Of a stretch of 64,000 nucleotides of DNA, positions 1-64,000 are shown in pieces. The stretch comes from a virus (taxonomy: Duplodnaviria > Caudoviricetes). A model generated the notes under the pieces. It was not told where the DNA came from. It made no database searches and worked only from the letters and a program-made list of their open reading frames with translations. Position numbers and translations under genes: made by a program. Position 1 is the first letter of the stretch; every line of letters starts with the position of its first letter. Where the stretch lies: positions 96,001 through 160,000 of the IMG/VR virus record IMGVR_UViG_3300020414_000008, one strand, 5' to 3'.

Positions 1-402
1 ACTTCTATAAAAGATAAAAAGAAATTTGGTAGAGCGTTAATGGTTTTGATGGTAGATGACAATTTGATATTTGACAAAGACACATACAAGAAAACTAATA
101 GAATCACTCAAGTCAAAGAAATCAACTATGACAATCTTGGAAACAAATGTCCAGGCCCTGTAACATTAGATGGTAGATGTTTACATGGTAGAAATACTTA
201 CCAAAAAGAAGGTGAAGAGATAAACGAGATTGGTATCTTCAAAATCAGTCAGTTTACAAAAGGAATCATTCCACAGGGAAGATTAGATACACATACACCT
301 CAAAAGAAAAAAGAAGCAATAAAACTTATCAAGAACTTCCATAGTATGTTAAATGCGTTTTGGAGAGAAAACGACATTCCTTTTAGAGCAAGATTAAAAT
401 AA
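1..402 (+). CDS. hypothetical protein, 5'-partial
   Basis: Frame is open from base 1 to TAA at 402. Confidence 0.6.
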   Translation, partial: TSIKDKKKFGRALMVLMVDDNLIFDKDTYKKTNRITQVKEINYDNLGNKCPGPVTLDGRCLHGRNTYQKEGEEINEIGIFKISQFTKGIIPQGRLDTHTPQKKKEAIKLIKNFHSMLNAFWRENDIPFRARLK

Positions 403-403
403 A

Positions 404-437
404 TTTGGAATTCTCATAAATTTTTTGTATATTTATA
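404..437 (+). promoter_or_regulatory. Bacteroidota-type -33/-7 promoter
   Basis: TTTGG at 404, TATATTTA at 428; same 24-nt offset as about 16 other copies. Confidence 0.6.
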
Positions 438-451
438 CTAAAGGATAAATT

Positions 452-1021
452 ATGGGTAGAATATTAAGAGTTTTTGATTTCGATGATACACTTGCAAAAA
501 GTGTAGCATATATCTATGTAAAAGGTAAAGACGGAAAAGAAATAACTTTGTCACCTGCACAATATGCAAAATATAAACCCAAAAGAGGTGATGAGTTTGA
601 TTTCAGAGATTTTAACAGTATGTTGAACAAACCGAGAGTAATTAAGAAAAACTTCAAATTACTTCAACAGATGTTAAAGAACCCCAATAAAAAAGTTACG
701 ATACTTACTGCAAGAGCATTAGGATTCCCAATCAGAAAGTTTTTTAAAGATGAATATGGATTAGATGTATATCCTGTCACATTAGCAAGTAACAATCCAA
801 AAGATAAAGCAGATTGGATTGAAAAACATATTGCAAAAGGTTACACTGATATCGCATTTATGGATGACTCACTTAAAAATGTAAGAGCAGTACAACAGTT
901 ACAGAGAAAATATCCTGACGTAAGAATCAAGTCTGTACTTGCTGTTGAACATTTATCACCGAGTCAAAGAAAGAATTTGATAGAAAATCATATAGAAGAG
1001 TTGTCTAAGACATATTTATAG
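452..1021 (+). CDS. HAD-superfamily hydrolase
   Basis: Motif I DFDDT, motif II LTAR, motif IV FMDD. Confidence 0.75.
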   Translation: MGRILRVFDFDDTLAKSVAYIYVKGKDGKEITLSPAQYAKYKPKRGDEFDFRDFNSMLNKPRVIKKNFKLLQQMLKNPNKKVTILTARALGFPIRKFFKDEYGLDVYPVTLASNNPKDKADWIEKHIAKGYTDIAFMDDSLKNVRAVQQLQRKYPDVRIKSVLAVEHLSPSQRKNLIENHIEELSKTYL

Positions 1022-1037
1022 AGAAATAGGATATACA

Positions 1038-1421
1038 ATGGCAGCTACAAACAAAGACATTTTAGAGAACATTCTACAAGAATTGTCGTCTATGAAAACT
1101 AAACTCCCAAATGGCGAGTTAAAAAGAATGGAGACAACGATTATAGAGATGAAGGAAAATTACACAGACATCAAAGAAGATTTATCTGATATTAAATACA
1201 CATTACTAAATCCTGAGAATGGTGTAATAGTCAGAGTAAATAAAAACACTGAAGTAAGAGAAGAAATGGAAGAAGTTCCTGACAGAGTTTTAGAGTTAGA
1301 AAACGAGTTAGAAAAACTTCAAGAATGGAAATCAACTGTCTCGAGAGCACTTTGGGTACTATTTAGTGGACTAATTGGTCTTTTAGGGTGGATTTTTTCC
1401 GAAGCAATAGGTAAAATTTAG
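1038..1421 (+). CDS. coiled-coil protein with C-terminal TM helix
   Basis: Heptad-rich body; ALWVLFSGLIGLLGWIF tail. Confidence 0.6.
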   Translation: MAATNKDILENILQELSSMKTKLPNGELKRMETTIIEMKENYTDIKEDLSDIKYTLLNPENGVIVRVNKNTEVREEMEEVPDRVLELENELEKLQEWKSTVSRALWVLFSGLIGLLGWIFSEAIGKI

Positions 1422-1447
1422 TTTTATTAACTTTCCAAATTATATTT

Positions 1448-1657
1448 ATGGATAACTATGTAGACAAAGCGATAGATGAGGTTTACGACATACTGTTGTA
1501 CAACCCAACTTATATTGACAAGTCTACTAAAAAAAGAGTATTAAAGAAGATGATGGACCACTATCTCGAAGTAGAAGAATACGAGAAGTGTAAGCATGTT
1601 CAAGAACTCATGGATATGTTGGAGAGAACAAATGAAAATAGTAGTAAAAAGTCTTGA
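1448..1657 (+). CDS. small protein with UVR-like motif
   Basis: EEYEKC...ELMD resembles the UvrB/C coiled-coil motif. Confidence 0.45.
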   Translation: MDNYVDKAIDEVYDILLYNPTYIDKSTKKRVLKKMMDHYLEVEEYEKCKHVQELMDMLERTNENSSKKS

Positions 1658-1828
1658 TAATTTATTATCGAGTACTAAAGAATTAGGTAACAAAATTTTA
1701 TATGTAGTAACAGATGAGCCAGGTGGGACCAAAGTAGCAGCAGAGATTTGTCACGAAGTCGAGGTTCCAATTTACATCACAAAGTTTAAAAACAAGTACG
1801 ATATAGAAGAAGTAATTTATTACGATTT

Positions 1829-2080
1829 ATGACATACGGGGAAAGAAAAAAAACCTTATATTTATTAAATGATAACGTGAATAGTTTTATGGATGTCATA
1901 AATGTTTTGAAAAAATATATGTCATATCCAACTACTCAGGGTCAGTCAATAGCAAATATAGTTCATACAACAGGTCGTTGTAATATATTTACAGGTGATG
2001 AATTAATCGTTGACCATTATTATGAACTATTTATTAAAAACGGATTTAATGTGGAAGTAGATTACTATGAAGAAGACTAA
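1829..2080 (+). CDS. clpS: ClpS-like N-end-rule adaptor
   Basis: LLNDNVNSFMDVINVL...IVHTTGRC matches the ClpS pattern (NDD.N/T F..V...L; VH..G.C). Confidence 0.7.
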   Translation: MTYGERKKTLYLLNDNVNSFMDVINVLKKYMSYPTTQGQSIANIVHTTGRCNIFTGDELIVDHYYELFIKNGFNVEVDYYEED

Positions 2081-2249
2081 CATACCATCAAAAGGTTTAG
2101 GTGACACCATAGCTAAAATCACATCAGCAACTAAATTAGATAGGTTGGCTGAGAAAATCGCAGAAGTCGCAGGAGCAGATGATTGCGGATGTGACAAAAG
2201 ACGTGAAAAATTAAATAGGATGTTTCCGTACAACGGAGTTAAAAAATGA
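2067..2249 (+). CDS. hypothetical phage protein with CGC motif
   Basis: GLGDTIAKIT...DCGCDKRREKLN; coupled to neighbours. Confidence 0.55.
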   Translation: MKKTNIPSKGLGDTIAKITSATKLDRLAEKIAEVAGADDCGCDKRREKLNRMFPYNGVKK

Positions 2250-3160
2250 GTTGGAATATAAAAGATTTCATATTAGAAGTAATTAACGAAGAACAACTTG
2301 ACGAAAAGTTAATGGTTTACAATAACAGAAAACCATACGGTCAGGTAGTATTCTTAGCAGGTGGAGCAGGTTCAGGTAAAGGATTCGCATCAAATCACTT
2401 TTTAGATAAAGAAATGTTCAAGGTTCGTGATGTCGATAAAATGAAAAAACAATTACAGATTCTAAATAGAATGGGTAAAATCGATATAGATGGAATCATA
2501 AAGAAGTTTGGTAAAAACATACCAGCAAAAGAAATAGAAAATATTAGAAGTATTCAATCACAAGGATTTCAATTAAGAAACTTACAACTGAAACAACCTA
2601 ACCACGTTAGAGCATTACATCAGTTAGTAAAAGCAATGGGTATCAAAGATAGTTCATTAGAAAAACTATTTGTAGGTAAAGATAATCCTGAGACACTTCC
2701 TAATATTATGTTTGATATTACAGCAAAAGATGTTTCAGATATTACGAAGGTAGTTCCTATGTTAAAGAAGGCAGGATACCAATCTAAAAATGTTCACTTA
2801 ACGTGGATTCTTACTAACTTCGTAACTGCAATGGAAAACAACAAACAAAGAGAGAGAATGGTACCTGAGGATATTTTATTAAAAACTCACGAAGGTGCAG
2901 CAAACACTGTTTGGGGATTGATAACAAAAGCAATGCCAAAGGGTGTAAACGGTAGAGTAGACGTAATTCTAAACAATCCAAAACATACAGTCAAATATAA
3001 AGACAAAGACGGAAACGAGGTTGAAGGAATTGCAAAAGGATTTTTATCTCTACCCGTGAAGAAAGAAGGTGGGAGTATATTACCTGAGAAAGTTTGGAAG
3101 GAAAAACTTTTCAATTGGGTGAAAAATAACGCTCCTGATAGTATAACAAAGTATATGTAA
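2246..3160 (+). CDS. P-loop kinase (zeta-toxin/AAA_33-like)
   Basis: Walker A LAGGAGSGKG, DVD, and R.R lid-like motif. Confidence 0.65.
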   Translation: MSWNIKDFILEVINEEQLDEKLMVYNNRKPYGQVVFLAGGAGSGKGFASNHFLDKEMFKVRDVDKMKKQLQILNRMGKIDIDGIIKKFGKNIPAKEIENIRSIQSQGFQLRNLQLKQPNHVRALHQLVKAMGIKDSSLEKLFVGKDNPETLPNIMFDITAKDVSDITKVVPMLKKAGYQSKNVHLTWILTNFVTAMENNKQRERMVPEDILLKTHEGAANTVWGLITKAMPKGVNGRVDVILNNPKHTVKYKDKDGNEVEGIAKGFLSLPVKKEGGSILPEKVWKEKLFNWVKNNAPDSITKYM

Positions 3161-3167
3161 AACGTAA

Positions 3168-3314
3168 ATGAGCAACATTAAAAATCAAGACAACGGAAAT
3201 ACACAACTAAATCAAGTCCGTAACGATTTCAACGACAGAGTAGCAGGTAAAAAGTTCTTAGGAGCGACTCCAAGAGTACATTGGAATCAATCGAGAAGAT
3301 TTAGAACGATTTAG
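3168..3314 (+). CDS. 48-aa hypothetical protein (not in ORF track)
   Basis: MSNIKNQDNG...RFRTI* fills the gap between genes. Confidence 0.5.
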   Translation: MSNIKNQDNGNTQLNQVRNDFNDRVAGKKFLGATPRVHWNQSRRFRTI

Positions 3315-3329
3315 ATTTAGAAAGTAGTT

Positions 3330-3914
3330 ATGAGAGTAAACGCATTTATCATAGATGAGTTCTATAGTAATGTCGATGAAGTAAGACAGTTTGCATTAGA
3401 ACAAGATTTCAGTGTACGAGGAAACTATCCAGGCCCTCGAACCAAATCATTTTTAAACGATTCAGTAAAACAAGTAATTAATGATGTTATCTCACCAAGA
3501 TGGGGTAATGTTATATTTTGGGGTGACGAAGAATATACAGGTTCGTACCAATTTACAACATCAAGAGATAGAAGTTGGATTCACTGTGACCAAACAACAA
3601 GATGGGCAGGTGTTTGTTTTTTAACACCAAATGCACCACTCAGTTCGGGAACAGGTATTTTTAAACACAAACCTACAGGATTAATAGAATGTCCTCGATT
3701 AGAAAATGGTGAAACAGACCGTGAGTTATTAGATAAAATATATAAAGATTCACAAGATTATACAAAATGGGAACTTGTAGATAAATTTGCGAATATATAT
3801 AATAGACTGATAATTTATAGAGGTGATTTCTTTCATCAATCATTAGATTATTTTGGTCAAGATAAATATGATGGAAGGTTGTTCCAAACATTCTTTTTTA
3901 ATACGGAGAAATAA
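3330..3914 (+). CDS. 2OG-Fe(II) oxygenase-like (DUF6445-type)
   Basis: WIHCD, NRLIIY..DFFH and RLFQTFF. Confidence 0.7.
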   Translation: MRVNAFIIDEFYSNVDEVRQFALEQDFSVRGNYPGPRTKSFLNDSVKQVINDVISPRWGNVIFWGDEEYTGSYQFTTSRDRSWIHCDQTTRWAGVCFLTPNAPLSSGTGIFKHKPTGLIECPRLENGETDRELLDKIYKDSQDYTKWELVDKFANIYNRLIIYRGDFFHQSLDYFGQDKYDGRLFQTFFFNTEK

Positions 3915-4447
3915 TGGATAGAATAGTTCAAGAGGTTTTATTTACAGATAGTGAATGTCAAAGTCTAATAGATGGTGTAACTGAATGGAATTCAGCAACG
4001 TTAGTCCAAAAAGGACAGGGTACTGAAATCAACTACGGATACTCAGATGATTCACATAGAAAAGCATCTGAAGGTAAGTATGAACTTTCTGATTCATTAA
4101 AGACGATGTTACTAAATAAAATAGGAAAGTGGAACATTCAAGGTCTACTAAGTACAGCAAGAATCAATAAGTACGAAACAGGTAACTATTTTAAAAAACA
4201 CGTTGATAAAACCAAAAGACTATACTCAGATAGATTAAAGACTCTAATTATTAATCTTTCAAACCCAAGTGATTTTGAGGGTGGGGGATTAACACTGTAT
4301 CACGGGACTGAACAAACTGTTATGAATACAACAAGAGGAAACGTCATAATATTTGATTCAGATATAAAACACGAGGCACATACCGTAACATCGGGTGTAC
4401 GATATACATTTACAACTTGGTTAACTTCTCATCACATTACTCTATGA
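3914..4447 (+). CDS. 2OG-Fe(II) oxygenase (prolyl-4-hydroxylase-like)
   Basis: HVD...FEGG...H...VTSGVRY. Confidence 0.85.
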   Translation: MDRIVQEVLFTDSECQSLIDGVTEWNSATLVQKGQGTEINYGYSDDSHRKASEGKYELSDSLKTMLLNKIGKWNIQGLLSTARINKYETGNYFKKHVDKTKRLYSDRLKTLIINLSNPSDFEGGGLTLYHGTEQTVMNTTRGNVIIFDSDIKHEAHTVTSGVRYTFTTWLTSHHITL

Positions 4448-5091
4448 TAGACCCACTCAAAAGAGGTGCAAATATAAGTCACAAATATAAATTCGTTTGG
4501 ACCGCACCTGCTAAAGTAGCATCAAGGTCGGTAAAAGATGTTTTTAGAAAGTATTGTAATTTGAATCCTGATTGGCCCTCTGATGAACATACATCTGATT
4601 TTACTCATGTAAACAATTGGCCTGAATTAGCAGGTAAAGATTATATGCATATTGCAAGTATTAGACATCCATATTATAGGTGGTTAAGTTATTGGAAGTA
4701 TGGATATGGTGGTGAACTTCACGAAATGATAGACCCAAAAAATGGACCAATTGAATGTTTACAAAATATGTCACAGGATTGGATAAATGGTTGGGGACTT
4801 TGGAATCTAATAAATAATACATCAAAACAAATAGATTTTCTAATTAGAGCGGAAAATCTTGAAGTATCTTTAAAAAAACTTTGGTTTATCCCTGAAGATG
4901 TTGTGGTACCAACTGTTGGTAAAACTTATACACCACCGATTCCATTCGATGAAGAACACCTCAGACAAGTATGTTATGATAGATTTCTTGATGACTACAT
5001 AAACTTTGGATACATGAAAGATGAAAAACATTATCAGTGGGAACCACCCAATGAGATATCAAATCCACAATTTAAACACAGAAAAATTTAA
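4444..5091 (+). CDS. sulfotransferase family 2-like protein
   Basis: 5'-PSB-like PAKVASRS; 3'-PB-like IRHPYYRWLSYW; ATG at 4444. Confidence 0.65.
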   Translation: MIDPLKRGANISHKYKFVWTAPAKVASRSVKDVFRKYCNLNPDWPSDEHTSDFTHVNNWPELAGKDYMHIASIRHPYYRWLSYWKYGYGGELHEMIDPKNGPIECLQNMSQDWINGWGLWNLINNTSKQIDFLIRAENLEVSLKKLWFIPEDVVVPTVGKTYTPPIPFDEEHLRQVCYDRFLDDYINFGYMKDEKHYQWEPPNEISNPQFKHRKI

Positions 5092-5143
5092 CATAAATTT
5101 AACATTAAAAATTTGGAATTGTCACAAATTATGACGATATTAG
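5087..5143 (+). promoter_or_regulatory. TTTAACA-repeat promoter element, copy 1
   Basis: TTTAACA 5087 and 5098, TTTGG 5112, GATATTAG 5136. Confidence 0.75.
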
Positions 5144-5162
5144 TAGTGTAAGATTAAGAGAT

Positions 5163-5549
5163 ATGAAAAAATCAAAAGTTCAAGAAATAATTAACGAGGT
5201 TCTTCCAAAGATAGAGAACCATTATGGATTCTCAAAGTTCCAAGAGTGTACTCCTTATGTTGAGTTACACAAAAACATTTACGAAAAGTATAGTGGTGAA
5301 GAAGGTTCTGATGGTGAGGAGAGTGGATGTCACGCTGAGTATTGTAGTGATATGAATGAGATTACTGTTTACTATCCTAATATGAAAAGTAAGAAGATGG
5401 TTATTCAGACTTTGATTCACGAATACATTCACTACTTACAATCACCGATTTGGTTCAAAAGATATTACAATATGGGTCACGATTATGTATCTCACCCATA
5501 TGAAAAAGAAGCAATAAGTTACGAAAAAGATTACATAAAGTTTATATAG
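5163..5549 (+). CDS. HExxH zincin-like protein
   Basis: TLIHEYIHYLQ...HPYEKEA. Confidence 0.7.
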   Translation: MKKSKVQEIINEVLPKIENHYGFSKFQECTPYVELHKNIYEKYSGEEGSDGEESGCHAEYCSDMNEITVYYPNMKSKKMVIQTLIHEYIHYLQSPIWFKRYYNMGHDYVSHPYEKEAISYEKDYIKFI

Positions 5550-5917
5550 TGACAGACTTTCAAAAGGTTTCTAAGTACGTCAAGGACGATTTAGGAATAG
5601 ATGTTAAAATGGGTCAGATAACCGCGTTTATGGGACATAAGAACAAAACTATCTTTATTCACCATAATCATAATCTGAAAAAGAACGGTCTTTATACGTT
5701 ACTACACGAAGTTGGACATGCTTATCAAAATAAATATGAAAACTATTTTAAAGAAATTGATGAGGATAAATCCCCAAAAAAGTTTAATATGTACAAATTC
5801 ATAAATGAGGTGAATGCGTGGGACAAAGGATTGGATATTGCAAATAAACTTGGAATAAAAGTGGACGCTAACGAATATAATAAGGTTAAAGAAGAGTCTT
5901 TGTTAACATATTTTTAA
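5549..5917 (+). CDS. HExxH zincin-like protein
   Basis: LLHEVGHA...EVNAWDKG. Confidence 0.7.
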   Translation: MTDFQKVSKYVKDDLGIDVKMGQITAFMGHKNKTIFIHHNHNLKKNGLYTLLHEVGHAYQNKYENYFKEIDEDKSPKKFNMYKFINEVNAWDKGLDIANKLGIKVDANEYNKVKEESLLTYF

Positions 5918-5980
5918 CAAAAATTTAACAATTATTTAACATTAAAAATTTGGAATTGTCAAGAATATTCACGATATTAG
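5902..5980 (+). promoter_or_regulatory. TTTAACA-repeat promoter element, copy 2 (four repeats)
   Basis: (G/T)TTAACA at 5902, 5913, 5924, 5935; TTTGG 5949; GATATTAG 5973. Confidence 0.75.
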
Positions 5981-6020
5981 TAGTGTAAGAATGAGTAATA
6001 AGAGTTTAAAAATAAAAAAT

Positions 6021-6602
6021 ATGAGTAAAAAAATCAAATTAACAATCCAAGGTGTAAACTACGAGTTACCAAAATCAGCAGTGGTATTCAAGGGTTCTTC
6101 TCAGTGGGAAGATGAAACATACATCCAAATGAGAGCAAAGTATTGTTCTTCAATAATCAAACAATATGTTAAGAAAAACTTTCCCTTATTGAATGTATGG
6201 GCAACTTCTTCAGTATACAGTGGTGGTTCTTCTTGTGACATCTACGTTTCTAACCAAGATGGTTCATCAGTAGATAAAGATATTTACGAACAAATAGAGA
6301 ACTTCTCTCAACTGTTCAAAGGTGGTAGTTTCAATGGTATGGAAGATATCTATGAATACAGAACTGACGACCCAACTACTGATAACGGTACTCCAATGAA
6401 GTACTTCCCTTCTTATGTATTTGTAAACAATAAACCAAAGTGGGGTACAGTTGAGTATTGGATGAATGAGTGGAACGAATTGAAAGACCATTACAAAAAC
6501 AAAACAGAGTTCCTACTTAAAAATAAAACTTATATGACCGATAAAGAATACAAAAATATATGTAACGTTTTAAATCCATTAGGTCATCTAAACGGTAAGT
6601 AA
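6021..6602 (+). CDS. LPD29-like (polyvalent-protein domain) protein
   Basis: YSGGSS.D...FNGMEDIYEY pattern. Confidence 0.55.
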   Translation: MSKKIKLTIQGVNYELPKSAVVFKGSSQWEDETYIQMRAKYCSSIIKQYVKKNFPLLNVWATSSVYSGGSSCDIYVSNQDGSSVDKDIYEQIENFSQLFKGGSFNGMEDIYEYRTDDPTTDNGTPMKYFPSYVFVNNKPKWGTVEYWMNEWNELKDHYKNKTEFLLKNKTYMTDKEYKNICNVLNPLGHLNGK

Positions 6603-6623
6603 AAGAAACGCAAGTCTTTTCCT

Positions 6624-6677
6624 AAGGTGGTTAGACTTAAGGGACAAAAACCTGTGAAACAAACCACCTTTTTTTTT
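6624..6677 (+). terminator. intrinsic terminator-like stem with large loop
   Basis: AAGGTGGTT / AACCACCTT followed by a T-run. Confidence 0.55.
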
Positions 6678-6682
6678 AAAAA

Positions 6683-6892
6683 TTGAATATTATGAAAAAT
6701 TATCAAATTGTATTAACATCATTAGTTTCCTTCTTTATTTCGTACACCGTGTTATTCGGAATAGCACAAAAGTACATTCACTTTCAGAGTGAGTTAAATG
6801 AGATAGGAGTTTTTAGTATTTCATCTACGATGGGGTTTGTTGCCTTGTTTGGGTTAGATTGGAAAGGTTTGTATAATTGGTTAAAAAATTAA
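6683..6892 (+). CDS. small two-TM membrane protein
   Basis: Two hydrophobic stretches. Confidence 0.5.
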   Translation: MNIMKNYQIVLTSLVSFFISYTVLFGIAQKYIHFQSELNEIGVFSISSTMGFVALFGLDWKGLYNWLKN

Positions 6893-6896
6893 AATT

Positions 6897-7022
6897 ATGT
6901 ATGTATCAGAATGTTGTGGGTCATCCCCATGGTTAGGAGACATCGACTACGGTAGGTGTTCAGATTGTAAAGAATGTTGTGAATTCTATAATGAAGATGA
7001 AAATGAAGAAATGGCAGTATAG
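6897..7022 (+). CDS. 41-aa Cys-rich protein (not in ORF track)
   Basis: MYVSECCGSSPWLGDIDYGRCSDCKECCEF... Confidence 0.5.
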   Translation: MYVSECCGSSPWLGDIDYGRCSDCKECCEFYNEDENEEMAV

Positions 7023-7191
7023 AGAAATGGGTAGTCGTAATAAGAAGACAGGTAAGTTGTCTTATTACAATGTAACTGTTGTAGATTACCACATATCAGA
7101 TTGTGAGTGTATGGCACGACAGTTCCGACCTTATTCACCGTGTAAACATATGAAAAGACTACACGAAAAATTAGGTCACCTATCAATTTGA
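6979..7191 (+). CDS. SWIM zinc-finger protein
   Basis: CEC...PCKHM = CxC-x-CxH. Confidence 0.7.
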   Translation: MNSIMKMKMKKWQYREMGSRNKKTGKLSYYNVTVVDYHISDCECMARQFRPYSPCKHMKRLHEKLGHLSI

Positions 7192-7234
7192 TTAAATTTA
7201 AAATCATATTTATATAAAATAAAGAAAGTTATAT

Positions 7235-7879
7235 ATGGACGTACAAATTCCTAAAATCATTCATCAGTTATGGTTGGGTGATAATGAAATGCCTGAACAC
7301 TGTCAACAGTTTGTTCAGGAAATGATAGATTTACACCCTGATTATACTCACTATCTTTGGGGTAATGAAGTATTTGAAGAGAAATACAAAGACGATGAAT
7401 ATCTTCAGAACTATACAAAAGACCCCGAGTTATACAAATGGGCATTTATTTGTGATAGGATAAGACTTTTACTACTTAGGGACCACGGTGGAATTTATGT
7501 TGATGTAGACGCAAAACCTGTTCAGTCTTTTAATGTAGTCTTAGATAAATTAAGTCCACAACATACGTTTGTTTCAGGAATGAAACCTTCACAAGAAAAT
7601 AATACATTGGTAGATTGTACAGTTTATATGGCAGCACCAAATTCAAGAATGGTAAATGAGTGTCTATCTACATATGACAATCTATATTGGGCAAATGGTT
7701 GTAGAATGTTTAATGATAAAATCATAGAAACAATGGACACCGATGTTCAATTACTTGGTTACGAATACTTCTATGACCAAAAAATAGGTCCGAAGACAAT
7801 TATACTACACGATATTGAAGATACAAGATTATTGAGTTGGACTGATAATCCTGAAGCGAAAAAACCTCACAATTGGTAG
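7235..7879 (+). CDS. glycosyltransferase family 32 (DXD)
   Basis: IPKIIHQLW, DRIRL..L..HGGIYVDVD. Confidence 0.85.
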   Translation: MDVQIPKIIHQLWLGDNEMPEHCQQFVQEMIDLHPDYTHYLWGNEVFEEKYKDDEYLQNYTKDPELYKWAFICDRIRLLLLRDHGGIYVDVDAKPVQSFNVVLDKLSPQHTFVSGMKPSQENNTLVDCTVYMAAPNSRMVNECLSTYDNLYWANGCRMFNDKIIETMDTDVQLLGYEYFYDQKIGPKTIILHDIEDTRLLSWTDNPEAKKPHNW

Positions 7880-8572
7880 ATGACAAACGGTTACGAACTT
7901 ATTGATAATTTTCTGACAAAAGATGAACACGAGTATTACTTAAATGTATGTAAAGAAACATATGAAGGTACTCACGGTAAACAACACCCACATTTCTCGT
8001 GGAATGGTGAAGACAATCTCAATAAGATAAACGGTGCGTGTAATTACCAACCAAAGTTTTTAGAAATCGCATCACATCCAACTTTGGTCAAAAAAGCAAA
8101 AGAGATATTAAATACTGAAGATACTATTGACGTGTACATCAGTAAGTTCTTCCCAATGAAACCAAAAGTTGGAATGTCAACATTTATGCACCAAGACAAT
8201 TATTATTTCAAAGGTGACAGTAGTAAGATTGTCAGTTGTGCAATATACTTAGAAGATACATCAAAAGAAAATGGATGTTTGAGACTTGTAGAAAATTCAC
8301 ATAAACACGGTATTTTACCACATGATGTGAGTAGTGAAGTTGACCCATGGATTAGATGGATTAGTGAATCAAGTCTACAAAAGTTTAACATAATAGATTT
8401 AGAAAGACCTGCACCATACGCAACTTTCTTTGATATAAACTTAGTTCACGGTTGTTATCCAAATGTATCTGATAGAACAAGATTTAGTTTAGCATGGGAA
8501 TATATTCCAACATCAGAAACAGGACCATTTGTTACAGATGAACCGTGGTGTGATAGAAATACAGTAGGATGA
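7880..8572 (+). CDS. phytanoyl-CoA dioxygenase (PhyH) family protein
   Basis: HQDNYY, ENGCL...SHK, LVHG..PN.S..TR. Confidence 0.85.
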   Translation: MTNGYELIDNFLTKDEHEYYLNVCKETYEGTHGKQHPHFSWNGEDNLNKINGACNYQPKFLEIASHPTLVKKAKEILNTEDTIDVYISKFFPMKPKVGMSTFMHQDNYYFKGDSSKIVSCAIYLEDTSKENGCLRLVENSHKHGILPHDVSSEVDPWIRWISESSLQKFNIIDLERPAPYATFFDINLVHGCYPNVSDRTRFSLAWEYIPTSETGPFVTDEPWCDRNTVG

Positions 8573-9135
8573 AAATATTATTAACAGGACACGGAAGATG
8601 TGGTAGTACTTCTCTTCATTACGGACTTTCAGACGTTATGAATCATAAAATGGTGTTAGAACCATTTAATAGAGAATTATGGAAAAGTTACTACAAAACA
8701 AACCCACCATTTCAAAAAGGTGATGAGATTGGTGAGAATGTTATATTTAAAACATTATCAGGTCACAGTCCTGATTGGATTGAAAAAAACTATAGTAAGT
8801 TTGATAGAACTATAATATTGATGAGGGATAATTTGAGAGATACTGTATTAAGTCATCAGAACGCAATAGTTCACGGATATTTGAATGAGTACAAAGGAAC
8901 TGAAAATATAACCAAAAAATCTTTGGAGTATGTTTTTAACAATTACAAGTGGTTAATAGATTTCCATAAAAAAACTGTTACATCAAGATTGGTTTGGTAT
9001 AATGACATTTACACAACGGATTTTAATAAATCGAAAGACACAATACGGTCATTAGATTTGAACTTATCAGAAGAACAACTAAGTATGTTGTATGAAAAGT
9101 ATTTGAATCCAAGATTTAGATTAAGAAAAAATTAA
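8569..9135 (+). CDS. sulfotransferase-like protein
   Basis: GHGRCGSTSL PAPS-binding-like loop; R.N..D...S. Confidence 0.6.
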   Translation: MKILLTGHGRCGSTSLHYGLSDVMNHKMVLEPFNRELWKSYYKTNPPFQKGDEIGENVIFKTLSGHSPDWIEKNYSKFDRTIILMRDNLRDTVLSHQNAIVHGYLNEYKGTENITKKSLEYVFNNYKWLIDFHKKTVTSRLVWYNDIYTTDFNKSKDTIRSLDLNLSEEQLSMLYEKYLNPRFRLRKN

Positions 9136-9187
9136 CAATAATTTAACATTAGAAATTTGGAAATGTAGGTAAAAATACCTATATTTA
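9131..9187 (+). promoter_or_regulatory. TTTAACA-repeat promoter element, copy 3
   Basis: ATTAACA 9131, TTTAACA 9142, TTTGG 9156, TATATTTA 9180. Confidence 0.7.
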
Positions 9188-9207
9188 CTATGTAAATAAG
9201 TAATGAT

Positions 9208-9561
9208 ATGACAAATAAAACTATTTTCACAGACATCGATGGGACTTTGGTTCACCAAGTGAACTTTGAAGACCTTGACCCGTTTAACAGTGTTGCATTG
9301 CCAGGAGTTGTAGATAAAATGGTTGGTTGGTTCAAAAAAGGATACCACATCGTATTAACTACTGCAAGACCTGAGTCTTTGAGACACGAGACAATTCAAG
9401 AAATGGACATCTTAGGAATACCATTCCATCAATTAGTGATGGGAATCGGTAGAGCCGAAAGAATCCTAATCAACAACAATAGTGATAAAAAACCTAATGA
9501 AGTAAGAGCAGAAGGTATAATTGTTCAGAAAAATGGTGGTTTTAATGACGTAAATCTATAG
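9208..9561 (+). CDS. small HAD-family phosphatase
   Basis: DIDGT, LTTAR. Confidence 0.75.
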   Translation: MTNKTIFTDIDGTLVHQVNFEDLDPFNSVALPGVVDKMVGWFKKGYHIVLTTARPESLRHETIQEMDILGIPFHQLVMGIGRAERILINNNSDKKPNEVRAEGIIVQKNGGFNDVNL

Positions 9562-9563
9562 TT

Positions 9564-9764
9564 ATGATATATTTAAGAGAGGAGTGGATTAACCACCCGA
9601 AACTTAAACGGTTCAGTAGAATCAGTTGTACTGACTCTAAATGTGAGTGTGGTTCCAAGAATACAGCATATCTTTGGGAACACGATTCATGTGTTAGGGG
9701 AAGGATAGACACTGAAGTCTGTTTGGACTGTGACGGTATCAAAAGTTTTGATATCGTAAGATAG
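9564..9764 (+). CDS. small Cys-rich hypothetical protein
   Basis: CECG...CLDC. Confidence 0.45.
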   Translation: MIYLREEWINHPKLKRFSRISCTDSKCECGSKNTAYLWEHDSCVRGRIDTEVCLDCDGIKSFDIVR

Positions 9765-9773
9765 GAGACTTAG

Positions 9774-10007
9774 ATGACTGAACAAGATTTAATGGACCTT
9801 GGTTTTAAAAGGTTCGATGAGGTAGAAGGGGTAGATGAATTCTGTTATTACTCACTAACAATCGGTGGACTTGAATTTATTTCAAATGATTCCGAAGATT
9901 GGGTAGATGAAGACGTATCAGTAGAAATCGCAGACAGTGAGATTGTATTTAACGAGTTTGAGGACTTAAGTGAAGTCATCAACATTTTAAGAAAAAACGA
10001 ACTGTAA
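9774..10007 (+). CDS. acidic hypothetical protein
   Basis: ORF with AGGAG upstream. Confidence 0.5.
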   Translation: MTEQDLMDLGFKRFDEVEGVDEFCYYSLTIGGLEFISNDSEDWVDEDVSVEIADSEIVFNEFEDLSEVINILRKNEL

Positions 10008-10009
10008 AG

Positions 10010-10041
10010 TTTGGATATTAATGCAAATTTTTGTATATTAG
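10010..10041 (+). promoter_or_regulatory. Bacteroidota-type promoter upstream of groES
   Basis: TTTGG 10010, TATATTAG 10034. Confidence 0.6.
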
Positions 10042-10063
10042 TACAAATAAAAAGGAAAAAGTT

Positions 10064-10345
10064 ATGAATTATGAACCATTGAATGACTATGTGTTAGTCA
10101 AGGTAATCAAAGAAGACGAAAAAACTAAAGGTGGATTATACAAACCTGAATCCAACAAAGAACAACTGAAAGGTGAAGTAATCGCAGTTGGTGATGGTAT
10201 CTTTACATCCACAGGTAAAAAGATTCCGATGAAATTAAATATCGGTGACACCGTAATCGTTCCTAATACAGGAATCCAACTTAGATTAGAAGGTGAAAAG
10301 TATAATTTATACAGAGAACAAGAAATACTAATCAGATTATCATGA
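10064..10345 (+). CDS. groES: co-chaperonin GroES
   Basis: PLNDYVLV, KTKGGLY.P, GEVIAVGDG; ATG at 10064. Confidence 0.92.
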   Translation: MNYEPLNDYVLVKVIKEDEKTKGGLYKPESNKEQLKGEVIAVGDGIFTSTGKKIPMKLNIGDTVIVPNTGIQLRLEGEKYNLYREQEILIRLS

Positions 10346-10501
10346 GTGCAACAAAAAGGTGGATAGAGGACCTTCAGATGGCGGGACAAGACCCACTATC
10401 AAATGATAAACATCTTGACGATGAGTATCACTATAAAGAGTGGTGTCACTATTCAGGATTACCTAATGTATTAGCATATGAAAATCACAAAAACAAATTA
10501 G

Positions 10502-10849
10502 ATGAACATTAAGTATTTACTCTTAGGTGGATTTTTATTTTTATTAGGACACCTTGGAGTTTTCCATCAATTGAATGGACAGTTCAAGTGGGAATGGTTT
10601 AAAAATAACCCACATATATTAGCACTTGCAGGAATACCAATATCACTTCTTTATATCTACGGAACAAAGTTCGCAGTTCAAGGATTTGATGGACTATTAT
10701 GGCCAACAAGATTCCTTGGATTTGGTATTGGAATGATGGTTTATGCATGGGGTGTGTCTTATTACTTTAATCAAGGATTCACACCAAAAGTTGTTGTATC
10801 ACTAATCTTAGCATTTACATTGTTAAGTATTCAAGTATTGTGGAAATGA
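10502..10849 (+). CDS. four-TM membrane protein
   Basis: Four hydrophobic segments, DMT-like size. Confidence 0.55.
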   Translation: MNIKYLLLGGFLFLLGHLGVFHQLNGQFKWEWFKNNPHILALAGIPISLLYIYGTKFAVQGFDGLLWPTRFLGFGIGMMVYAWGVSYYFNQGFTPKVVVSLILAFTLLSIQVLWK

Positions 10850-11093
10850 TTTTTTGGACGAATGGACTTATAGAAACTGAACTAACAAGACACTTCCATT
10901 TTGTAAGAAGTGCAAAAGAAATTCTTTATTCGAATCCAAAACACATACGAGGTATTTGGTCGTATAAAGACAAGAAGAGACTGTATGATTTAGAGGAAAA
11001 AGTACAGAAAAAAAGATTAACACTATCTCACAGAGATTTCCAATTTTTAGAGAGTATAGTGGAAAAATATGGGTAACCCATATTTATATATAA

Positions 11094-11702
11094 ATGAAGG
11101 ATATGAAAAAAGGTTTTAAATTACCAAATGGATATGTTTTAGGGAAAGGTAGAACTCCCTTGAACTTAACTGAAAGTCAGATTCGTTATGCGATGAAGAA
11201 CTCGAAGTCAAATTCAGGTGCAGCTAGATTCCTTAATGTATCACTAACCACATATCAAAAGTATTCAAAATCTTACATAGACGAAGAAACAGGAAAAACT
11301 CTTTGGGACTTACATAAGAATCAGAGAGGTAAGGGTGTAAAGAAACCATATAATGTAACTCAGGGTAAATACGCGTTGAATGACATTTTAGATGGTAAAC
11401 ATCCTAAGTATCCTGTTTTTTTATTGAAGAAAAGATTAATTAACAACTCACATAAACCTGAGTTAGAATTTCCACATGAATGTCACAGTTGTGGATACAA
11501 AGAGAAAAGATTGACAGATGGTTCTATTCCTTTGATTCTTGACCATATTGATGACGATTGGACAAATCACAAAAGAGAAAACATTAGATTTTTATGTTAC
11601 AATTGTTTTCATAATCAAAGAGGTAATATCAGAGGTAAACAACCACAGTGGAGAGCAGAACAAATAAAACAAGCAAAATTAAAACAAAAAAAAGGTAAAT
11701 AA
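11094..11702 (+). CDS. HNH endonuclease
   Basis: CHSCG...LDHID...NH..EN.RFLCYNC. Confidence 0.8.
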   Translation: MKDMKKGFKLPNGYVLGKGRTPLNLTESQIRYAMKNSKSNSGAARFLNVSLTTYQKYSKSYIDEETGKTLWDLHKNQRGKGVKKPYNVTQGKYALNDILDGKHPKYPVFLLKKRLINNSHKPELEFPHECHSCGYKEKRLTDGSIPLILDHIDDDWTNHKRENIRFLCYNCFHNQRGNIRGKQPQWRAEQIKQAKLKQKKGK

Positions 11703-13300
<1,598 letters not shown>

Positions 13301-13301
<1 letters not shown>

Positions 13302-13951
13302 TGAGCAAAAAACTGAAACTGTTGAAACTAAAATCTGAAGTATTAAAACTTGAGAGAGAATTGGTTGAAGAAGAGTTTCAGACCTATTGTAAGGATTTTG
13401 ACAAATATTTTAAAAAGTTTTATGACAATCCTAAAAAAAAGAAATCAAAACCAACAATAGATGACCCAACAATACACTATGAAAATGCAAAACGAGAAAG
13501 AAAACAAAGGGAAGAGGAAATCGATAGACAGAGAACTCTTCTTAAGAATGCGCCGACAAAGGTCAAGAATCTATACAAGAGACTTGCGACTAAAGCACAT
13601 CCTGACGTAGGTGGTGATAACGAGACCTTTCAAAAGGTGATTCAGGCATATGAAACTCAAAATCTAATGAAAATGTTAGAATTCGCAGGTGATTTGGGAG
13701 TTTCTTACAAGTTGGATAAAAGTGATGAACAATTACTACAAGACAACTTAGACAAGATAACCGAGGATATCAAGAAGTTAAAAGGTAGTATCGGTTGGTT
13801 GTGGGGTACAGGTGATAAAGAGGCGAGGTTGTTCTGTATACAAAGAGTTATAGATGAGACAGGACATACACCAAGTCAAGATGACCTACCAAAAGATTTA
13901 AGAAAAAAGAAAAAGAAGTTATTAGGACAACGTGGGAAAGAAAAAGAGTAA
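13301..13951 (+). CDS. J-domain protein
   Basis: LYKRLATKAHPDVGGD..FQKV..AYE. Confidence 0.8.
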
Positions 13952-14414
13952 AATAGTAGGATGTACAGCAGGTAATTTTGATTTGATTCATCCTGGCTAT
14001 ATATACACCTTTCAAGAGGCGAAAAGACACTGTGACCATTTCATAGTGTTTTTACAAAGAGACCCGTCACTTCATAGGAAGTCAAAATATAAACCCGTGA
14101 TTCCATTGTACGAAAGATATCGTACATTGATGGCAATCCAATATATTGATGAGGTTTATGTTTATCAGACGGAAGAAGAACTTTACGAATTGATTAAGTT
14201 TTTCAAACCCGATATAAGAATCTTAGGTGAGGATTATATCGGAAAATCATTTACAGGTGATGACTTACCACCAAAGATTGTGTTCACAACAAGAGCACAT
14301 GGTTGGTCAACAACTAAAATGAAAGATATGATTGCAATGCAAACAATCAAACAGAATCCTGAGATTCAGGACTCTGCTCAGTACTTTGAACGTAAATTAG
14401 AAATGGATGACTAA
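13932..14414 (+). CDS. cytidylyltransferase (TagD-like)
   Basis: GNFDLIHPGY, ER...L, GEDY, R.HGWSTT. Confidence 0.8.
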   Translation: MGKKKSKIVGCTAGNFDLIHPGYIYTFQEAKRHCDHFIVFLQRDPSLHRKSKYKPVIPLYERYRTLMAIQYIDEVYVYQTEEELYELIKFFKPDIRILGEDYIGKSFTGDDLPPKIVFTTRAHGWSTTKMKDMIAMQTIKQNPEIQDSAQYFERKLEMDD

Positions 14415-14576
14415 ATATATAATAGAAATAACACCAATAGTAACGGATGAAACAAGAACAGGTGGTCGAAATGATTCACCATATATGACAACAATCGAAA
14501 CAGATGATATCGAATGGAGTATGGGACAGTATCAGAGAAACAGAACTCCGTTTAGTTGGAAAATCGTAAACGAAGA

Positions 14577-15161
14577 GTGAAGAAAGAAAAGAAAATACTA
14601 ATAGTAATAGGACACCCCGATACTAAATCATTTTGTTACAATGGGATATTCAAAACCATTGTTGACGAAGTGGACAAGAAATCAGAAGACTTTAAAATCA
14701 TAGACTTATATAGAGATAGTTTCAGAAGACCAAGAACGGATTTAATTGAATCATACAAAAAAATGGTAACTTGGTCAACTCATATTTATTTCATATCACC
14801 TGTTTGGTGGTTCAGACTAACTCCAAGAATGGAAATATTCTTTGACGAGGTCTTAACGCCTGGATTCGCATATAATTTCAAAAATATCACGAAACTATAC
14901 GCATATCCACAACCACACTTAAGTGATAAAAAAGTTAGGACATATATAACTCATGGAGCACCAATGTTACCCGTTGTGACATTATACTTAAATTCAGTTA
15001 AGTTAAGATTGGTATTGGGTGTATTTACATTTGTATTTGGATGGAAAATCAGTAGATGGTTAAAAACAAAACAATTTTGGTCAGTCCCGTTTGTATCAGA
15101 CAAGAAACGAAAAAAGTATTTGGAAGTGGTCAAGAGAGACATGAAAAAAGATTTGAGATGA
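14577..15161 (+). CDS. NAD(P)H-dependent oxidoreductase, flavodoxin-like fold
   Basis: IGHP..SF, DLY, SPVWW, FFDEV.TPGFAY. Confidence 0.8.
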   Translation: MKKEKKILIVIGHPDTKSFCYNGIFKTIVDEVDKKSEDFKIIDLYRDSFRRPRTDLIESYKKMVTWSTHIYFISPVWWFRLTPRMEIFFDEVLTPGFAYNFKNITKLYAYPQPHLSDKKVRTYITHGAPMLPVVTLYLNSVKLRLVLGVFTFVFGWKISRWLKTKQFWSVPFVSDKKRKKYLEVVKRDMKKDLR

Positions 15162-15260
15162 AAAAAATAAAGAAATTCTTCAAAGATATATGGTTAGGTA
15201 TTAAGATATCAAATGAATACTATCTTAGTGGAAAGTGTAACCATGGTAAATTTTAAAATT

Positions 15261-15896
15261 ATGAAAAACAGATTAGATAATATAGACAAGTTATTAATGT
15301 TCGCATTATTGTATTTCCTATTTATGGGATTCGCAATGACAGTGAACGCACAAATCAAACACTATGACGGTGAGTTATATCATGTGGTTTATAGTGAGGA
15401 TTATGAACAACCTCTTCAAGTGACATATACAGTGATGTGTCCAACAGGTGAAATCAGTAGAAGTGGAATGGACTTTTGGAAACCAAAAGGATGGAAAACT
15501 TCAGACAATGATGACTACAAAGCAAATGTATATGATAAAGGTCATATGGCACCAGCAGCGGCATTTAATTGTTTTGATAAAGAAACTTTGAGAGAAACGT
15601 TCAACTATCTGAATTGTGCACTTCAACATGAATCACTAAACAGAGGACCGTGGAAAGAACTCGAAAGATTTGAACGAGACTTATCCAAAGTATTTGAAAC
15701 AGTAAAAGTAAATGTAACGGTACATTTTGACAATGAACCCGAGTATGTAGCAGGTGGAGCACTTATACCAAGTGGATTCACAAAACAAATATGGGCAGGT
15801 GAACACGAGTGGACATTTTACTTTGATAATATAAATTTAAAAGGTAGAGATTGGTCAGACTTTCAGATACCTAATATAAGACAGATAAACGACTAA
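15261..15896 (+). CDS. DNA/RNA non-specific endonuclease with signal peptide
   Basis: YDKGHMAPAA, LN..LQ..LNRGPW..LE; hydrophobic N-terminus. Confidence 0.85.
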   Translation: MKNRLDNIDKLLMFALLYFLFMGFAMTVNAQIKHYDGELYHVVYSEDYEQPLQVTYTVMCPTGEISRSGMDFWKPKGWKTSDNDDYKANVYDKGHMAPAAAFNCFDKETLRETFNYLNCALQHESLNRGPWKELERFERDLSKVFETVKVNVTVHFDNEPEYVAGGALIPSGFTKQIWAGEHEWTFYFDNINLKGRDWSDFQIPNIRQIND

Positions 15897-16037
15897 TGTT
15901 TGACGAAACTTTTGTAACGAGAGTACTTTGGAATACCAATACAGAGAAAATGATAAAAGCAACAGAAATGATTTGCAAGATGTCACATAAGTATGATATT
16001 CCCGTTGACTATAAACACCTCGGAATAATAGAGGACG

Positions 16038-16448
16038 ATGTACAAGATGAAGATAGTAGTTGGGGCATTAGTTGACGAAGATACTGTTCTAATTGGAAAA
16101 AGATTATCCACGGATTCGGTTTGTCCTGATTTGTGGGAACTGCCAGGTGGTAAGATTGAGGAAGGTGAAACTCCGTATGACGCGATAATTCGTGAATGGA
16201 AAGAGGAGTTGGATATAGACATAAATGTATATTATTCAATACCCGAAAGAGAAGAAGACGGAGTAGAGTTTTATCCATATATAATCAAATATAAGAGTGG
16301 TAAACCTAAACTCAATGCACATCAGAGTGTGAAATGGATTACGTTAAATGATATAAACAAATATCAGTTCACTCCATTAAGTAAAAAAACACTATATATA
16401 ATAAAGGGTAGTTACGATTTATTTTTAACCAAAAAAGAGCAGGAGTAA
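16038..16448 (+). CDS. NUDIX hydrolase (MutT-like)
   Basis: WELPGGKIEEGETPYDAIIREWKEEL. Confidence 0.9.
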   Translation: MYKMKIVVGALVDEDTVLIGKRLSTDSVCPDLWELPGGKIEEGETPYDAIIREWKEELDIDINVYYSIPEREEDGVEFYPYIIKYKSGKPKLNAHQSVKWITLNDINKYQFTPLSKKTLYIIKGSYDLFLTKKEQE

Positions 16449-16933
16449 AAAGGTGATTAAGAAGTTCATCAAAAAAACAGTAGGAAACAAAACAAAGTTA
16501 TCAGAAGTATCAAGTTCAATCGCGGAATCCGTGTTAGATGGTAATTGGTTATCGTTCAATTGTGAAAGACCGTATATACAATTTACGGAAGAGGATATGA
16601 AAGATATAACCGATGAGTTAACCTCACGAACCGACCAATGATACATCGACCCGCGGGAAGGGACGATTTCGTGTGTCTAAGAAAAATTTTGAGATAAACC
16701 CAAAATTGTTTCTATACGCGCATATAAATTAAAAGAGTTATGAAGACCATTATAGTACACAAACCCAAAAGATGTAGAAACCCAAGGATTGAAGTATTCG
16801 ATGACCACATTGATAAAGTAAACAATGTGCGCTCAAAGAAGTATATTCCCGAGGGGACGGATATCCTTCAAATGGGTATGGGTGGTGAAAATCTCTTCAA
16901 CACATATATAAAGAAATATAAAATCGATTCAAC

Positions 16934-17293
16934 ATGGAAATAAAATCAATTAAAAAATTATCTAACGGTGATATCGAAATCACCAACGATAAAGGGTCAA
17001 TTACGGTATCCACAACAAATCCCGTATATGAGGGATTAAGACTTCAATTTAATTCGTTGGGTATAAACACGGTGAATTGGGTCGGGAATCAGAGTAAATA
17101 CAGTCCACTAAGAGAAACCGAAGAAACTCTACTATATGACGTAGAGGAAGGACAAATGAAAATTCCTTTCCCTAACGTGGATTATACGTCTTACCCCAAA
17201 AAAGAACTCGTATTCATTGGTTCAGAAGGACAGTATTGGACACAAAACTCTACTGAACCACCTGTATACTTTAATGAGGAGTGGAACAAATGA
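16934..17293 (+). CDS. hypothetical protein
   Basis: ORF coupled to neighbours. Confidence 0.45.
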   Translation: MEIKSIKKLSNGDIEITNDKGSITVSTTNPVYEGLRLQFNSLGINTVNWVGNQSKYSPLRETEETLLYDVEEGQMKIPFPNVDYTSYPKKELVFIGSEGQYWTQNSTEPPVYFNEEWNK

Positions 17294-17511
17294 GAAAGAT
17301 AACTGTAGACCTACACGGTATAAGGCATGGTAACGTAGAAAAACTCTTAGAAAAACGTCTCCTGAACGGTAAAAAAGACTACCTAAGAACAGAGATAATT
17401 ACAGGAAACTCTGAGAGGATGAGAGAGATAGTACACGACTTCTTAGACGAACACGATTTTAAGTACGTTGTTACAGAGTACAATATGGGTAGAACGGTCA
17501 TCATAGGGTAG
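17290..17511 (+). CDS. Smr-domain protein
   Basis: VDLHG...IITGNS...NMG. Confidence 0.75.
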   Translation: MRKITVDLHGIRHGNVEKLLEKRLLNGKKDYLRTEIITGNSERMREIVHDFLDEHDFKYVVTEYNMGRTVIIG

Positions 17512-17599
17512 AACAACCCTGAACAACCTCTATAGGTAAGACAAAATAAATCTACCTTAATTCACCCGCCAAGATTCATCCAAGTCTATTTATCCTTAT

Positions 17600-17680
17600 A
17601 TGGTACTAATCAAAGTAATCTTAATGTTCTGCGTATTCATTTTCCTCATGAATCGTTGGTTCAAGTATTTGGACCGTTAA
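17600..17680 (+). CDS. 26-aa hydrophobic peptide (not in ORF track)
   Basis: MVLIKVILMFCVFIFLMNRWFKYLDR*. Confidence 0.35.
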   Translation: MVLIKVILMFCVFIFLMNRWFKYLDR

Positions 17681-18720
17681 AAAACCCTCAAAAAACCCCC
17701 TTTTATCCCACTTTTTACCACTTTATGGTAAACTCTCACCAAATAATTCCTTAATAAAAGAGAGAAATATTTAATTAGAGAAGCTAAGGCTTCCCTACTT
17801 ATCCAATGAAAAGGGGTCGCTAATACACTTTTACCACAATAAACACAAACACTTTCCTATAAAACACCCATGCAACGAGTTTAACAGTAATAAAAGGGTG
17901 CTCTTGTCCGTGTTTCTGCGTTTTCCAATTTTTTTGCTATAGCGAAACCTTTTGCGCATTGTTAATAACCTGTTGATAACTTTTTTTTAGGTCGTTTTGT
18001 CAGTCTGAGTACCCTTGTAACACGGGTGTAGAGGTGTTACAAACGTAACAACAGAGGGGCGCCGGGGGTTCTGTAGAGGTATTTGTAACACATACCCCGA
18101 AAATGAGTAGTCGCTGAGTAGTGACAGGGTGTCATGTTGATAACTTTGTTGATAAAAAAGTGTTTATTTCCTTGTTTTTTTCATTTATTTTTCGTATATT
18201 AGTGGGGGGCATTGACCTACTTTTCACCACGGATGCGCAATAACCCGACATATATGGGTAAAATTTAACAATTATTTAACATTGGCGATTTGGAAATGAA
18301 CGCAGAATTCCTTATCTTTACTATGTAAAGAGAGAGATATATGGGATAACTGTGGTGGAAACCGCGAAGTGAAGTAAAAATAAAATAGGTCAAAACAGCA
18401 AGTACTATACGCAAGTAGGTATATAGAGAGAGAATAGAGTAGTATAGGTATAGGTAGGTACAGCGCATAGATTAACCTGAAACAACCCCGAACCCCGTAA
18501 GTCGTTATAGGCGATGAAAGACACTCGCGCAGGGGGTGGGGGTATTTTCACGGAAACCAAGCGCAGCAGCAGGCATGAACCGCCTGTAGTCCGTCTTGCT
18601 GTCGAGGTCGGCAAAATGACCTTGGGGAAAGTCCCCTCTAAGGTCTGATTTACAGAGGGGCGCTAAAATTCATTTACCTCATTATGGGTATGGATATTGT
18701 TTAACTATTAAATTTAATTA
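17681..18720. other. long non-coding region, candidate origin/terminus
   Basis: No credible ORF; DnaA-box-like pairs, inverted repeats, GC-rich hairpins. Confidence 0.5.
18264..18320 (+). promoter_or_regulatory. TTTAACA-repeat promoter element, copy 4
   Basis: TTTAACA 18264 and 18275, TTTGG 18289, TATCTTTA 18313. Confidence 0.7.
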
Positions 18721-18721
18721 T

Positions 18722-18904
18722 ATGCTGAAAGGTATCGGAGTGACTTGGACACCTAAATCCAAGAAAGTAAAGTTTGTAAAACAGAATGGTCAAGTGGTTA
18801 ACAGGGATGAATTAGTTGAAGCTCTTAATTACTGTCAATGGAGATTTGGTTATAGACATAAGGATTATTCTCAGGATGGTAGTACTCTTACTGTAGGTAT
18901 GTAG
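18722..18904 (+). CDS. hypothetical protein
   Basis: First ORF after the non-coding region; AT-rich leader. Confidence 0.5.
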   Translation: MLKGIGVTWTPKSKKVKFVKQNGQVVNRDELVEALNYCQWRFGYRHKDYSQDGSTLTVGM

Positions 18905-18939
18905 TATTATATCTATACTTATATATAGAAAGGTTTATT

Positions 18940-19863
18940 ATGAGGTATTTTTATTTTAGTTTAGTTTTGTTTATTTCCCTGCTTTTTTCAGGGTGTGGTA
19001 GTCAGTGGTATGTGAGTACTACAAATCATGACCCTATGTATGACAGGTATATAGAGGTAGACAGTTCAGTTAAGATAGATACTATTAATTCTTTATTTCA
19101 TCTCAAGAGAAAACTCCGAACAGACTTCTCTTTCAGATGGGACTTCGCTCAGTATGCGATGACAAGACCCTATTCGTGGTATTTCAACAATCCAAGACTC
19201 GATGGTATATGGAGACCTTACAACAGATTTGATGTATGGTTTAACTCCCATCAGTTTTGGTACGATTGGGCATGGAACTATCCTTGGTATGGATACGACC
19301 ATCCATGGTGGGTTAGAAATCATAGATACTATAATTGGTATTATCCACATCCACAAGGTTGGTATGGTTGGAATCACTATCAGTACAGTTGGTACAATGA
19401 ACCTCTGATAGCAAGTAATAACAATTATTCTTTTGTAGTTGGTAGAAGGGGAAGTAGGTATAATGATTTTCTTAATGGTAACTCTAATATAGAACAAGAT
19501 ACTAATCGAAGAAGAGGTAACAGAGTATATCCTAATAAACCTAATAACAACAATACTATTAACAATGTTATCAGATGGAGTAATGATAATAATATTCGTA
19601 TTAATGTCAACTCAAATCCAAACCGTGTAGATAGTAATAATAATGTTGTTGTCCCAATCAAACCAAATAACAACATCAACAATTGGAATTCCAAACCAAG
19701 AGTACCAAACAACAACTTCAATAACGGAAGACCACCTGTTAATAACTTTAACAGTAACCCACCTGTTAACATCAGAAGTGGTGGTAACGTAGGTGGTAGT
19801 AGTAGAGGAAGTTCGTCAGGCGGTAGTTCTAGCTCATCAGTAGGTAGAAGAGGTGGAAACTAA
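18940..19863 (+). CDS. lipoprotein with W/Y-rich core and N/G/S-rich tail
   Basis: Signal peptide with lipobox LFSG-C19. Confidence 0.7.
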   Translation: MRYFYFSLVLFISLLFSGCGSQWYVSTTNHDPMYDRYIEVDSSVKIDTINSLFHLKRKLRTDFSFRWDFAQYAMTRPYSWYFNNPRLDGIWRPYNRFDVWFNSHQFWYDWAWNYPWYGYDHPWWVRNHRYYNWYYPHPQGWYGWNHYQYSWYNEPLIASNNNYSFVVGRRGSRYNDFLNGNSNIEQDTNRRRGNRVYPNKPNNNNTINNVIRWSNDNNIRINVNSNPNRVDSNNNVVVPIKPNNNINNWNSKPRVPNNNFNNGRPPVNNFNSNPPVNIRSGGNVGGSSRGSSSGGSSSSSVGRRGGN

Positions 19864-19885
19864 TTGTTAATAACTTGTTGATAAA

Positions 19886-19942
19886 TTTAACATAAATTTA
19901 ACATTAAACATTTGGAAAAGTCATTTACTTTCACTATCTTTA
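19886..19942 (+). promoter_or_regulatory. TTTAACA-repeat promoter element, copy 5
   Basis: TTTAACA 19886 and 19897, TTTGG 19911, TATCTTTA 19935. Confidence 0.75.
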
Positions 19943-19965
19943 CTATGTAATAATGATTAATAGTA

Positions 19966-20750
19966 ATGATAAATAAAAATTATATGATGTATACAAAGTA
20001 CTCCCTCGATTGTTCTTATTTCGTAAATGAGTTCAAATCAATAAACGAATTAGTTGACTATGTAGTTGACAACGGGATGGACCCAAACTATGAGATTACT
20101 GCTAACGGTAATCCTACAGGTGAAATGGTAATCGATTTAATTCAATTTTAATATGAGACAATTTAGTATAGGACAAAAAGTAATGTTCGAAGATAAGTGG
20201 GGTAGACTTAATGATGGTATTATCTCAGAGTTAAACAAACCATTCCCAACTGTAAATGACGATGGTGATGTAGTTGATATGTATCTCACAGTAGTACAAT
20301 CGGATATGGGACTTGGTGGTGAACCATCAAATGTAGCAATTAGTAATGAACAAATATTAACAGTAGTATGATAAACTTAAGTATTAGTGACCCAATAGAT
20401 GGGAACAATAAGATAGGTGAACTTCGTAACCATATAGGTAAAGACTATTATGGGAACAACAAACTCCTATCTGTAAGTAAGGATGGTAACGTATGTATCG
20501 TTCTTCGTGATGGTAAGAAAGTTAGTGAACCAAGTTGGATAACTTGGAATCGATTCTTTTATTAAAATTAAAAATTATGATTAAGACAATTAAAAATTAT
20601 GTATTGACCAAACTCTTTGCCGAATGGGTAAAAGAGGAACAAGATGTTTCGAAACTCGTAATGGTGAAACAACTGATTCAAAAACATCAAGATGAGTTAA
20701 CGGGATACAAACCTGTTATCGGTTTCAAACAACATAGGATTGACGGGTAA
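19966..20750 (+). other. run of four small hypothetical genes
   Basis: Tightly packed 60-72 aa ORFs after promoter copy 5. Confidence 0.5.
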
Positions 20751-20762
20751 CAGATAAACGAT

Positions 20763-21230
20763 ATGAATAAAACAGTTACAAAGATTAAAAGTCTGTTGAA
20801 ACAGGCTCAAGACCTCGCTCAAGATGAGTTGGGACTTGAAAACATTTTCTACAATGAACGATTTGTCGAACTTATGATTGCAAATGAATTGGGTCATGAG
20901 TACGGTAACAACACACAGGGTGGTGACGCATGGGACCCTGTCAAAAAGAAACCTGTCGAGTATAAAGCAATAAACTTGAGGAGTAAAGGTAAAGGTACAT
21001 TTCAGTTTCATTGGTTATCAGAGAACAAGATTAACCAATATAGTCAAACTGAAGATATGTACTTTTGTATTAGGGATGGTGTTCAAATCAAAGAGATATA
21101 CAGAGTACCAACCAAAACAGTTATACCTTACCTAAAGGAAAAGTCAACAGGTGGTAAGAGTATCCACGGACATTGGGGTACTAACAAAGATAAATTAATT
21201 AATGAGTTGAACGCAACTAAAGTTATATGA
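20763..21230 (+). CDS. PvuII-like restriction endonuclease family protein
   Basis: QDLA..LG..NIF, GGDA.D...EYKAIN, I.EIYRV resemble the PvuII layout. Confidence 0.65.
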   Translation: MNKTVTKIKSLLKQAQDLAQDELGLENIFYNERFVELMIANELGHEYGNNTQGGDAWDPVKKKPVEYKAINLRSKGKGTFQFHWLSENKINQYSQTEDMYFCIRDGVQIKEIYRVPTKTVIPYLKEKSTGGKSIHGHWGTNKDKLINELNATKVI

Positions 21231-21329
21231 TAAAGGTAGTAATAGGAACATTAGTCGTTATATGGTTGTGGATTGTATATGAAATGCATATCGCACCCGA
21301 GGTTGATGAACACGGTAATAGAATACCCG

Positions 21330-21875
21330 ATGACAAAAAGAGAAAAGGTAAAACTCGTAAATAGGTTACGGAAAACAAAAAGGAACTTTAAAGAAAGTTC
21401 TGACTTCCAAGAATTCTTAATAGATTGTTATCTATTTCTTGGTCCATCTGCATACGGTAGTCGTATTGAGAAAAGGTGGATAAAAGAAATGGGTTACAAA
21501 AAAATGTCTACATATAATCGTGGAGATTATATGGATGGTGACGAGTATGTGGAGTTCAAAGCATCGTATGAATCATTCGATAGATATACATTCTTACACA
21601 TAAGACCACATGAAGATGTTGACAGGTATGACCTATTTACAGTAGATAAAAAATTTAAACACAACGTATATAGTATACCAAAAGAAAAAATAGGAGACTT
21701 CATTTACAACAAAAAATTATTGAGTGGTGTTTGTAATGGAACTTCTGAAGCAAACGAAAACAATCAAACGGTTGAATACAGGTTCACTATCAAGAAAAAC
21801 CAATTGGAATTGTTGGAACCCTATTTAACTACAGGAAAAAAAATGAAAAAAACATACGAAAAGTTTTGGAAATAA
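21330..21875 (+). CDS. PD-(D/E)xK nuclease-like protein
   Basis: E...RGDY...YVEFKAS. Confidence 0.55.
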   Translation: MTKREKVKLVNRLRKTKRNFKESSDFQEFLIDCYLFLGPSAYGSRIEKRWIKEMGYKKMSTYNRGDYMDGDEYVEFKASYESFDRYTFLHIRPHEDVDRYDLFTVDKKFKHNVYSIPKEKIGDFIYNKKLLSGVCNGTSEANENNQTVEYRFTIKKNQLELLEPYLTTGKKMKKTYEKFWK

Positions 21876-22067
21876 CAAATAAATTTCGTATATTATGTCT
21901 AAACAATTAAATATGAAAGACGTGCTAATACACTTATTGACTGCTGTTAAACTTGATTTTAAACGTAGGTGTGAACAAAACACCGATGAAGAATCACGAG
22001 ATACATACGGTAAGTGGCACGGAATCATTGAAGATATGATTAACACAATAGAATCAGGTGGAGTAAA

Positions 22068-22865
22068 ATGAATAGAGTAGATAGTCAATACCAAGATATC
22101 ATTCACAACATTTTAGAGTTCGGTGAAGAACGTCAGGACCGAACAGGTACAGGAACGTTATCGTTTTTTGGTGGTTCCTTCAGACATTGTATGTGTGATG
22201 GGTTCCCTGTACTTACCACTAAGAAGATGCCTTTGAAAACTGTTGCTACAGAACTCAAATGGTTTCTGAAAGGTCGTACCGATATCCAATACTTGTGGGA
22301 TAATAACTGTCATATATGGGATGGTGACTACAAGAAGAGTGGAAGGACCGATGGAGAACTTGGACCAATCTATGGAAAACAATGGAGAGATTGGAACGGT
22401 ATAGACCAACTGACAGAGTTATTATATACGTTAAAAGAAAACCCACATGGAAGGCGACATCTTGTCAACGCTTGGAATGTAGAGGACCTACATCTTATGA
22501 CACTACCACCTTGTCATTACGGATTCCAATGTTACGTTAGTAACGACAACAAGTTATCTCTCTTATGGAACCAAAGAAGCGTTGATGCTTTCCTTGGGTT
22601 ACCTTTTAACATTTCTTCTTATGGTATGTTATTGATGATACTATGTAAAGAAACAGGATATGAGCCAGGTAATCTGATTGGTAACTTCGGTGATGTACAC
22701 CTGTACAAGAACCACTTACCACAAGCAAAAGAAATCGTAAAACGAGTTGGATATGAATTACCTACTATGGATATCACAAGTTCAGATATCCTCAACGGTG
22801 AGTTTGAATTCAAACTAAATAATTATCAATCACACAAAACACTAAAAGCAAAATTAAGTAACTAA
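22068..22865 (+). CDS. thyA: thymidylate synthase
   Basis: DRTGTGT, ELKWFLKG, LPPCH, QRSVDAFLGLPFN, GDVHLYKNH. Confidence 0.97.
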   Translation: MNRVDSQYQDIIHNILEFGEERQDRTGTGTLSFFGGSFRHCMCDGFPVLTTKKMPLKTVATELKWFLKGRTDIQYLWDNNCHIWDGDYKKSGRTDGELGPIYGKQWRDWNGIDQLTELLYTLKENPHGRRHLVNAWNVEDLHLMTLPPCHYGFQCYVSNDNKLSLLWNQRSVDAFLGLPFNISSYGMLLMILCKETGYEPGNLIGNFGDVHLYKNHLPQAKEIVKRVGYELPTMDITSSDILNGEFEFKLNNYQSHKTLKAKLSN

Positions 22866-23417
22866 TATGGATTTAGATAAAATGTTACCACAAGAGAATC
22901 AAGAGATGGATGTAAACTATACTCTTGATTTTACAGATGGAGTTTCCCAATACCTAAAAGGGAACAAAAGATTAGAAGGTGAATCTTATAGTGACTATAG
23001 GATTCGACTCAAGAACGAGAAGAAGATTTTAAAATTGTACCTAAGGGGAAGACCTGTACAAGAAGAACCTAATTACGATTATTAATATGATACACAGAGC
23101 ACCGATGACAGAAGAAGATATGAAATACAGACAGGGTCGTAGTAAACGACAATACAACAATAGTTACTTCGGAATAAAAGCATCCGCAGTACTACTTGGA
23201 ATTACCCTGTTAGGTTATTTACTTTTTAAATACTTTGAATCATGAGTATATCAAACGAAGAACACATTGAAGAAATCTTATACGAAGCACACGCTTACGG
23301 ATTCAGAGAAGAGTTGTTTAAGTTAGTAAAGGATTACGAAATGGAATATCCAAAGATGAGTCAGTTGGATAGATATCAAAAAGGTTATGAAAAATTAATT
23401 ACAAAATATAATGAACT

Positions 23418-23615
23418 ATGAAAACAATTAAATTATTTTGGGACACATATTACCCAATCATTTTAGCATTCGTATCATTCCTTTATTCAGTATCACTATG
23501 GTTTAGTGGTCAGAAGTTAGAAGGAATTTTTGTTGGTATATGGGTACCATCTATCCTAGCGTTCTCAATCGCTATAAGACAAAGGAGAAACGATTTATTA
23601 AAAAATAAGAAATGA
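23418..23615 (+). CDS. small membrane protein
   Basis: Two TM segments; GIFVGIWVPSIL. Confidence 0.55.
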   Translation: MKTIKLFWDTYYPIILAFVSFLYSVSLWFSGQKLEGIFVGIWVPSILAFSIAIRQRRNDLLKNKK

Positions 23616-23824
23616 GTTCACCAGCACCATTAGGAATGTTCATCATAGGATTCATAATCTTCGCACTTTATATGTGGGGATTGTTGACTATGATATACAG
23701 GGGACATAAACAACAAAGAGAGGAGTTTAAGAATGACCCTGAGATACAAGAGTATTATAGAAAGTTAGAAGTTAAAGACCGAAGAAAGAAAAGAGTTAAA
23801 AAAAATGAAAGACAAAAAGTATAA
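23612..23824 (+). CDS. small membrane protein
   Basis: N-terminal TM helix, basic tail. Confidence 0.5.
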   Translation: MSSPAPLGMFIIGFIIFALYMWGLLTMIYRGHKQQREEFKNDPEIQEYYRKLEVKDRRKKRVKKNERQKV

Positions 23825-24275
23825 AGTTATGTTAGTCAGTGGTGGGTTTGACCCTGTCCACAAAGGTCACCTCGAGATGATTGAAAAAGCACAAGAGATG
23901 GCAGAAGAAGTTTGGGTAATCCTTAATAATGATTTTTGGTTAAAACAAAAGAAAGGTAAACCCTTTATGAAAGAAAGAGAAAGGGAATATATCATGTCCC
24001 GTGTTAAGGGTGTAACAAAAACATTTGTATGTAACCCAAGAAGTGCAACTGATAAAACAGTTTGTGATGGAATCTATTCTGCTGTTAACACATTCCGTAG
24101 AGAGTATGATGAACCACTATCTATGGCTTTCGGTAACGGTGGTGATAGAGGTAAAGGAAATATTCCTGAGGAAGACTATTGTAATTCTATGGGAGTAGAT
24201 ATGGTATGGGGATTAGGTGACAAAGTACAATCGTCAAGTTGGTTAATCGAAAAAGCGTTAAATAGTGCAGTATAA
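23805..24275 (+). CDS. cytidylyltransferase-family protein
   Basis: SGGFDPVHKGH, FGNGGDR, KVQSSS. Confidence 0.85.
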   Translation: MKDKKYKVMLVSGGFDPVHKGHLEMIEKAQEMAEEVWVILNNDFWLKQKKGKPFMKEREREYIMSRVKGVTKTFVCNPRSATDKTVCDGIYSAVNTFRREYDEPLSMAFGNGGDRGKGNIPEEDYCNSMGVDMVWGLGDKVQSSSWLIEKALNSAV

Positions 24276-24424
24276 GGAACAAGAACATATCGTAAAGAAT
24301 CTCAAACAGATTGCAGAACTGTGTGAGTCGGATTGTCCTATGATGGCAGCTGAGAGATTGAAATGGTTAATCGATGAGATAGAATTAAGACCACTAATAA
24401 AACCTTGGTGGAAATTTTGGTAAT

Positions 24425-24997
24425 ATGAAAACGTTTATAGAAATAGGTTCGTGTGATTTCAATACATTGAATCACTTACACTATGATGGATGGAGAGGAG
24501 TAATAGTAGAACCTGTTATTGAGTACTTAGATAATTTAGAGAAACATCCAAGTATTAACTATGTAAACGCCGCAGTAGATACACAAGATGGTGAACGTGA
24601 GTTGTGGATGTGTCCACAAGAATATCAAAAGGTGAGTAGAGATTATAGAGGGATGTCTTCTTTTCATAGAGACATTCATCACGGTAGTGTGGTAGGAGAG
24701 CAAGTATTGAATGACAAAGGTAAACCTGTTCATACGGAATCACGAAGTGTGAAGACAATAACATGGAATACGTTAGTAGAAACATTTAATATAAATGAAG
24801 TAGACTATTTAAAGATAGATACGGAAGGACACGATTGGGAGATACTAAAGAGTATTGACCTAAACAAGATTAAACCAAAAGTAATTAAGATAGAACATAA
24901 ACATAGTGGTAAGTGGAGAGAGATTAATACTTACTTGATGGAGCACGGATATCACACCGAGACGTTCTATTATGATATAATGGGATTTGTAAAATGA
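24425..24997 (+). CDS. FkbM-family methyltransferase
   Basis: IEIGS, VEP, LKIDTEGHD..IL. Confidence 0.85.
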   Translation: MKTFIEIGSCDFNTLNHLHYDGWRGVIVEPVIEYLDNLEKHPSINYVNAAVDTQDGERELWMCPQEYQKVSRDYRGMSSFHRDIHHGSVVGEQVLNDKGKPVHTESRSVKTITWNTLVETFNINEVDYLKIDTEGHDWEILKSIDLNKIKPKVIKIEHKHSGKWREINTYLMEHGYHTETFYYDIMGFVK

Positions 24998-25574
24998 AAG
25001 ACACAAATTTTGCGGACATGAATTATTTCTACGGAGTCATCCAATTCATCAGGGGGGAACAAGTAGAAGAACGACCCTTCAAAGTATCAGACGATAATCT
25101 ACGGTCATACTACTTAGACTATCCTAAGGTATACAGTAATGAGACTAAGTTCCATAGGTTAGAAGAAAAAGAATTAAGTGAAATAATTAAAGAGTGGTTC
25201 GTTAACTCTCAGGATTGTCCACCCGATATGTGGGACAGAGAAAGAATAGAGTTCATGACACACTCAGAGTATAAGAACAAACTATGACAGTATTTCAATA
25301 TATATCATTATACATTATGTTAGGTTGTGTAAACAATCTAATCATTATGTTAATACTTGACTATGTAGATAGGAAGGGTGGGTTGACGGAAAGGTTTCAC
25401 CCCACAACCGAACAAGTTGTTTGGGGATTGATTCTCTGGCCCGTAACGGGTTGGATATTTTGGTCCGAGTTTTTCAAGACATGGTGGAAGAATAACCAAT
25501 GATAAGCAGTAAGCAAATAAGCAGTAAGAAACGCAAGTTTCTAAACACACACGAAATTTTTTTAAATTACACAT

Positions 25575-25898
25575 ATGAAATATAAAAAACTGAATAAGAA
25601 ACGCGCCCTCGAAAAGATAGGTGGAACGTCCCTGAAGGATAGATTAAATGGATGGTCTTACAAACAATTAGTTCAAGCGTTTGGTGACCCAACATTTCCC
25701 GAAACTAATGGTGATGGGAAGATTAATAAAGAATGGGTGTTCGAAAGAAACGATGGTGAGATATTCACCGTGTACGATTGGAAGAAGGGTGATAGTGATT
25801 TCACCACGAACTTTAATACTACTTGGAACATTGGTAGTAAAGTATACGCGGGTGAATTTGTCACTGAGATGATAACCCAATTAAAGAAAAAGAATTAA
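25575..25898 (+). CDS. hypothetical phage protein
   Basis: FGDP...DGK...EW...TVYDWK...WNIG. Confidence 0.55.
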   Translation: MKYKKLNKKRALEKIGGTSLKDRLNGWSYKQLVQAFGDPTFPETNGDGKINKEWVFERNDGEIFTVYDWKKGDSDFTTNFNTTWNIGSKVYAGEFVTEMITQLKKKN

Positions 25899-26057
25899 TG
25901 AATAGATTAACAAAACACATTGAAGAATGGATTGAAGGTAAATCATACGAAGACTTAGTTAATGAGTTAGTAGATTTAAAAGTTCACGGAGAGAATACTC
26001 AAGAGAACAAACTTTGGATTCAAAAGATTCAACAACGACTATCTGATATATCAAGTA

Positions 26058-27533
26058 GTGACTAAAAAGATAAACAAAATATTTGTACTATCCGTAAAAG
26101 GAAACTACAATGATATTGGAAATCGATTAGACGAATTAGACCTATCTTACGAGGTACCCTATGAAGTTGTCGATGGTATCATTGGTAGAGAAACCGATAT
26201 GGAATACTCCGAGTACCCATGGACATTAACTGAAATGAATCCATGGAACGAGTGGTGGGAACGTCCAATGTTAGATGGTGAAGTTGGATGTGCATTAGGT
26301 CACTACAATATGTGGAAACAGGCGTATGAAGAGGGACATGAAGTATGTATGTTCTTAGAAGAAGACTTCAAAGGTGTCAAGTCACTATTCGACCTCGGTA
26401 TGATTCCCAACGATATTGATGGTTTATATTTAGGTAGAAGACGAGTACCAAATCACGAATGGTTATATGATGGACCTGAACAAAACTATAACGACAATTG
26501 GGTACATCCACAATACAGTTACAACGCTCACGCATACATACTAACAAGAGAAGGATTAAGAAAACTATTGTATGATTATGATTTCATAAACAATCTAATG
26601 CCACTCGATGAGTTTTTGATATCAACAATAAATCTACATCCACGAAAAGATATCAGGGAGTTTATCAAACCAACACTAAAGTTTATTGCTCCACCAACCA
26701 ATGAAGACAATTGGATAAACCAAACATCCGTTGATATCGAATCGGGTAATGAATATGGTACCTCACTAACTGAGGATATAACACGATTAGAACGAAGTAT
26801 TAAATTTGATATGGTTTATGTCATTACATTAGATACAAGTAACGAGAACGTAGAAAGATTAATCAACAGAGTAAAAGAATTAGGTTTACCAAATGATGTT
26901 CCAATAAGAATATGGAGAGGGACAAATGGTAAGGAAGAGTTTGATACGATTGAAAAGAGAGAACAAATGGGTATCAAGTTCTATGATGATTGGAAGATAG
27001 AAAGTGGTAACAATTGGTGGACAAGACCTGTAACTGTTGGTGAAGCAGGTGGTGTACATTCTCATATTAGAATATGGGAAGACGTAGTTGAAAGAGAATA
27101 TAATAACGTATTAATATTAGAAGATGATTTTAATCCAACACAAAGGTTTCATTGGAATACCTTTGATGAATTAAAAGATTACGATTGGGATTTAGTATTC
27201 CTATCAAGACTTTTGATTGAAGGAAAGGATACTAATGTAGGATTAGAGAATTGGGTCAAACCAAGTTATTCATATCAAACCCATTGTTATGTTTTAAACT
27301 ATGAAGGAGCAAAGAAATTAGTAGAAACAAATGTACCAACACTAAAACAAAATATAATAGTATCAGATGAGTTCTTACCTGCCACATACACAACTCATCC
27401 AAGAGAAGACATTAGGAAAATGTTTATTCAAAACATGAATGTCTTAGCTCTTAAATCAAACCCTGTTATCCAAGACAGGTATGAAGCGGCAAACAATTCA
27501 CAGACATCCCCAATCGAGGGAATAGATTTCTAA
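26058..27533 (+). CDS. glycosyltransferase family 25, two tandem domains
   Basis: GEVGCALGH..W..LEED and GEAGGVHSH..W..LEDD, each with a DEFL motif. Confidence 0.85.
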   Translation: MTKKINKIFVLSVKGNYNDIGNRLDELDLSYEVPYEVVDGIIGRETDMEYSEYPWTLTEMNPWNEWWERPMLDGEVGCALGHYNMWKQAYEEGHEVCMFLEEDFKGVKSLFDLGMIPNDIDGLYLGRRRVPNHEWLYDGPEQNYNDNWVHPQYSYNAHAYILTREGLRKLLYDYDFINNLMPLDEFLISTINLHPRKDIREFIKPTLKFIAPPTNEDNWINQTSVDIESGNEYGTSLTEDITRLERSIKFDMVYVITLDTSNENVERLINRVKELGLPNDVPIRIWRGTNGKEEFDTIEKREQMGIKFYDDWKIESGNNWWTRPVTVGEAGGVHSHIRIWEDVVEREYNNVLILEDDFNPTQRFHWNTFDELKDYDWDLVFLSRLLIEGKDTNVGLENWVKPSYSYQTHCYVLNYEGAKKLVETNVPTLKQNIIVSDEFLPATYTTHPREDIRKMFIQNMNVLALKSNPVIQDRYEAANNSQTSPIEGIDF

Positions 27534-27538
27534 GGAAT

Positions 27539-27612
27539 GGACCCGTAGCTCAGTTGGATAGAGCATCTGCCTTCTAAGCAGACGGTCACAGGTTCGAATC
27601 CTGTCGGGTTCA
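27539..27612 (+). tRNA. tRNA-Arg(TCT)
   Basis: Acceptor GGACCCG/CGGGTTC, anticodon loop CTTCTAA, GTTCGAATC; no CCA encoded. Confidence 0.95.
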
Positions 27613-27671
27613 CAATTTATTAAATATATTTTAATATTTATATAATAGTTAACTAAATAAAAACAATTGTT

Positions 27672-27941
27672 ATGAGTAAAGTTTCAAGAAGATTATACCA
27701 AGCCGTAGAGGCAAAGTATACAGCAGATATCATGGACGCAAAAGCAAGACTATCAGTCTACTTTGAGAATCCTGTAGCTATTGGGGAACACCCACAACAC
27801 ACAGAAGAAATCGACAAACTTATCGGACAACTTGAAAGTGCAACAGGAAAGTTAGAAACACTTTCTGAGTACTTTGGAAAAGAATACGGTCACGATATCC
27901 CTGTATCTGAATCAGACGAAAAAGAAATCTTAAAAGGATAA
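27672..27941 (+). CDS. hypothetical phage protein
   Basis: YFENPVAIGEHPQ motif. Confidence 0.6.
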   Translation: MSKVSRRLYQAVEAKYTADIMDAKARLSVYFENPVAIGEHPQHTEEIDKLIGQLESATGKLETLSEYFGKEYGHDIPVSESDEKEILKG

Positions 27942-27948
27942 ATTCGTA

Positions 27949-28022
27949 GGGGATATAGCTCAGATGGCTAGAGCACTACGCTTGCACCGTAGGGGTCGTG
28001 AGTTCGAGTCTCACTATCTCCA
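27949..28022 (+). tRNA. tRNA-Ala(TGC)
   Basis: Acceptor GGGGATA/TATCTCC with G3:U70, loop CTTGCAC. Confidence 0.95.
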
Positions 28023-28100
28023 CTATGTTTGTTTGTTTTTGTACATACTTATTATTGATATAAGTGTCTATATAAAAACGTTTTAAAAGGAGAAAGTATT

Positions 28101-28730
28101 ATGTCAATCGCAAATCAATTTAAAGGACTACCAATCGAAGAACTAATCGTTGGTCCACTAACAGGTGTGGCAAAAGGTCAGGCGCAACTAAATGATATTA
28201 CTTGGAAGTACATCTCTGAGGTTGCATTTGAGCCACCTTCAGGAAGTAGTACCCATCGTAAATCAAGAAAAATCGATGTTGAACTAAACAGGTATATAAA
28301 GGACTCGGAAACAGGTGAATTAAAGTTACAACAAATTCAATCTATGATTCCTATGTTACCGTTAGTACCACTACCAACATTAGCAGTTACATCTGCAGAT
28401 GTTGATTTTACTATGGAAGTTCATGAATCAACCTTGTCTAAGAATACAAGTGATTCATCATTCGAAACATCAGTTCAGGCTTCAGGTGGATTTTGGGGAG
28501 TTAAGTTTAAAGCCTCTATGACAGGTAAAGTAGCAACTCATAAAGAGAATACAAGAAAAACTGACAACTCAGCTAAGTACAATGTTAAAGTACACGCAGA
28601 ACAACTACCACAAACTGAAGGTATGGGTAAACTAAACGATATGTTACACATGATGATGGAACCAACTGTAGTAGGTATGGAAGACCCAACAACAGGAGTA
28701 GCGACACCATCAACAGGTTCAGCAGGATAG
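28101..28730 (+). CDS. DUF2589-like protein
   Basis: FKGLPIEELIVGPL..AKGQ..L; PML.LVP.P.L; DNSAKYNVKVHA.Q.P..EG..KL. Confidence 0.65.
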   Translation: MSIANQFKGLPIEELIVGPLTGVAKGQAQLNDITWKYISEVAFEPPSGSSTHRKSRKIDVELNRYIKDSETGELKLQQIQSMIPMLPLVPLPTLAVTSADVDFTMEVHESTLSKNTSDSSFETSVQASGGFWGVKFKASMTGKVATHKENTRKTDNSAKYNVKVHAEQLPQTEGMGKLNDMLHMMMEPTVVGMEDPTTGVATPSTGSAG

Positions 28731-28741
28731 TCCATAACTAA

Positions 28742-28773
28742 TTTGGAAAATTGAAATATTTTTTGTATATTAG
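28742..28773 (+). promoter_or_regulatory. Bacteroidota-type promoter
   Basis: TTTGG 28742, TATATTAG 28766. Confidence 0.6.
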
Positions 28774-28805
28774 TAAGAAGTAAAAAAATAAGTTATAGTT
28801 AAAGC

Positions 28806-29315
28806 ATGGCTAAGGTTAATTTAGAAGAACTACTTGGTGGTCTACAAGAGGCCTCACAAGTAGTTCTTTCTATACAAGAAAGACAACACATCAATACCAT
28901 CTCAAAGTATTTTGATAAAGATGGTACACCAATCACTCAAAAGTTTAGAATCGGTGACAGGGATATAGAGATACCACTCTACATTCTTGCGGACCATTCA
29001 TCTGTTGGGTTAGATAAGTTGGATATTGAGTTCCAAGCAAGACTATTGCCAGGAAATACAACTAAACCATCAGCACTCAAAAAGAATTTATTACCTATCT
29101 TTCAAAGACAAAAACAAAAAGGTAATGACAAGTACAAACATCAGATTAGTAATATCTCAGTTGATGGTAACAGTCCTGACAAGGAAGGTGTTGCTAAAAT
29201 CAGTATACATTTTAAGAAAGATAATAAACCCGAGGCGGTTTCTCGATTAGTAGATATGTTAATAGCGAAAATGGATGACCCGACTCATAAAGTTATAGAG
29301 AATGGCGATTCCTGA
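28806..29315 (+). CDS. DUF2589-like protein (second paralogue)
   Basis: LEELLGGLQEA, IPLYIL..S..LD.L.IEF, PEAVSRLVD parallel the upstream gene. Confidence 0.6.
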   Translation: MAKVNLEELLGGLQEASQVVLSIQERQHINTISKYFDKDGTPITQKFRIGDRDIEIPLYILADHSSVGLDKLDIEFQARLLPGNTTKPSALKKNLLPIFQRQKQKGNDKYKHQISNISVDGNSPDKEGVAKISIHFKKDNKPEAVSRLVDMLIAKMDDPTHKVIENGDS

Positions 29316-29583
29316 GTTAGAATTACCAAATAGTAAGAAAGGGAAACCTATGGAAAAAGAGCAAGATACTACTAACACAAAGGTAAGTAGTAACGGTAAA
29401 CAAAGATTACGAATTAGTATGTTTGTAATCTCATGTTTTGCTTTTACATTGGTTTGGATATTCTTATCAATGCACTTTGACAAAGGTCTTAACGCAGAAT
29501 GGAAAGAACTTCTATTATTGTTGTTAGGTGCATTAATCGGAAACTTCAACCAAGTAATTAATTATTGGTTCAAAGATAAGTAG
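29302..29583 (+). CDS. two-TM membrane protein, holin-like
   Basis: Two TM helices ending LLGALIGNFNQVINYWF. Confidence 0.5.
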   Translation: MAIPELELPNSKKGKPMEKEQDTTNTKVSSNGKQRLRISMFVISCFAFTLVWIFLSMHFDKGLNAEWKELLLLLLGALIGNFNQVINYWFKDK

Positions 29584-29584
29584 T

Positions 29585-29788
29585 ATGCCTTTACCATGTC
29601 CGAGTTGTACTACACCGTTAGATTTAACTTTAGAATTTATTCTAAAGAATCCTGTATCGGTTTGTCCACATTGTCAAACTGTAATGAACTTCAATGTAGA
29701 TAAAAGTATACAGAAAGAGTATAATCAGGCGTTACAAAACATAGAGGACGTGAAAAAGAAATACAGTAAGATAGCTAAGTTTAAATAA
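29585..29788 (+). CDS. zinc-ribbon protein
   Basis: CPSC...CPHC. Confidence 0.65.
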   Translation: MPLPCPSCTTPLDLTLEFILKNPVSVCPHCQTVMNFNVDKSIQKEYNQALQNIEDVKKKYSKIAKFK

Positions 29789-29789
29789 T

Positions 29790-29861
29790 GCTCGGTTCGT
29801 CTAACGGTTAGGACTTCAGGTTTTCATCCTGGCAATAGGGGTTCGATTCCCCTACCGAGTA
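29790..29861 (+). tRNA. tRNA-Glu(TTC)
   Basis: Acceptor GCTCGGT/ACCGAGT, loop TTTTCAT, GGTTCGATTCC. Confidence 0.93.
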
Positions 29862-29873
29862 CAAATAAATGTT

Positions 29874-30500
29874 ATGTTAAGATACGATATAATAAACAAA
29901 GTAATAGAAGTAAATGGGTTTACAAAGTACCTTGAGATTGGTGTATGTAATCCTGTAGATTGTTTTGATAAAGTTAATTGTGAACTCAAACATGGTGTCG
30001 ACCCTGGCTATGAGTTTGAAGAAAACCCTGTTACATACCAAATGGAGTCCGATACGTTCTTTGAGTATTTAAGTGAACATGACCCTAATAGAAAGTATGA
30101 TGTAATCTTTATCGATGGTCTACATAAATCATATCAAGTTAAAAAGGATATAGAAAATTCTTTAAGAGTTTTAAGTCCAAACGGATATATTTTATTACAC
30201 GATTGTAATCCACCAACCTCACATATGGCAAGAGAAAACTACAGAACTGAATACGGGTATGAACCGTGGAATGGAACTGTATGGAAGGCGATATACAATC
30301 TAAGAACAACAAGAAAAGACTTACACGTTTGTGTTGTTGATACCGATTGGGGTATCGGTGTTGTAAAACGTAACGACCTCTTTGATACTAAACTTGTGTG
30401 GAATCATAATGAGTTTTATGAGTTTAATATCATGGACGCAAACAGAGAAGAAGATTTAGGTTTAATTACTATAGAACAATTTTTACAAGATGTGGGATGA
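29874..30500 (+). CDS. class I SAM methyltransferase (Methyltransf_24-like)
   Basis: YLEIGV, GVDP, DVIFIDGLH, LLHD. Confidence 0.85.
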   Translation: MLRYDIINKVIEVNGFTKYLEIGVCNPVDCFDKVNCELKHGVDPGYEFEENPVTYQMESDTFFEYLSEHDPNRKYDVIFIDGLHKSYQVKKDIENSLRVLSPNGYILLHDCNPPTSHMARENYRTEYGYEPWNGTVWKAIYNLRTTRKDLHVCVVDTDWGIGVVKRNDLFDTKLVWNHNEFYEFNIMDANREEDLGLITIEQFLQDVG

Positions 30501-30770
30501 ACCATATTCACCATGGAATATAAAAAGGGATTCTGAAAAAATCCTTATATTGTGGAGTCTCATTGAGAACTCTAAGACAATGACACAGAGACAAAGAGGG
30601 GATGTGTGGGCAGTGTTACAGGGTATAATAGCATACACTGACAAAGGTATGAACTTAGAACCCCATCATCGTAAGTATTTAAGAGAACAATGGGACAGAG
30701 CATGGAACTCCCAAAAAGATAATAAAGTAAAACAAGATATAGCAGAGTGGCTAAATGAACTACCTTTTTA

Positions 30771-31169
30771 ATGATGAAACTAATAACAACACACCCAATT
30801 AAGAAATCAGATTTAGGACTACACAACAATTTGTTTGGTGGTAAACTTTTAGCATGGATTGATGCTGCAGGAGCGGCGTTTACTACTGAGTATGTGGATA
30901 GTCCGAGACTCGTAACTGTTATGATTGATAAATGTATATTTAAGAAACCTGCTAAAGAAGGACAGTTACTAAAGATATATGGAAAGATAAAAGAAGTTGG
31001 TAAAACATCTATAACTGCATATCTTGAAGCAAGAGCACATAATGTGTATGACGGTAATCAAAAATTAATATTATCCACGTCAATAAAATTTGTTAGGATT
31101 GATGAAGGTGGTGACCCTATTCCAATCCATCAAAGAATCAAGGATAAATTTGAGAAAGAAGAAAAATGA
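30771..31169 (+). CDS. acyl-CoA thioesterase (hotdog fold)
   Basis: NLFGGKLLAWID...VTV.ID...FKKP...VGKTS. Confidence 0.85.
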   Translation: MMKLITTHPIKKSDLGLHNNLFGGKLLAWIDAAGAAFTTEYVDSPRLVTVMIDKCIFKKPAKEGQLLKIYGKIKEVGKTSITAYLEARAHNVYDGNQKLILSTSIKFVRIDEGGDPIPIHQRIKDKFEKEEK

Positions 31170-31603
31170 TTTATTGGTTTTACGGACAACCTGGCGCAGG
31201 TAAGACAACACTCGGTAACGCATTAGAAGAACGTCTAAACTTCCATCACTCACACCAAAAAACAATCAGAATAGATGGTGATGAAATGAGAGAAATATTT
31301 CAGAACAAAGATTATTCTGAACAAGGTAGACGTAACAACTTAAGAAAGGTTAACGACCTTATTCGTTTCTTACATCACAAAGGATTCACAGTTATTGTAT
31401 CAGTTGTTGGTCCATATCAAGATGTAAGAGACGAGATACACGACCTCGACCCTATGATGATTTATACATACACAACTGAAATCAGGGGACGAGAACATTA
31501 TCATACTGACGACTTAGAGATTGGTAAGTATGATGTTTGGATGAACACAGACAACAGATTAATAGAGGATTGTATAAATGAAATACTCACTTTTCGTAGG
31601 TAG
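31166..31603 (+). CDS. cysC: adenylyl-sulfate kinase-like protein
   Basis: WFYGQPGAGKTT, IDGDEMR, YS..GR..N, VS...PY...R. Confidence 0.75.
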   Translation: MIYWFYGQPGAGKTTLGNALEERLNFHHSHQKTIRIDGDEMREIFQNKDYSEQGRRNNLRKVNDLIRFLHHKGFTVIVSVVGPYQDVRDEIHDLDPMMIYTYTTEIRGREHYHTDDLEIGKYDVWMNTDNRLIEDCINEILTFRR

Positions 31604-31916
31604 ATATCAACCATGGCACAATGGACATAGATGGTTAATAGACCAAAGATTAAATGAAGGTAAGAACGTTTGTATAGCAGTTAGAGACGAACACCCTGAC
31701 GAAACCCACGAGTGGTACAGTGGAAAGATTGTACACAATATCAAAGCAGAATTAAACGATTTAGTAAACGAAGGTAGGGTGAAAGTTATAGTGATACCTG
31801 ACATTGAATCAATCAATTATGGTAGGACAGTTGGATACGAAGTAATCGAACACGAACCACCAAAAGATATCTACAACATATCAGCATCAAAGATTAGAAA
31901 GGAAATGGGAAAATAG
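31578..31916 (+). CDS. HIGH-family nucleotidyltransferase
   Basis: GRYQPWHNGH, ISASKIR. Confidence 0.8.
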   Translation: MKYSLFVGRYQPWHNGHRWLIDQRLNEGKNVCIAVRDEHPDETHEWYSGKIVHNIKAELNDLVNEGRVKVIVIPDIESINYGRTVGYEVIEHEPPKDIYNISASKIRKEMGK

Positions 31917-31940
31917 TATATATTTATTTCTTTATGAGAA

Positions 31941-32285
31941 ATGAGAATGAATATAACTATCGTACCCTACAAGTTGCCCGAATCCGTACCGACTCCAAAA
32001 GAGGAGTGTGGCTGGATTGCTCTACACGATAATAAAGCGATAGGTTGGAACTCATTACTATTTTTATCCCACAATACAGTAAAGTTTGCTAATGCATTTG
32101 TAGAAGAAGAATATAGAGGTAATGGAATCTACAGAATGTTATGGGACGCCAGATGGAAATGGTGTCAAGAAAACCTTAAAGGATATGATGTAATAACGTA
32201 CTGTCTACCAACAACACTTAACTTCTACAGAGAAAAAGGGTGGTCCGAAGGACATACATCTACATTAATGTCGTCAAAAATTTAA
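31941..32285 (+). CDS. GNAT acetyltransferase
   Basis: FVEEEYRGNGIY; FYREKGW. Confidence 0.8.
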   Translation: MRMNITIVPYKLPESVPTPKEECGWIALHDNKAIGWNSLLFLSHNTVKFANAFVEEEYRGNGIYRMLWDARWKWCQENLKGYDVITYCLPTTLNFYREKGWSEGHTSTLMSSKI

Positions 32286-32337
32286 CAAAACTTTAACATT
32301 TAAAGTTTGGATATTAACGTTTTTATGCTTATCTTTA
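32281..32337 (+). promoter_or_regulatory. TTTAACA-repeat promoter element, copy 6
   Basis: TTTAACA 32281 and 32292, TTTGG 32306, TATCTTTA 32330. Confidence 0.75.
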
Positions 32338-32342
32338 CTATG

Positions 32343-32437
32343 TAGTTGTGGGGACTCTAAAGTCCCTCGTCATTGAATCCAATGGACCTGACGTTAAACG
32401 GAGTAACCGATACCCCCCTCGGGGGGTGGTGAAACTA
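32343..32437 (+). ncRNA. candidate structured leader RNA (multi-hairpin junction)
   Basis: Closing TAGTT/AACTA plus hairpins GGGACT/AGTCCC, CGTCA/TGACG, CGG/CCG, TACCCCC/GGGGGTG. Confidence 0.5.
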
Positions 32438-32447
32438 AGGAGAAAAA

Positions 32448-32615
32448 ATGAGTAAGAAAAAAGAATCATATCAAGACGAACTTGACTTCAACGGGGGTTG
32501 GACCCGTGGTGAAGCGAGTCATCACATTGGTAAGAAGACAACTGAACAAACTCACAAGTCTAAAAAGACTTATTCTCGAAAGGAGAAACATAAGAAAAAT
32601 TTAACAATTTCTTAA
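32448..32615 (+). CDS. 55-aa ArfA/BrfA-like basic protein (not in ORF track)
   Basis: AAGGAG upstream; C-terminal HKSKKTYSRKEKHK. Confidence 0.55.
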   Translation: MSKKKESYQDELDFNGGWTRGEASHHIGKKTTEQTHKSKKTYSRKEKHKKNLTIS

Positions 32616-32656
32616 CATTAGAAATTTGGAAATAAGTAAAAATTATATTATCTTTA
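32600..32656 (+). promoter_or_regulatory. TTTAACA-repeat promoter element, copy 7
   Basis: TTTAACA 32600, CTTAACA 32611, TTTGG 32625, TATCTTTA 32649. Confidence 0.75.
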
Positions 32657-32673
32657 TATCGTAAGATTAAAAA

Positions 32674-34800
32674 ATGGGAAATATGTATAAATCAAATCTA
32701 AATTATTCATCCTTCTGGCTCGACAAGTCTATTTGGGACGAGGATGATGACCAATCAAAAGTAGAAAAGAAATCAAATGACTTAATGAAACTGATGTCCT
32801 ACAAAAGGAGTATCGGTAACTTCGTAAGTATTGTAACAGGTGAGTCTATTCCTGTGACATTCGATGGTAGGGGTAGTGACTCTTACACCGATGGTAGAGA
32901 GGTTGTTATCTCTGCAAAATTAGACGATAAAGAATTTGACCCCGTGGTTGGTCTCGCACTACACGAGGGTTCTCACATTAAACTTACAGATTTTGATTCC
33001 CTTAAAAGTCTTATGGACCATGATGTATTTCCCGTGTCTATGCAAGATTACATCAAAAAGTTCCAAGACAGTTCAGGAACATTCAAAGGTTATTGGTATG
33101 ATACTTCAATGGGTAATGTAATAAAAGGTAAATTAAAAGACCTTCTTAACTATGTAGAAGATAGGAGAATTGACAACTTTGTTTATTCATCCGCGCCTGG
33201 TTATAGAGGTTACTACGAGTCGATGTACAAAAAGTATTTCCACTCTAATGTAGTAGACAAGGGTCTTAAGTCTTCAGAACACAGAGACGAGACGTGGGAG
33301 TCTTATATGTTTAGATTGATTAATATCACTAACAAAAACAGAGACCTCAACGCTCTTAAAGGGTTAAAAAAGATTTGGAATCTTCTTGACCTTAGAAACA
33401 TTTCAAGACTAAAAAATACAGATGACTCTCTTGAGTTAGCAGGTAAGATTTTTATGGTCATCCAAAAGAATGTTAATGAAGATGTGGACCAAACACCACA
33501 ACCACAAAAAGGTAATGGTGGTGAAGATGGTGATACTGATGGTAAGTCCGATGTATGTGATTCAGAATCTAAATCAACAGGTGATGGTAAACCAATGACA
33601 GGTAAGGGTCAAGGTAAAGGTACCGACTCTAACGGTGATGGTAAGGACGATGGTTCTACTGACAAGAAGGGTTCTATGTCAAGTGGTCAATCAAACAAGA
33701 ATGGGGCAGGTGGTCAACACCAACCACTGAATGACAGACAAAAAAAGATGTTAGAGAACGCTATTGAAAAACAAAAGAAGTTTCAGAATGGTGATATCTC
33801 TAAAAAGAAAATATCTAAAGCAGATAAAAAGAAGATTGATACTCTTGACCAAGCGGATATCAAGACAGAGGTTACAGGTAAAGGTCTTGAACAAGGTTAT
33901 TGGAGAAACCAATCACAAGGTGTTCAAACTTATGTTATCAACAACATGACTCAACAGTTAATTGAGTCGGGTCTGATTGACCACTTAGGTACTTGGAGAA
34001 CTGATTCAAACAATGTTGCAGTTAACAAGGGTATTATGTTAGGTACTCAGTTAGGTAAGAAACTTAAAACAAGAAACGAAGAGAGAGTTCTTCAGACTCC
34101 AAGAATGAAGAGTGGTAAGTTGAACGGTAGAATGTTACACGAGATTGGTTTCGGTAACTTTGATATCTTTGACCAAATCAACATCAATACCGCGACACCA
34201 TCGTTGTTACATATATCGATTGACGCAAGTTCTTCAATGAATGGTGACAAGTGGTACAACACTCAGACCGCCGCAGTAGCAATCGCTAAAGCAGCATCAA
34301 TGACAGAGAATATGAATGTTGTTATATCTTACAGAGGTATTTACTACAATAGAGAAAGTAGACAATGTCAACCTTTGATGTTGGTTGCATACGATTCGAG
34401 AAAAGATAAGTTCCAAAAGATACAAAACTTATTCAAGTTTATTTCACCAAGTGGTACAACACCCGAGGGTCTTTGTTTTGAAGCAATACTAAAAGAGTTA
34501 ACTAAGACCAAGAACGGTGAAGAGAGTTATCTAATCAACTTCTCAGATGGATGGCCTGGTTTTGATAACAGAGAAATTAGTTACGGTGGTCAATACGCAG
34601 TAGACCATACAGCAGAACAAGTCAAGAAAATCAGACAATCAGGTGTATCAGTTCTTTCTTACTTTATCTCTGATGGATACTTCGGAAACAGTAAGACTCA
34701 GTTTGAGAAAATGTATGGGAAGGACTCAGAGTTCATTGATGTAAACAATGTGACTCAGTTAGCTAAGACATTAAATAAAAAGTTTGAAGTTAAAATTTAA
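32674..34800 (+). CDS. HExxH + VWA domain protein (CobT-like)
   Basis: LHEGSH, NYVEDRRID, low-complexity linker, MIDAS DASSSM, GTTP, SDG. Confidence 0.8.
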   Translation: MGNMYKSNLNYSSFWLDKSIWDEDDDQSKVEKKSNDLMKLMSYKRSIGNFVSIVTGESIPVTFDGRGSDSYTDGREVVISAKLDDKEFDPVVGLALHEGSHIKLTDFDSLKSLMDHDVFPVSMQDYIKKFQDSSGTFKGYWYDTSMGNVIKGKLKDLLNYVEDRRIDNFVYSSAPGYRGYYESMYKKYFHSNVVDKGLKSSEHRDETWESYMFRLINITNKNRDLNALKGLKKIWNLLDLRNISRLKNTDDSLELAGKIFMVIQKNVNEDVDQTPQPQKGNGGEDGDTDGKSDVCDSESKSTGDGKPMTGKGQGKGTDSNGDGKDDGSTDKKGSMSSGQSNKNGAGGQHQPLNDRQKKMLENAIEKQKKFQNGDISKKKISKADKKKIDTLDQADIKTEVTGKGLEQGYWRNQSQGVQTYVINNMTQQLIESGLIDHLGTWRTDSNNVAVNKGIMLGTQLGKKLKTRNEERVLQTPRMKSGKLNGRMLHEIGFGNFDIFDQININTATPSLLHISIDASSSMNGDKWYNTQTAAVAIAKAASMTENMNVVISYRGIYYNRESRQCQPLMLVAYDSRKDKFQKIQNLFKFISPSGTTPEGLCFEAILKELTKTKNGEESYLINFSDGWPGFDNREISYGGQYAVDHTAEQVKKIRQSGVSVLSYFISDGYFGNSKTQFEKMYGKDSEFIDVNNVTQLAKTLNKKFEVKI

Positions 34801-34852
34801 CAATAATTTAACATTAGAAATTTGGAATTGTGAACCTAATTCACTATCTTTA
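34796..34852 (+). promoter_or_regulatory. TTTAACA-repeat promoter element, copy 8
   Basis: TTTAACA 34796 and 34807, TTTGG 34821, TATCTTTA 34845. Confidence 0.75.
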
Positions 34853-34897
34853 GAGAGTAATATTAATAATGAGAAATAATAATTTAAAACAAAGTCT

Positions 34898-36160
34898 ATG
34901 AAAGCACAAAAATCAGTTTTTGGAAAAGTAGTTCAGATAGATGACCTCTATTTGTTCGAAGATTCGGCAGGTGTTAAGTTCAACATCCCCGAGTTCAATG
35001 AAGAGGGTACCAACCTCTATAAAAGGGTAAAGTCAGCGTGTAATAATCCTGCGAAGTGGGGTTTCAAAATCAGAGTCAGAGGTAGACTTTCTGATGGTGA
35101 GATTGTTTACAACAGAGTTCCTGCTTCAACCGTTGAACAGAAACCCGAACCTGTTGGTAACTTCAACAAACCTAACGGTGGTCTGATGTCTATGTTATGG
35201 GAACCAACACCAAAGGGTGTCGCTTCTAAAGAAATGACTTCAGATGTCCTTAACTTTATTCATAACGAAGTCGATGGTTTGAAACCAAAGATGTTGTTCA
35301 TGAAATCTCTAAAGTGGAAGTATCTAATCAGAAACATCCTTAGAGGTAAAAATATTATGATGACAGGTCCTGCTGGTTGTGGTAAAACTATGGCAGCGAA
35401 AGCAGCGGCTAATTCCCTTGAAGGTTACAACACCTTCATTATTAACTTGGGTGCAACTCAAGACCCGAGAACAACCCTTATCGGAAATACTCAGTTCGAT
35501 ACTAAGAAGGGAACAGTGTTCAACTCTTCACCATTTGTGAAAGCAATCCAAACTCCAAACACGGTGGTGGTCCTTGATGAGTTGACGAGAGCACACCCTG
35601 AAGCTCACAACATCCTAATGACAGTTCTTGACCAAGGTCAAAGATACTTGAGATTGGATGAAGCCGCTGACGCTCCTGTTATCAAAGTTGCAGATGGAGT
35701 ATCCTTCATCGCATCAGCAAACATCGGTAATGAATATACTGCGACGAGAGCACTCGATAGAGCTATTCTTGACAGATTTACTGTCATTGAAATGGACACC
35801 TTGACTAAGGACGAAGAGTCTGAGTTACTTCAGATGATGTATCCTTCAGTTGATAAGGATGTTATTTCTTCTGTCGCTGAAATTACTTCGATGACAAGAA
35901 ATGACGTAATGTCAGAGACTCCTAAGTTGACTAACTCATTGTCAACAAGAACCGCAGTTGAGATTGGTTCTCTACTTTATGATGGTTTTGAATTAGGTGA
36001 AGCAGCTGAGATTACAATCTATCCACTGTTCGACCAAAGTGGTGGTGCTCAATCTGAGAGAGTGTTCATGAAACAATACATTCAGAAGTTCTTAGGTGAG
36101 ACTCCACAAGACGAAGACTTGTTTAATGTAGAATCAGAAGACGTTAGTAATCCTTTCTAA
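34898..36160 (+). CDS. MoxR/CbbQ/CobS-like AAA+ ATPase
   Basis: GPAGCGKT, VVLDELTR, SAN, LDRAILDRF, STR. Confidence 0.9.
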   Translation: MKAQKSVFGKVVQIDDLYLFEDSAGVKFNIPEFNEEGTNLYKRVKSACNNPAKWGFKIRVRGRLSDGEIVYNRVPASTVEQKPEPVGNFNKPNGGLMSMLWEPTPKGVASKEMTSDVLNFIHNEVDGLKPKMLFMKSLKWKYLIRNILRGKNIMMTGPAGCGKTMAAKAAANSLEGYNTFIINLGATQDPRTTLIGNTQFDTKKGTVFNSSPFVKAIQTPNTVVVLDELTRAHPEAHNILMTVLDQGQRYLRLDEAADAPVIKVADGVSFIASANIGNEYTATRALDRAILDRFTVIEMDTLTKDEESELLQMMYPSVDKDVISSVAEITSMTRNDVMSETPKLTNSLSTRTAVEIGSLLYDGFELGEAAEITIYPLFDQSGGAQSERVFMKQYIQKFLGETPQDEDLFNVESEDVSNPF

Positions 36161-36171
36161 GGGTTACTAAC
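36143..36171 (+). terminator. 13-bp hairpin over the AAA gene stop
   Basis: GTTAGTAATCCTT-TCT-AAGGGTTACTAAC; no clear U-run. Confidence 0.4.
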
Positions 36172-36187
36172 CTCTAATATTAATACT

Positions 36188-36625
36188 ATGGCATACAACA
36201 AGTATAGATGGTGGACAAACGGTAAAAGAAAAACTCTTTCTGTAAAATCTCATCTTTGGGATAGGATACAGAATGGTGACTTTGAATTATCTCATTATTA
36301 CACAGAGGAGAAGGCTGCAAGAAAGCAGTCTTCTGACCTCTACAGTGAGATAATGAGTAAGTGTCCCGATGGTGGTGATTATTGGGGATATGAATATGAA
36401 GCAAGACAAAAGACCTACCTAAAGAATGTTAGAGCAAACAAGTTAGCAGAAGAAGGACACAGAGACGATATTAAGATATTAAACAATTTTAAAAAAGAAT
36501 TAGAAAAACATTTTGGTTTTTGTCTATGGGATAAACTCATGGATGAGAAACCTATGAGTACCGAAGATGTCTACGAATACTACTGTATTGAGAAGATGTT
36601 TAGAAACGGTTTGGATGTTAAGTAA
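36188..36625 (+). CDS. hypothetical protein
   Basis: ORF track, typical codon usage. Confidence 0.55.
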   Translation: MAYNKYRWWTNGKRKTLSVKSHLWDRIQNGDFELSHYYTEEKAARKQSSDLYSEIMSKCPDGGDYWGYEYEARQKTYLKNVRANKLAEEGHRDDIKILNNFKKELEKHFGFCLWDKLMDEKPMSTEDVYEYYCIEKMFRNGLDVK

Positions 36626-36646
36626 AAATTTTGTATATTTAAAGAT

Positions 36647-36997
36647 ATGAACCTAAAGTACGACCCCGAGAATCCATTAACGGATAAACAACTTGACGAA
36701 ATAGCAGCATACGACTTTGACTTGTTTTTAGAATACTTAGATTCAAAAACAGAATACCTAAAACAGTTTAGTAGACCATTGGGTAAGTATCATTGTAAGA
36801 GGTTCGCAGCGTTAGACGCTAAAATGAGTGGTAAAGAAATTACTACTAAACTAATTAAAGACGCAGAAAAGATGGGACAGGTTGGTGACGACATTGTTCA
36901 ACAAAATATTATAGACAAGATGAATGAGAAAGGTTTAGAAGAACCTGACATTATGGTTGATAATCATAAGACTCATAGGTCACAATGGTTTGATTAA
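36647..36997 (+). CDS. hypothetical protein
   Basis: Follows promoter TTTGG 36610 / TATATTTA 36634. Confidence 0.55.
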   Translation: MNLKYDPENPLTDKQLDEIAAYDFDLFLEYLDSKTEYLKQFSRPLGKYHCKRFAALDAKMSGKEITTKLIKDAEKMGQVGDDIVQQNIIDKMNEKGLEEPDIMVDNHKTHRSQWFD

Positions 36998-37174
36998 TTA
37001 TGGGATTTAACAAAACACATTTACCGAATATAGAAGACCTTAAATCGATGGTTAAAGAATGGGGAGTTAGTGCAGTATTAAATCGATACAACGGTCCAAA
37101 GGTTGATGTCCTAATTGGGGACGTAGACGCAATGGACTACTTAGATAGTTTGGTAGAAACTAAAGAAAAATAAA

Positions 37175-37525
37175 ATGAATTGGAATCGAGAAGATTTAAA
37201 CGGCTTAGTGATAGACATAATCTCTGAATTAAAGGGAGTTGGATTTTCGGGTGTTGAAGATTGGGATACATTCGGTGACATCTTAAGATACAAACTTAAA
37301 AAATCAGGTGAGTTTGATATGTTATCAGAAGTGGTTGTGGAAACCTTCAGAGATTACACAAAATTTGAAACAGATATGGCTCTTATGAACTTATCTGACA
37401 AAGGATTGATTCGTATGTATGTTGACGAGAACGGAAAACTTGCATATGGTCCAACAGAAAAAGGGGTTAAATTGTCCACCCTTATTAATGAAGAAAGGGA
37501 CAAAAATAAAAATCAAAATAAATAA
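37175..37525 (+). CDS. hypothetical protein, possible winged helix
   Basis: L..L.DKGLI...Y..TEKG. Confidence 0.45.
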   Translation: MNWNREDLNGLVIDIISELKGVGFSGVEDWDTFGDILRYKLKKSGEFDMLSEVVVETFRDYTKFETDMALMNLSDKGLIRMYVDENGKLAYGPTEKGVKLSTLINEERDKNKNQNK

Positions 37526-37528
37526 ATT

Positions 37529-37729
37529 ATGAAGTATTACATTGCAAAAGTAAAAGTACATCACACGGATGACAAGGGCAGAGTAAAAAAGTTAACTGAA
37601 CAATATGTGGTTAACGCAGTGTCTGTAACTGACGCTGAAACAAAAGTTGTAAAAGACTTTGAGAATTCAGGAATTGAATTTGAAGTAGGGTCAGTAATAG
37701 AGACCAAAATCATAAAGGTAATTAAATAA
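37529..37729 (+). CDS. DUF4494-like protein
   Basis: YIAKVK...G.VKK.TEQYVVNAVSVTDAE. Confidence 0.7.
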   Translation: MKYYIAKVKVHHTDDKGRVKKLTEQYVVNAVSVTDAETKVVKDFENSGIEFEVGSVIETKIIKVIK

Positions 37730-39296
37730 TGATTTTTCAAAAAGGGGACAATGTAATTGTAAAGTTAAACGGGACTTACAGAGTAGGTTCCGTTTTACAC
37801 CGAACAAGATTAAAAAGAGGTCTTGTATATAAGGTAAGACTTGAGAACGGTAATACAGTTGACGAATGTTCTGTAAATAAAGAATTGACGAGTTGTCACA
37901 TCCACAGAGGATTGACAAAATCACTAAATAAAAAAGATGGACGAGAAACAGAAAAGGAAGTTTAAAACATTCCAAAGAAAAGTTAGGAAGAGATATCCTA
38001 AAGCAAAGATTCAAAGAAACACAGATGGGTTATTTTATATATCAAGTGGAATCGGTACAGTAGTAGGTGAGGAGTTATTCATTCCACCACAAACTAAGGT
38101 GTATGACGCATGGTATTGGGCAAGTAGGTCTTGTCAAATAGAACAAAACTTTAACAGAACACATCCAATGAAACACGATATGGCTGTTGATGAGAAAAGA
38201 TTCGATAGAGTTTCTCGAAGAAATAGGAAGAAAAAGTAGTTTTATTAATTTCAAAAAACTATTTATGTAATATAACCAAAACTATATAAATCAGTTTATG
38301 AAAAAATATAACAAAAAGCAAAGAGGTGGTTACGTTAACCAATCTTTCGGAATTCCAAAAGACGTAGCGAAAAAGAATGATAAGAGGATGGGTAACTATT
38401 GGTCTTCTATCGACTTTCAAATGCACGAACAAAAACAAACTGAGTATCCAACAGGTCCATCTAAAATAGGATACTTACAAGTTGGTAATCATGACATCGA
38501 ACTAACAATGGCAGAATGTAACAGGATAGCACATACGTTGGTAGAGGCGATTGATTTAGCAAAAAAGAAGTACAAACTTAATATGTAATTTGTGCCACCC
38601 AAGGGAATTTTCAACATATTTGATGAAGACGCATTAGAAAATAATACGGACTTAGAATTGTATCTAAAGAGTGTCCGTGATATTCTTGTGGAAAAAAAAG
38701 ACCCGTATTATACTTTGTGTAAAAGTAAAATCAAAGAGTTGATTTCAGAACCCGATAAAATGGTTACAAAAGAATACAAAGAAAAAATGATTCCAAGACT
38801 AACAATGGTCAAGGATAATTTTGGTTCTGAGTATTTAAAAACATTGATTGAGATATTCTCAGAGGTTGTTCTTCACGATAAACGATTTATATCTAAACAA
38901 GGTTTATTATTCTTGAACAAGGTTTGGAAAGATAAGATTTAAGATATGTATAGTAAAGGAGATATCATGGAACATTGGGATGAAGCGGAATATAATTACT
39001 TCATGAGTTTAGATGATATGACTAAAGTATATTATCTACATGACTATCTCTATGGTGAGTTTGAAGAGGATGTCTTTGAAGATGTTGACATTCCTGAACA
39101 AACTCCTGAACACAGACCGATACAGGTTTTAATAGACTCAGAGAATCTTACCGTTATTTGTGATAACCCAACACTACTCAAGAAGACAGTCGCATTATTT
39201 GTAATGGATGGATTTCTTTTAGAGAAACAGGTTGAAAGAGCAGACGCAGTAATTTACAAGATAATAGCAGTTGGGGACCCAATGTCAGTAAACTGA
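37729..39296 (+). other. run of five hypothetical genes
   Basis: Contiguous 78-116 aa ORFs. Confidence 0.5.
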
Positions 39297-39367
39297 CACA
39301 TTGTCACATCAAATTAATTTAAAACTAACAAAATGTCATACATTTCCAATTGGTACAGATTTGGTAC
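39283..39367 (+). promoter_or_regulatory. TGACA-N3-TGTCA operator cluster upstream of hsp20
   Basis: TGTCA 39283, TGACA-cat-TGTCA 39294-39306, TAACA-aaa-TGTCA 39326-39338, TTGGTAC twice. Confidence 0.5.
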
Positions 39368-39379
39368 TAATAGTAGTAT

Positions 39380-39745
39380 ATGTTTAATAATTTAAAAAGG
39401 AAAAAAATGACATTAAGAAATTTTGATAAGATTTTCGACTCATACTTAGATTGGGATATGAGTGGTTATGGTTCAGATACTACAGCACGAGTTGAAGACG
39501 ATGTGTTGTTAATGGACTTCGAAGTGCCTGGATTGGGTAACAAAGACGTTCAGGTAAATGTAGAAGATAGAAATCTACACATTAAAGCAGAAAAAGACCA
39601 TCGTAAGTTCGAAAGAAAGTACAGGGTTCATGATTCTTATGATTTGAATCAAACTTCTGCTGTTTGTAAAGATGGTATCTTAACAATCTCTATTCCTAAG
39701 TACGAGGATAGAAAGGCTAAAAGTATTACAGTAAAAGTTAAATAA
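39380..39745 (+). CDS. Hsp20/alpha-crystallin small heat-shock protein
   Basis: EVPGL...DV.V.VE...L.I; F.R; DGILTISIPK; I.V tail (start may be 39407). Confidence 0.9.
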   Translation: MFNNLKRKKMTLRNFDKIFDSYLDWDMSGYGSDTTARVEDDVLLMDFEVPGLGNKDVQVNVEDRNLHIKAEKDHRKFERKYRVHDSYDLNQTSAVCKDGILTISIPKYEDRKAKSITVKVK

Positions 39746-39960
39746 AGTTAAATGTTTTCTAACTCGTGGTTTAGGTACGAAAAACTTAATTACAACAACA
39801 AGTTATATTTAATCATACGGAAGATTGCGATTGACCGAAGACCAATAGTTAACGTTTGGAAAGAACACTTAAACTGTGACACTGTACTGAAGGGAAATGA
39901 CGGTTTTTTCTATTTTCTCCAAGAAGTTTCGGATGTAGAGTGGAAAGAGGTATAGGAAAA

Positions 39961-40017
39961 TTTAACATAAATTTAACATTGGGGACTTGGAAAAGTCCCC
40001 TTTTTTTATTATCTTTA
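39961..40017 (+). promoter_or_regulatory. TTTAACA-repeat promoter element, copy 9
   Basis: TTTAACA 39961 and 39972, CTTGG 39986, TATCTTTA 40010. Confidence 0.7.
39981..40007 (+). terminator. intrinsic terminator embedded in promoter copy 9
   Basis: GGGGACTT-GGAA-AAGTCCCC-T7. Confidence 0.75.
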
Positions 40018-40160
40018 TTATGTAATAATAATTAAGATATGGGATATTCAAAATCACTCTACCAAGCAATTCACAAAGATACCTTAGTGAAGTATCTAAT
40101 GAGTAGAGATAGAAAAATTAAATCACTACAAAAACAAATAGACGACTTAAAAACAAAGTA

Positions 40161-40619
40161 ATGAGTAAAATAGTAATTTTTGATTTAGATGGAACTTTGG
40201 CTGATATAGACCAAAGAAGAGCAGCCGCTATCAACATGGGTGGTGGTAAGATGGATTGGGATTTCTTTTTCGACCCAAAGAATGTAGCAATGGATGCTCC
40301 GAATATGTCTGTAATCACTACGGCACAAACATTCAAAAAACAAGGTTTCAAAATCTTTATATTTAGTGGTAGATTAGACAATAGTAAAGATGTTACTATT
40401 AATTGGTTAAAATATTGGAAAGTACCATTTGATAAACTTCAAATGAGACCTAATAATAAAAAAGATAAATTCACACCCGATGATGTTCTAAAACAAAATT
40501 GGTTAAATGATTTAGATAAGAAAGATATCCTTTGTGTATTTGACGATAGACAAAAGGTAGTAGATATGTGGAGAGCTAATGGTATCTCTTGTTTTCAGGT
40601 TGCGCCTGGTAATTTTTAA
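40161..40619 (+). CDS. polynucleotide 3'-phosphatase (PseT/PNKP HAD domain)
   Basis: DLDGT, SGR, MR, FDDRQKVVDMWR..GI.CFQVA.GNF. Confidence 0.85.
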   Translation: MSKIVIFDLDGTLADIDQRRAAAINMGGGKMDWDFFFDPKNVAMDAPNMSVITTAQTFKKQGFKIFIFSGRLDNSKDVTINWLKYWKVPFDKLQMRPNNKKDKFTPDDVLKQNWLNDLDKKDILCVFDDRQKVVDMWRANGISCFQVAPGNF

Positions 40620-40914
40620 ATAATATGAATCAGATTAAACACCCTTTAGATTGTTTCTATATAACTGATAACAAAAATGGTTTGATACATGGTTGGGCAG
40701 ATGGATATCATCAGTTCAATGCATTTAATAAATCAAACCCTCAAGTTAGTATTAGAAAAGGTCTTACATGGTTAGATAAAAATTCAGACCTCTATGATAA
40801 GTTAAGAATGATAGTTCTATATAACTTAGGATGGAAGTACGATAATAAAAAACAATTATCGTTTGGATTTTAGAAAAATATTTTGTATATTAGTAATAGA
40901 TTAAATAGTAAAAA

Positions 40915-41844
40915 ATGACAAACTTAGGTTACGCATGTATTAACATGACATTGGGTTCTCAGAAACCCAAGGTTACCACAAACCGTGGTATGATTAAACG
41001 AACCTTCCTTAGTGAAGGTGTAAAGTATTCTTCAGAACTTGCTCTACAGAATACACGAGACTTGATTGAGGTTATCAAGTGGAATCACAAAAACGGATTC
41101 AAATTGTTTCGTATGACTTCCAACCTCATCCCTTGGTCATCGGAGTTCCCACTCAGTTCAATGCCTGACTATCGTAAAATTTCTATTCTACTGAATGGTG
41201 CAGGTAATCTTGCTGATAAGTATGGACAACGTATAACGTCACATCCTGGCCCTTTCAATGTTCTTGTATCACCAAACGAGAAAGTCGTTCAGAACACGAT
41301 TACGGACCTTTCTATACACGGTGAGATATTTGACTTGATGGGTCTTAGTAGAACTCCTTACAACAAAATCAATATTCACTGTAATGGTGTCTATGGTGAC
41401 AAACAATCTGCGATGGATAGATTCTGTAAGAACTTTGAGAAGTTACCCGAGTCTGTACAAACTCGATTGACTGTAGAAAACGATGACAAAGCAAGTATGT
41501 ATTCAGTAAAAGACTTAATGTATATACACGAAAGAATTGGTATTCCTATTGTGTTCGATTATCATCACCATACATTCAATACAGGTGGTCTGACCGAACA
41601 AGAAGCATTAGAACTTGCTATGTCTACTTGGGGTGATATCAAACCTATTGTACATTACTCTGAGTCAAGAACTCTTGAAGATGAGACTGCAAAACCACAA
41701 GCTCACTCTGATTTTATATATTCTGAAATCAACACATATGGTCACGACCTTGATATTGTTGTTGAAGCTAAGAAAAAAGAACTAACTGTTCAGAAATATC
41801 TTTCCATTTATGGTAGACACGGAAAGGGCATAGTTGGGGGATAG
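40915..41844 (+). CDS. uvsE: UV-damage endonuclease
   Basis: LGYACIN, R.TSHPGPFNVL, VENDD, FDYHHH, HYSES, AHSD, EAKKKE. Confidence 0.93.
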   Translation: MTNLGYACINMTLGSQKPKVTTNRGMIKRTFLSEGVKYSSELALQNTRDLIEVIKWNHKNGFKLFRMTSNLIPWSSEFPLSSMPDYRKISILLNGAGNLADKYGQRITSHPGPFNVLVSPNEKVVQNTITDLSIHGEIFDLMGLSRTPYNKINIHCNGVYGDKQSAMDRFCKNFEKLPESVQTRLTVENDDKASMYSVKDLMYIHERIGIPIVFDYHHHTFNTGGLTEQEALELAMSTWGDIKPIVHYSESRTLEDETAKPQAHSDFIYSEINTYGHDLDIVVEAKKKELTVQKYLSIYGRHGKGIVGG

Positions 41845-41995
41845 CTTGGTTTTATTTATTTAATTAATTTTCTTATTGATATTTATACTACAGAATAACA
41901 CTAAGTTAACTAAGCTTTTAAGTATACTTAAGCACTTGGTGTTTTAGTATAAGTACAATTTTAAAAGTTAATAAAACCAATTTTTAGGAAAAAAA

Positions 41996-43153
41996 ATGAA
42001 AAATATTTTTAACAGGTCAAATGGTTTTATCTTATTGATGATTTTAAGTACCTTCTCGGTAGCAGGTGCAGCAGCATATTATTCAGTATTTGGATTAAGT
42101 TCTTTATTCGCAGGTGCAAAGTTTGAAGTCATCATTATGGCAGCAGCATTAGAAGTCGCAAAACTTGTGACTGCTTCATACCTACATAACAATTGGAAAA
42201 ACGCAGGTTGGATGAAATGGTATCTATCACTTGCTGTTGTTGTACTAATGGTGATTACATCATTAGGTATCTACGGATTCTTAACATCAGCATACCAAAC
42301 AACTGCAGACCAATTAGGAGTTATGGAAAAGAAAGTGAATGTTATTGAGTTGAAGAAAGATAGATTTCAAGAACAACTTGATTATTTCAATACTGAAAAA
42401 AGTAACCTAACAGCATCTATTGTTGATTTGAGAAATGGTATCTCTAATAACAAGATACAGTATACAGATACTTTAGGTAGAATAATTACAACTCAATCAT
42501 CCTCAACAAGAAAATTATTAACAAGAGAGTTAGAGACTGCCGTTCAATCAAGGTCAGAGATAAACATCAAGATAGAACAATTAACAGACTCAATAACAAA
42601 ACTTGATTTACAAGTATTAGACTTGGAATCTAACAATGAAGTTGCAGCAGAAATAGGACCATTGAGATATATGGCAGAACTAACAGGTAAACCTATGAAT
42701 ATAATTGTAAATTGGTTTACACTGTTGATAGTATTTGTATTTGACCCATTAGCAATTGCGATGGTCATTGCATTAAATAAATTAATTGGAAGGAATAAGA
42801 ATGGAAACCACGGAGATAATGATGTTGATAGCAACGATACTGATAGCATCGATGATAGGGATATCAATAATAGCACTCCTGTTTTGTCTGAGAACGATGG
42901 GGACGAGGTATCTCAACACGAAGAACCATTGGGAACAAGTGGAGAGGAAGAACAAGAGAAAGAAGTGGAAGAAGTTTTGGAAGTCCCACAAGACAAAGAA
43001 GAAGACAGGGTAAGAGGGTTTAAATTACCTGATGAGGCGAGAGGATTTACACCACCTGAAGAAAATAAAAGAATTCTTTATGGTGAAGAACAGGTAGCTA
43101 AAGAACCTAAACCTAAACCAATACCCAAACACGTTTACGGAAGAAAAATATAA
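41996..43153 (+). CDS. membrane protein with long coiled coil
   Basis: Three N-terminal TMs, coiled coil, TM with VFDPLA, acidic tail. Confidence 0.65.
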   Translation: MKNIFNRSNGFILLMILSTFSVAGAAAYYSVFGLSSLFAGAKFEVIIMAAALEVAKLVTASYLHNNWKNAGWMKWYLSLAVVVLMVITSLGIYGFLTSAYQTTADQLGVMEKKVNVIELKKDRFQEQLDYFNTEKSNLTASIVDLRNGISNNKIQYTDTLGRIITTQSSSTRKLLTRELETAVQSRSEINIKIEQLTDSITKLDLQVLDLESNNEVAAEIGPLRYMAELTGKPMNIIVNWFTLLIVFVFDPLAIAMVIALNKLIGRNKNGNHGDNDVDSNDTDSIDDRDINNSTPVLSENDGDEVSQHEEPLGTSGEEEQEKEVEEVLEVPQDKEEDRVRGFKLPDEARGFTPPEENKRILYGEEQVAKEPKPKPIPKHVYGRKI

Positions 43154-43217
43154 ACTCAACAAAACATTTGGTAATTACAAAAATTATTTGTATATTAGTA
43201 ACAAATTAAATTAAACT

Positions 43218-43874
43218 ATGAGTGAAACACTATACGGCGAAGAGTTTAACGAAGAAAACTTAGATAACGAGTTAGACAAAGCAGAGAGAGTACAGAAGTC
43301 AGAATCAACGGAGAACGATTTGGATAGAAAATACTTCAGACAGTTTGATTATGGTATTGACACTAAAGATAACGTGATTATCATTGAAGGTGAAATACAA
43401 TCAGGACTTACATTTGATATTATAGCTAAAACGAGATTACTAAACAATTTAGCAGGAGAAGACATTAAGACATTTAATATCTTATTGAATTCGCCAGGTG
43501 GTGATGTTATAGAAACACTTGGGTTAATCGATTTTATGAAATCTCAAGAAAAGTATGGTGTCAAGTTTAATGTAATAGTAAGAGGTGGAGCAATGTCAGC
43601 AGCAGCACTCTTGTTGACTTGTGCTACAGGAACCCGAATGGTTTCTAAACACTCTAAGATTATGGTACACCAATTGTCTACAATAGTAGTAGGTAAGTTG
43701 AGTGATGTTAAATCTAACGCTAAATTTAGTGAGGAGTTAGAAAAAGAGTGTAACGTGTTGATGGCAGAACACAGTAAGAAGGACCAAGAGTATTGGGAAA
43801 ATATTTCTTCAACAGATTACTTCATGTCTTCTGACAAAGCACTTGAATTAGGAATAATAGATAAAATAATATAA
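43218..43874 (+). CDS. clpP: ClpP-like serine protease
   Basis: NSPGGDV, AMSAA (Ser), MVHQ (His), DYFM (Asp), ALELGIIDKI. Confidence 0.88.
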   Translation: MSETLYGEEFNEENLDNELDKAERVQKSESTENDLDRKYFRQFDYGIDTKDNVIIIEGEIQSGLTFDIIAKTRLLNNLAGEDIKTFNILLNSPGGDVIETLGLIDFMKSQEKYGVKFNVIVRGGAMSAAALLLTCATGTRMVSKHSKIMVHQLSTIVVGKLSDVKSNAKFSEELEKECNVLMAEHSKKDQEYWENISSTDYFMSSDKALELGIIDKII

Positions 43875-43875
43875 A

Positions 43876-44658
43876 ATGACAAATTTCTTTACAGCAGAGG
43901 AACTTAAAAGTAATTATGAAAAGTTCCGAAAACTAATCAACAAATCCTTTACAGGTGAGAGATTAGAAAAACTAAACAAAATGTATGACCACTTTGAAGA
44001 TAGAATTATCTACACACCTGCGTCATCATTTGAACACTTCCACAATTCATTTCCTGGCGGATACATCGACCATGTACTTAGAGTGACAAGAAACGCACTT
44101 AAGTTATATGATATGTATTTGGAATTAGGTATGATAGAGGAAGGTGAGATATCTAAAGAATCCGTAATCTTTTCAGCTATACATCACGACTTAGGTAAGT
44201 TGGGTTCTGTTGACGCAGACCACTATCTAAAAAATGATTCAGAATGGCATAGAAAGAATCAAGGTAAAATGTATAAGTTAAATCCAAGTAACCATTATAT
44301 GGATACACACGATAGAACTTTCTTTCACCTTATACACTTTGGAATTAAATTAACTGAAGAGGAATTCTTAGGTATTAGATTAACAGATGGGGTTTATGAT
44401 GAATCAAGTAGAGAATACTTGAGACAGTTTAATAAAGACAAAGTTTTGAAAACAATGTTACCACATATCTTACATCAAGCAGATATGATGGCATCTAAGT
44501 TTGAATTCCAAAGATGGAAAAAAAGTTCTGACAAATCAAAAGGAACTCGTAATCCAAATGGAAGACCGTCAACCCAATCTAAGTTAAGTAACGCATTCAC
44601 AAGTACAGAAAATAAAGTAAATGTATTTGACGCGTTTAAAGATATAGTAGAAGATTAA
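43876..44658 (+). CDS. HD-domain phosphohydrolase
   Basis: HNSFPGGYIDH, HHDLGK, LHQADM. Confidence 0.85.
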   Translation: MTNFFTAEELKSNYEKFRKLINKSFTGERLEKLNKMYDHFEDRIIYTPASSFEHFHNSFPGGYIDHVLRVTRNALKLYDMYLELGMIEEGEISKESVIFSAIHHDLGKLGSVDADHYLKNDSEWHRKNQGKMYKLNPSNHYMDTHDRTFFHLIHFGIKLTEEEFLGIRLTDGVYDESSREYLRQFNKDKVLKTMLPHILHQADMMASKFEFQRWKKSSDKSKGTRNPNGRPSTQSKLSNAFTSTENKVNVFDAFKDIVED

Positions 44659-44666
44659 TAAACATT

Positions 44667-44960
44667 ATGACAGAAATAATAGTAATCAGTGTACTATCAT
44701 TATCAACCGTTGTATTAGGATTTACAACTTGGAACCTTCTTAGAAAGAATGAAGCGACTGAGGATGTGATTGAAGAACAGGAAGAGATGATAGCAAACAT
44801 AGCAGGTAGAATTGATGATTCTATGCAAAAAATGAAAGAGTTAGATACGAAAGGTGCGTTTGAAGCAGACGATGAGACAGGAACAGTATTTAAACAATTA
44901 TACGAAGTCATTGAAAAATTAGAAACGTATTATGCCGAGGAAACGAAGGAAGAGGAGTAA
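44667..44960 (+). CDS. membrane-anchored coiled-coil protein
   Basis: N-terminal TM; GAFEADDETG. Confidence 0.55.
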   Translation: MTEIIVISVLSLSTVVLGFTTWNLLRKNEATEDVIEEQEEMIANIAGRIDDSMQKMKELDTKGAFEADDETGTVFKQLYEVIEKLETYYAEETKEEE

Positions 44961-45651
44961 AAGATATTTTACAAAGATAACAGAAATCGCAATAAACGCG
45001 TATAATAATTCTGATGATGACAAGTTAAAGAATAAAATCTATAACAGGTTTATTCATTATCCATTTGATAAACTATCTGAAAATGTAATTCACACATACA
45101 AGACTTACTACTTTGACGTACCATATGATGACGTGAAAGCAAATGTAGTCGCGTTTCTAAATCAGAAGATAGATAAGTTCAATGGAACAAATGGTAGAGC
45201 ATTCTCATACTTTACAGTTGTAGCTAGAAACTACTTGTTTAATGAGAATAATCAGAACTACCAAAGAATGAAACAAAAGACTGAGGTAAAGTACATTGAC
45301 ACTTCAAGAAATATAACAAACGAAGTATATGAACAAAACCTAAAAGACAGTATGTCTGATTTCTTTGACTTCTATGTTAGATATATTGACGCAAATCTAT
45401 ATAAGATGTTTGATAAACCAAGAGACCAAAAGATTGCTGATTCAATAAACGAATTATTTAGAACACGAAGAGACCTGTATTCTTACAACAAAAAGGCACT
45501 TTACATACTTATTAGAGAGAGGACAGGAGTCCAAACTCAATATATAACAAAAGTAATTGGAAAACTAAAATTAGTATACAAGGAACTATACATTGATTAT
45601 CTGAACGTAGGAAACCTCAGACTCAATCATAGAATAGAGGAGTTTATCTAA
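44932..45651 (+). CDS. phage sigma-like (gp55-type) late transcription factor
   Basis: KF...GRAFSYFTVVARNYL resembles sigma region 2 / gp55 FAYFT; precedes structural genes. Confidence 0.6.
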   Translation: MPRKRRKRSKRYFTKITEIAINAYNNSDDDKLKNKIYNRFIHYPFDKLSENVIHTYKTYYFDVPYDDVKANVVAFLNQKIDKFNGTNGRAFSYFTVVARNYLFNENNQNYQRMKQKTEVKYIDTSRNITNEVYEQNLKDSMSDFFDFYVRYIDANLYKMFDKPRDQKIADSINELFRTRRDLYSYNKKALYILIRERTGVQTQYITKVIGKLKLVYKELYIDYLNVGNLRLNHRIEEFI

Positions 45652-46010
45652 TGAACATAGAAGACGAAATTTTTAAAGGAAGGTCATTTCAAGATTTGAT
45701 GTCAGACATTTATTCAAATCAAAAAAAGAAAGACCGACAAATAAAACTACTGATTGCACAACTTGAACCAATGGTCAAGAACCTAAATGATGCTTCAGTA
45801 GTTGTTCCTTTAATAAAAGAATATCTTGAGATATCTGTAAAGAACGATGACGCATTAATTAAGTTAGCAGCAATCGTACAGAGATTAATGAAAGATAACA
45901 ACAACGAAGGTGGTGGTCTATTATTAAGTGACGAAGAGAAAAGACAACTAATGGATGCCATAGACGAGGTAGAAAAGGACCTACCTGTCAAAGGAGACGA
46001 AGATGAGTAA
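45651..46010 (+). CDS. conserved helical hypothetical protein
   Basis: Coupled between the sigma-like and baseplate genes. Confidence 0.55.
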   Translation: MNIEDEIFKGRSFQDLMSDIYSNQKKKDRQIKLLIAQLEPMVKNLNDASVVVPLIKEYLEISVKNDDALIKLAAIVQRLMKDNNNEGGGLLLSDEEKRQLMDAIDEVEKDLPVKGDEDE

Positions 46011-46965
46011 TCTTTATGGACTTGTAACAAAGATAGAGTTAGTAGATAGTGATGGTGATAACCTACATGGAATAGAAGTAGCGATAAAAACCTCTACAGG
46101 GTCTTCACTAACTACAGAAATCGTATATCCACTTGACGTAAATATCAAAAGAGTTCCCGTAGTAGGTGAACTTGTTTACTTAGTAAAAGGAAAAAGTTCT
46201 GATAGCAAAACGAGTGGTGGTGGAAGACGATATTTTTATGTTACAAGTAATTCACTACAACACAATATAAACCACAATGTACTACCAAAGTCAATAACCG
46301 CATCAAAAGGTAAAGGTGGGTCAAGTGGTTACGATGAAGCAGCAGCAGGTAATCCTGAATCCAATAACGAAAAAGATTTTGAATTTGAAGCAGGTTTTGA
46401 TGAAGTAAAAGACTTATCAGGACTTCAACCATTTAGTGGTGACGTTTTGATAGAAGGTAGATATGGTCAATCAATAAGACTTGGTCACACACCGTCAGGA
46501 GCAGGTACATCAAAAGACCCAAGTTGGAGTGGTGACCCAACTAAACCAATAACAATAATTAGAAACCATCAAGAAGAAGGTGGTTGGAATAAATTTGTTA
46601 TTGAAGATGTTGATAAAGATGATTCGTCAATTTATTTAACATCGGGACAGACTGTAAAATTATCAACACCAAATTCTTTACCACCAATATCTGCGACAAG
46701 TGGATATAGTGATAAAGGTATCTTCATGAACTCGGGTAGAATTCATTTGAACGCAAGAGACGAATCAATTATACTATCGTCTAAAGATAATCTTGCTATT
46801 AGTACAAGTGGATATAAGTTATTACTAAATGAGTATTTAGATGACTTATTAGAGATACTAAAAATAATAGCAGACGGAAAGTATCCAACACCCGTTGGTC
46901 CTACAGGTCCATTAGCACCTGCAGTATCTAAAGTGGCAGCACTTAAAGCTAAGATTAGTCAATAG
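46003..46965 (+). CDS. baseplate hub/spike (gp5-like)
   Basis: OB-like P..GELV, GDVLIEGRYGQSIRL, C-terminal PTPVGPTGP; context. Confidence 0.6.
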   Translation: MSNLYGLVTKIELVDSDGDNLHGIEVAIKTSTGSSLTTEIVYPLDVNIKRVPVVGELVYLVKGKSSDSKTSGGGRRYFYVTSNSLQHNINHNVLPKSITASKGKGGSSGYDEAAAGNPESNNEKDFEFEAGFDEVKDLSGLQPFSGDVLIEGRYGQSIRLGHTPSGAGTSKDPSWSGDPTKPITIIRNHQEEGGWNKFVIEDVDKDDSSIYLTSGQTVKLSTPNSLPPISATSGYSDKGIFMNSGRIHLNARDESIILSSKDNLAISTSGYKLLLNEYLDDLLEILKIIADGKYPTPVGPTGPLAPAVSKVAALKAKISQ

Positions 46966-46974
46966 GAAGTTACA

Positions 46975-47454
46975 ATGCCTTTAATAAAAGCAAATTTAAA
47001 AAACGATATCTTAAATTATTTTAATGCGGTAGATGATGGAACCACATATGAATCCGCAGCAGAAACAATAGGTGAGGCAATTATTTCCTATTCTAATCCA
47101 ATAATATATGCAGTCAATGGTAAACCACCAATGGACCAATCATTTAAAGCAAATCTTGCTACGAGTGCAATACCAAGTGCACCAAACGGTAAACTTATGT
47201 TAATGTTTGCAGATTGGTTAGCAGCGTATACTGCTCAATTTCCCGCGGGAATGATAGCGGCGGGAGCAACAGCAGCAACTCCACCAGCAGGATTAGGAGC
47301 GTTAAAGATAACATTATTAACTATTTGGGGTACCCCCGTGTCCCCCATATATCAATCAAGACAAATATTTGCGACTAAGTTTTCAAATGCTGTTGACGTG
47401 TATATGAGAACAGGAACATACACAATTGGTACAACAGTTTCACCTTGGTCGTAA
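46975..47454 (+). CDS. putative baseplate-associated protein
   Basis: Context only. Confidence 0.45.
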   Translation: MPLIKANLKNDILNYFNAVDDGTTYESAAETIGEAIISYSNPIIYAVNGKPPMDQSFKANLATSAIPSAPNGKLMLMFADWLAAYTAQFPAGMIAAGATAATPPAGLGALKITLLTIWGTPVSPIYQSRQIFATKFSNAVDVYMRTGTYTIGTTVSPWS

Positions 47455-47498
47455 TAATAATTTAATTAAATCATATTTATATAAAAACAAATACAATT

Positions 47499-47945
47499 AT
47501 GGACACTAATAAATTTGTAAAAGCGTTAAAACTCTTAATAAAAGAAGAGGTTCGTAAGGAAGTTGAAAAACAAAAAACAACTATCAGAGAATCTGTTATT
47601 AAAGAGATGAGTACGCCTCAAACTAAAACTCAAAGTAAAAAACCAAAGGTCAAGTTCAAGGGTAACAAGTTTTCTGATTTGTTAAACGAAACAGTAGACA
47701 CTTGGGATACCATGGGTGGTCAAACCTTGACATCACAACATGCTCAAGGTATGGATAGACAAACTATGGCGTCGATGATGGGTCTTAGTAATCAACCAAC
47801 ACAACAATCAATGATACCAACACAAGATTCTGATGGTAGAGCAGTTGATGTAAACGCAGTGATGAACTCAGGTGTTGGTAACGCATTAACAAGAGACTAT
47901 TCTCAGTTAATGAAAGCAATAGATACGAAGAAGGGTAGAGTATAA
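47499..47945 (+). CDS. hypothetical protein
   Basis: TATTTATA upstream at 47474. Confidence 0.55.
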   Translation: MDTNKFVKALKLLIKEEVRKEVEKQKTTIRESVIKEMSTPQTKTQSKKPKVKFKGNKFSDLLNETVDTWDTMGGQTLTSQHAQGMDRQTMASMMGLSNQPTQQSMIPTQDSDGRAVDVNAVMNSGVGNALTRDYSQLMKAIDTKKGRV

Positions 47946-48382
47946 TGTCAAGAAAACGTGAAGAGAAAAAGTATCACCCATTAGACCTACAGAAAAACAT
48001 AGGTGTGGGTATTCCATTACCATTGGGTGGGACTCCTATATTCGCAAGCACGTTTACGACAGAAGAACAGGCACTATCTAACTTAAAAAACTTATTATTA
48101 ACAAGAAAAGGTGAGAGACCGTTTCAACCATTATTTGGAACTGATGTCCCATCTTTCTTGTTTGAAAATATAACAAAAAACCTACTTGACAATCTAAAAG
48201 CGGGATTGCAGAAGGATATAGAATTTTGGTTACCTTACATTAATATAAAAGAAATTATAGTAGATGATTTACCAAATGAAAATAGAATTAATATTTCTTT
48301 TTCGTTTTCTGTAGGAGAAAGTGGAGCAAATCAGATAATTATAGTAAACGTAGATGAACAGGGTAGTCTTTCAATCGCATAG
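47945..48382 (+). CDS. baseplate wedge gp25-like protein
   Basis: NLKNLLLTRKGERPFQPLFGT...LFE...WLPYI. Confidence 0.9.
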   Translation: MSRKREEKKYHPLDLQKNIGVGIPLPLGGTPIFASTFTTEEQALSNLKNLLLTRKGERPFQPLFGTDVPSFLFENITKNLLDNLKAGLQKDIEFWLPYINIKEIIVDDLPNENRINISFSFSVGESGANQIIIVNVDEQGSLSIA

Positions 48383-48391
48383 GGTTAGAAT

Positions 48392-50305
48392 ATGGCAGAC
48401 AAAATAAAAAAGGAAGTAAAACTTTTAGGAAGGGATTTTGGAGAAATAAGAAATAATCTTGTTGACTTCACAAAAACTTACTTCCCACAAACATATAACG
48501 ATTTTAACGAGTCATCGCCAGGTATGATGATATTGGAACTTGCGTCATATGTTGGTGACGTACTTTCTTACTATACTGATGTTCAGTTAAGAGAATCTTT
48601 ATTAGAAGAAGCTCAGGAAAAGAAAAATATATTTACAATCTCACAAGCATATGGTTACAAACCAAAACTAAATGTACCTGCTACAACAACCTTAAGTGTA
48701 TATCAAATAGTACCTTCAATAGGAAGTGGTGACAGTGTTAGACCCGATTGGAGATACGCTCTTACAATTAAAGAAGGAGCGACAGTAACCGCGGAATCTA
48801 ACGGTGAGGTTGAGTTTAGTACAAATCAAAAAGTAAGATTTAACTATTCATCTTCATTCGACCCGACTGAAGTTTCTGTTTATCAAATTGATGACAACAA
48901 CAACGAACCAATTAAATATCTTTTAAAGAAGTATGTAAAAGCAACAAGTGGTAAAGAAAAGACACAGACTTTTACATTTGGTACCCCAAAGATATATGAT
49001 AAAATTAGATTACAAGACGAAGACGGTCTTATAGATGTAATCAAAATATCTGATGATGACGGTGAGGATTGGACAAAGGTAGATTACCTTGGTCAAGACA
49101 CCGTATTTGAAGAAACTCCAAATACTGAAGAGTACTCATTAGAGTATTCAGCATATAGTTCTGATACACCTTCGTTACTAAAATTAAAAAAAGTACCGAA
49201 GAGATACATCACAAGAGTATCAGACGATGGTGAAATACATATTCAGTTTGGAGCAGGTATATCTGCAAACGCAGACGAAGAACTACTTCCTAACCCTGAC
49301 AATGTTGGGTCCGCATTATATAATGCAAGTGGTAACTTAAATCAAGGTTTAGACCCATCAAACTTTCTGTATTCTAAAACATATGGAGTAGCTCCTGCTA
49401 ACCAAACACTAACAGTTACATATAGAGTAAGTCAAGGTGTATCAGATAATGTTCCAAGTAATGATTTAACACAAATTGGAAACATTCAAATCGAAACATC
49501 AACGTTAGGACTTGATACATCATTGTACAATCAAGCAAGAAACTCTATAGCAATGTCAAACGAAGCAGCCGCAGTTGGTGGTAAGTTCGAAGAAACTGTT
49601 GATGAAGTAAGAGAAAATGCAAAAGCATATTTCGGAGCACAGAACAGGTCAGTAACAAGAGAAGACTATGTAGTTAGAACTTATGCGATGCCACCACAAT
49701 TTGGTTCGGTAGCAAAAGCATTTGTCGCTCCTGACTTTCAAATAGAGACATCATTAGATGATGGTCCTAATCCAATATCCAATCCACTTGGTATAAACTT
49801 TTATGTATTAGGATATGACTCAAACAAAAACATTACAGAACTAAATGTCGCAACAAAACAAAATCTTGCGAATTATTTATCGTTCTATAGAATACTTACA
49901 GATGCGATTAATATTAAAAACGCATACATTGTAAATATAGGAATCGATTTCGAGATAGTAGTAAAACCAAATTACAACTCAAATGAAATACTTTTAAAAT
50001 GTATAAGTAAATTAAGAGATTATTTTAAAGTAGACAACCAACAAATAAATCAACCGATATTATTGTCGGATGTATATGTCATGTTAGATGATGTAGATGG
50101 TGTACAGAGTGTTGTAAGACCTGACAAAGATGGACTTGGTGGATTACAAATCACCAACAAGTATGGTGGAACCTACTCACCGAGAAGATACGACATGAAA
50201 TACGCAACAAGAAATGGTGTAATCTATCCACCTAAAGACCCGTCTATATTTGAGGTTAAATATCCTGATACAGACATTAGAGGTAGAGTGGTACCATTAT
50301 TTTAA
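48392..50305 (+). CDS. baseplate wedge gp6/J-like protein
   Basis: RDF..I...L, DVLSYY.D..L.E, QFG.G, GG..EE...R, QNRSVTREDY. Confidence 0.88.
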   Translation: MADKIKKEVKLLGRDFGEIRNNLVDFTKTYFPQTYNDFNESSPGMMILELASYVGDVLSYYTDVQLRESLLEEAQEKKNIFTISQAYGYKPKLNVPATTTLSVYQIVPSIGSGDSVRPDWRYALTIKEGATVTAESNGEVEFSTNQKVRFNYSSSFDPTEVSVYQIDDNNNEPIKYLLKKYVKATSGKEKTQTFTFGTPKIYDKIRLQDEDGLIDVIKISDDDGEDWTKVDYLGQDTVFEETPNTEEYSLEYSAYSSDTPSLLKLKKVPKRYITRVSDDGEIHIQFGAGISANADEELLPNPDNVGSALYNASGNLNQGLDPSNFLYSKTYGVAPANQTLTVTYRVSQGVSDNVPSNDLTQIGNIQIETSTLGLDTSLYNQARNSIAMSNEAAAVGGKFEETVDEVRENAKAYFGAQNRSVTREDYVVRTYAMPPQFGSVAKAFVAPDFQIETSLDDGPNPISNPLGINFYVLGYDSNKNITELNVATKQNLANYLSFYRILTDAINIKNAYIVNIGIDFEIVVKPNYNSNEILLKCISKLRDYFKVDNQQINQPILLSDVYVMLDDVDGVQSVVRPDKDGLGGLQITNKYGGTYSPRRYDMKYATRNGVIYPPKDPSIFEVKYPDTDIRGRVVPLF

Positions 50306-50315
50306 GAGGTGAAAA

Positions 50316-52391
50316 ATGATATATAGAATATACCCAAATAAAGACAACACTATCTACGAGAAGGACAACCTGAAACTTCAGAATACAGGTAAAGACCAAA
50401 TTCTTGAAGTAGGTAAGTTCTATGGTGACGACAACATAACGTTTGTTGGAAACAGTAGAATACTTCTTGGTTTCGATTTGACACCAATATCATCCTCTGT
50501 AGCAGACGGAACAATTACGTCACCTCAATATAGACTAAGATTAGAAAATATAGAAAGTTCAGAATTACAAGACGACTTTGATTTATTTGTATACCCACTA
50601 AAAGAATCATGGAATGAAGGACTTGGTCAGTTTAGTGATTCACCAAAGAGTGAACACGCATCAAATTGGGTATTTAGAATCAGTGGTTCTAAATGGGACG
50701 TAGACAACTCTACAGAAGGAAAAGCATTAAACGCAGACACACTAAGTTCGTTAAACGCATATTACAACTTCGCAGGAAGTGTTGGTAACTTTGAATTAGT
50801 TGATAAGATAAAAGGTACAAACGGAGATGACCCATTACTATTTGTATCGGGTGGTAGATTAATTATGTCAGCATCAGATTTTAGTGGTGGTACAGCAAAT
50901 CTATCATCATCATTAGACTCGGGGTCAGTATACAATATTCAATTTGATTTTAACAGAGAATCTTTAACAGGAGTTGATTTCAATGTAATCAATCCAAGTG
51001 GGTCTCGATTAAACTCAGACATCGTTGGGTTCCAAGAATCATTAGTATCAACAGCAACATATAAAATGGCATTTACAGCAAGTATGCCAGGAGTTCACAA
51101 ATTACAGTTTACATATTTTGACGAAGACGGGTCAGACGGGTCAGAAGGAAACATAGATAACTTTTTCCTTTACACAACAACCGACCCTAACACTTTAGTG
51201 TTTGACCAATTCGCATCAAACTTAACTGACTTACCTTCAACTTATATAATAAATGAGGGGATTCAAAACTTAGATGGTATTACAGGTTCAGCAGAAGTAT
51301 TGAACAATACATTGACTATGACATCGTCAAAGTTTGGTGGAGCAACACTAAACAGAAAGTTTACTCTACAAGAAAACGCAAACTATACAGCTAGTTTTGA
51401 TATAGTGCCAGGAAACTTCCCTGATACACGAGGTGATGGTAGTCCATTAGGTATTGAGTTTACAGTACAAACACCAACGGGTAGATTGGTAGACATAAAC
51501 GACTTTACAGGTTATACAAGATACATAACATCAAGTATGACTCAAAGAATTATATTCCAAGCAAGAGAATCAGGACAACATTTATTTAGATGGTCTTACT
51601 ATGCAAGTGGTAGTGACTTACAAGCAAGTGCATCGTTAGATAATATTTTAATAAAATCGTTTGACCACGATACAACAAGTGCAAGATTTAATGATAACAA
51701 ATATGACGCACATTTTAGTAAAACATCAGGTGGTGGTACATGGTTTACTTCTTCATTTGGAAGTGGGAAGCATTACTATCAATCTTTTAACAGAAATACT
51801 GATAACATCAATGTTGAAGTAACTGATTATGTATCAGAATGGATTGATGGAACAAGAACAAACAACGGATTCATAATTAAGAAATCCAAAACAGATGAGA
51901 ATTCAACAATCAACTTTGGTAAGATTAAGTTCTTCTCAACTGATACACATACAATATATCCACCTGTCTTAGAAGCAAGGTGGGACGACTCATCATTCGA
52001 TACAGGGTCGTTAGACGCACTAAGTGGTGACGATTTAATTCTTTATGTTAAAAATTTACAAACAGAATATAAAGAATCATCCAAAGGAAAAATAAGAGTA
52101 TTTGGTAGAGAGAGATATCCTAACAGAAGTTTCTCTACAAGTCCATTGAAGACTGTAAAGTATTTACCAACCACATCATATTACTCAGTAGTTGACGCAG
52201 AAACAGAACAAGTCATTGTTCCATTTGATACTAACTACACAAAGTTGAGTTGTGATAGTAGTGGTAATTACTTTAACTTTTGGTTCAACGGATTACAACC
52301 TGAAAGATTTTACAAATTTTGTTTTAGAGTTGACCAAGGTGGTAATGTAAGATACTACGATGACAACTTTTACTTTAAGGTAATTAGATAA
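50316..52391 (+). CDS. virion/baseplate protein with internal beta-sandwich domains
   Basis: KDNTIYE...NTGKD.ILE; N.GFIIK; YPP.LE; structural context. Confidence 0.6.
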   Translation: MIYRIYPNKDNTIYEKDNLKLQNTGKDQILEVGKFYGDDNITFVGNSRILLGFDLTPISSSVADGTITSPQYRLRLENIESSELQDDFDLFVYPLKESWNEGLGQFSDSPKSEHASNWVFRISGSKWDVDNSTEGKALNADTLSSLNAYYNFAGSVGNFELVDKIKGTNGDDPLLFVSGGRLIMSASDFSGGTANLSSSLDSGSVYNIQFDFNRESLTGVDFNVINPSGSRLNSDIVGFQESLVSTATYKMAFTASMPGVHKLQFTYFDEDGSDGSEGNIDNFFLYTTTDPNTLVFDQFASNLTDLPSTYIINEGIQNLDGITGSAEVLNNTLTMTSSKFGGATLNRKFTLQENANYTASFDIVPGNFPDTRGDGSPLGIEFTVQTPTGRLVDINDFTGYTRYITSSMTQRIIFQARESGQHLFRWSYYASGSDLQASASLDNILIKSFDHDTTSARFNDNKYDAHFSKTSGGGTWFTSSFGSGKHYYQSFNRNTDNINVEVTDYVSEWIDGTRTNNGFIIKKSKTDENSTINFGKIKFFSTDTHTIYPPVLEARWDDSSFDTGSLDALSGDDLILYVKNLQTEYKESSKGKIRVFGRERYPNRSFSTSPLKTVKYLPTTSYYSVVDAETEQVIVPFDTNYTKLSCDSSGNYFNFWFNGLQPERFYKFCFRVDQGGNVRYYDDNFYFKVIR

Positions 52392-52921
52392 TGAGTGTAG
52401 ATAGAGACTTAAAAAGAAACGTAAGGGGACAGATTGTCTCCTATGAGATTCCACAACCAGCACAGGTACCTGTAGGAACACCACTTCCGTCATACTCTAA
52501 AGTGTATATTACATCACAAGATGGTGGAGCAACAACTCCCGAAAGGTTTAGATTAGGAAGAGTATTAGAAGGTACTGATTCAGTTATATCTGAATTACAG
52601 TTTGTAGGTGTTAGTGTCAGAACAAACGCAAACGTTAGAACATCACTCGCAGGAGCAACAGGTGGTGGGAGTTTAGCGTCAAGTGGATTCCAATCAAGTG
52701 GTGTTGCAAGTACACCATCCAACCCATCAACAGGACAAGCAGCAGCAGGTTCAGCAGGAACCACAGGTGGAGTAGTTTCTACAGGTGGTGGTAGTCAAGG
52801 TGGTGGTGGTACAGGTGGTAACACCCAAGACGGAAGTCCAATTGGAGTAGGTGGATACGATTCATATGGATTTAACACAGACTCGGGCCCTGACCGAAAC
52901 TTTACTATGAATTATCTATAA
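52391..52921 (+). CDS. Gly/Ser-rich protein
   Basis: Low-complexity C-terminal half. Confidence 0.55.
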   Translation: MSVDRDLKRNVRGQIVSYEIPQPAQVPVGTPLPSYSKVYITSQDGGATTPERFRLGRVLEGTDSVISELQFVGVSVRTNANVRTSLAGATGGGSLASSGFQSSGVASTPSNPSTGQAAAGSAGTTGGVVSTGGGSQGGGGTGGNTQDGSPIGVGGYDSYGFNTDSGPDRNFTMNYL

Positions 52922-52934
52922 ATGAGTATATGAT

Positions 52935-53516
52935 ATGTTTGAATTTACAATCGGAAATATAAAAACTTTCACACCTTGGGAACAACCAAGGTTTGACACG
53001 TTTAGGGGTTGGTGGAATAGATTCAACCGAGAGGTTGACTTATCAGACTATAGAGTATATTTAGTTGGTTCATTCGCAGAGAATATTTATGGAGCAAATA
53101 TCCCAACAATGGATGTGGATATTGTGTTAAGAAACGAAGTAAAAGATTATACAAAACTAAAACATATTTTAGATACAGCAATGATAATGGGATTTGAATC
53201 TAAAATGTTTATAGATATAAAGTGGAGTTGTGAAACTCTTTGGACAGAACATCTTGGTCTTAGAAAAAAGTGTCAACGACCTTCTAAGTTAAGTAAGTTC
53301 ACAAGAATAAAGAATTACAATTACAGTATCAAAACGGTCAATGGTAGAACTTTAGAAAAAAGAAATATGCCAAAAGACATGAGATGTAAAGAAATTATAG
53401 ATGGTCTATATGAAGTAACAGGATACGATTATATGACAGCATCTAAAGTTAACAAACGTATGAGAGAAAAAACTTATACGGGAAAATATATGGACTTAAA
53501 GAATGCCTTTAGATAG
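52935..53516 (+). CDS. Pol-beta-fold nucleotidyltransferase-like protein
   Basis: LVGSF...DVDIVL...IDI. Confidence 0.55.
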   Translation: MFEFTIGNIKTFTPWEQPRFDTFRGWWNRFNREVDLSDYRVYLVGSFAENIYGANIPTMDVDIVLRNEVKDYTKLKHILDTAMIMGFESKMFIDIKWSCETLWTEHLGLRKKCQRPSKLSKFTRIKNYNYSIKTVNGRTLEKRNMPKDMRCKEIIDGLYEVTGYDYMTASKVNKRMREKTYTGKYMDLKNAFR

Positions 53517-56500
53517 ATTTTTTAATGAAGATGAAGTAAATGGTAAACAACCTATCTTCGGAGAGGTGTTTTCACCTGAAGATGTTGCACTAATAGCAGA
53601 GGGAGCAACATACCCTGTTTTAAGTGACGAAGACATCACAGGTATTCCATCATTTACTACACCAAACTTAGAAGTTCATTACTATACACCACAAGGAGCG
53701 TACTTGGGTGGTAGAGCCGGTTTACCATTTAACACAGTCGGTGACGTTGGTAATAAAACTCTTTTCATAAGGCCAGGTCAAGACATAAGAGATGGTGGTT
53801 ACAAAAGTGGTACATATAAAATGGTGTATAACTTTTTACACCAAGCAGCATCAGGATTGAAAATAACAGAGATTTCACCAAACAGAAAAGAAGTAAAAAT
53901 CCAATCCTCAAACATAAACGGTCTATCAAACCTATACCAACTATACAGTACACCAAATGGTCTTGTGGGGAACACATTCTCAGGTGATGATACATTTTTA
54001 CCAGCACAATTAAACTTTGGAGCAAACAATTTATATCCAATTGTTAATGCACAGTTTATGGGACAACGTGGTGGACTCTTTTCCGCGTCACTACCATTTC
54101 CTGTTGGTGACACGAGTGTTAATGACTCTAATAGAAATACAATATTTGTCCCCGTAACACAAACACCATTAGAAACAGGATTTGGTGACGACAATACAAC
54201 AGACTTTGTTACATTTGCAGAAGTTGACTTAGATGACACTGTTCAAGGTGGTAACACTTTCTTCCCTATAACAAAATATAGATTAACAGGTATTTTTGAT
54301 AGATTTAAACTTGTCAGAAACGCAGACACATCTTTAAGTTGGTTAAGAAAAAATGAAACGTATTTATCGCCAGAAGAATTACCATCTGATGTAGACCAAG
54401 CGACGAGAGACGCATTTATTCAACCAACTTACTCGTCATTAAACATAAACGCATTAGATGTACGATATAATGCATTTGACCTTAATCTAAATACTGTAAA
54501 TGAAGTAATTGTTAAACTAAGTCAAGAATTACCATCAACTATAAATGTTAATGATACACTTGATATCTCACTACAATTAGTAAAACCGTATATAGATAAT
54601 ATAATCATATACGAGGGACTCGAAGACCCTAATATGATTCCTTTCTTTTCAAATCCAAACTTCAACATTGATTTGGGTGACAACAAAGGAGCAGCAGGTG
54701 AGTTCGAATCTTGGGATTCTTTATTAGACGCAGGTCTACCAACAAGACAACAAATCGTAGATAAGTTTTTCAGTGGTTCACTTGGAAACGTAACACTAAA
54801 TATAGATTATTCTGACTTAAAAAACTTTATTCACTTTTCATCAGCAGAAGAAAGAGTTAGAAACTTTAAATACAAACTACAACTTGTAGAAGGATACAAC
54901 ACGAGAATCCAAACTTTAACAGGAGTAAGTGGTTCTGAAGCAATAACAAACATTTCATCATCAACAAGTAGAAGAGACGCGTTGATTGGTGGGTTTGATG
55001 ACTTTGAATATTGGATGTACTATAATCATGAGTCATCTTTATATACACACTTTAGTTCGTCACAGTTTGTAATAGACCCATATCCAAAAGAATTAAAGAA
55101 CCCACATACGTTATATGACTTGACATCATCAAACGGTACAAGTTGGTTTAATAATACAATTGAGACAGCAAAAGCATATGACGCATTAAATGATACTAAG
55201 TTAACAGAAATGATTCCTGCTAATTTAGCGTTTGATGAAAAGAACGAAGAGTATGTTGAGTTTGTAAAAATGTTAGGTCAACATTTTGATATATTCTACA
55301 ACTACATAAAAGAAATTACTCAAATCAATGATAGAGAAGAACATCCTAAAGATGGTATGGCACAGGATTTGATTGAGGTTATTACAAACTCATTTGGTTG
55401 GAAACTATTTAATGGATACTCCGATACTTCATTATGGAAATATGAATTCGGAGTTGACCAAACAGGTAATCCAATACAATCAGGTTCTCTATATTCTAAA
55501 CCAACAAAAGAGATTGTTCACGAAACTTGGAGAAGATTATTAAATAACGTGCCAGGAATATACAAAAGTAAAGGTACTGCACGTTCATTTAAAACATTGA
55601 TATCTTCTTATGGTGTTCCAAGTGCATTCTTAAAGATTAGAGAGTACGGTGGACCGAGAATAAAAGATACTAAAGAGATATACGAACACGAAAGATATAT
55701 CTACAAACTACAATTAGACGGAGCATGTCGTTCAGAGAACCCATGGGATAAAATTAATGGTCATAGACCAAAGACTATTGAAATAATAGCAAAACTACCA
55801 CAGGGTAATCACACAATCATGAGACATAATATTTCCGACACCTATGATTTAAAATGGGAGTATAACCAAGTAACGGGAAAAGCAAGATGGGTTGTTAATT
55901 ATGTTGGTGGTGGAGCGTTAGCATCAACACCATATGTTCCTTACAAACAAGAAAGAAATGTTATAGTAGCAATATCATCGGGGTCAGGTGGATATACACT
56001 TAACTCAGCATGGGTTGACGATTGGGGATTCACATTAGCAAATCCAACTGCGTCTTGGGATGATAGTAGCATAGATAGTATTTGGAACCCAACATCACCA
56101 ACAGGTAGAAGTGCGTCTATTTCTATACCATTTACTAATGCGGGAAATACTACATCAAGTATCCAAGAAATAAGATACTACAAAAAACAGTTATCAAACG
56201 AAGTCATACTTGGTCACGCAGCAAATACTGACGCATATTATTCTGATGATAATACAACTGATTTAGATATCGACACATCATATGAGAATCTTCTATATAG
56301 AATTTTCCCTGATAGTACATACAATAACATTAGTGGTTCTATATCATCAAGACATCCTAATCAGCAGTTTACCTCATCAGCAACGGGTCTTATATTATCT
56401 GCGTCTTTTGATAGATTTGGACAAGCAGACGCATCAAGATTATCAGGTGAAGTAGATACTCAGTTTGTTTCTATTCCATCTGTTGGAGCACTAAACTTAA

Positions 56501-57969
56501 CAAATAAGAAAGTAAGAATAGAATCTTCATCATTAAGAGGTCCATTACAATTTGATGTTAGTAATGAAAAAAGTCAATACGATGAAGCACCTCTTGATTC
56601 TAATTTATTAGGAACTTATTTCTCTACAACAGATACAGTCAACTTTGATATCTACGCGTCTGAAGGTTACTTTGACGCAGGTGATTTGGTTGGTGATACT
56701 GATGTTAGAAATAATGACGGATATGATTTATTAGATTTTAGAGCAAGAAACTATTTCCAAAAATATACAGGAAGAACCGCACTTCAGATTCAATTAGATA
56801 TGTTATCAAGATATGATATGTCTATCTTTGATTCAATGAAACAGTTAGTTCCAGCAAGAGCTGATTGGCATAAAGGTATTTTAGTTGAACCACATATTTT
56901 TGAGAGAAACAATTATTTAAGACCACAAGGAATCTCATTCACACAAAATCAATATGAGAGTAGTGGAGTAACAACGTTAAGTATAATATCAGGTTCTTAC
57001 TTAACTTACACAAGTAGTATAACCAAAGATGTATTTAAACCGTCTGTTTACAAATACACCGACATCCAAAGACTTAGTTCTTCAGGTGATTACTTTACAG
57101 ATACAAATCCATATTGGGAATACTCACCAACAGGTTCTACTATATTAGACGCAAGACTTTCAAGAACAGCATTGGAACCAAGATATTTTTACACAAACGA
57201 AATAAGTGCATCAAAAGGTCCTGAGTTCGCAAGTTCCGCGTCATTCCATTTTGCAAGAGTTCAAGATGATAGATTGACAGGTAATCTAAATAACTTATTC
57301 TATTTAGGATGTAAAATATCAAGTACATCTTTAACAGCAAATTCAGCGGATACTCCTGACAACAGTCCTGTAATAGAAGTAACTCAGGTTAGTGATACTG
57401 ATATCGTAGTAAGTACTACAAAAGAAGTTGAACTTGATTCAAAGGGAGCAACAAAGGTAATAAATGTTATGGAATCTGAGGATTTAGTATCAGTTAAAAA
57501 ACACATTGATACAGTGGAAACTATAAGTAAATCAACATCAAAAGCAATAGATAAAGCAATTGAAGACGATTTATTTAGAAATCCACCAGCACTACCATTA
57601 TTACCTAAAAGAAGAAAAAGACCTATTGGGAAAATACCAGGCGATGATACAAAAGTATCATTTAGTTTTATTCCGTCTGTTGGAATTGCACAAAAGAATG
57701 TTACGTTAAACGTAAACGCTACATCAAGAGCAGTTGAGAATGTAGCGAGAAAACAAGCGGCAAGAGCTTATAGAAATGGTGGTGCACCAAGAATAAGTTC
57801 TACACCACCACCAACGACTAATGTGTCGTTTGGATATGGACCACCACCACCTGTAAATAATAACTCAACATTTGGAGCAGCAGCTACTACAAATGGACCG
57901 TTAGACGATATTTTTCAACAACAAAGAAATCGTAGGTCAGGTGGATTATTTTCGAATAGAGGTGGTTAA
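53503..57969 (+). CDS. large baseplate/tail protein
   Basis: 1488 aa; YKSKGT.RS motif typical of wedge proteins; LamG-like IQEIRYYK. Confidence 0.65.
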   Translation: MPLDRFFNEDEVNGKQPIFGEVFSPEDVALIAEGATYPVLSDEDITGIPSFTTPNLEVHYYTPQGAYLGGRAGLPFNTVGDVGNKTLFIRPGQDIRDGGYKSGTYKMVYNFLHQAASGLKITEISPNRKEVKIQSSNINGLSNLYQLYSTPNGLVGNTFSGDDTFLPAQLNFGANNLYPIVNAQFMGQRGGLFSASLPFPVGDTSVNDSNRNTIFVPVTQTPLETGFGDDNTTDFVTFAEVDLDDTVQGGNTFFPITKYRLTGIFDRFKLVRNADTSLSWLRKNETYLSPEELPSDVDQATRDAFIQPTYSSLNINALDVRYNAFDLNLNTVNEVIVKLSQELPSTINVNDTLDISLQLVKPYIDNIIIYEGLEDPNMIPFFSNPNFNIDLGDNKGAAGEFESWDSLLDAGLPTRQQIVDKFFSGSLGNVTLNIDYSDLKNFIHFSSAEERVRNFKYKLQLVEGYNTRIQTLTGVSGSEAITNISSSTSRRDALIGGFDDFEYWMYYNHESSLYTHFSSSQFVIDPYPKELKNPHTLYDLTSSNGTSWFNNTIETAKAYDALNDTKLTEMIPANLAFDEKNEEYVEFVKMLGQHFDIFYNYIKEITQINDREEHPKDGMAQDLIEVITNSFGWKLFNGYSDTSLWKYEFGVDQTGNPIQSGSLYSKPTKEIVHETWRRLLNNVPGIYKSKGTARSFKTLISSYGVPSAFLKIREYGGPRIKDTKEIYEHERYIYKLQLDGACRSENPWDKINGHRPKTIEIIAKLPQGNHTIMRHNISDTYDLKWEYNQVTGKARWVVNYVGGGALASTPYVPYKQERNVIVAISSGSGGYTLNSAWVDDWGFTLANPTASWDDSSIDSIWNPTSPTGRSASISIPFTNAGNTTSSIQEIRYYKKQLSNEVILGHAANTDAYYSDDNTTDLDIDTSYENLLYRIFPDSTYNNISGSISSRHPNQQFTSSATGLILSASFDRFGQADASRLSGEVDTQFVSIPSVGALNLTNKKVRIESSSLRGPLQFDVSNEKSQYDEAPLDSNLLGTYFSTTDTVNFDIYASEGYFDAGDLVGDTDVRNNDGYDLLDFRARNYFQKYTGRTALQIQLDMLSRYDMSIFDSMKQLVPARADWHKGILVEPHIFERNNYLRPQGISFTQNQYESSGVTTLSIISGSYLTYTSSITKDVFKPSVYKYTDIQRLSSSGDYFTDTNPYWEYSPTGSTILDARLSRTALEPRYFYTNEISASKGPEFASSASFHFARVQDDRLTGNLNNLFYLGCKISSTSLTANSADTPDNSPVIEVTQVSDTDIVVSTTKEVELDSKGATKVINVMESEDLVSVKKHIDTVETISKSTSKAIDKAIEDDLFRNPPALPLLPKRRKRPIGKIPGDDTKVSFSFIPSVGIAQKNVTLNVNATSRAVENVARKQAARAYRNGGAPRISSTPPPTTNVSFGYGPPPPVNNNSTFGAAATTNGPLDDIFQQQRNRRSGGLFSNRGG

Positions 57970-58033
57970 AAACAAAAAAATGATTTAAAAATAAAAAAAA
58001 CTATATTTATATAAGTAAAAGAGGAAAACAACT

Positions 58034-58675
58034 ATGGGATTTTTAGACAATTCATCTGTAACAGTAGACGCTATCCTTACCAAGAGGGGAAGAGAATTAC
58101 TCGCGGAAGGTAGAGACAAATTTTCAATTACCCAATTCGCATTAGCGGATGATGAGGTCGATTACGACCTTTGGAATCCTGCTCACTCGTTAGGTAGTGA
58201 CTACTATGGAATCGTTATTGAAAATATGCCAATCTTGGAGGCGATTACTGACGATTCATATTTAATGAAATACAAATTATTATCATTACCGAAATCAACG
58301 GTAAAATTACCATTTATAGAACTATCGGTAACTTCTATCTCTTCAGCAGAAGAAGGAACAGCAAGTACTATAAACGTAACTACTAAGAATGGTGGTAATG
58401 AAAATTTAGGATATACAGCAATATTACTTAATAGTGATGTAGGTTCAATCAGTGGTAACGCAGGAGTGCCAGGAACAACTTCACCTATTATTAATATCAA
58501 TTCATATGCTACTAATCAAGCATTAGCAGTAACAGGATTGAATTCATTTATATTCACTCCAACAAACAATCTACCAACAAACCAAACAACCAATACAAGA
58601 ATTATCATTATTGGTAATGAAACAGGTGGTAGAGCAGAGTTAGATGTAACGGTAACACCTAAGGTAAACGAATAA
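58034..58675 (+). CDS. virion structural protein
   Basis: DAILTKRGRELLA...ITQFALADDEVDY; late motif upstream. Confidence 0.65.
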   Translation: MGFLDNSSVTVDAILTKRGRELLAEGRDKFSITQFALADDEVDYDLWNPAHSLGSDYYGIVIENMPILEAITDDSYLMKYKLLSLPKSTVKLPFIELSVTSISSAEEGTASTINVTTKNGGNENLGYTAILLNSDVGSISGNAGVPGTTSPIININSYATNQALAVTGLNSFIFTPTNNLPTNQTTNTRIIIIGNETGGRAELDVTVTPKVNE

Positions 58676-58686
58676 GGAGATAAATT

Positions 58687-60030
58687 ATGGCATTTTTAAA
58701 CAACTTCGGATTCGGTGGACCTAACTCATACTTTGACGGTGGATTCAATTCACCGCCAGGTGGATTTCCTGGCATTAATGGATTTAATGGTATGCCGTTC
58801 CTTAATGGTCCAAGAAATGGTGGACAAAACGTAATATCACAAAACCTTCAAAATGGTGGTGGAGCATCAAACGTATCAGTTACTCCACAGGTAGCACCAA
58901 GACCATCTATTTTGAGTCCAACCTCAGGTCAAGGACCAAGTAGTGGAGTAAACGTATCACCAATTGATGTCATACTAAATGATGATGTCGCAGCAAATGA
59001 CACTCCAATCGTTCCAGCAGGAGCATATGATTATGGTAGTGGAAAAGTTTATACTGCCTTTACTACTGAAGATGTAGTAGAAGGTGGTACTAAGAGAGTA
59101 ACAAGAGGACTATGGTCAGGTGGAAGTGGTGAACTAACTGTATTCCACACATCATCGTTCTTATCAAATACTCAAAAATCATATTACTATGAAGTATATA
59201 ACGGACTTCCATCAGTATCTACAAACGAACCTCAGTTCTCAGTAGCATACGGACACTACGCAGGTAGTGGTTCGGCAGGAACAAATGAAGATTCACCTTC
59301 ATCTGCAATATACTCACAAATGCAACAAGTCTTGTTACCGTCTAACCAAAAATTCTTCAAATGGCAAGATAGAAACCAAGATGATATTTACGCAATCGCA
59401 ATCAACAGAGCTAGACTAAAAGATAGATTAGACCCTGGCAATTGGGAATTGTGTATCTCAGGTTCAGGTGGTAAAAAACTATTAAGACTAATTGATGATA
59501 GTGGTGACACTAACCAAGCAGGTAACGCAAGACAAACTAAATACAATGTAGTATCAGGTTCTCTTACAGGTGGTATTCAAAACTCAACAGAAATATTTGG
59601 TGAAGTTTATCCACAACATGGTATAATCATATTAGGTGCAGCGGCACTTGATGATTCATCATCATTAGGAACTGTAAGAACTGTAGCAGATAATCAAAAC
59701 CATAATAGATTGTTTGAAGCAATTAGTGGTTCAGCAGTTGATAGTACATCAAACGGATTCCAAGCAAGAAACGAAGAAGAAGTTAAATCAACTTTCTACT
59801 TTGTTAGAGCTAAGAATGGTGAATATAACTTTAGTAACAACCCGACTTATATTTCAGGTTCAGAGGGTAGATTGAATCAATCAACTTTCGTTGGTGACCC
59901 AAAAACTTATATTACAAGTGTTGGGTTATATAACAATGATAATGAATTACTCGCAATCGCTAAACTTTCTAAACCAATTTTGAAATCATTCCAAAACGAA
60001 GTATTGGTCAAGGTTAAATTAGATTTCTAA
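58687..60030 (+). CDS. virion structural protein
   Basis: C-terminal YITSVGLYN..NELLAIAKLSKP...KLDF. Confidence 0.65.
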   Translation: MAFLNNFGFGGPNSYFDGGFNSPPGGFPGINGFNGMPFLNGPRNGGQNVISQNLQNGGGASNVSVTPQVAPRPSILSPTSGQGPSSGVNVSPIDVILNDDVAANDTPIVPAGAYDYGSGKVYTAFTTEDVVEGGTKRVTRGLWSGGSGELTVFHTSSFLSNTQKSYYYEVYNGLPSVSTNEPQFSVAYGHYAGSGSAGTNEDSPSSAIYSQMQQVLLPSNQKFFKWQDRNQDDIYAIAINRARLKDRLDPGNWELCISGSGGKKLLRLIDDSGDTNQAGNARQTKYNVVSGSLTGGIQNSTEIFGEVYPQHGIIILGAAALDDSSSLGTVRTVADNQNHNRLFEAISGSAVDSTSNGFQARNEEEVKSTFYFVRAKNGEYNFSNNPTYISGSEGRLNQSTFVGDPKTYITSVGLYNNDNELLAIAKLSKPILKSFQNEVLVKVKLDF

Positions 60031-60046
60031 GAATTAGTGATGAAGT

Positions 60047-61774
60047 ATGGCAAAAGTATTCAAAAGGATATTCAATCAGGGAATAACCACACGTCCCTAC
60101 AAAGCTCATAAAAGATATGAGGTAACGGATGTAAACTATTCGTCATCATTCGAGATATCTACTTTTAGAGCAATATCCCCATTTAATACTAAGTTAGAAG
60201 TTTCTAAATCAAAACACCAAGGTATTGAATATGATACTACTATCCTAACAGGTTCAGGTGCAATTTCAAGAGACTTAAATAAAGTTCCACAGAAAATTAT
60301 GTGGAGTACACTTAACTCAGTATGTTTTAAGGATTATGGGGATAAACATTTATATCCAACAGCATCAATTGTTTCGATACCACAAAATAAATTTGGTTTA
60401 GGAATCAAACCTGAATCAGTAACTATCTCAGACTTTTCAAGAGCAGCAGGTTCTGCTTCATTACACCTAAGTGAATCAAAGTTTGATAATAACTGTGGTG
60501 TTTTATATGATACAGCAATAGACCACACTAAATTTGTAGATGACAAATATTTAAAATTCTATTTAGGATTTAATAAGTATCCACACAATACAATCTATAA
60601 AATTCAAAAAGACGAAGGACCATTTGGTAATAATCTTGAATGTAAAAATGTAACCATAGTAAATGGAATAGATACAACAGGTGAAGCAACAGCAAGTGGT
60701 TATGGTGGATTCTTACAAACATCATCATCACTTTACATACCTGCCGCAGGTAGTAATACCGACTTCTTTAATTCATTTGAAAATTGGTCGATATCAACAT
60801 GGATTAAACTACCACCAAGTCAATCTATGTTAGAAAGAAATAATAATATAATATTAGCAAAAGCAGGTCAAGAATATAATCCATATCTTGATTACAATCC
60901 AAGTTCAATACAACGAGGAAACGTTTTCGGTTCAAGACAAATCATTGACCCACCTGCATATCCATTTAAAATAAGTGTATATAATCAATTAGCGGGAGAG
61001 TTAAATGGTAAATTACAATTCCAATTTTTTGATGGAAGAGAAAATAAAAGAAGTCAACTCATAGTAACCTCATCAAAGGTTAATGACAATCAATGGCATA
61101 ATATTATTGTAAATCATACAGGTGGACAAAATGGTGGGACTATGAAATTCTACGTTGACGGAGTTCAACTTGATGATTTTGCCGCTACTCATGTTAGGAG
61201 ACCAATCGGTAATGAACAAGATGTAATGATAATGTGTAGAAACGGAATGGGTGATACAGGTACAAGTGGTTCAATAGATGAAGTTAGATTCTATAACACA
61301 AACCTTACAGCAGATAATATTTCATCACTGAGTAACAATCATGTAATCAGTGGTTCAGCATATCAAACAAGAAACGTTGGATATACATTTTATGAAAAGG
61401 GATTAATAGTAGTAACAGACCCAAGACCAAAATATCAAAATTGTTTTTTGGGTGATGGTGACTTTAACTACACAGGAAAAGGTTTTGAGTTCACATACAA
61501 CTCTACTAAAAAAATAGAACAACAATCAATCCTATGTGAAATAGGAAGAGGTGAGTTTAACGTCTCACAAAATAATACATTAAGACTAACAGGTGACGAA
61601 AGTGGTCATGTACTAAGAGACTTTGTTACGGGGTCTGCGTTTAGACCATATATAACATCCATAGGATTATATAACAATGAAGGTGAATTACTTGCGATTG
61701 GTAAGATGGGTTCACCAATGAAGAAAAGACAGGATGTTGATGTAACAGTTGATGTTAGATTAGATTTTGAATAG
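60047..61774 (+). CDS. virion protein with LamG/ConA-like domain
   Basis: SISTWIK, NDNQWHNI, FYVDG, GSIDEVRFYN; C-terminal domain shared with upstream gene. Confidence 0.75.
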   Translation: MAKVFKRIFNQGITTRPYKAHKRYEVTDVNYSSSFEISTFRAISPFNTKLEVSKSKHQGIEYDTTILTGSGAISRDLNKVPQKIMWSTLNSVCFKDYGDKHLYPTASIVSIPQNKFGLGIKPESVTISDFSRAAGSASLHLSESKFDNNCGVLYDTAIDHTKFVDDKYLKFYLGFNKYPHNTIYKIQKDEGPFGNNLECKNVTIVNGIDTTGEATASGYGGFLQTSSSLYIPAAGSNTDFFNSFENWSISTWIKLPPSQSMLERNNNIILAKAGQEYNPYLDYNPSSIQRGNVFGSRQIIDPPAYPFKISVYNQLAGELNGKLQFQFFDGRENKRSQLIVTSSKVNDNQWHNIIVNHTGGQNGGTMKFYVDGVQLDDFAATHVRRPIGNEQDVMIMCRNGMGDTGTSGSIDEVRFYNTNLTADNISSLSNNHVISGSAYQTRNVGYTFYEKGLIVVTDPRPKYQNCFLGDGDFNYTGKGFEFTYNSTKKIEQQSILCEIGRGEFNVSQNNTLRLTGDESGHVLRDFVTGSAFRPYITSIGLYNNEGELLAIGKMGSPMKKRQDVDVTVDVRLDFE

Positions 61775-61776
61775 TT

Positions 61777-62211
61777 ATGAATAAAAAAGGAAATTGGTCC
61801 CACATCCAAAAAATGAAGGGACACAAAAGTGGGTTGGAAACTCGTATAGATGAACAACTCAAACAACAAGGAATTGACGGTGAATATGAACAACACGAAG
61901 TATCATATACAGTACCAGCAACACACCACACTTACAAACCCGATTTCAAATTACCAAACGGTATCTACATTGAATCAAAGGGTTGGTTTTTACCCGAGGA
62001 CAGAAAGAAACATTTACTCATCAGAGAACAGAATCCTGAGATGGATTTACGATTTGTTTTACAGTCCCCAAACGGTAAAATATACAAAGGTTCTAAAACT
62101 ACTTACGCTCAATGGTGTGAGAAGAATGGTTTCAAATGGGCTAAAAAAGAAATACCCCAAGAATGGATTGAGGAAAAACAAAAGGAAAATTTCTTTGATT
62201 ATTCAAAATAA
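61777..62211 (+). CDS. endonuclease I (T7 gp3-like Holliday-junction resolvase)
   Basis: SGLE, YKPDFKLPNGIYIESKG.F...DRKKHLLIREQ.P..DLRFV. Confidence 0.92.
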   Translation: MNKKGNWSHIQKMKGHKSGLETRIDEQLKQQGIDGEYEQHEVSYTVPATHHTYKPDFKLPNGIYIESKGWFLPEDRKKHLLIREQNPEMDLRFVLQSPNGKIYKGSKTTYAQWCEKNGFKWAKKEIPQEWIEEKQKENFFDYSK

Positions 62212-62240
62212 TTTTGTATATTAGTGTAAGTTTATACTAA

Positions 62241-63173
62241 ATGGAAGATAGATTACTTGAATTATTGGAGTCTGTTCTTGGTAAATCCAAGAAAACATCG
62301 GGTGATAATTATGCCTTTTATTCCCCGTTTGTAGACCACTATAAACCTAAGTTAGAAGTAAATATTAGAATTACTTCTGATGGAAAGAATCCATGGCATT
62401 GTTGGATATCTGACGAAAAGGGTAGAACAATAAAAACCCTTTTTAAAAAACTTCGTGTATCTAAACAAACTTGGGATGAGTATAATAGTATATTCAGTAG
62501 AATAAACCGTTACGTTCATTCCGATAATCAGATACAGGTAAATCAAGTTGAACTTCCAAAAGAATTTAAACCACTTTACAAAAAATCAAACTCGTTTAAG
62601 TACAAACACGCTCTTAACTATTTGTTAAAACGTGGACTTAGACCTGAGGATATTGTGAAATATAATATAGGATATTGTGAAACAGGAGAATATGAAGATA
62701 AAATTATTATACCATCTTATGACGATGATGGAAAACTAAACTTTTTTGTTGGTAGGTCATTCTATCAATCAAAATACAAACACAAAAATCCAAAGGTATC
62801 TAAAGACATTGTAGGGTTTGACCTTTTAGTGAATTGGGATATACCATTGGTTTTATGTGAAGGAGCATTTGACGCAATAGCAATACGAAGAAATGCAGTT
62901 CCATTGTTTGGAAAAAGTATACAATCAAAATTAGAGAAGAAAATAATTGGAAATTCGGTAAAAAAGTTGTATATTGTATTAGATTCGGATGCTATATCTA
63001 ACGCAATAGGTCTGTCCAAGAAGTTTATGTCCTACGGGATTCAGACTCATTTGGTAGACTTAGGTGATGAGGACCCATCTGAAATGGGATATGAACGTAT
63101 AAACCAAAAAATTTATGATACACCACCACTTGATTTAAGAAAGTTAATGGAGTATCAACTATTTAACGTATGA
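62241..63173 (+). CDS. DNA primase (TOPRIM)
   Basis: IIIP...FFVGR, CEGAFDA, LDSDA, DPS. Confidence 0.9.
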   Translation: MEDRLLELLESVLGKSKKTSGDNYAFYSPFVDHYKPKLEVNIRITSDGKNPWHCWISDEKGRTIKTLFKKLRVSKQTWDEYNSIFSRINRYVHSDNQIQVNQVELPKEFKPLYKKSNSFKYKHALNYLLKRGLRPEDIVKYNIGYCETGEYEDKIIIPSYDDDGKLNFFVGRSFYQSKYKHKNPKVSKDIVGFDLLVNWDIPLVLCEGAFDAIAIRRNAVPLFGKSIQSKLEKKIIGNSVKKLYIVLDSDAISNAIGLSKKFMSYGIQTHLVDLGDEDPSEMGYERINQKIYDTPPLDLRKLMEYQLFNV

Positions 63174-64000
63174 GAAGAATAAAGTATATCGATGTCGGTG
63201 TGTCCGATATCGGAAAGATATATCACATCGCAGATGTGCATATCAGAAACCTTCAACGACACAAAGAATACCGTGAGGTATTTTCCAACCTTTATGGATA
63301 CATCTTATCCACAATGAGGGAAAATGACATCATTTATATCGCAGGTGATATCGTACACGCAAAAACTGATATGTCACCTGAGGTTGTTGATTTAACTCAA
63401 GAATTTTTATGTAAGTTATCAGACTTACTACCAACTATCGTAATTCCTGGCAATCACGACGCAAATCTAAACAATACTTCAAGATTGGACGCTCTTAGTC
63501 CTATCATAAAAGCATTAGACCACCCAAACTTACACTATGTAAAAGATACAGGTGCAGTTGGAATCGGTGGTTACACGTTTGTACACAAATCAATATGGGA
63601 TAAGTCAGAAGGATTCCCACCTGCTACAGACTACAAGAAAAACAATGGACGAATTGCAATGTTACACGGTCCTGTTGATAACATTGAAACTGAACACGGA
63701 TTTGTAATACAGAATCAAAATGTAAAAGTATCACACTTTGAAAATTATGATTTAGTATTGTTAGGTGATATCCATAAACCAAACAACGAGGTAATGGGTA
63801 AATCACATATCAAATATTCTGGCTCATTGATAGTTCAAAATCACGGTGAAGCTAAATATCCTATTCACGGTATCTTAGTTTGGGATATGAAAAATCTAAA
63901 AAGTGAATTTGTTCCAATACACAATGATTATGGATATGTGACTGTTGATATTGAAAATGGTAAAATAGTATCTGACAATTATATGCCTAATAAACCAAGA
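63170..64000 (+). CDS. SbcD/Mre11/gp47-like nuclease, 3'-partial (not in ORF track)
   Basis: HIADVH, AGDIVH, PGNHD, LHG, LGDIH, YSGSL; runs off the window. Confidence 0.9.
   Translation, partial: MRRIKYIDVGVSDIGKIYHIADVHIRNLQRHKEYREVFSNLYGYILSTMRENDIIYIAGDIVHAKTDMSPEVVDLTQEFLCKLSDLLPTIVIPGNHDANLNNTSRLDALSPIIKALDHPNLHYVKDTGAVGIGGYTFVHKSIWDKSEGFPPATDYKKNNGRIAMLHGPVDNIETEHGFVIQNQNVKVSHFENYDLVLLGDIHKPNNEVMGKSHIKYSGSLIVQNHGEAKYPIHGILVWDMKNLKSEFVPIHNDYGYVTVDIENGKIVSDNYMPNKPR

Follow-up and report, generated by a model that had tools for sequence, protein, structure and literature searches.

The marine, T4-like phage analysed here carries in its genome of 180,769 bp eleven full copies of a composite promoter, all on the + strand, each made of a Bacteroidota -33/-7 promoter and two upstream TTTAACA boxes at about -61 to -44. 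This anatomy and its fixed geometry are directly seen, as are the use of the element by unrelated phages and the presence of the same boxes at pstS and phoBR in the host order. The phage probably ties, in this way, part of its early expression to the phosphate-starvation regulator of its host, and we lean, if with reserve, towards reading the boxes as Pho boxes for the host PhoB.

Anatomy of the repeated promoter

Nine copies lie in the window (the whole stretch of 64,000 nucleotides that was analysed) and two at genome positions 47796 and 71148, while genome position 48633 holds a single-box copy. The layout is TTTAACA-N4-TTTAACA-N7-TTTGG-N19-TAnnTTT-N4-GTAA, with spacing strictly fixed across copies. 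The original prediction of nine window copies of invariant spacing is borne out, all on the + strand, with three single-base deviations (ATTAACA at 9131, CTTAACA at 32611, CTTGG at 39986); so is the 11-bp repeat period, with four boxes in phase near 5902. We call these promoters class A, and those without boxes class B:

5087..5152 (+): class-A promoter, boxes at 5087 and 5098, TTTGG at 5112, -7 box GATATTAG at 5136, then GTAA; predicted to drive ORF 5163-5549
5902..5989 (+): class-A promoter, boxes at 5902, 5913, 5924 and 5935, TTTGG at 5949, -7 box at 5973; downstream ORF 5991-6602 has a weak LPD29 match, under the Pfam cut-off
9131..9196 (+): class-A promoter, first box ATTAACA; upstream of HAD-like phosphatase ORF 9208-9561
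18264..18329 (+): class-A promoter; the next 390 nt or so hold no ORF, after which come ORFs 18722-18904 and 18940-19863
19886..19951 (+): class-A promoter, upstream of a series of small ORFs (19966 onwards)
32281..32346 (+): class-A promoter, upstream of small variable ORF 32448-32615
32600..32665 (+): class-A promoter, second box CTTAACA; upstream of a 708-aa VWA-like protein, 32674-34800
34796..34861 (+): class-A promoter, upstream of an AAA+ MoxR/CbbQ-like ATPase, 34898-36160
39961..40026 (+): class-A promoter, CTTGG in place of TTTGG; upstream of a 40-aa ORF and a PNKP-type HAD phosphatase, 40161-40619
404..435 (+): class-B promoter, TTTGGA-N-TTTTGTATATTTA, no boxes
10010, 21865, 28742, 36610, 40862, 43167, 62194: other clean class-B promoters
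6848: class-B variant promoter

The genes placed under the eleven elements comprise a PD-(D/E)XK nuclease, two HAD-type phosphatases, the VWA protein, the AAA+ ATPase and many small ORFs, one of the eleven units being a non-coding stretch. About eight further promoters had been said to lack the repeats, and the window indeed holds eight clean class-B promoters besides the variant (15 class-B promoters in the genome); thymidylate synthase, endonuclease, primase and protease are among the genes that follow them.

Box pairs with at most two mismatches number 13 in the window, as against 3.7 +/- 1.8 (maximum 9) in shuffles, and a whole-genome count gives 13 forward, none in reverse and none for the reversed control. 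Across the genome, TTAACA pairs 11 bp apart are again found 13 times on the + strand and never on the - strand, TTTGG lies 13 nt from TTAACA in 11 of them, and the motif scan proposed earlier returns the 11 full copies, none of them on the - strand.

The core is that expected for the primary sigma factor of Bacteroidota, namely TTTG and a TAnnTTTG-like box 19-21 nt apart. In all 11 copies the -7 box is TATCTTTA or its variant TATATTAG, with TTTG-N20 upstream, and it deviates by one base from consensus at -5 or -6. The positions agree with the numbering established in Flavobacterium johnsoniae, T-12...G-5 with a start 4-5 nt downstream (PMC6847099), and the conserved GTAA sits exactly where this start is expected, in the phage genome as in 113 IMG/VR copies. 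The boxes lie 7 nt upstream of TTTGG, the final one ending some 31 nt before the -7 box. Anatomy and fixed geometry agree with the earlier description of the copies as Bacteroidota-type promoters with an upstream activator site, the binding itself being predicted. The repeats had also been said to supply stop codons to upstream genes. ORFs do end at 5091, 5917, 9135, 32285, 32615 and 34800, but an excess is not clear: because the element alone closes two of the three frames, overlap in five or six of nine copies does not clearly exceed the level set by tight gene packing.

The factor that reads the boxes

The element occurs in more than 100 IMG/VR contigs, including phages with hardly any proteins in common with ours. 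Its promoter anatomy is conserved in 113 non-redundant copies, although the search used only the upstream part of the element. Among 104 spacing combinations, only N4/N7 (a -7 box in 20 of 22 unique copies) and N3/N7 (12 of 12) are linked to a promoter. No T4 capsid gene is present in three phages with the element (G016, of 59 kb, G029 and G008), whose proteins give only 0-2 weak hits to those of ours, while the cultured Tenacibaculum phage Larrie has about 16 copies, at nearly every early promoter. A box-reading factor that belongs to the host is implied, because unrelated phages have the element in common but almost no proteins. The five phage records searched contain no Trans_reg_C (OmpR-type) or LytTR DNA-binding domain.

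On the host side, T[AT]ACA pairs upstream of pstS occur 18 times at period 11 (in 16 of 40 Flavobacteriales regions) and at most 4 times at any other period from 6 to 30; none of the 40 regions has a period-11 pair on the other strand. Several of these boxes are exact, as in TTTAACACAAATTTAACATTA (locus L392). Whole pstS loci give 30 pairs at period 11 against at most 10 elsewhere, and a control of 20 PhoX-like upstream regions gives 1. At one locus (L388) the boxes are flanked by pstS and by a divergent phoB-phoR pair, which encodes an OmpR-type regulator and a histidine kinase. As the same boxes precede pstS and adjoin phoBR in Flavobacteriales, a PhoP-like host regulator is the best-supported candidate.

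The standard Pho box of E. coli is a 7+4-bp direct repeat, and PhoP of Bacillus subtilis binds TT(A/T/C)ACA. The 13 phage pairs on the + strand, direct repeats of 6-7 bp, have the same head-to-tail arrangement and 10-11-bp period, with a half-site almost identical to that of Bacillus PhoP. Classic Pho boxes, however, replace the -35 box, whereas the phage copies keep TTTGG and place the heptads before it, about two turns of the helix farther upstream than those of E. coli. That the -33 box is retained, and is perfect, counts against PhoB. Host peptide-gene promoters with the same 31-nt gap have no -33 box.

Host PhoBR control of cyanophage genes has been described for pstS of P-SSM2 and, by gel shift, for genes of S-PM2d (PMC10976474); the cyanophage study warns, however, that sequence-predicted Pho boxes often fail when binding is tested, which counts against PhoB here. 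Our phage is likewise a marine T4-like phage with putative host phosphate-regulator sites before its own genes. It differs in the phylum of its host, in the box (TTTAACA-N4-TTTAACA here, PyTTAAPyPy(T/A) there), in having near-perfect boxes whose distance from an intact -33/-7 core never varies, and in having eleven units behind them per genome, with neither pstS nor phoA among these; furthermore, the element also serves unrelated non-T4 phages. The lack of a downstream pstS or phoA speaks against PhoB. Indeed, pstS is absent from the phage, its phoH has no boxes, and any downstream link to phosphate supply would lie with the two HAD phosphatases and the nuclease, most other products being without assignment. 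Most perfect host copies, too, are found away from known phosphate genes: they occur at an operon for a small secreted peptide, at a DUF4442 gene, upstream of a LytTR regulator gene neighbouring rpsF and, in a single case, at rpoD. A further point against PhoB is phage Larrie, presumably isolated and grown in ordinary phosphate-rich medium, yet with boxes at almost every early promoter; this pattern is explained better by a factor that is always available, or by strong basal activity, than by strict dependence on PhoB.

We infer PhoB binding, activation rather than repression, and phosphate dependence, from which the following scheme may be proposed. The host RNA polymerase with its primary sigma factor would read each copy through TTTGG as -33 box and the -7 box, starting at GTAA. 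The TTTAACA heptads, 11 bp apart, would be the Flavobacteriales form of the Pho box. In a phosphate-starved host they would be bound by phosphorylated PhoB, a response regulator of the OmpR family, as a dimer with its subunits head to tail along a single helical face. Bound PhoB would then help polymerase and raise transcription of the eleven phage units; with PhoB absent, the core, being close to consensus, would probably still support basal expression. A minority of copies also have, in the spacer, a putative terminator hairpin for the upstream gene.

Another host activator of direct repeats might occupy the boxes, the best candidate being an orphan LytTR-family response regulator of Flavobacteriaceae, a 231-aa Response_reg+LytTR protein encoded divergently from rpsF. 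The phage promoters would then follow the signal of this regulator, perhaps peptide or cell density, and not phosphate. We hold this to be unlikely, even though the tandem boxes stand 83-86 nt from the regulator start codon in 21 of 30 orthologous loci (the distance to rpsF varies), the regulator is 88-100% identical across many genera, and the best conserved host target, the gene of a 45-aa secreted peptide followed by a membrane protein, is of the kind typical for LytTR. Read on the other strand, the box TGTTAAA also has GTTAA in common with the AgrA and Pln boxes. Yet known LytTR sites, direct repeats of 9-10 bp, recur every 21-22 bp, not 11, and a LytTR regulator is missing from 11 of the 12 small Flavobacteriales genomes that have pstS boxes. 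In Tenacibaculum crassostreae this regulator is represented only by distant paralogues, although a Tenacibaculum phage uses the boxes heavily; those at the regulator gene may just reflect control of that gene by PhoB.

A constitutive booster of the UP type, which the alpha subunits of polymerase would touch through their C-terminal domains, would make class A the strongest early promoters without any link to physiology; we rate this as a little less probable again. The boxes resemble the UP elements found at strong bacterial and early phage promoters in lying upstream of the -35/-33 element, here at -61 to -44, and in probably stimulating transcription. The A/T-rich setting, a pair of subsites separated by one turn of the helix, wide use by unrelated phages and the boxes at nearly all early promoters of Larrie would also suit such a role. 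But 11 rRNA upstream regions from five Flavobacteriaceae genomes show A-tracts and no TTAACA boxes at the promoter; in the phage, half of the class-B promoters have upstream A-tracts instead (8 of 15, against 13% of random 30-mers). The heptad is specific, its invariant C suggesting base-specific reading, and host boxes are confined to a few conserved promoters, those of pstS/phoBR among them.

Hairpins and the cassette question

Conserved stems had been claimed for several copies, and two of those stems beat shuffles, TAGGTA/TACCTA in the 9131 copy and GGGGACTT/AAGTCCCC in the 39961 copy; the stems GTCA/TGAC, AAAGT/ACTTT and GTGAA/TTCAC are at chance level against shuffles. With genome 71148, hairpins are significant in three of the 11 copies (z -5.4 to -5.8):

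9161..9186 (+): 11-bp hairpin in the spacer of the 9131 copy, MFE -10.8 kcal/mol, z -5.5; its 3' arm enters the -7 box and no T-run follows
39981..40007 (+): terminator-like hairpin of the 39961 copy followed by T7, MFE -14.6 kcal/mol, z -5.8; its 5' arm holds the -33 box and the T-run fills the promoter spacer

The hairpin-in-spacer design of the 39961 copy recurs among IMG/VR copies, 13-14% of which have strong hairpins, against 0.3-1.3% of shuffles, with a T-run after 13 of 16. The proposed terminator function is consistent with hairpin and T-run in two phage copies, window 39961 and genome 71148; the 9131 copy has a strong hairpin but no T-run, and the other eight copies have no significant hairpin.

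The original prediction also made the elements borders of accessory cassettes and recombination joints, a view that the comparison with relatives does not uphold. Even in relatives whose protein identity is as low as about 50%, the elements hold their place before the VWA protein, the AAA+ ATPase and the endonuclease. The position at 34796 is kept in most relatives, and so is that at 32600 in most of those examined (full element in L162-L165 and L167; the search pattern has no match in L166 and L170). In the synteny comparison suggested earlier, one of six indels against the closest relative, G001, abuts an element (about 0.6 expected), namely the 32281 copy, with its start at 32344; against a relative of 74% identity, a hand count places about 3 of 14 events at elements, with about 2 expected. 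The copies, 23-67% identical outside the boxes, are not unusually alike there, and the genes downstream are not paralogues.

It is accordingly very improbable that these composite promoter-terminator repeats act mainly as short recombination homologies that move accessory cassettes in and out, in the manner of the promoter-early stem-loop (PeSL) cassettes of T4-type coliphages (PMC2839356, PMC4122927). The resemblance is that of repeated composites in a T4-like phage, where each class-A copy is a strong early promoter of host type preceded by AT-rich sequence; two or three copies have a strong hairpin, and strong hairpins are in excess among the IMG/VR copies; moreover, unrelated ORFs replace in relatives the small ORF between the 32281 and 32600 copies, and a phosphatase-plus-promoter block directly after the 39961 copy is present or absent among them. 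Against this, a stable stem-loop is expected in each PeSL element, the phage hairpin, rather than standing next to the promoter, occupies the promoter spacer and takes the -33 box into its stem, and indel breakpoints show no excess at the elements. Least probable of all is a phage-encoded activator defining a temporal (middle) class, like MotA in T4: the coexistence in this genome of two promoter classes that differ in their upstream modules, and a -7 box slightly off consensus, would suit it, but the unrelated phages share too few proteins, the five records have no such DNA-binding domain and conserved host chromosomal promoters have the same boxes, so that of the two activators first envisaged, host PhoP-like or phage-borne, the former is now best supported and the latter unlikely.

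Phosphate and infection in marine Flavobacteriia

Returning to host PhoB, it is conceivable, though we remain doubtful, that marine Flavobacteriia phages of several unrelated lineages depend on it for much of the transcription that they obtain from host polymerase. On this view, their boxes match the consensus better than does any site in the hosts. If true, infection would run a phosphate-sensing early programme of nucleases, phosphatases and unassigned genes, and replicating phage DNA might draw PhoB away from the Pho regulon of the host. This would also be the first defined Pho box for Flavobacteriales, an order for whose Pho regulon we found no description in the open literature searched, with the small secreted-peptide operon, DUF4442 and the conserved LytTR regulator as new members.

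The element may serve as a host-range marker for uncultured phages, pointing to hosts in Flavobacteriales, as a route to defining their Pho regulon and as a candidate inducible promoter part for Flavobacteria. Tenacibaculum phage Larrie offers a cultured phage-host pair in which the question is open to direct test. Phosphate limits growth across much of the surface ocean, where Flavobacteriia are major degraders of algal matter; if their phages do read phosphate status through PhoB at many promoters, the outcome of infection, nucleotide recycling and lysis would there depend on phosphate, as is known so far only for a few cyanophage genes.

Anatomy of the promoter element

Tandem TTTAACA heptads ('boxes') upstream of a -33/-7 promoter recur throughout this phage genome. 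Its IMG/VR record, of which bases 96,001-160,000 form the window, totals 180,769 bp (about 94% complete) and has nearly all genes on the + strand. Eleven full copies of the element and one single-box copy were found, every one on the + strand, and the nine sites named in the window by the original prediction are all present. Their invariant spacing was confirmed: TTAACA pairs at 11 bp occur 13 times on the + strand of the genome and never on the - strand, a count far above chance when set against shuffled sequence, and the second box lies 7 nt from TTTGG in every copy. The aligned consensus is AAAA-TTTAACA-N4-TTTAACA-TTAGAAA-TTTGG-N19-TATCTTTA-ctat-GTAA. Its TTTG-N20-TAnnTTT core is a -33/-7 arrangement, which bears out the assignment to the Bacteroidota promoter type. 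In Flavobacterium johnsoniae the -7 box covers positions -12 to -5 and lies 4-5 nt ahead of the transcription start (PMC6847099); by this numbering, the predicted start of the element is the conserved G of GTAA, which would put the two heptads at about -61 to -55 and -50 to -44.

The same geometry is kept elsewhere. The IMG/VR query consisted of the upstream half only (boxes and TTTGG), and the -7 box and GTAA stood at unchanged distances in 113 distinct copies among the matches listed. When both spacings were left free, only two geometries in IMG/VR were linked to a promoter. N4/N7 gave 22 distinct copies, of which 20 have a -7 box; N3/N7, whose heptads stand 10 bp apart and not 11, gave 12 in other phages, each with a -7 box. 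N3/N7 is a second functional heptad geometry; the remaining 100-odd box geometries gave at most five matches each, nearly all lacking a -7 box. No recent duplication or gene conversion was seen among the copies, which outside the boxes are only 23-67% identical and precede genes that are not paralogues. As for the repeats that double as stop codons of upstream genes, the six overlaps are real, and one is kept in relatives, but two of the three reading frames meet a stop inside the element anyway, so that the overlaps follow from tight gene packing.

Promoters of this kind (class A) precede the following recognisable genes, the remaining class-A products being small or without recognisable identity.

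Recognisable genes with a class-A promoter upstream
Genome 71210-72151: PD-(D/E)XK nuclease
Window 9208-9561: HAD-like phosphatase
Window 32674-34800: VWA-like protein (weak match, below Pfam's cut-off)
Window 34898-36160: AAA+ MoxR/CbbQ-like ATPase
Window 40161-40619: PNKP-type HAD phosphatase

Fifteen further promoters in the genome (class B; in the window at 404, 6848, 10010, 21865, 28742, 36610, 40862, 43167 and 62194) read TTTGGA-N-TTTTGTATATTAG and carry no heptads; about half have upstream A-tracts, resembling those of host rRNA promoters. They precede the genes for thymidylate synthase, an endonuclease and a primase, and a protease-like gene. The phoH gene of the phage has no boxes, and a search for pstS in the phage found none. 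TATTTATA, a third motif, is found 31 times on the + strand of the whole genome as against four times on the - strand. The class-A promoter at 18264, itself conserved in a relative (L055), is followed at once by some 390 nt of higher G+C content without an ORF (window 18325-18720). No Rfam family was matched there (E up to 1), the folding z-score is only -0.68, and by these two tests a structured RNA is not supported.

Nested terminators and gene turnover

The original prediction also gave several copies a stem of varying sequence and conserved pairing. When the stretch that follows the second box was folded, -7 box included, this held for three copies, at genome 71148 and window 9131 and 39961, where the hairpin beats shuffled sequences (z -5.4 to -5.8), and not for the other eight. 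Strong hairpins also occur in 13-14% of the 113 IMG/VR copies among the matches listed, as against 0.3-1.3% of shuffles, and a T-run follows the hairpin in 13 of 16 such copies. In these the -33 TTTGG is placed within the 5' arm of a G+C-rich stem, and the T-run makes up the spacer ahead of the -7 box (IMG/VR loci L011, L030, L040, L048, L081, L083 and L113). The stem sequence varies while pairing is kept (GGTTTGG/CCAAACC, AGTTTGG/CCAAACT, CCTTTGG/CCAAAGG), which points to a terminator nested in the promoter as a real design, in a minority of copies.

The further claim, that the elements delimit mobile cassettes and act as recombination joints, is not supported by comparison with relatives. 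Across nine of them (50-92% protein identity) the elements hold their place before the VWA, AAA+ and endonuclease genes. The closest, G001, is collinear over 45 kb with six indels, of which one has its start immediately behind the 32281 copy and one or two fall at class-B promoters; against a 74% relative, about three of 14 differences in gene content touch an element, near the expectation from the share of junctions with an element. Some local turnover is seen, in the small ORF that separates the 32281 and 32600 copies and in a block of phosphatase plus promoter that follows the 39961 copy, yet turnover beside elements is no greater than at other gene junctions, and breakpoints are not in excess there. 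Since places are kept, breakpoints few and copies dissimilar, the element resembles the promoter-stem-loop (PeSL) elements as defined (PMC2839356, PMC4122927) and is no member of that class. We also observed that the tRNA-Arg gene at window 27533-27615 is replaced in G001 by a 337-bp stretch with a single-box/class-B promoter.

A probable host reader for the boxes

Among the matches listed, the element was found in more than 100 IMG/VR stretches at the least. Some carriers are phages of 170-290 kb that have a T4-type capsid gene; other records lack this gene. Three phage records, G016 (59 kb, 83% complete), G029 and G008, hold 3, 1 and 3 copies respectively and have in common with the phage studied here only 0-2 weak protein matches. 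Neither OmpR-type nor LytTR DNA-binding domains were detected in the five phage records searched. A phage-encoded activator, one option of the original prediction, was rejected on these two grounds, which together imply that the boxes would be read by a host factor, not by a lineage-specific phage protein. A 39-kb sequence labelled as an uncultured Gammaproteobacteria MAG (CAZGHY010000003.1; L122, L134, L135) carries small phage-like ORFs and four copies of the element whose -7 boxes are of the Bacteroidota type; this contig probably comes from a Bacteroidota phage and was mis-binned.

Which host factor this may be is suggested by the phosphate genes. Five complete Flavobacteriaceae genomes lack pstS, which is present in 12 of 121 genomes of the family; because so few members have it, the comparison was widened to the whole order Flavobacteriales. 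In 40 regions of 250 nt upstream of pstS, T[AT]ACA pairs at period 11 number 18 (in 16 regions), as against at most four at any other period from 6 to 30 and none on the opposite strand; over whole pstS loci (306 kb, both strands counted) the figures are 30 pairs and at most 10. Exact phage-type boxes, trailing TTA included, stand upstream of pstS in L392 (TTTAACACAAATTTAACATTA) and L398 (TTTAACAATTACTTAACATTA). In L388 the boxes lie within the 156-nt interval between pstS and its divergent neighbour; that neighbour encodes a response regulator of OmpR type and has a histidine kinase gene behind it, the usual phoB-phoR arrangement. PhoX-like upstream regions (n=20) gave one pair only; most of these gene matches are partial and maybe not true PhoX, so that they serve mainly as a negative control. 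By homology with every Pho regulon studied, the boxes at host pstS are predicted PhoB sites, and we hold it somewhat probable that the phage boxes too are read by host PhoB. The 'possibly host PhoP-like' activator first proposed is favoured to this extent, with a LytTR protein as a competing candidate. Neither the motif nor a Flavobacterial Pho box is described in the open literature searched, where the nearest parallel is a small set of cyanophage genes controlled by PhoBR of the host (PMC10976474).

A search of 185,579 species genomes gave the full composite at no more than 44 places, of which many belong to Bacteroidota, and no common theme was found among the genes behind it; the exact pattern was dropped as a route to a host regulon. 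With one mismatch allowed, the count in 101 Flavobacteriaceae appeared barely above the reversed-pattern control. Boxes with a -7 box within 18-46 nt were found in 87 of 301 Flavobacteriaceae genomes, as against two reversed-control matches, while a phylum-wide sample of 251 genomes stayed at background. The commonest host box promoter has the 31-nt gap of the phage and drives a 45-aa secreted peptide (beginning MKTKKYLIAIAIFGG), then a 180-aa membrane protein. Its boxes precede the -7 box by 31 or, in other genera, 21 nt, a shift of 10 bp or one helical turn, and there is no -33 box, as is typical of activator-dependent promoters. The operon adjoins porX and tsaE in one annotated genome and has the same position in a second; no regulator was found around it (porX, tsaE, lpxC). 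It may be a new member of the Pho regulon. Perfect tandem TTTAACA boxes at the peptide promoter are seen in about a third of Flavobacteriaceae genomes.

Host loci with the peptide promoter or the LytTR regulator gene
L212, L216, L222, L225, L228-L231, L234, L235, L239-L242, L247-L250: peptide promoter
L428-L457; e.g. L209:724-1416, - strand: LytTR regulator

Further conserved host sites lie at a DUF4442 gene, at rpoD (once) and between rpsF and a divergent gene. The product of this divergent gene, which lies between priA and rpsF, is an orphan response regulator of 231 aa that contains a LytTR domain and keeps 88-100% identity among many genera. The distance from the boxes to the start codon of the regulator is fixed at 83-86 nt in 21 of 30 loci, a pattern suggestive of autoregulation, and LytTR proteins typically target secreted peptide genes. 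That this regulator, or another host activator, reads the boxes is nevertheless unlikely. Against the LytTR protein, 11 of the 12 small genomes with pstS boxes are devoid of LytTR regulators, the paralogues in Tenacibaculum crassostreae are all distant, and known LytTR sites repeat every 21-22 bp. The simpler reading is that PhoB also controls the LytTR gene. A constitutive UP-type booster is likewise unlikely and was rejected as first choice, because rRNA promoters in five Flavobacteriaceae genomes have long upstream A-tracts, a TTG and TATATTTG, and no TTAACA boxes.

A cultured phage with the boxes

Against cultured phages, megablast with 20 kb of window sequence gave no match, and BLAST with the 80-nt element nothing significant, its two weak matches pointing to Tenacibaculum phage Larrie and, with a single copy, Chryseobacterium phage MA9V-1. 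Larrie (L426, ON950054.1; 77.5 kb) encodes its own RNA polymerase, and in its early region (11-20 kb of the record) some 16 promoters, found on both strands, bear the boxes. As boxes stand at nearly every early promoter and such phages are presumably grown in rich, phosphate-replete medium, they cannot be strictly required; if PhoB is the reader, either the near-consensus core gives enough basal activity or the factor is available without starvation. Larrie, being cultured, is a ready experimental system for the element.

What the first reader, a model, noticed from the sequence alone, without database searches (positions are those of the whole stretch)
32448..32615. Unannotated ArfA/BrfA-like ribosome-rescue peptide
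Seen: MSKKKESYQDELDFNGGWTRGEASHHIGKKTTEQTHKSKKTYSRKEKHKKNLTIS*, below the 60-aa cut-off, with its own promoter and structured leader. Known: ArfA has K.KKGKGSY.RK.KH and BrfA a KHK tail; these insert into the empty mRNA channel and recruit RF2. Inference: a phage-encoded ribosome-rescue or ribosome-binding factor, perhaps controlled by the leader RNA.
Basis: partly seen in the sequence, partly recalled or inferred. Interest (0 to 1): 0.7.

Follow-up and report, generated by a model that had tools for sequence, protein, structure and literature searches.

The report
Phage ArfA-like ribosome-rescue mini-protein
A marine Bacteroidota-type phage carries a real, conserved 55-residue basic protein whose tail resembles the part of the bacterial rescue factor ArfA that plugs the empty mRNA channel of stalled ribosomes, so it is probably a virus-made ribosome-rescue factor, though this is untested.

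Summary
The 55-codon ORF at 32448-32615 (+) is real: it translates as reported, has many homologues, and varies mainly at third codon positions. The family was found only on phage or metagenome contigs, not in 185,579 species genomes or in GenBank phages.

It is not a member of ArfA, BrfA or ArfT by any profile test. Its direct similarity to ArfA barely exceeds a reversed-sequence control.

Three results still point to ribosome rescue:
- True ArfA genes occur in several cultured phages.
- The family is homologous (hhalign 95.7%) to a second phage family, typified by gp147 of Flavobacterium phage immuto. In 21 of 22 loci that family has a covarying terminator hairpin inside the reading frame just after the basic tail, the arfA/brfA non-stop design. 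It also matches ArfA better than the control does.
- The two families never co-occur in the 14 genomes examined.

The window's family ends in a normal stop codon. Its last codons double as the promoter of the next gene.

The structured leader is a 97-base insertion specific to this strain, so leader control is not supported.

Best reading (about 0.5): a constitutively made, ArfA-like factor that binds the mRNA channel. This scan has flagged similar ArfA-like phage peptides on other DNA.

The parts
32293..32310 (+). Upstream promoter element of the recurrent phage class TTAACA-N8-TTGG. Its TTTG probably serves as the -33 element.
   Evidence: The motif occurs 9 times in the window, all on the + strand, against 0.33 expected. 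The same element stands upstream of the homologous gene in relatives.
32330..32337 (+). -7 box-like element TAnnTTT(A/G), about 20 nt after the TTTG. This is the Bacteroidota sigma-A promoter type.
   Evidence: Read from the sequence and aligned with TAnnTTTG boxes in relatives. Assigning it to the Bacteroidota promoter consensus rests on general knowledge.
32351..32447 (+). A 97-nt insertion, specific to this lineage, that forms the 5' leader. It holds two GC-rich hairpins and an AAGGAG ribosome-binding site.
   Evidence: It is absent from L002 (98% identical protein) and from the other relatives, where the start codon follows the -7 box within about 10-15 nt. Fold energy is -33.6 kcal/mol with a z-score of -1.3, and the ribosome-binding site and AUG are unpaired.
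32448..32615 (+). Gene for the 55-residue basic protein (stop codon included).
32505..32540 (+). Residues 20-31, the nearly invariant core motif GEASHHIGKK and the only confidently predicted helix.
   Evidence: AlphaFold2 gives a helix at 20-31 with block pLDDT 83. G21 is kept in 60 of 61 homologues and E22 in 55 of 61.
32547..32600 (+). Residues 34-51, the basic tail HKSKK-x-Y-x-RK-x-KHK. It aligns to ArfA residues 31-48, the mRNA-tunnel segment.
   Evidence: BLASTP to E. coli ArfA gives 8 of 20 identities. hhalign places it in the same register. Sub-threshold DUF7230 match at residues 34-51. The gp147-like profile matches the same stretch, 32547-32597. ArfA tunnel residues are taken from PMC5378476.
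32612..32629 (+). Promoter element of the next gene. It overlaps the last codon and the stop codon of the small gene.
   Evidence: The last ~30 nt of the ORF are invariant at the DNA level in 10 relatives, while third positions vary elsewhere. It is a copy of the motif counted.
32674..34800 (+). Neighbouring gene c0, 708 residues. It has an N-terminal domain with a conserved H-E-x-x-H motif, a disordered linker and a C-terminal VWA domain with an intact MIDAS site (NorD-like).
   Evidence: It lies directly downstream in most loci of the window's own subfamily. The fold is nearest to the NorD VWA domain and the Rea1/MDN1 MIDAS domain.
34898..36160 (+). Neighbouring gene c1, a 420-residue AAA+ ATPase of the MoxR/CbbQ/NorQ type. 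It has its own copy of the promoter motif at 34808-34825.
   Evidence: Pfam AAA_5 at 8.5e-18 and CbbQ_C. phrog_249 at 1.6e-23. Promoter copy.

Best explanation
The gene encodes a phage-made, ArfA-like ribosome factor.

Proposed mechanism (inferred, not shown): the 18-residue basic tail (residues 34-51) enters the vacant mRNA channel of ribosomes stalled at the 3' end of broken messages. The conserved N-terminal helix (GEASHHIGKK) sits in the A site. There it either recruits a host release factor to free the peptide, or otherwise clears or marks the ribosome.

This branch differs from arfA, brfA and its own sister family in Flavobacterium phages. It ends in an ordinary stop codon and has a host-type promoter of its own, so it would be made constitutively during infection. 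That is when phage- or defence-driven mRNA cleavage should produce many non-stop ribosomes.

Shown: the gene is real and conserved, occurs only in phages, has this tail motif, is homologous to the non-stop family, and has its own promoter.

Inferred: ribosome binding, release-factor dependence and benefit to the phage.
For: 1. The gene is real and under purifying selection.

2. The tail aligns without gaps to the ArfA tunnel segment, 8 of 20 identities. hhalign gives the same register at P 3.6e-4, against column shuffles that reach at most 15.1 where the real score is 24.4. The tail ends at the position equivalent to ArfA N47, the shortest active ArfA. It includes the K-H pair that ArfA and BrfA both use to contact 16S rRNA U534.

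3. Cultured phages encode true ArfA above the Pfam cut-off: pf16, Arash, J2-1, Bambus, XM05, RXM and Cr30. A pelagiphage ArfA is reported as expressed (PMC12753301). Like the window protein, the ORFs of six of the seven stop within about 10 residues of the basic tail, with no long hydrophobic extension; only RXM continues for some 20 more residues.

4. The family profile scores 16.8 bits on the ArfA of phage J2-1. None of 200 tail-shuffle sets reached that score, and the best reversed score was 11.0. The J2-1 protein passes both the ArfA and DUF7230 cut-offs.

5. The family is homologous to the gp147-like family of Flavobacterium phage immuto. hhalign gives 95.7%, P 8.5e-9 and score 41.5, against 23.9 for the reversed control and a shuffle maximum of 17.2. 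BLASTP gives 16 of 31 identities.

6. In 21 of 22 gp147-like loci a hairpin plus T-run lies inside the ORF just after the tail. The stems covary, and the downstream protein sequence and stop position are not conserved. This non-stop design is otherwise known only from arfA and brfA.

7. The gp147-like family matches ArfA at 77.7% with score 27.5, against 14.6 for the reversed control.

8. The two phage families are mutually exclusive in the 14 genomes examined. None of the 13 records with the window's family carries ArfA, a DUF7230 member or SmpB.

9. Hosts of this kind lack arfA: 0 of 1,956 genomes of the Fibrobacterota-Chlorobiota-Bacteroidota (FCB) group have it (PMC11633108).

10. AlphaFold2 predicts one short helix and an extended basic tail, not a globular DNA-binding fold.
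Against: - No profile places the protein in ArfA, BrfA or ArfT. Pfam ArfA gives no hit at E<=1 for 41 members, or at E<=10 in the phage genome, and a PDB profile search found nothing.
- The direct profile-profile score against ArfA is barely above the reversed-sequence control: 24.4 against 23.2, and 25.5 against 21.8. The direct similarity could therefore come from local composition.
- The invariant ArfA motif KGKGSY-x-R is absent, as is the L-F segment that contacts RF2.
- The H of the K-H pair is kept in only 33 of 61 homologues.
- This family has no internal terminator at the equivalent place in any of 52 loci. The strongest functional clue is therefore borrowed from a sister family.
- Many members carry an extra acidic, aromatic C-terminal tail that no known rescue factor has.
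- The link to ArfA is transitive and rests on about 20 lysine-rich residues.
- There is no experimental evidence.
Confidence: 0.5

Rival explanations
1. It is a small basic host-takeover protein that binds nucleic acid or another acidic target (DNA, nucleoid, RNA polymerase, membrane) and has nothing to do with stalled ribosomes. On this reading the likeness to the ArfA tail only reflects lysine-rich composition.
For: - The direct ArfA comparison barely exceeds the reversed control.
- No Pfam, NCBIfam or PDB family matches.
- The gene sits among small early genes with host-type promoters, where phages keep many takeover factors.
- The segment around G-E-A-x-x-x-I-G loosely recalls a helix-turn-helix.
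Against: - AlphaFold2 gives one helix and no three-helix bundle, and no helix-turn-helix family scores at E<=1.
- The residue order of the tail, not only its composition, is conserved and matches phage ArfA J2-1 beyond shuffles.
- The sister family has the non-stop gene design. That design makes sense only for a factor tied to trans-translation.
Confidence: 0.22
2. It is an accessory, substrate or adaptor of the neighbouring NorD/NorQ-like VWA plus AAA+ remodelling pair. For example, its invariant glutamate might be offered to the MIDAS metal site.
For: - In most loci of the window's subfamily (about 30 of 33) the gene lies directly upstream of c0 and c1, while the upstream neighbours vary.
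- All three genes carry the same promoter class.
- c0 has an intact MIDAS site, and its fold is nearest to NorD and Rea1 MIDAS domains, which bind a ligand glutamate.
- G21-E22 is nearly invariant.
- All family-bearing phage records that are at least 67% complete also carry c0.
Against: - In the other subfamily the gene lies 23-43 kb from c0. Adjacency is therefore not required and may be inherited gene order.
- Each gene has its own promoter.
- The homologous gp147 of phage immuto lies among unrelated small genes.
- This reading explains neither the ArfA-like tail nor the non-stop design of the sister family.
Confidence: 0.1
3. It binds the ribosomal mRNA channel but acts as a blocker or hijacker rather than a rescuer. 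It might exclude tmRNA-SmpB or ArfB from stalled ribosomes, or park ribosomes, to the phage's advantage.
For: - The tail evidence is the same as for the main reading.
- The ArfA segment that recruits RF2 is missing.
- The gene lacks the feedback control by trans-translation seen in the sister family.
Against: - No precedent for such a factor was found in the papers searched.
- Blocking rescue would also trap ribosomes that the phage needs.
- The relation to families that look like genuine rescue factors argues for rescue.
Confidence: 0.1

Closest known systems
ArfA (alternative ribosome-rescue factor A, YhdL; Pfam PF03889), including the phage-encoded ArfA of Pseudoalteromonas phage J2-1 (ATN93434.1), Pseudomonas phage pf16, Salmonella phage Arash and Caulobacter phage Cr30
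   Same: - Small size, 40-70 residues.
- Disordered apart from a short element.
- A C-terminal basic tail of the same length and register, with Y-x-R-K-x-K-H shared with enterobacterial ArfA and with the J2-1 phage ArfA.
- Like most of the phage ArfAs (six of seven), it stops shortly after the tail.
- It is carried by large myoviruses in early-gene regions near tRNA genes.
   Different: - No match to the ArfA profile.
- The invariant G-K-G of KGKGSY-x-R is replaced.
- The N-terminal N-x-x-K-A...L-F segment that contacts RF2 is absent, replaced by W-x-x-G-E-A-S-H-H-I-G-K-K.
- There is no non-stop mRNA control.
- The presumed hosts are Bacteroidota rather than Proteobacteria.
gp147 of Flavobacterium phage vB_FspM_immuto (YP_010114536.1, annotated hypothetical protein) and its 22 metagenomic relatives
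   Same: - Homologous by profile comparison (95.7%).
- Nearly identical tail, HKSKK-x-Y-x-RK-x-KHKK.
- A shared A-S-x-H motif before the tail.
- Phage-only distribution.
- The two families were never found in the same genome.
   Different: - gp147-like genes have a different N-terminus and lack a 7-residue insert (G-K-K-T-T-E-x).
- They carry a conserved intrinsic terminator inside the ORF.
- The window family has a normal stop codon and, in many members, an acidic aromatic C-terminal extension.
Pfam DUF7230 (PF23876), a family of unknown function
   Same: The tail (residues 34-51) matches profile positions 18-35. The J2-1 phage ArfA passes both the ArfA and the DUF7230 cut-offs. The two bacterial members examined have an ArfA-like N-P-x-A-K segment followed by a basic tail.
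   Different: Scores are 16-18 bits against a cut-off of 27. Only the tail matches.
BrfA (Bacillus subtilis YqkK) and ArfT (Francisella)
   Same: These are release-factor-dependent rescue factors of similar size, with a basic C-terminal segment in the mRNA channel. BrfA shares the K-H contact, and brfA has an internal terminator like the sister family.
   Different: There is no detectable sequence relation: a PDB profile search that includes BrfA found nothing, and no KGG-type Pfam hit was seen. The N-terminal architectures differ.

Membership tests
ArfA (PF03889) | Match to the curated family profile above its cut-off (25.5 bits) | tested here: not met
   No hit at E<=1 for any of 41 members. 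No hit at E<=10 in the phage genome. No hit at E<=1 in 12 related phage records. As positive controls, E. coli ArfA scores 89.7 bits and seven phage ArfAs score 27-72 bits.
ArfA (PF03889) | Invariant motif K-G-K-G-S-[YF]-x-R in the tunnel segment | tested here: not met
   29 diverse bacterial ArfAs all have the motif. The family has K-S-K-K-x-Y-x-R instead, keeping Y and R but no G-K-G.
ArfA (PF03889) | N-terminal hydrophobic segment (N-x-x-K-A...L-F) that extends the RF2 beta-sheet | tested here: not met
   This segment is absent. A different conserved motif occupies residues 8-30.
ArfA (PF03889) | Basic C-terminal tail long enough to fill the mRNA tunnel (ArfA residues 31-47), including the K-H pair | tested here: met
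   In an ungapped alignment, residues 34-51 correspond to ArfA residues 31-48. K47-H48 are present in the window protein. Across 61 homologues the K is kept in 58 and the H in 33.
ArfA / BrfA | Gene expressed from a non-stop mRNA, by RNase III cleavage or an intrinsic terminator inside the ORF | tested here: not met
   There is no terminator in or after the ORF. None of 52 family loci has one at the equivalent place. The conserved 3' end is a promoter. The feature is met in the homologous gp147-like family, in 21 of 22 loci.
ArfA / BrfA / ArfT | Release-factor-dependent peptidyl-tRNA hydrolysis on non-stop ribosomes | not testable with these tools
   This needs in vitro translation or genetic assays.
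BrfA | Sequence relation to the B. subtilis BrfA chain in the solved ribosome complex | tested here: not met
   A profile search of all PDB chains at E<=10 returned nothing.
DUF7230 (PF23876) | Match above the curated cut-off (27 bits) | tested here: not met
   Best scores are 16.3-17.8 bits over the tail only. 12 of 41 members match at E<=1, the best at 0.0018.
gp147-like phage family (unnamed) | Profile-profile homology beyond composition controls | tested here: met
   hhalign gives 95.7% and score 41.5, against 23.9 for the reversed control and a shuffle maximum of 17.2. BLASTP gives 16 of 31 identities at E 1e-6.

The most novel reading that the evidence does not exclude
Phages of Bacteroidota, whose hosts have no ArfA, carry their own superfamily of ArfA-like, release-factor-dependent rescue factors.

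One branch keeps the self-limiting non-stop gene design. This branch has lost it and is made constitutively. The phage would then actively recycle ribosomes stranded on host mRNA that it, or an mRNA-cleaving defence system, has cut.

Its distinct N-terminal helix would define a new way of engaging the A site or a release factor.
Probability: 0.4. Interest if true: 0.75.

Novelty: new variant of a known kind. Interest (0 to 1): 0.55.

Why it matters
Ribosome rescue is essential in bacteria. ArfA-type back-up factors are thought to be confined to some Proteobacteria and the Bacillus subtilis group.

If this family works as proposed, several things follow:
- Viruses supply such factors to hosts that lack them.
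- Rescue of non-stop ribosomes becomes a step in phage takeover, or a counter to defences that cleave mRNA.
- The family offers a new, minimal ribosome-binding peptide with a different A-site module for structural study.

It also gives a concrete function to test for a widespread set of unannotated phage micro-genes. A cultured relative is available for this work: gp147 of phage immuto on Flavobacterium sp. LMO8.

Tried and rejected
- **Complex prediction.** I modelled the peptide with the N-terminal and VWA domains of c0 plus Mg. The score was 0.00, which gives no verdict and counts neither for nor against binding.
- **Family and structure searches.** Pfam, NCBIfam and PHROGs scans of the peptide gave only sub-threshold hits (DUF7230, phrog_2701). 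A PDB profile search found nothing. The ESM Atlas gave only unnamed phage clusters and a weak DUF7230 row.
- **Cellular genomes and cultured phages.** A pattern scan of 185,579 species genomes produced 66 pattern matches, none confirmed. tblastn of two family members against 50,697 GenBank phage records found nothing, possibly partly because of the low-complexity filter.
- **Long hits in the representative search.** These are repeat proteins that each match weakly many times (P0222, with 72-residue repeats). I judged them chance matches.
- **Helix-turn-helix idea.** Dropped after the fold prediction.
- **Hairpin with the stop codon in its loop.** Variants break the pairs without compensation, and the sequence is a copy of the promoter motif.
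- **Other rescue or collision genes.** The window's phage has no Smr and no RF-1/ArfB family gene, and no SmpB or tmRNA was found.
- **Metatranscriptomes.** One 152-nt contig in one marine RNA library covers 32477-32628 at 100% identity and runs through the stop codon. DNA carry-over cannot be excluded, so I do not count it as evidence of expression. Parts without cover mean nothing.
- **J2-1 ArfA relatives.** A search for intermediates returned only the J2-1 protein itself.

Full report
**Observation**

The ORF at 32448-32615 (+) exists and translates exactly as reported.

It belongs to a conserved family:
- 88 clusters in the 5.8-billion-protein collection.
- 51 representative clusters at E<=1e-3 in an exhaustive profile search of 1.84 billion proteins.
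- 51 loci in IMG/VR.

A pattern scan of 185,579 species genomes confirmed no relative. tblastn against GenBank phages also found none. Where context could be read, it is phage-like.

The window comes from a 180,769-bp viral record estimated to be 94% complete. The record encodes baseplate, GroEL-like and glucosyltransferase genes. Its nearest cultured relative is Flavobacterium phage vB_FspM_immuto.

Among 11 close relatives, variable sites fall 14, 10 and 37 times on codon positions 1, 2 and 3. Pairwise codon differences are 796 synonymous against 357 non-synonymous. The frame is therefore translated and under purifying selection.

**Anatomy of the protein**

The 61-sequence alignment A3 gives this signature:
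- an aromatic residue at position 8;
- K-L-x-[WF] at positions 11-14;
- the nearly invariant segment G-E-A-S-H-H-I-G-K-K at 21-30;
- T32;
- the tail H-K-S-K-K-x-Y-x-R-K-x-K-[HS]-K at 36-49.

AlphaFold2 with this alignment predicts one helix, at residues 20-31, and coil elsewhere (mean pLDDT 67.7).

There are two subfamilies:
- The window's type ends a few residues after the tail.
- The other carries an acidic, aromatic C-terminal extension.

**Transcription signals**

The motif TTAACA-N8-TTGG occurs 9 times in the window, all on the + strand, against 0.33 expected. Copies stand before this gene (32293), before the next gene (32612) and before the one after that (34808). A TAnnTTT(G/A) box follows about 20 nt after the TTTG. 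By general knowledge, this fits the Bacteroidota sigma-A promoter type.

The last ~30 nt of the ORF are invariant at the DNA level in ten relatives, although third positions vary elsewhere. The reason is that these bases are the promoter of the downstream gene. The apparent hairpin around the stop codon is not maintained by compensatory changes.

No intrinsic terminator lies in or after the ORF.

The GC-rich leader is a 97-nt insertion (32351-32447). It is absent from a relative with a 98% identical protein and from all other relatives. Its fold is unexceptional (z = -1.3) and leaves the ribosome-binding site and the AUG unpaired. Control by the leader is therefore not a property of the gene family.

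**Direct tests against known rescue factors**

- Pfam ArfA gives no hit for any of 41 members at E<=1, none in the phage genome at E<=10, and none in 12 related phage records.
- A family profile finds nothing among all PDB chains, which include ArfA and BrfA.
- BLASTP to E. coli ArfA aligns residues 29-48 with ArfA 26-45 without gaps, with 8 of 20 identities.

I collected 29 diverse bacterial ArfAs from a sample of 301 Pseudomonadota genomes. Their invariant core is L-F...E...K-G-K-G-S-Y-x-R. The R-K-x-K-H continuation occurs only in some lineages.

hhalign of the family against these ArfAs gives 37% probability, P 3.6e-4 and score 24.4. Column shuffles average 8.5 and reach at most 15.1. The reversed ArfA alignment, however, scores 23.2. 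The direct similarity is thus not separable from a local lysine-rich patch, and membership of ArfA is not supported.

**Phage precedent**

E. coli ArfA finds true homologues in cultured phages. All seven that I extracted pass the Pfam ArfA cut-off:

| Phage | ArfA score (bits) |
|---|---|
| Pseudomonas pf16 | 72 |
| Salmonella Arash | 69 |
| Pseudoalteromonas J2-1 | 41 |
| Brevundimonas Bambus | 39 |
| Erythrobacter XM05 | 37 |
| Citromicrobium RXM | 30 |
| Caulobacter Cr30 | 27 |

Further points on these phage ArfAs:
- A 2025 paper reports an expressed ArfA-domain gene in pelagiphage HTVC027P (PMC12753301).
- Six of the seven stop within about 10 residues of the basic tail; only RXM runs on for some 20 more residues.
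- The J2-1 protein lacks the G-K-G motif, has a tail very like the window's, and also passes the DUF7230 cut-off.
- The window family's profile scores 16.8 bits on the J2-1 protein. None of 200 sets of tail-window shuffles reached this (maximum 14.8), and the best reversed score was 11.0.
- Two bacterial DUF7230 members look ArfA-like.

**The decisive link**

The family profile finds a single relative in phage immuto: gp147, a 49-residue protein annotated as hypothetical. BLASTP to the window protein gives 16 of 31 identities with one 7-residue gap, at E 1e-6.

gp147 has 22 relatives in IMG/VR. In 21 of the 22 loci a GC-rich hairpin followed by a T-run lies inside the ORF, directly after the basic tail. 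The stem sequences differ between loci but stay complementary. The protein sequence downstream is not conserved, and the stop codon wanders, giving ORFs of 44-108 residues. The tool's own terminator scan finds the site in immuto.

This is the non-stop mRNA design described for arfA and brfA. There it makes the factor accumulate only when trans-translation is overwhelmed (PMC6881298).

Profile comparisons:

| Comparison | Probability | Score | Reversed control | Other |
|---|---|---|---|---|
| Window family vs gp147-like | 95.7% | 41.5 | 23.9 | P 8.5e-9; shuffles 9.8 +/- 2.2, max 17.2 |
| gp147-like vs 36 ArfAs | 77.7% | 27.5 | 14.6 | |

The window family is therefore a relative of a phage family that has both an ArfA-like tail and the ArfA/BrfA gene design.

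The window family itself has no terminator at the equivalent position in any of 52 loci.

The two families do not co-occur. In 13 phage records with the window family, the only match to the gp147-like profile, to DUF7230 or to ArfA is the family gene itself, and no SmpB is present. Phage immuto has only gp147.

**Context**

In most loci of the window's subfamily the gene lies directly upstream of two genes:
- a ~700-residue protein with a conserved H-E-x-x-H motif and an intact MIDAS VWA domain;
- an AAA+ ATPase of the MoxR/NorQ type.

The VWA fold is nearest to NorD and to the Rea1/MDN1 MIDAS domain.

In the other subfamily the VWA gene lies 23-43 kb away. Each gene has its own promoter. A functional tie is possible but not required.

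**Interpretation**

The best-supported reading is an ArfA-like factor that binds the mRNA channel, made by the phage and in this branch expressed constitutively. I put it at about 0.5.

- Shown: a real gene, phage-restricted, with a conserved tail in the ArfA register, homologous to the non-stop family, with its own promoter.
- Inferred: ribosome binding, recruitment of a release factor by the distinct N-terminal helix, and benefit during mRNA decay or against defences that cleave mRNA.

Hosts of this group lack arfA: 0 of 1,956 FCB-group genomes have it, while 1,426 have arfB (PMC11633108). A phage-borne factor would therefore add a pathway.

The rival readings are a generic basic takeover protein, an accessory of the VWA/AAA+ pair, and a channel blocker.

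**Novelty**

Phage ArfA homologues are already annotated and have been mentioned once in the literature. This scan has also flagged ArfA-like micro-genes of Bacteroidota phages on other DNA. Of those notes, I re-tested here the claims about the internal terminator and about DUF7230.

What this family adds is a distinct branch with a 7-residue insert, a new conserved A-site-side motif, no non-stop control, and a 3' end that doubles as the next gene's promoter. I class it as a new variant of a known kind.

Noticed in passing
window 32674-36160: This is a NorD/NorQ-like pair. One gene encodes a 708-residue protein with a conserved H-E-[GA]-S-H motif near residue 97, a disordered acidic/basic linker and a MIDAS VWA domain. 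The other encodes a MoxR-type AAA+ ATPase with an extra ~140-residue N-terminal domain. PHROGs labels the ATPase 'porphyrin biosynthesis' (CobS-like), but the function of the pair in these phages is unknown.
   Followed up: partly
window 5099, 5936, 9143, 18276, 19898, 32293, 32612, 34808, 39973: Nine + strand copies of the promoter-class motif TTAACA-N8-TTGG, against 0.33 expected. Most share the longer form TTAACATT-N5-TTTGG. This is probably one temporal class of phage promoters read by the host sigma factor.
   Followed up: partly
L175:3986-4138 (Pseudomonas phage pf16), L177:3953-4117 (Caulobacter phage Cr30), L178:2417-2641 (Salmonella phage Arash): True ArfA-family ORFs above the Pfam cut-off are left unannotated in pf16 and Cr30. 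In Arash the ORF is annotated as 'ribosomal protein L2'. In Cr30 it lies between two RNA ligase genes, and in Arash it lies just after a tRNA cluster.
   Followed up: partly
L023-L052 (second subfamily), C-terminal 10-20 residues of the family protein: Many members carry a conserved acidic, aromatic C-terminal extension of the form W-x-x-Y-D-D-D-x-W-Y-P-D-x-x-F. It is absent from the window protein. It may be a second interaction motif or an autoinhibitory tail.
   Followed up: no
L053:5847-6053 and equivalents (cluster c8): In the second subfamily an upstream ~62-codon ORF overlaps the first 52-55 nt of the family gene in another frame. The next gene in turn overlaps the family gene's end by 8-14 nt.
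   Followed up: no
L053:5220-5441, L058:4869-5087 and cluster c17 in about 9 loci: A ~73-residue gene with a weak Smr-domain hit lies within 0.2-2.5 kb of the family gene in the second subfamily. Smr nucleases cleave mRNA at collided ribosomes. The window's own phage has no Smr match.
   Followed up: partly
window 29874-32285: A run of small enzyme genes lies upstream: a methyltransferase, a 4HBT thioesterase, an APS-kinase-like P-loop protein, a cytidylyltransferase-like protein and a GNAT acetyltransferase. It may be a nucleotide or cofactor modification module.
   Followed up: no
window 11706-13301: A phage-encoded GroEL-like chaperonin (phrog_5725, E 4e-161).
   Followed up: no
window 27539-29862: Three tRNA genes, Arg(TCT), Ala(TGC) and Glu(TTC), lie 2.6-5 kb upstream of the small gene.
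   Followed up: no
L003:2660-3000: A relative with a 98% identical protein has a different, ~270-nt insertion at the same place between promoter and start codon. This spot therefore seems to be a hotspot for insertions.
   Followed up: no
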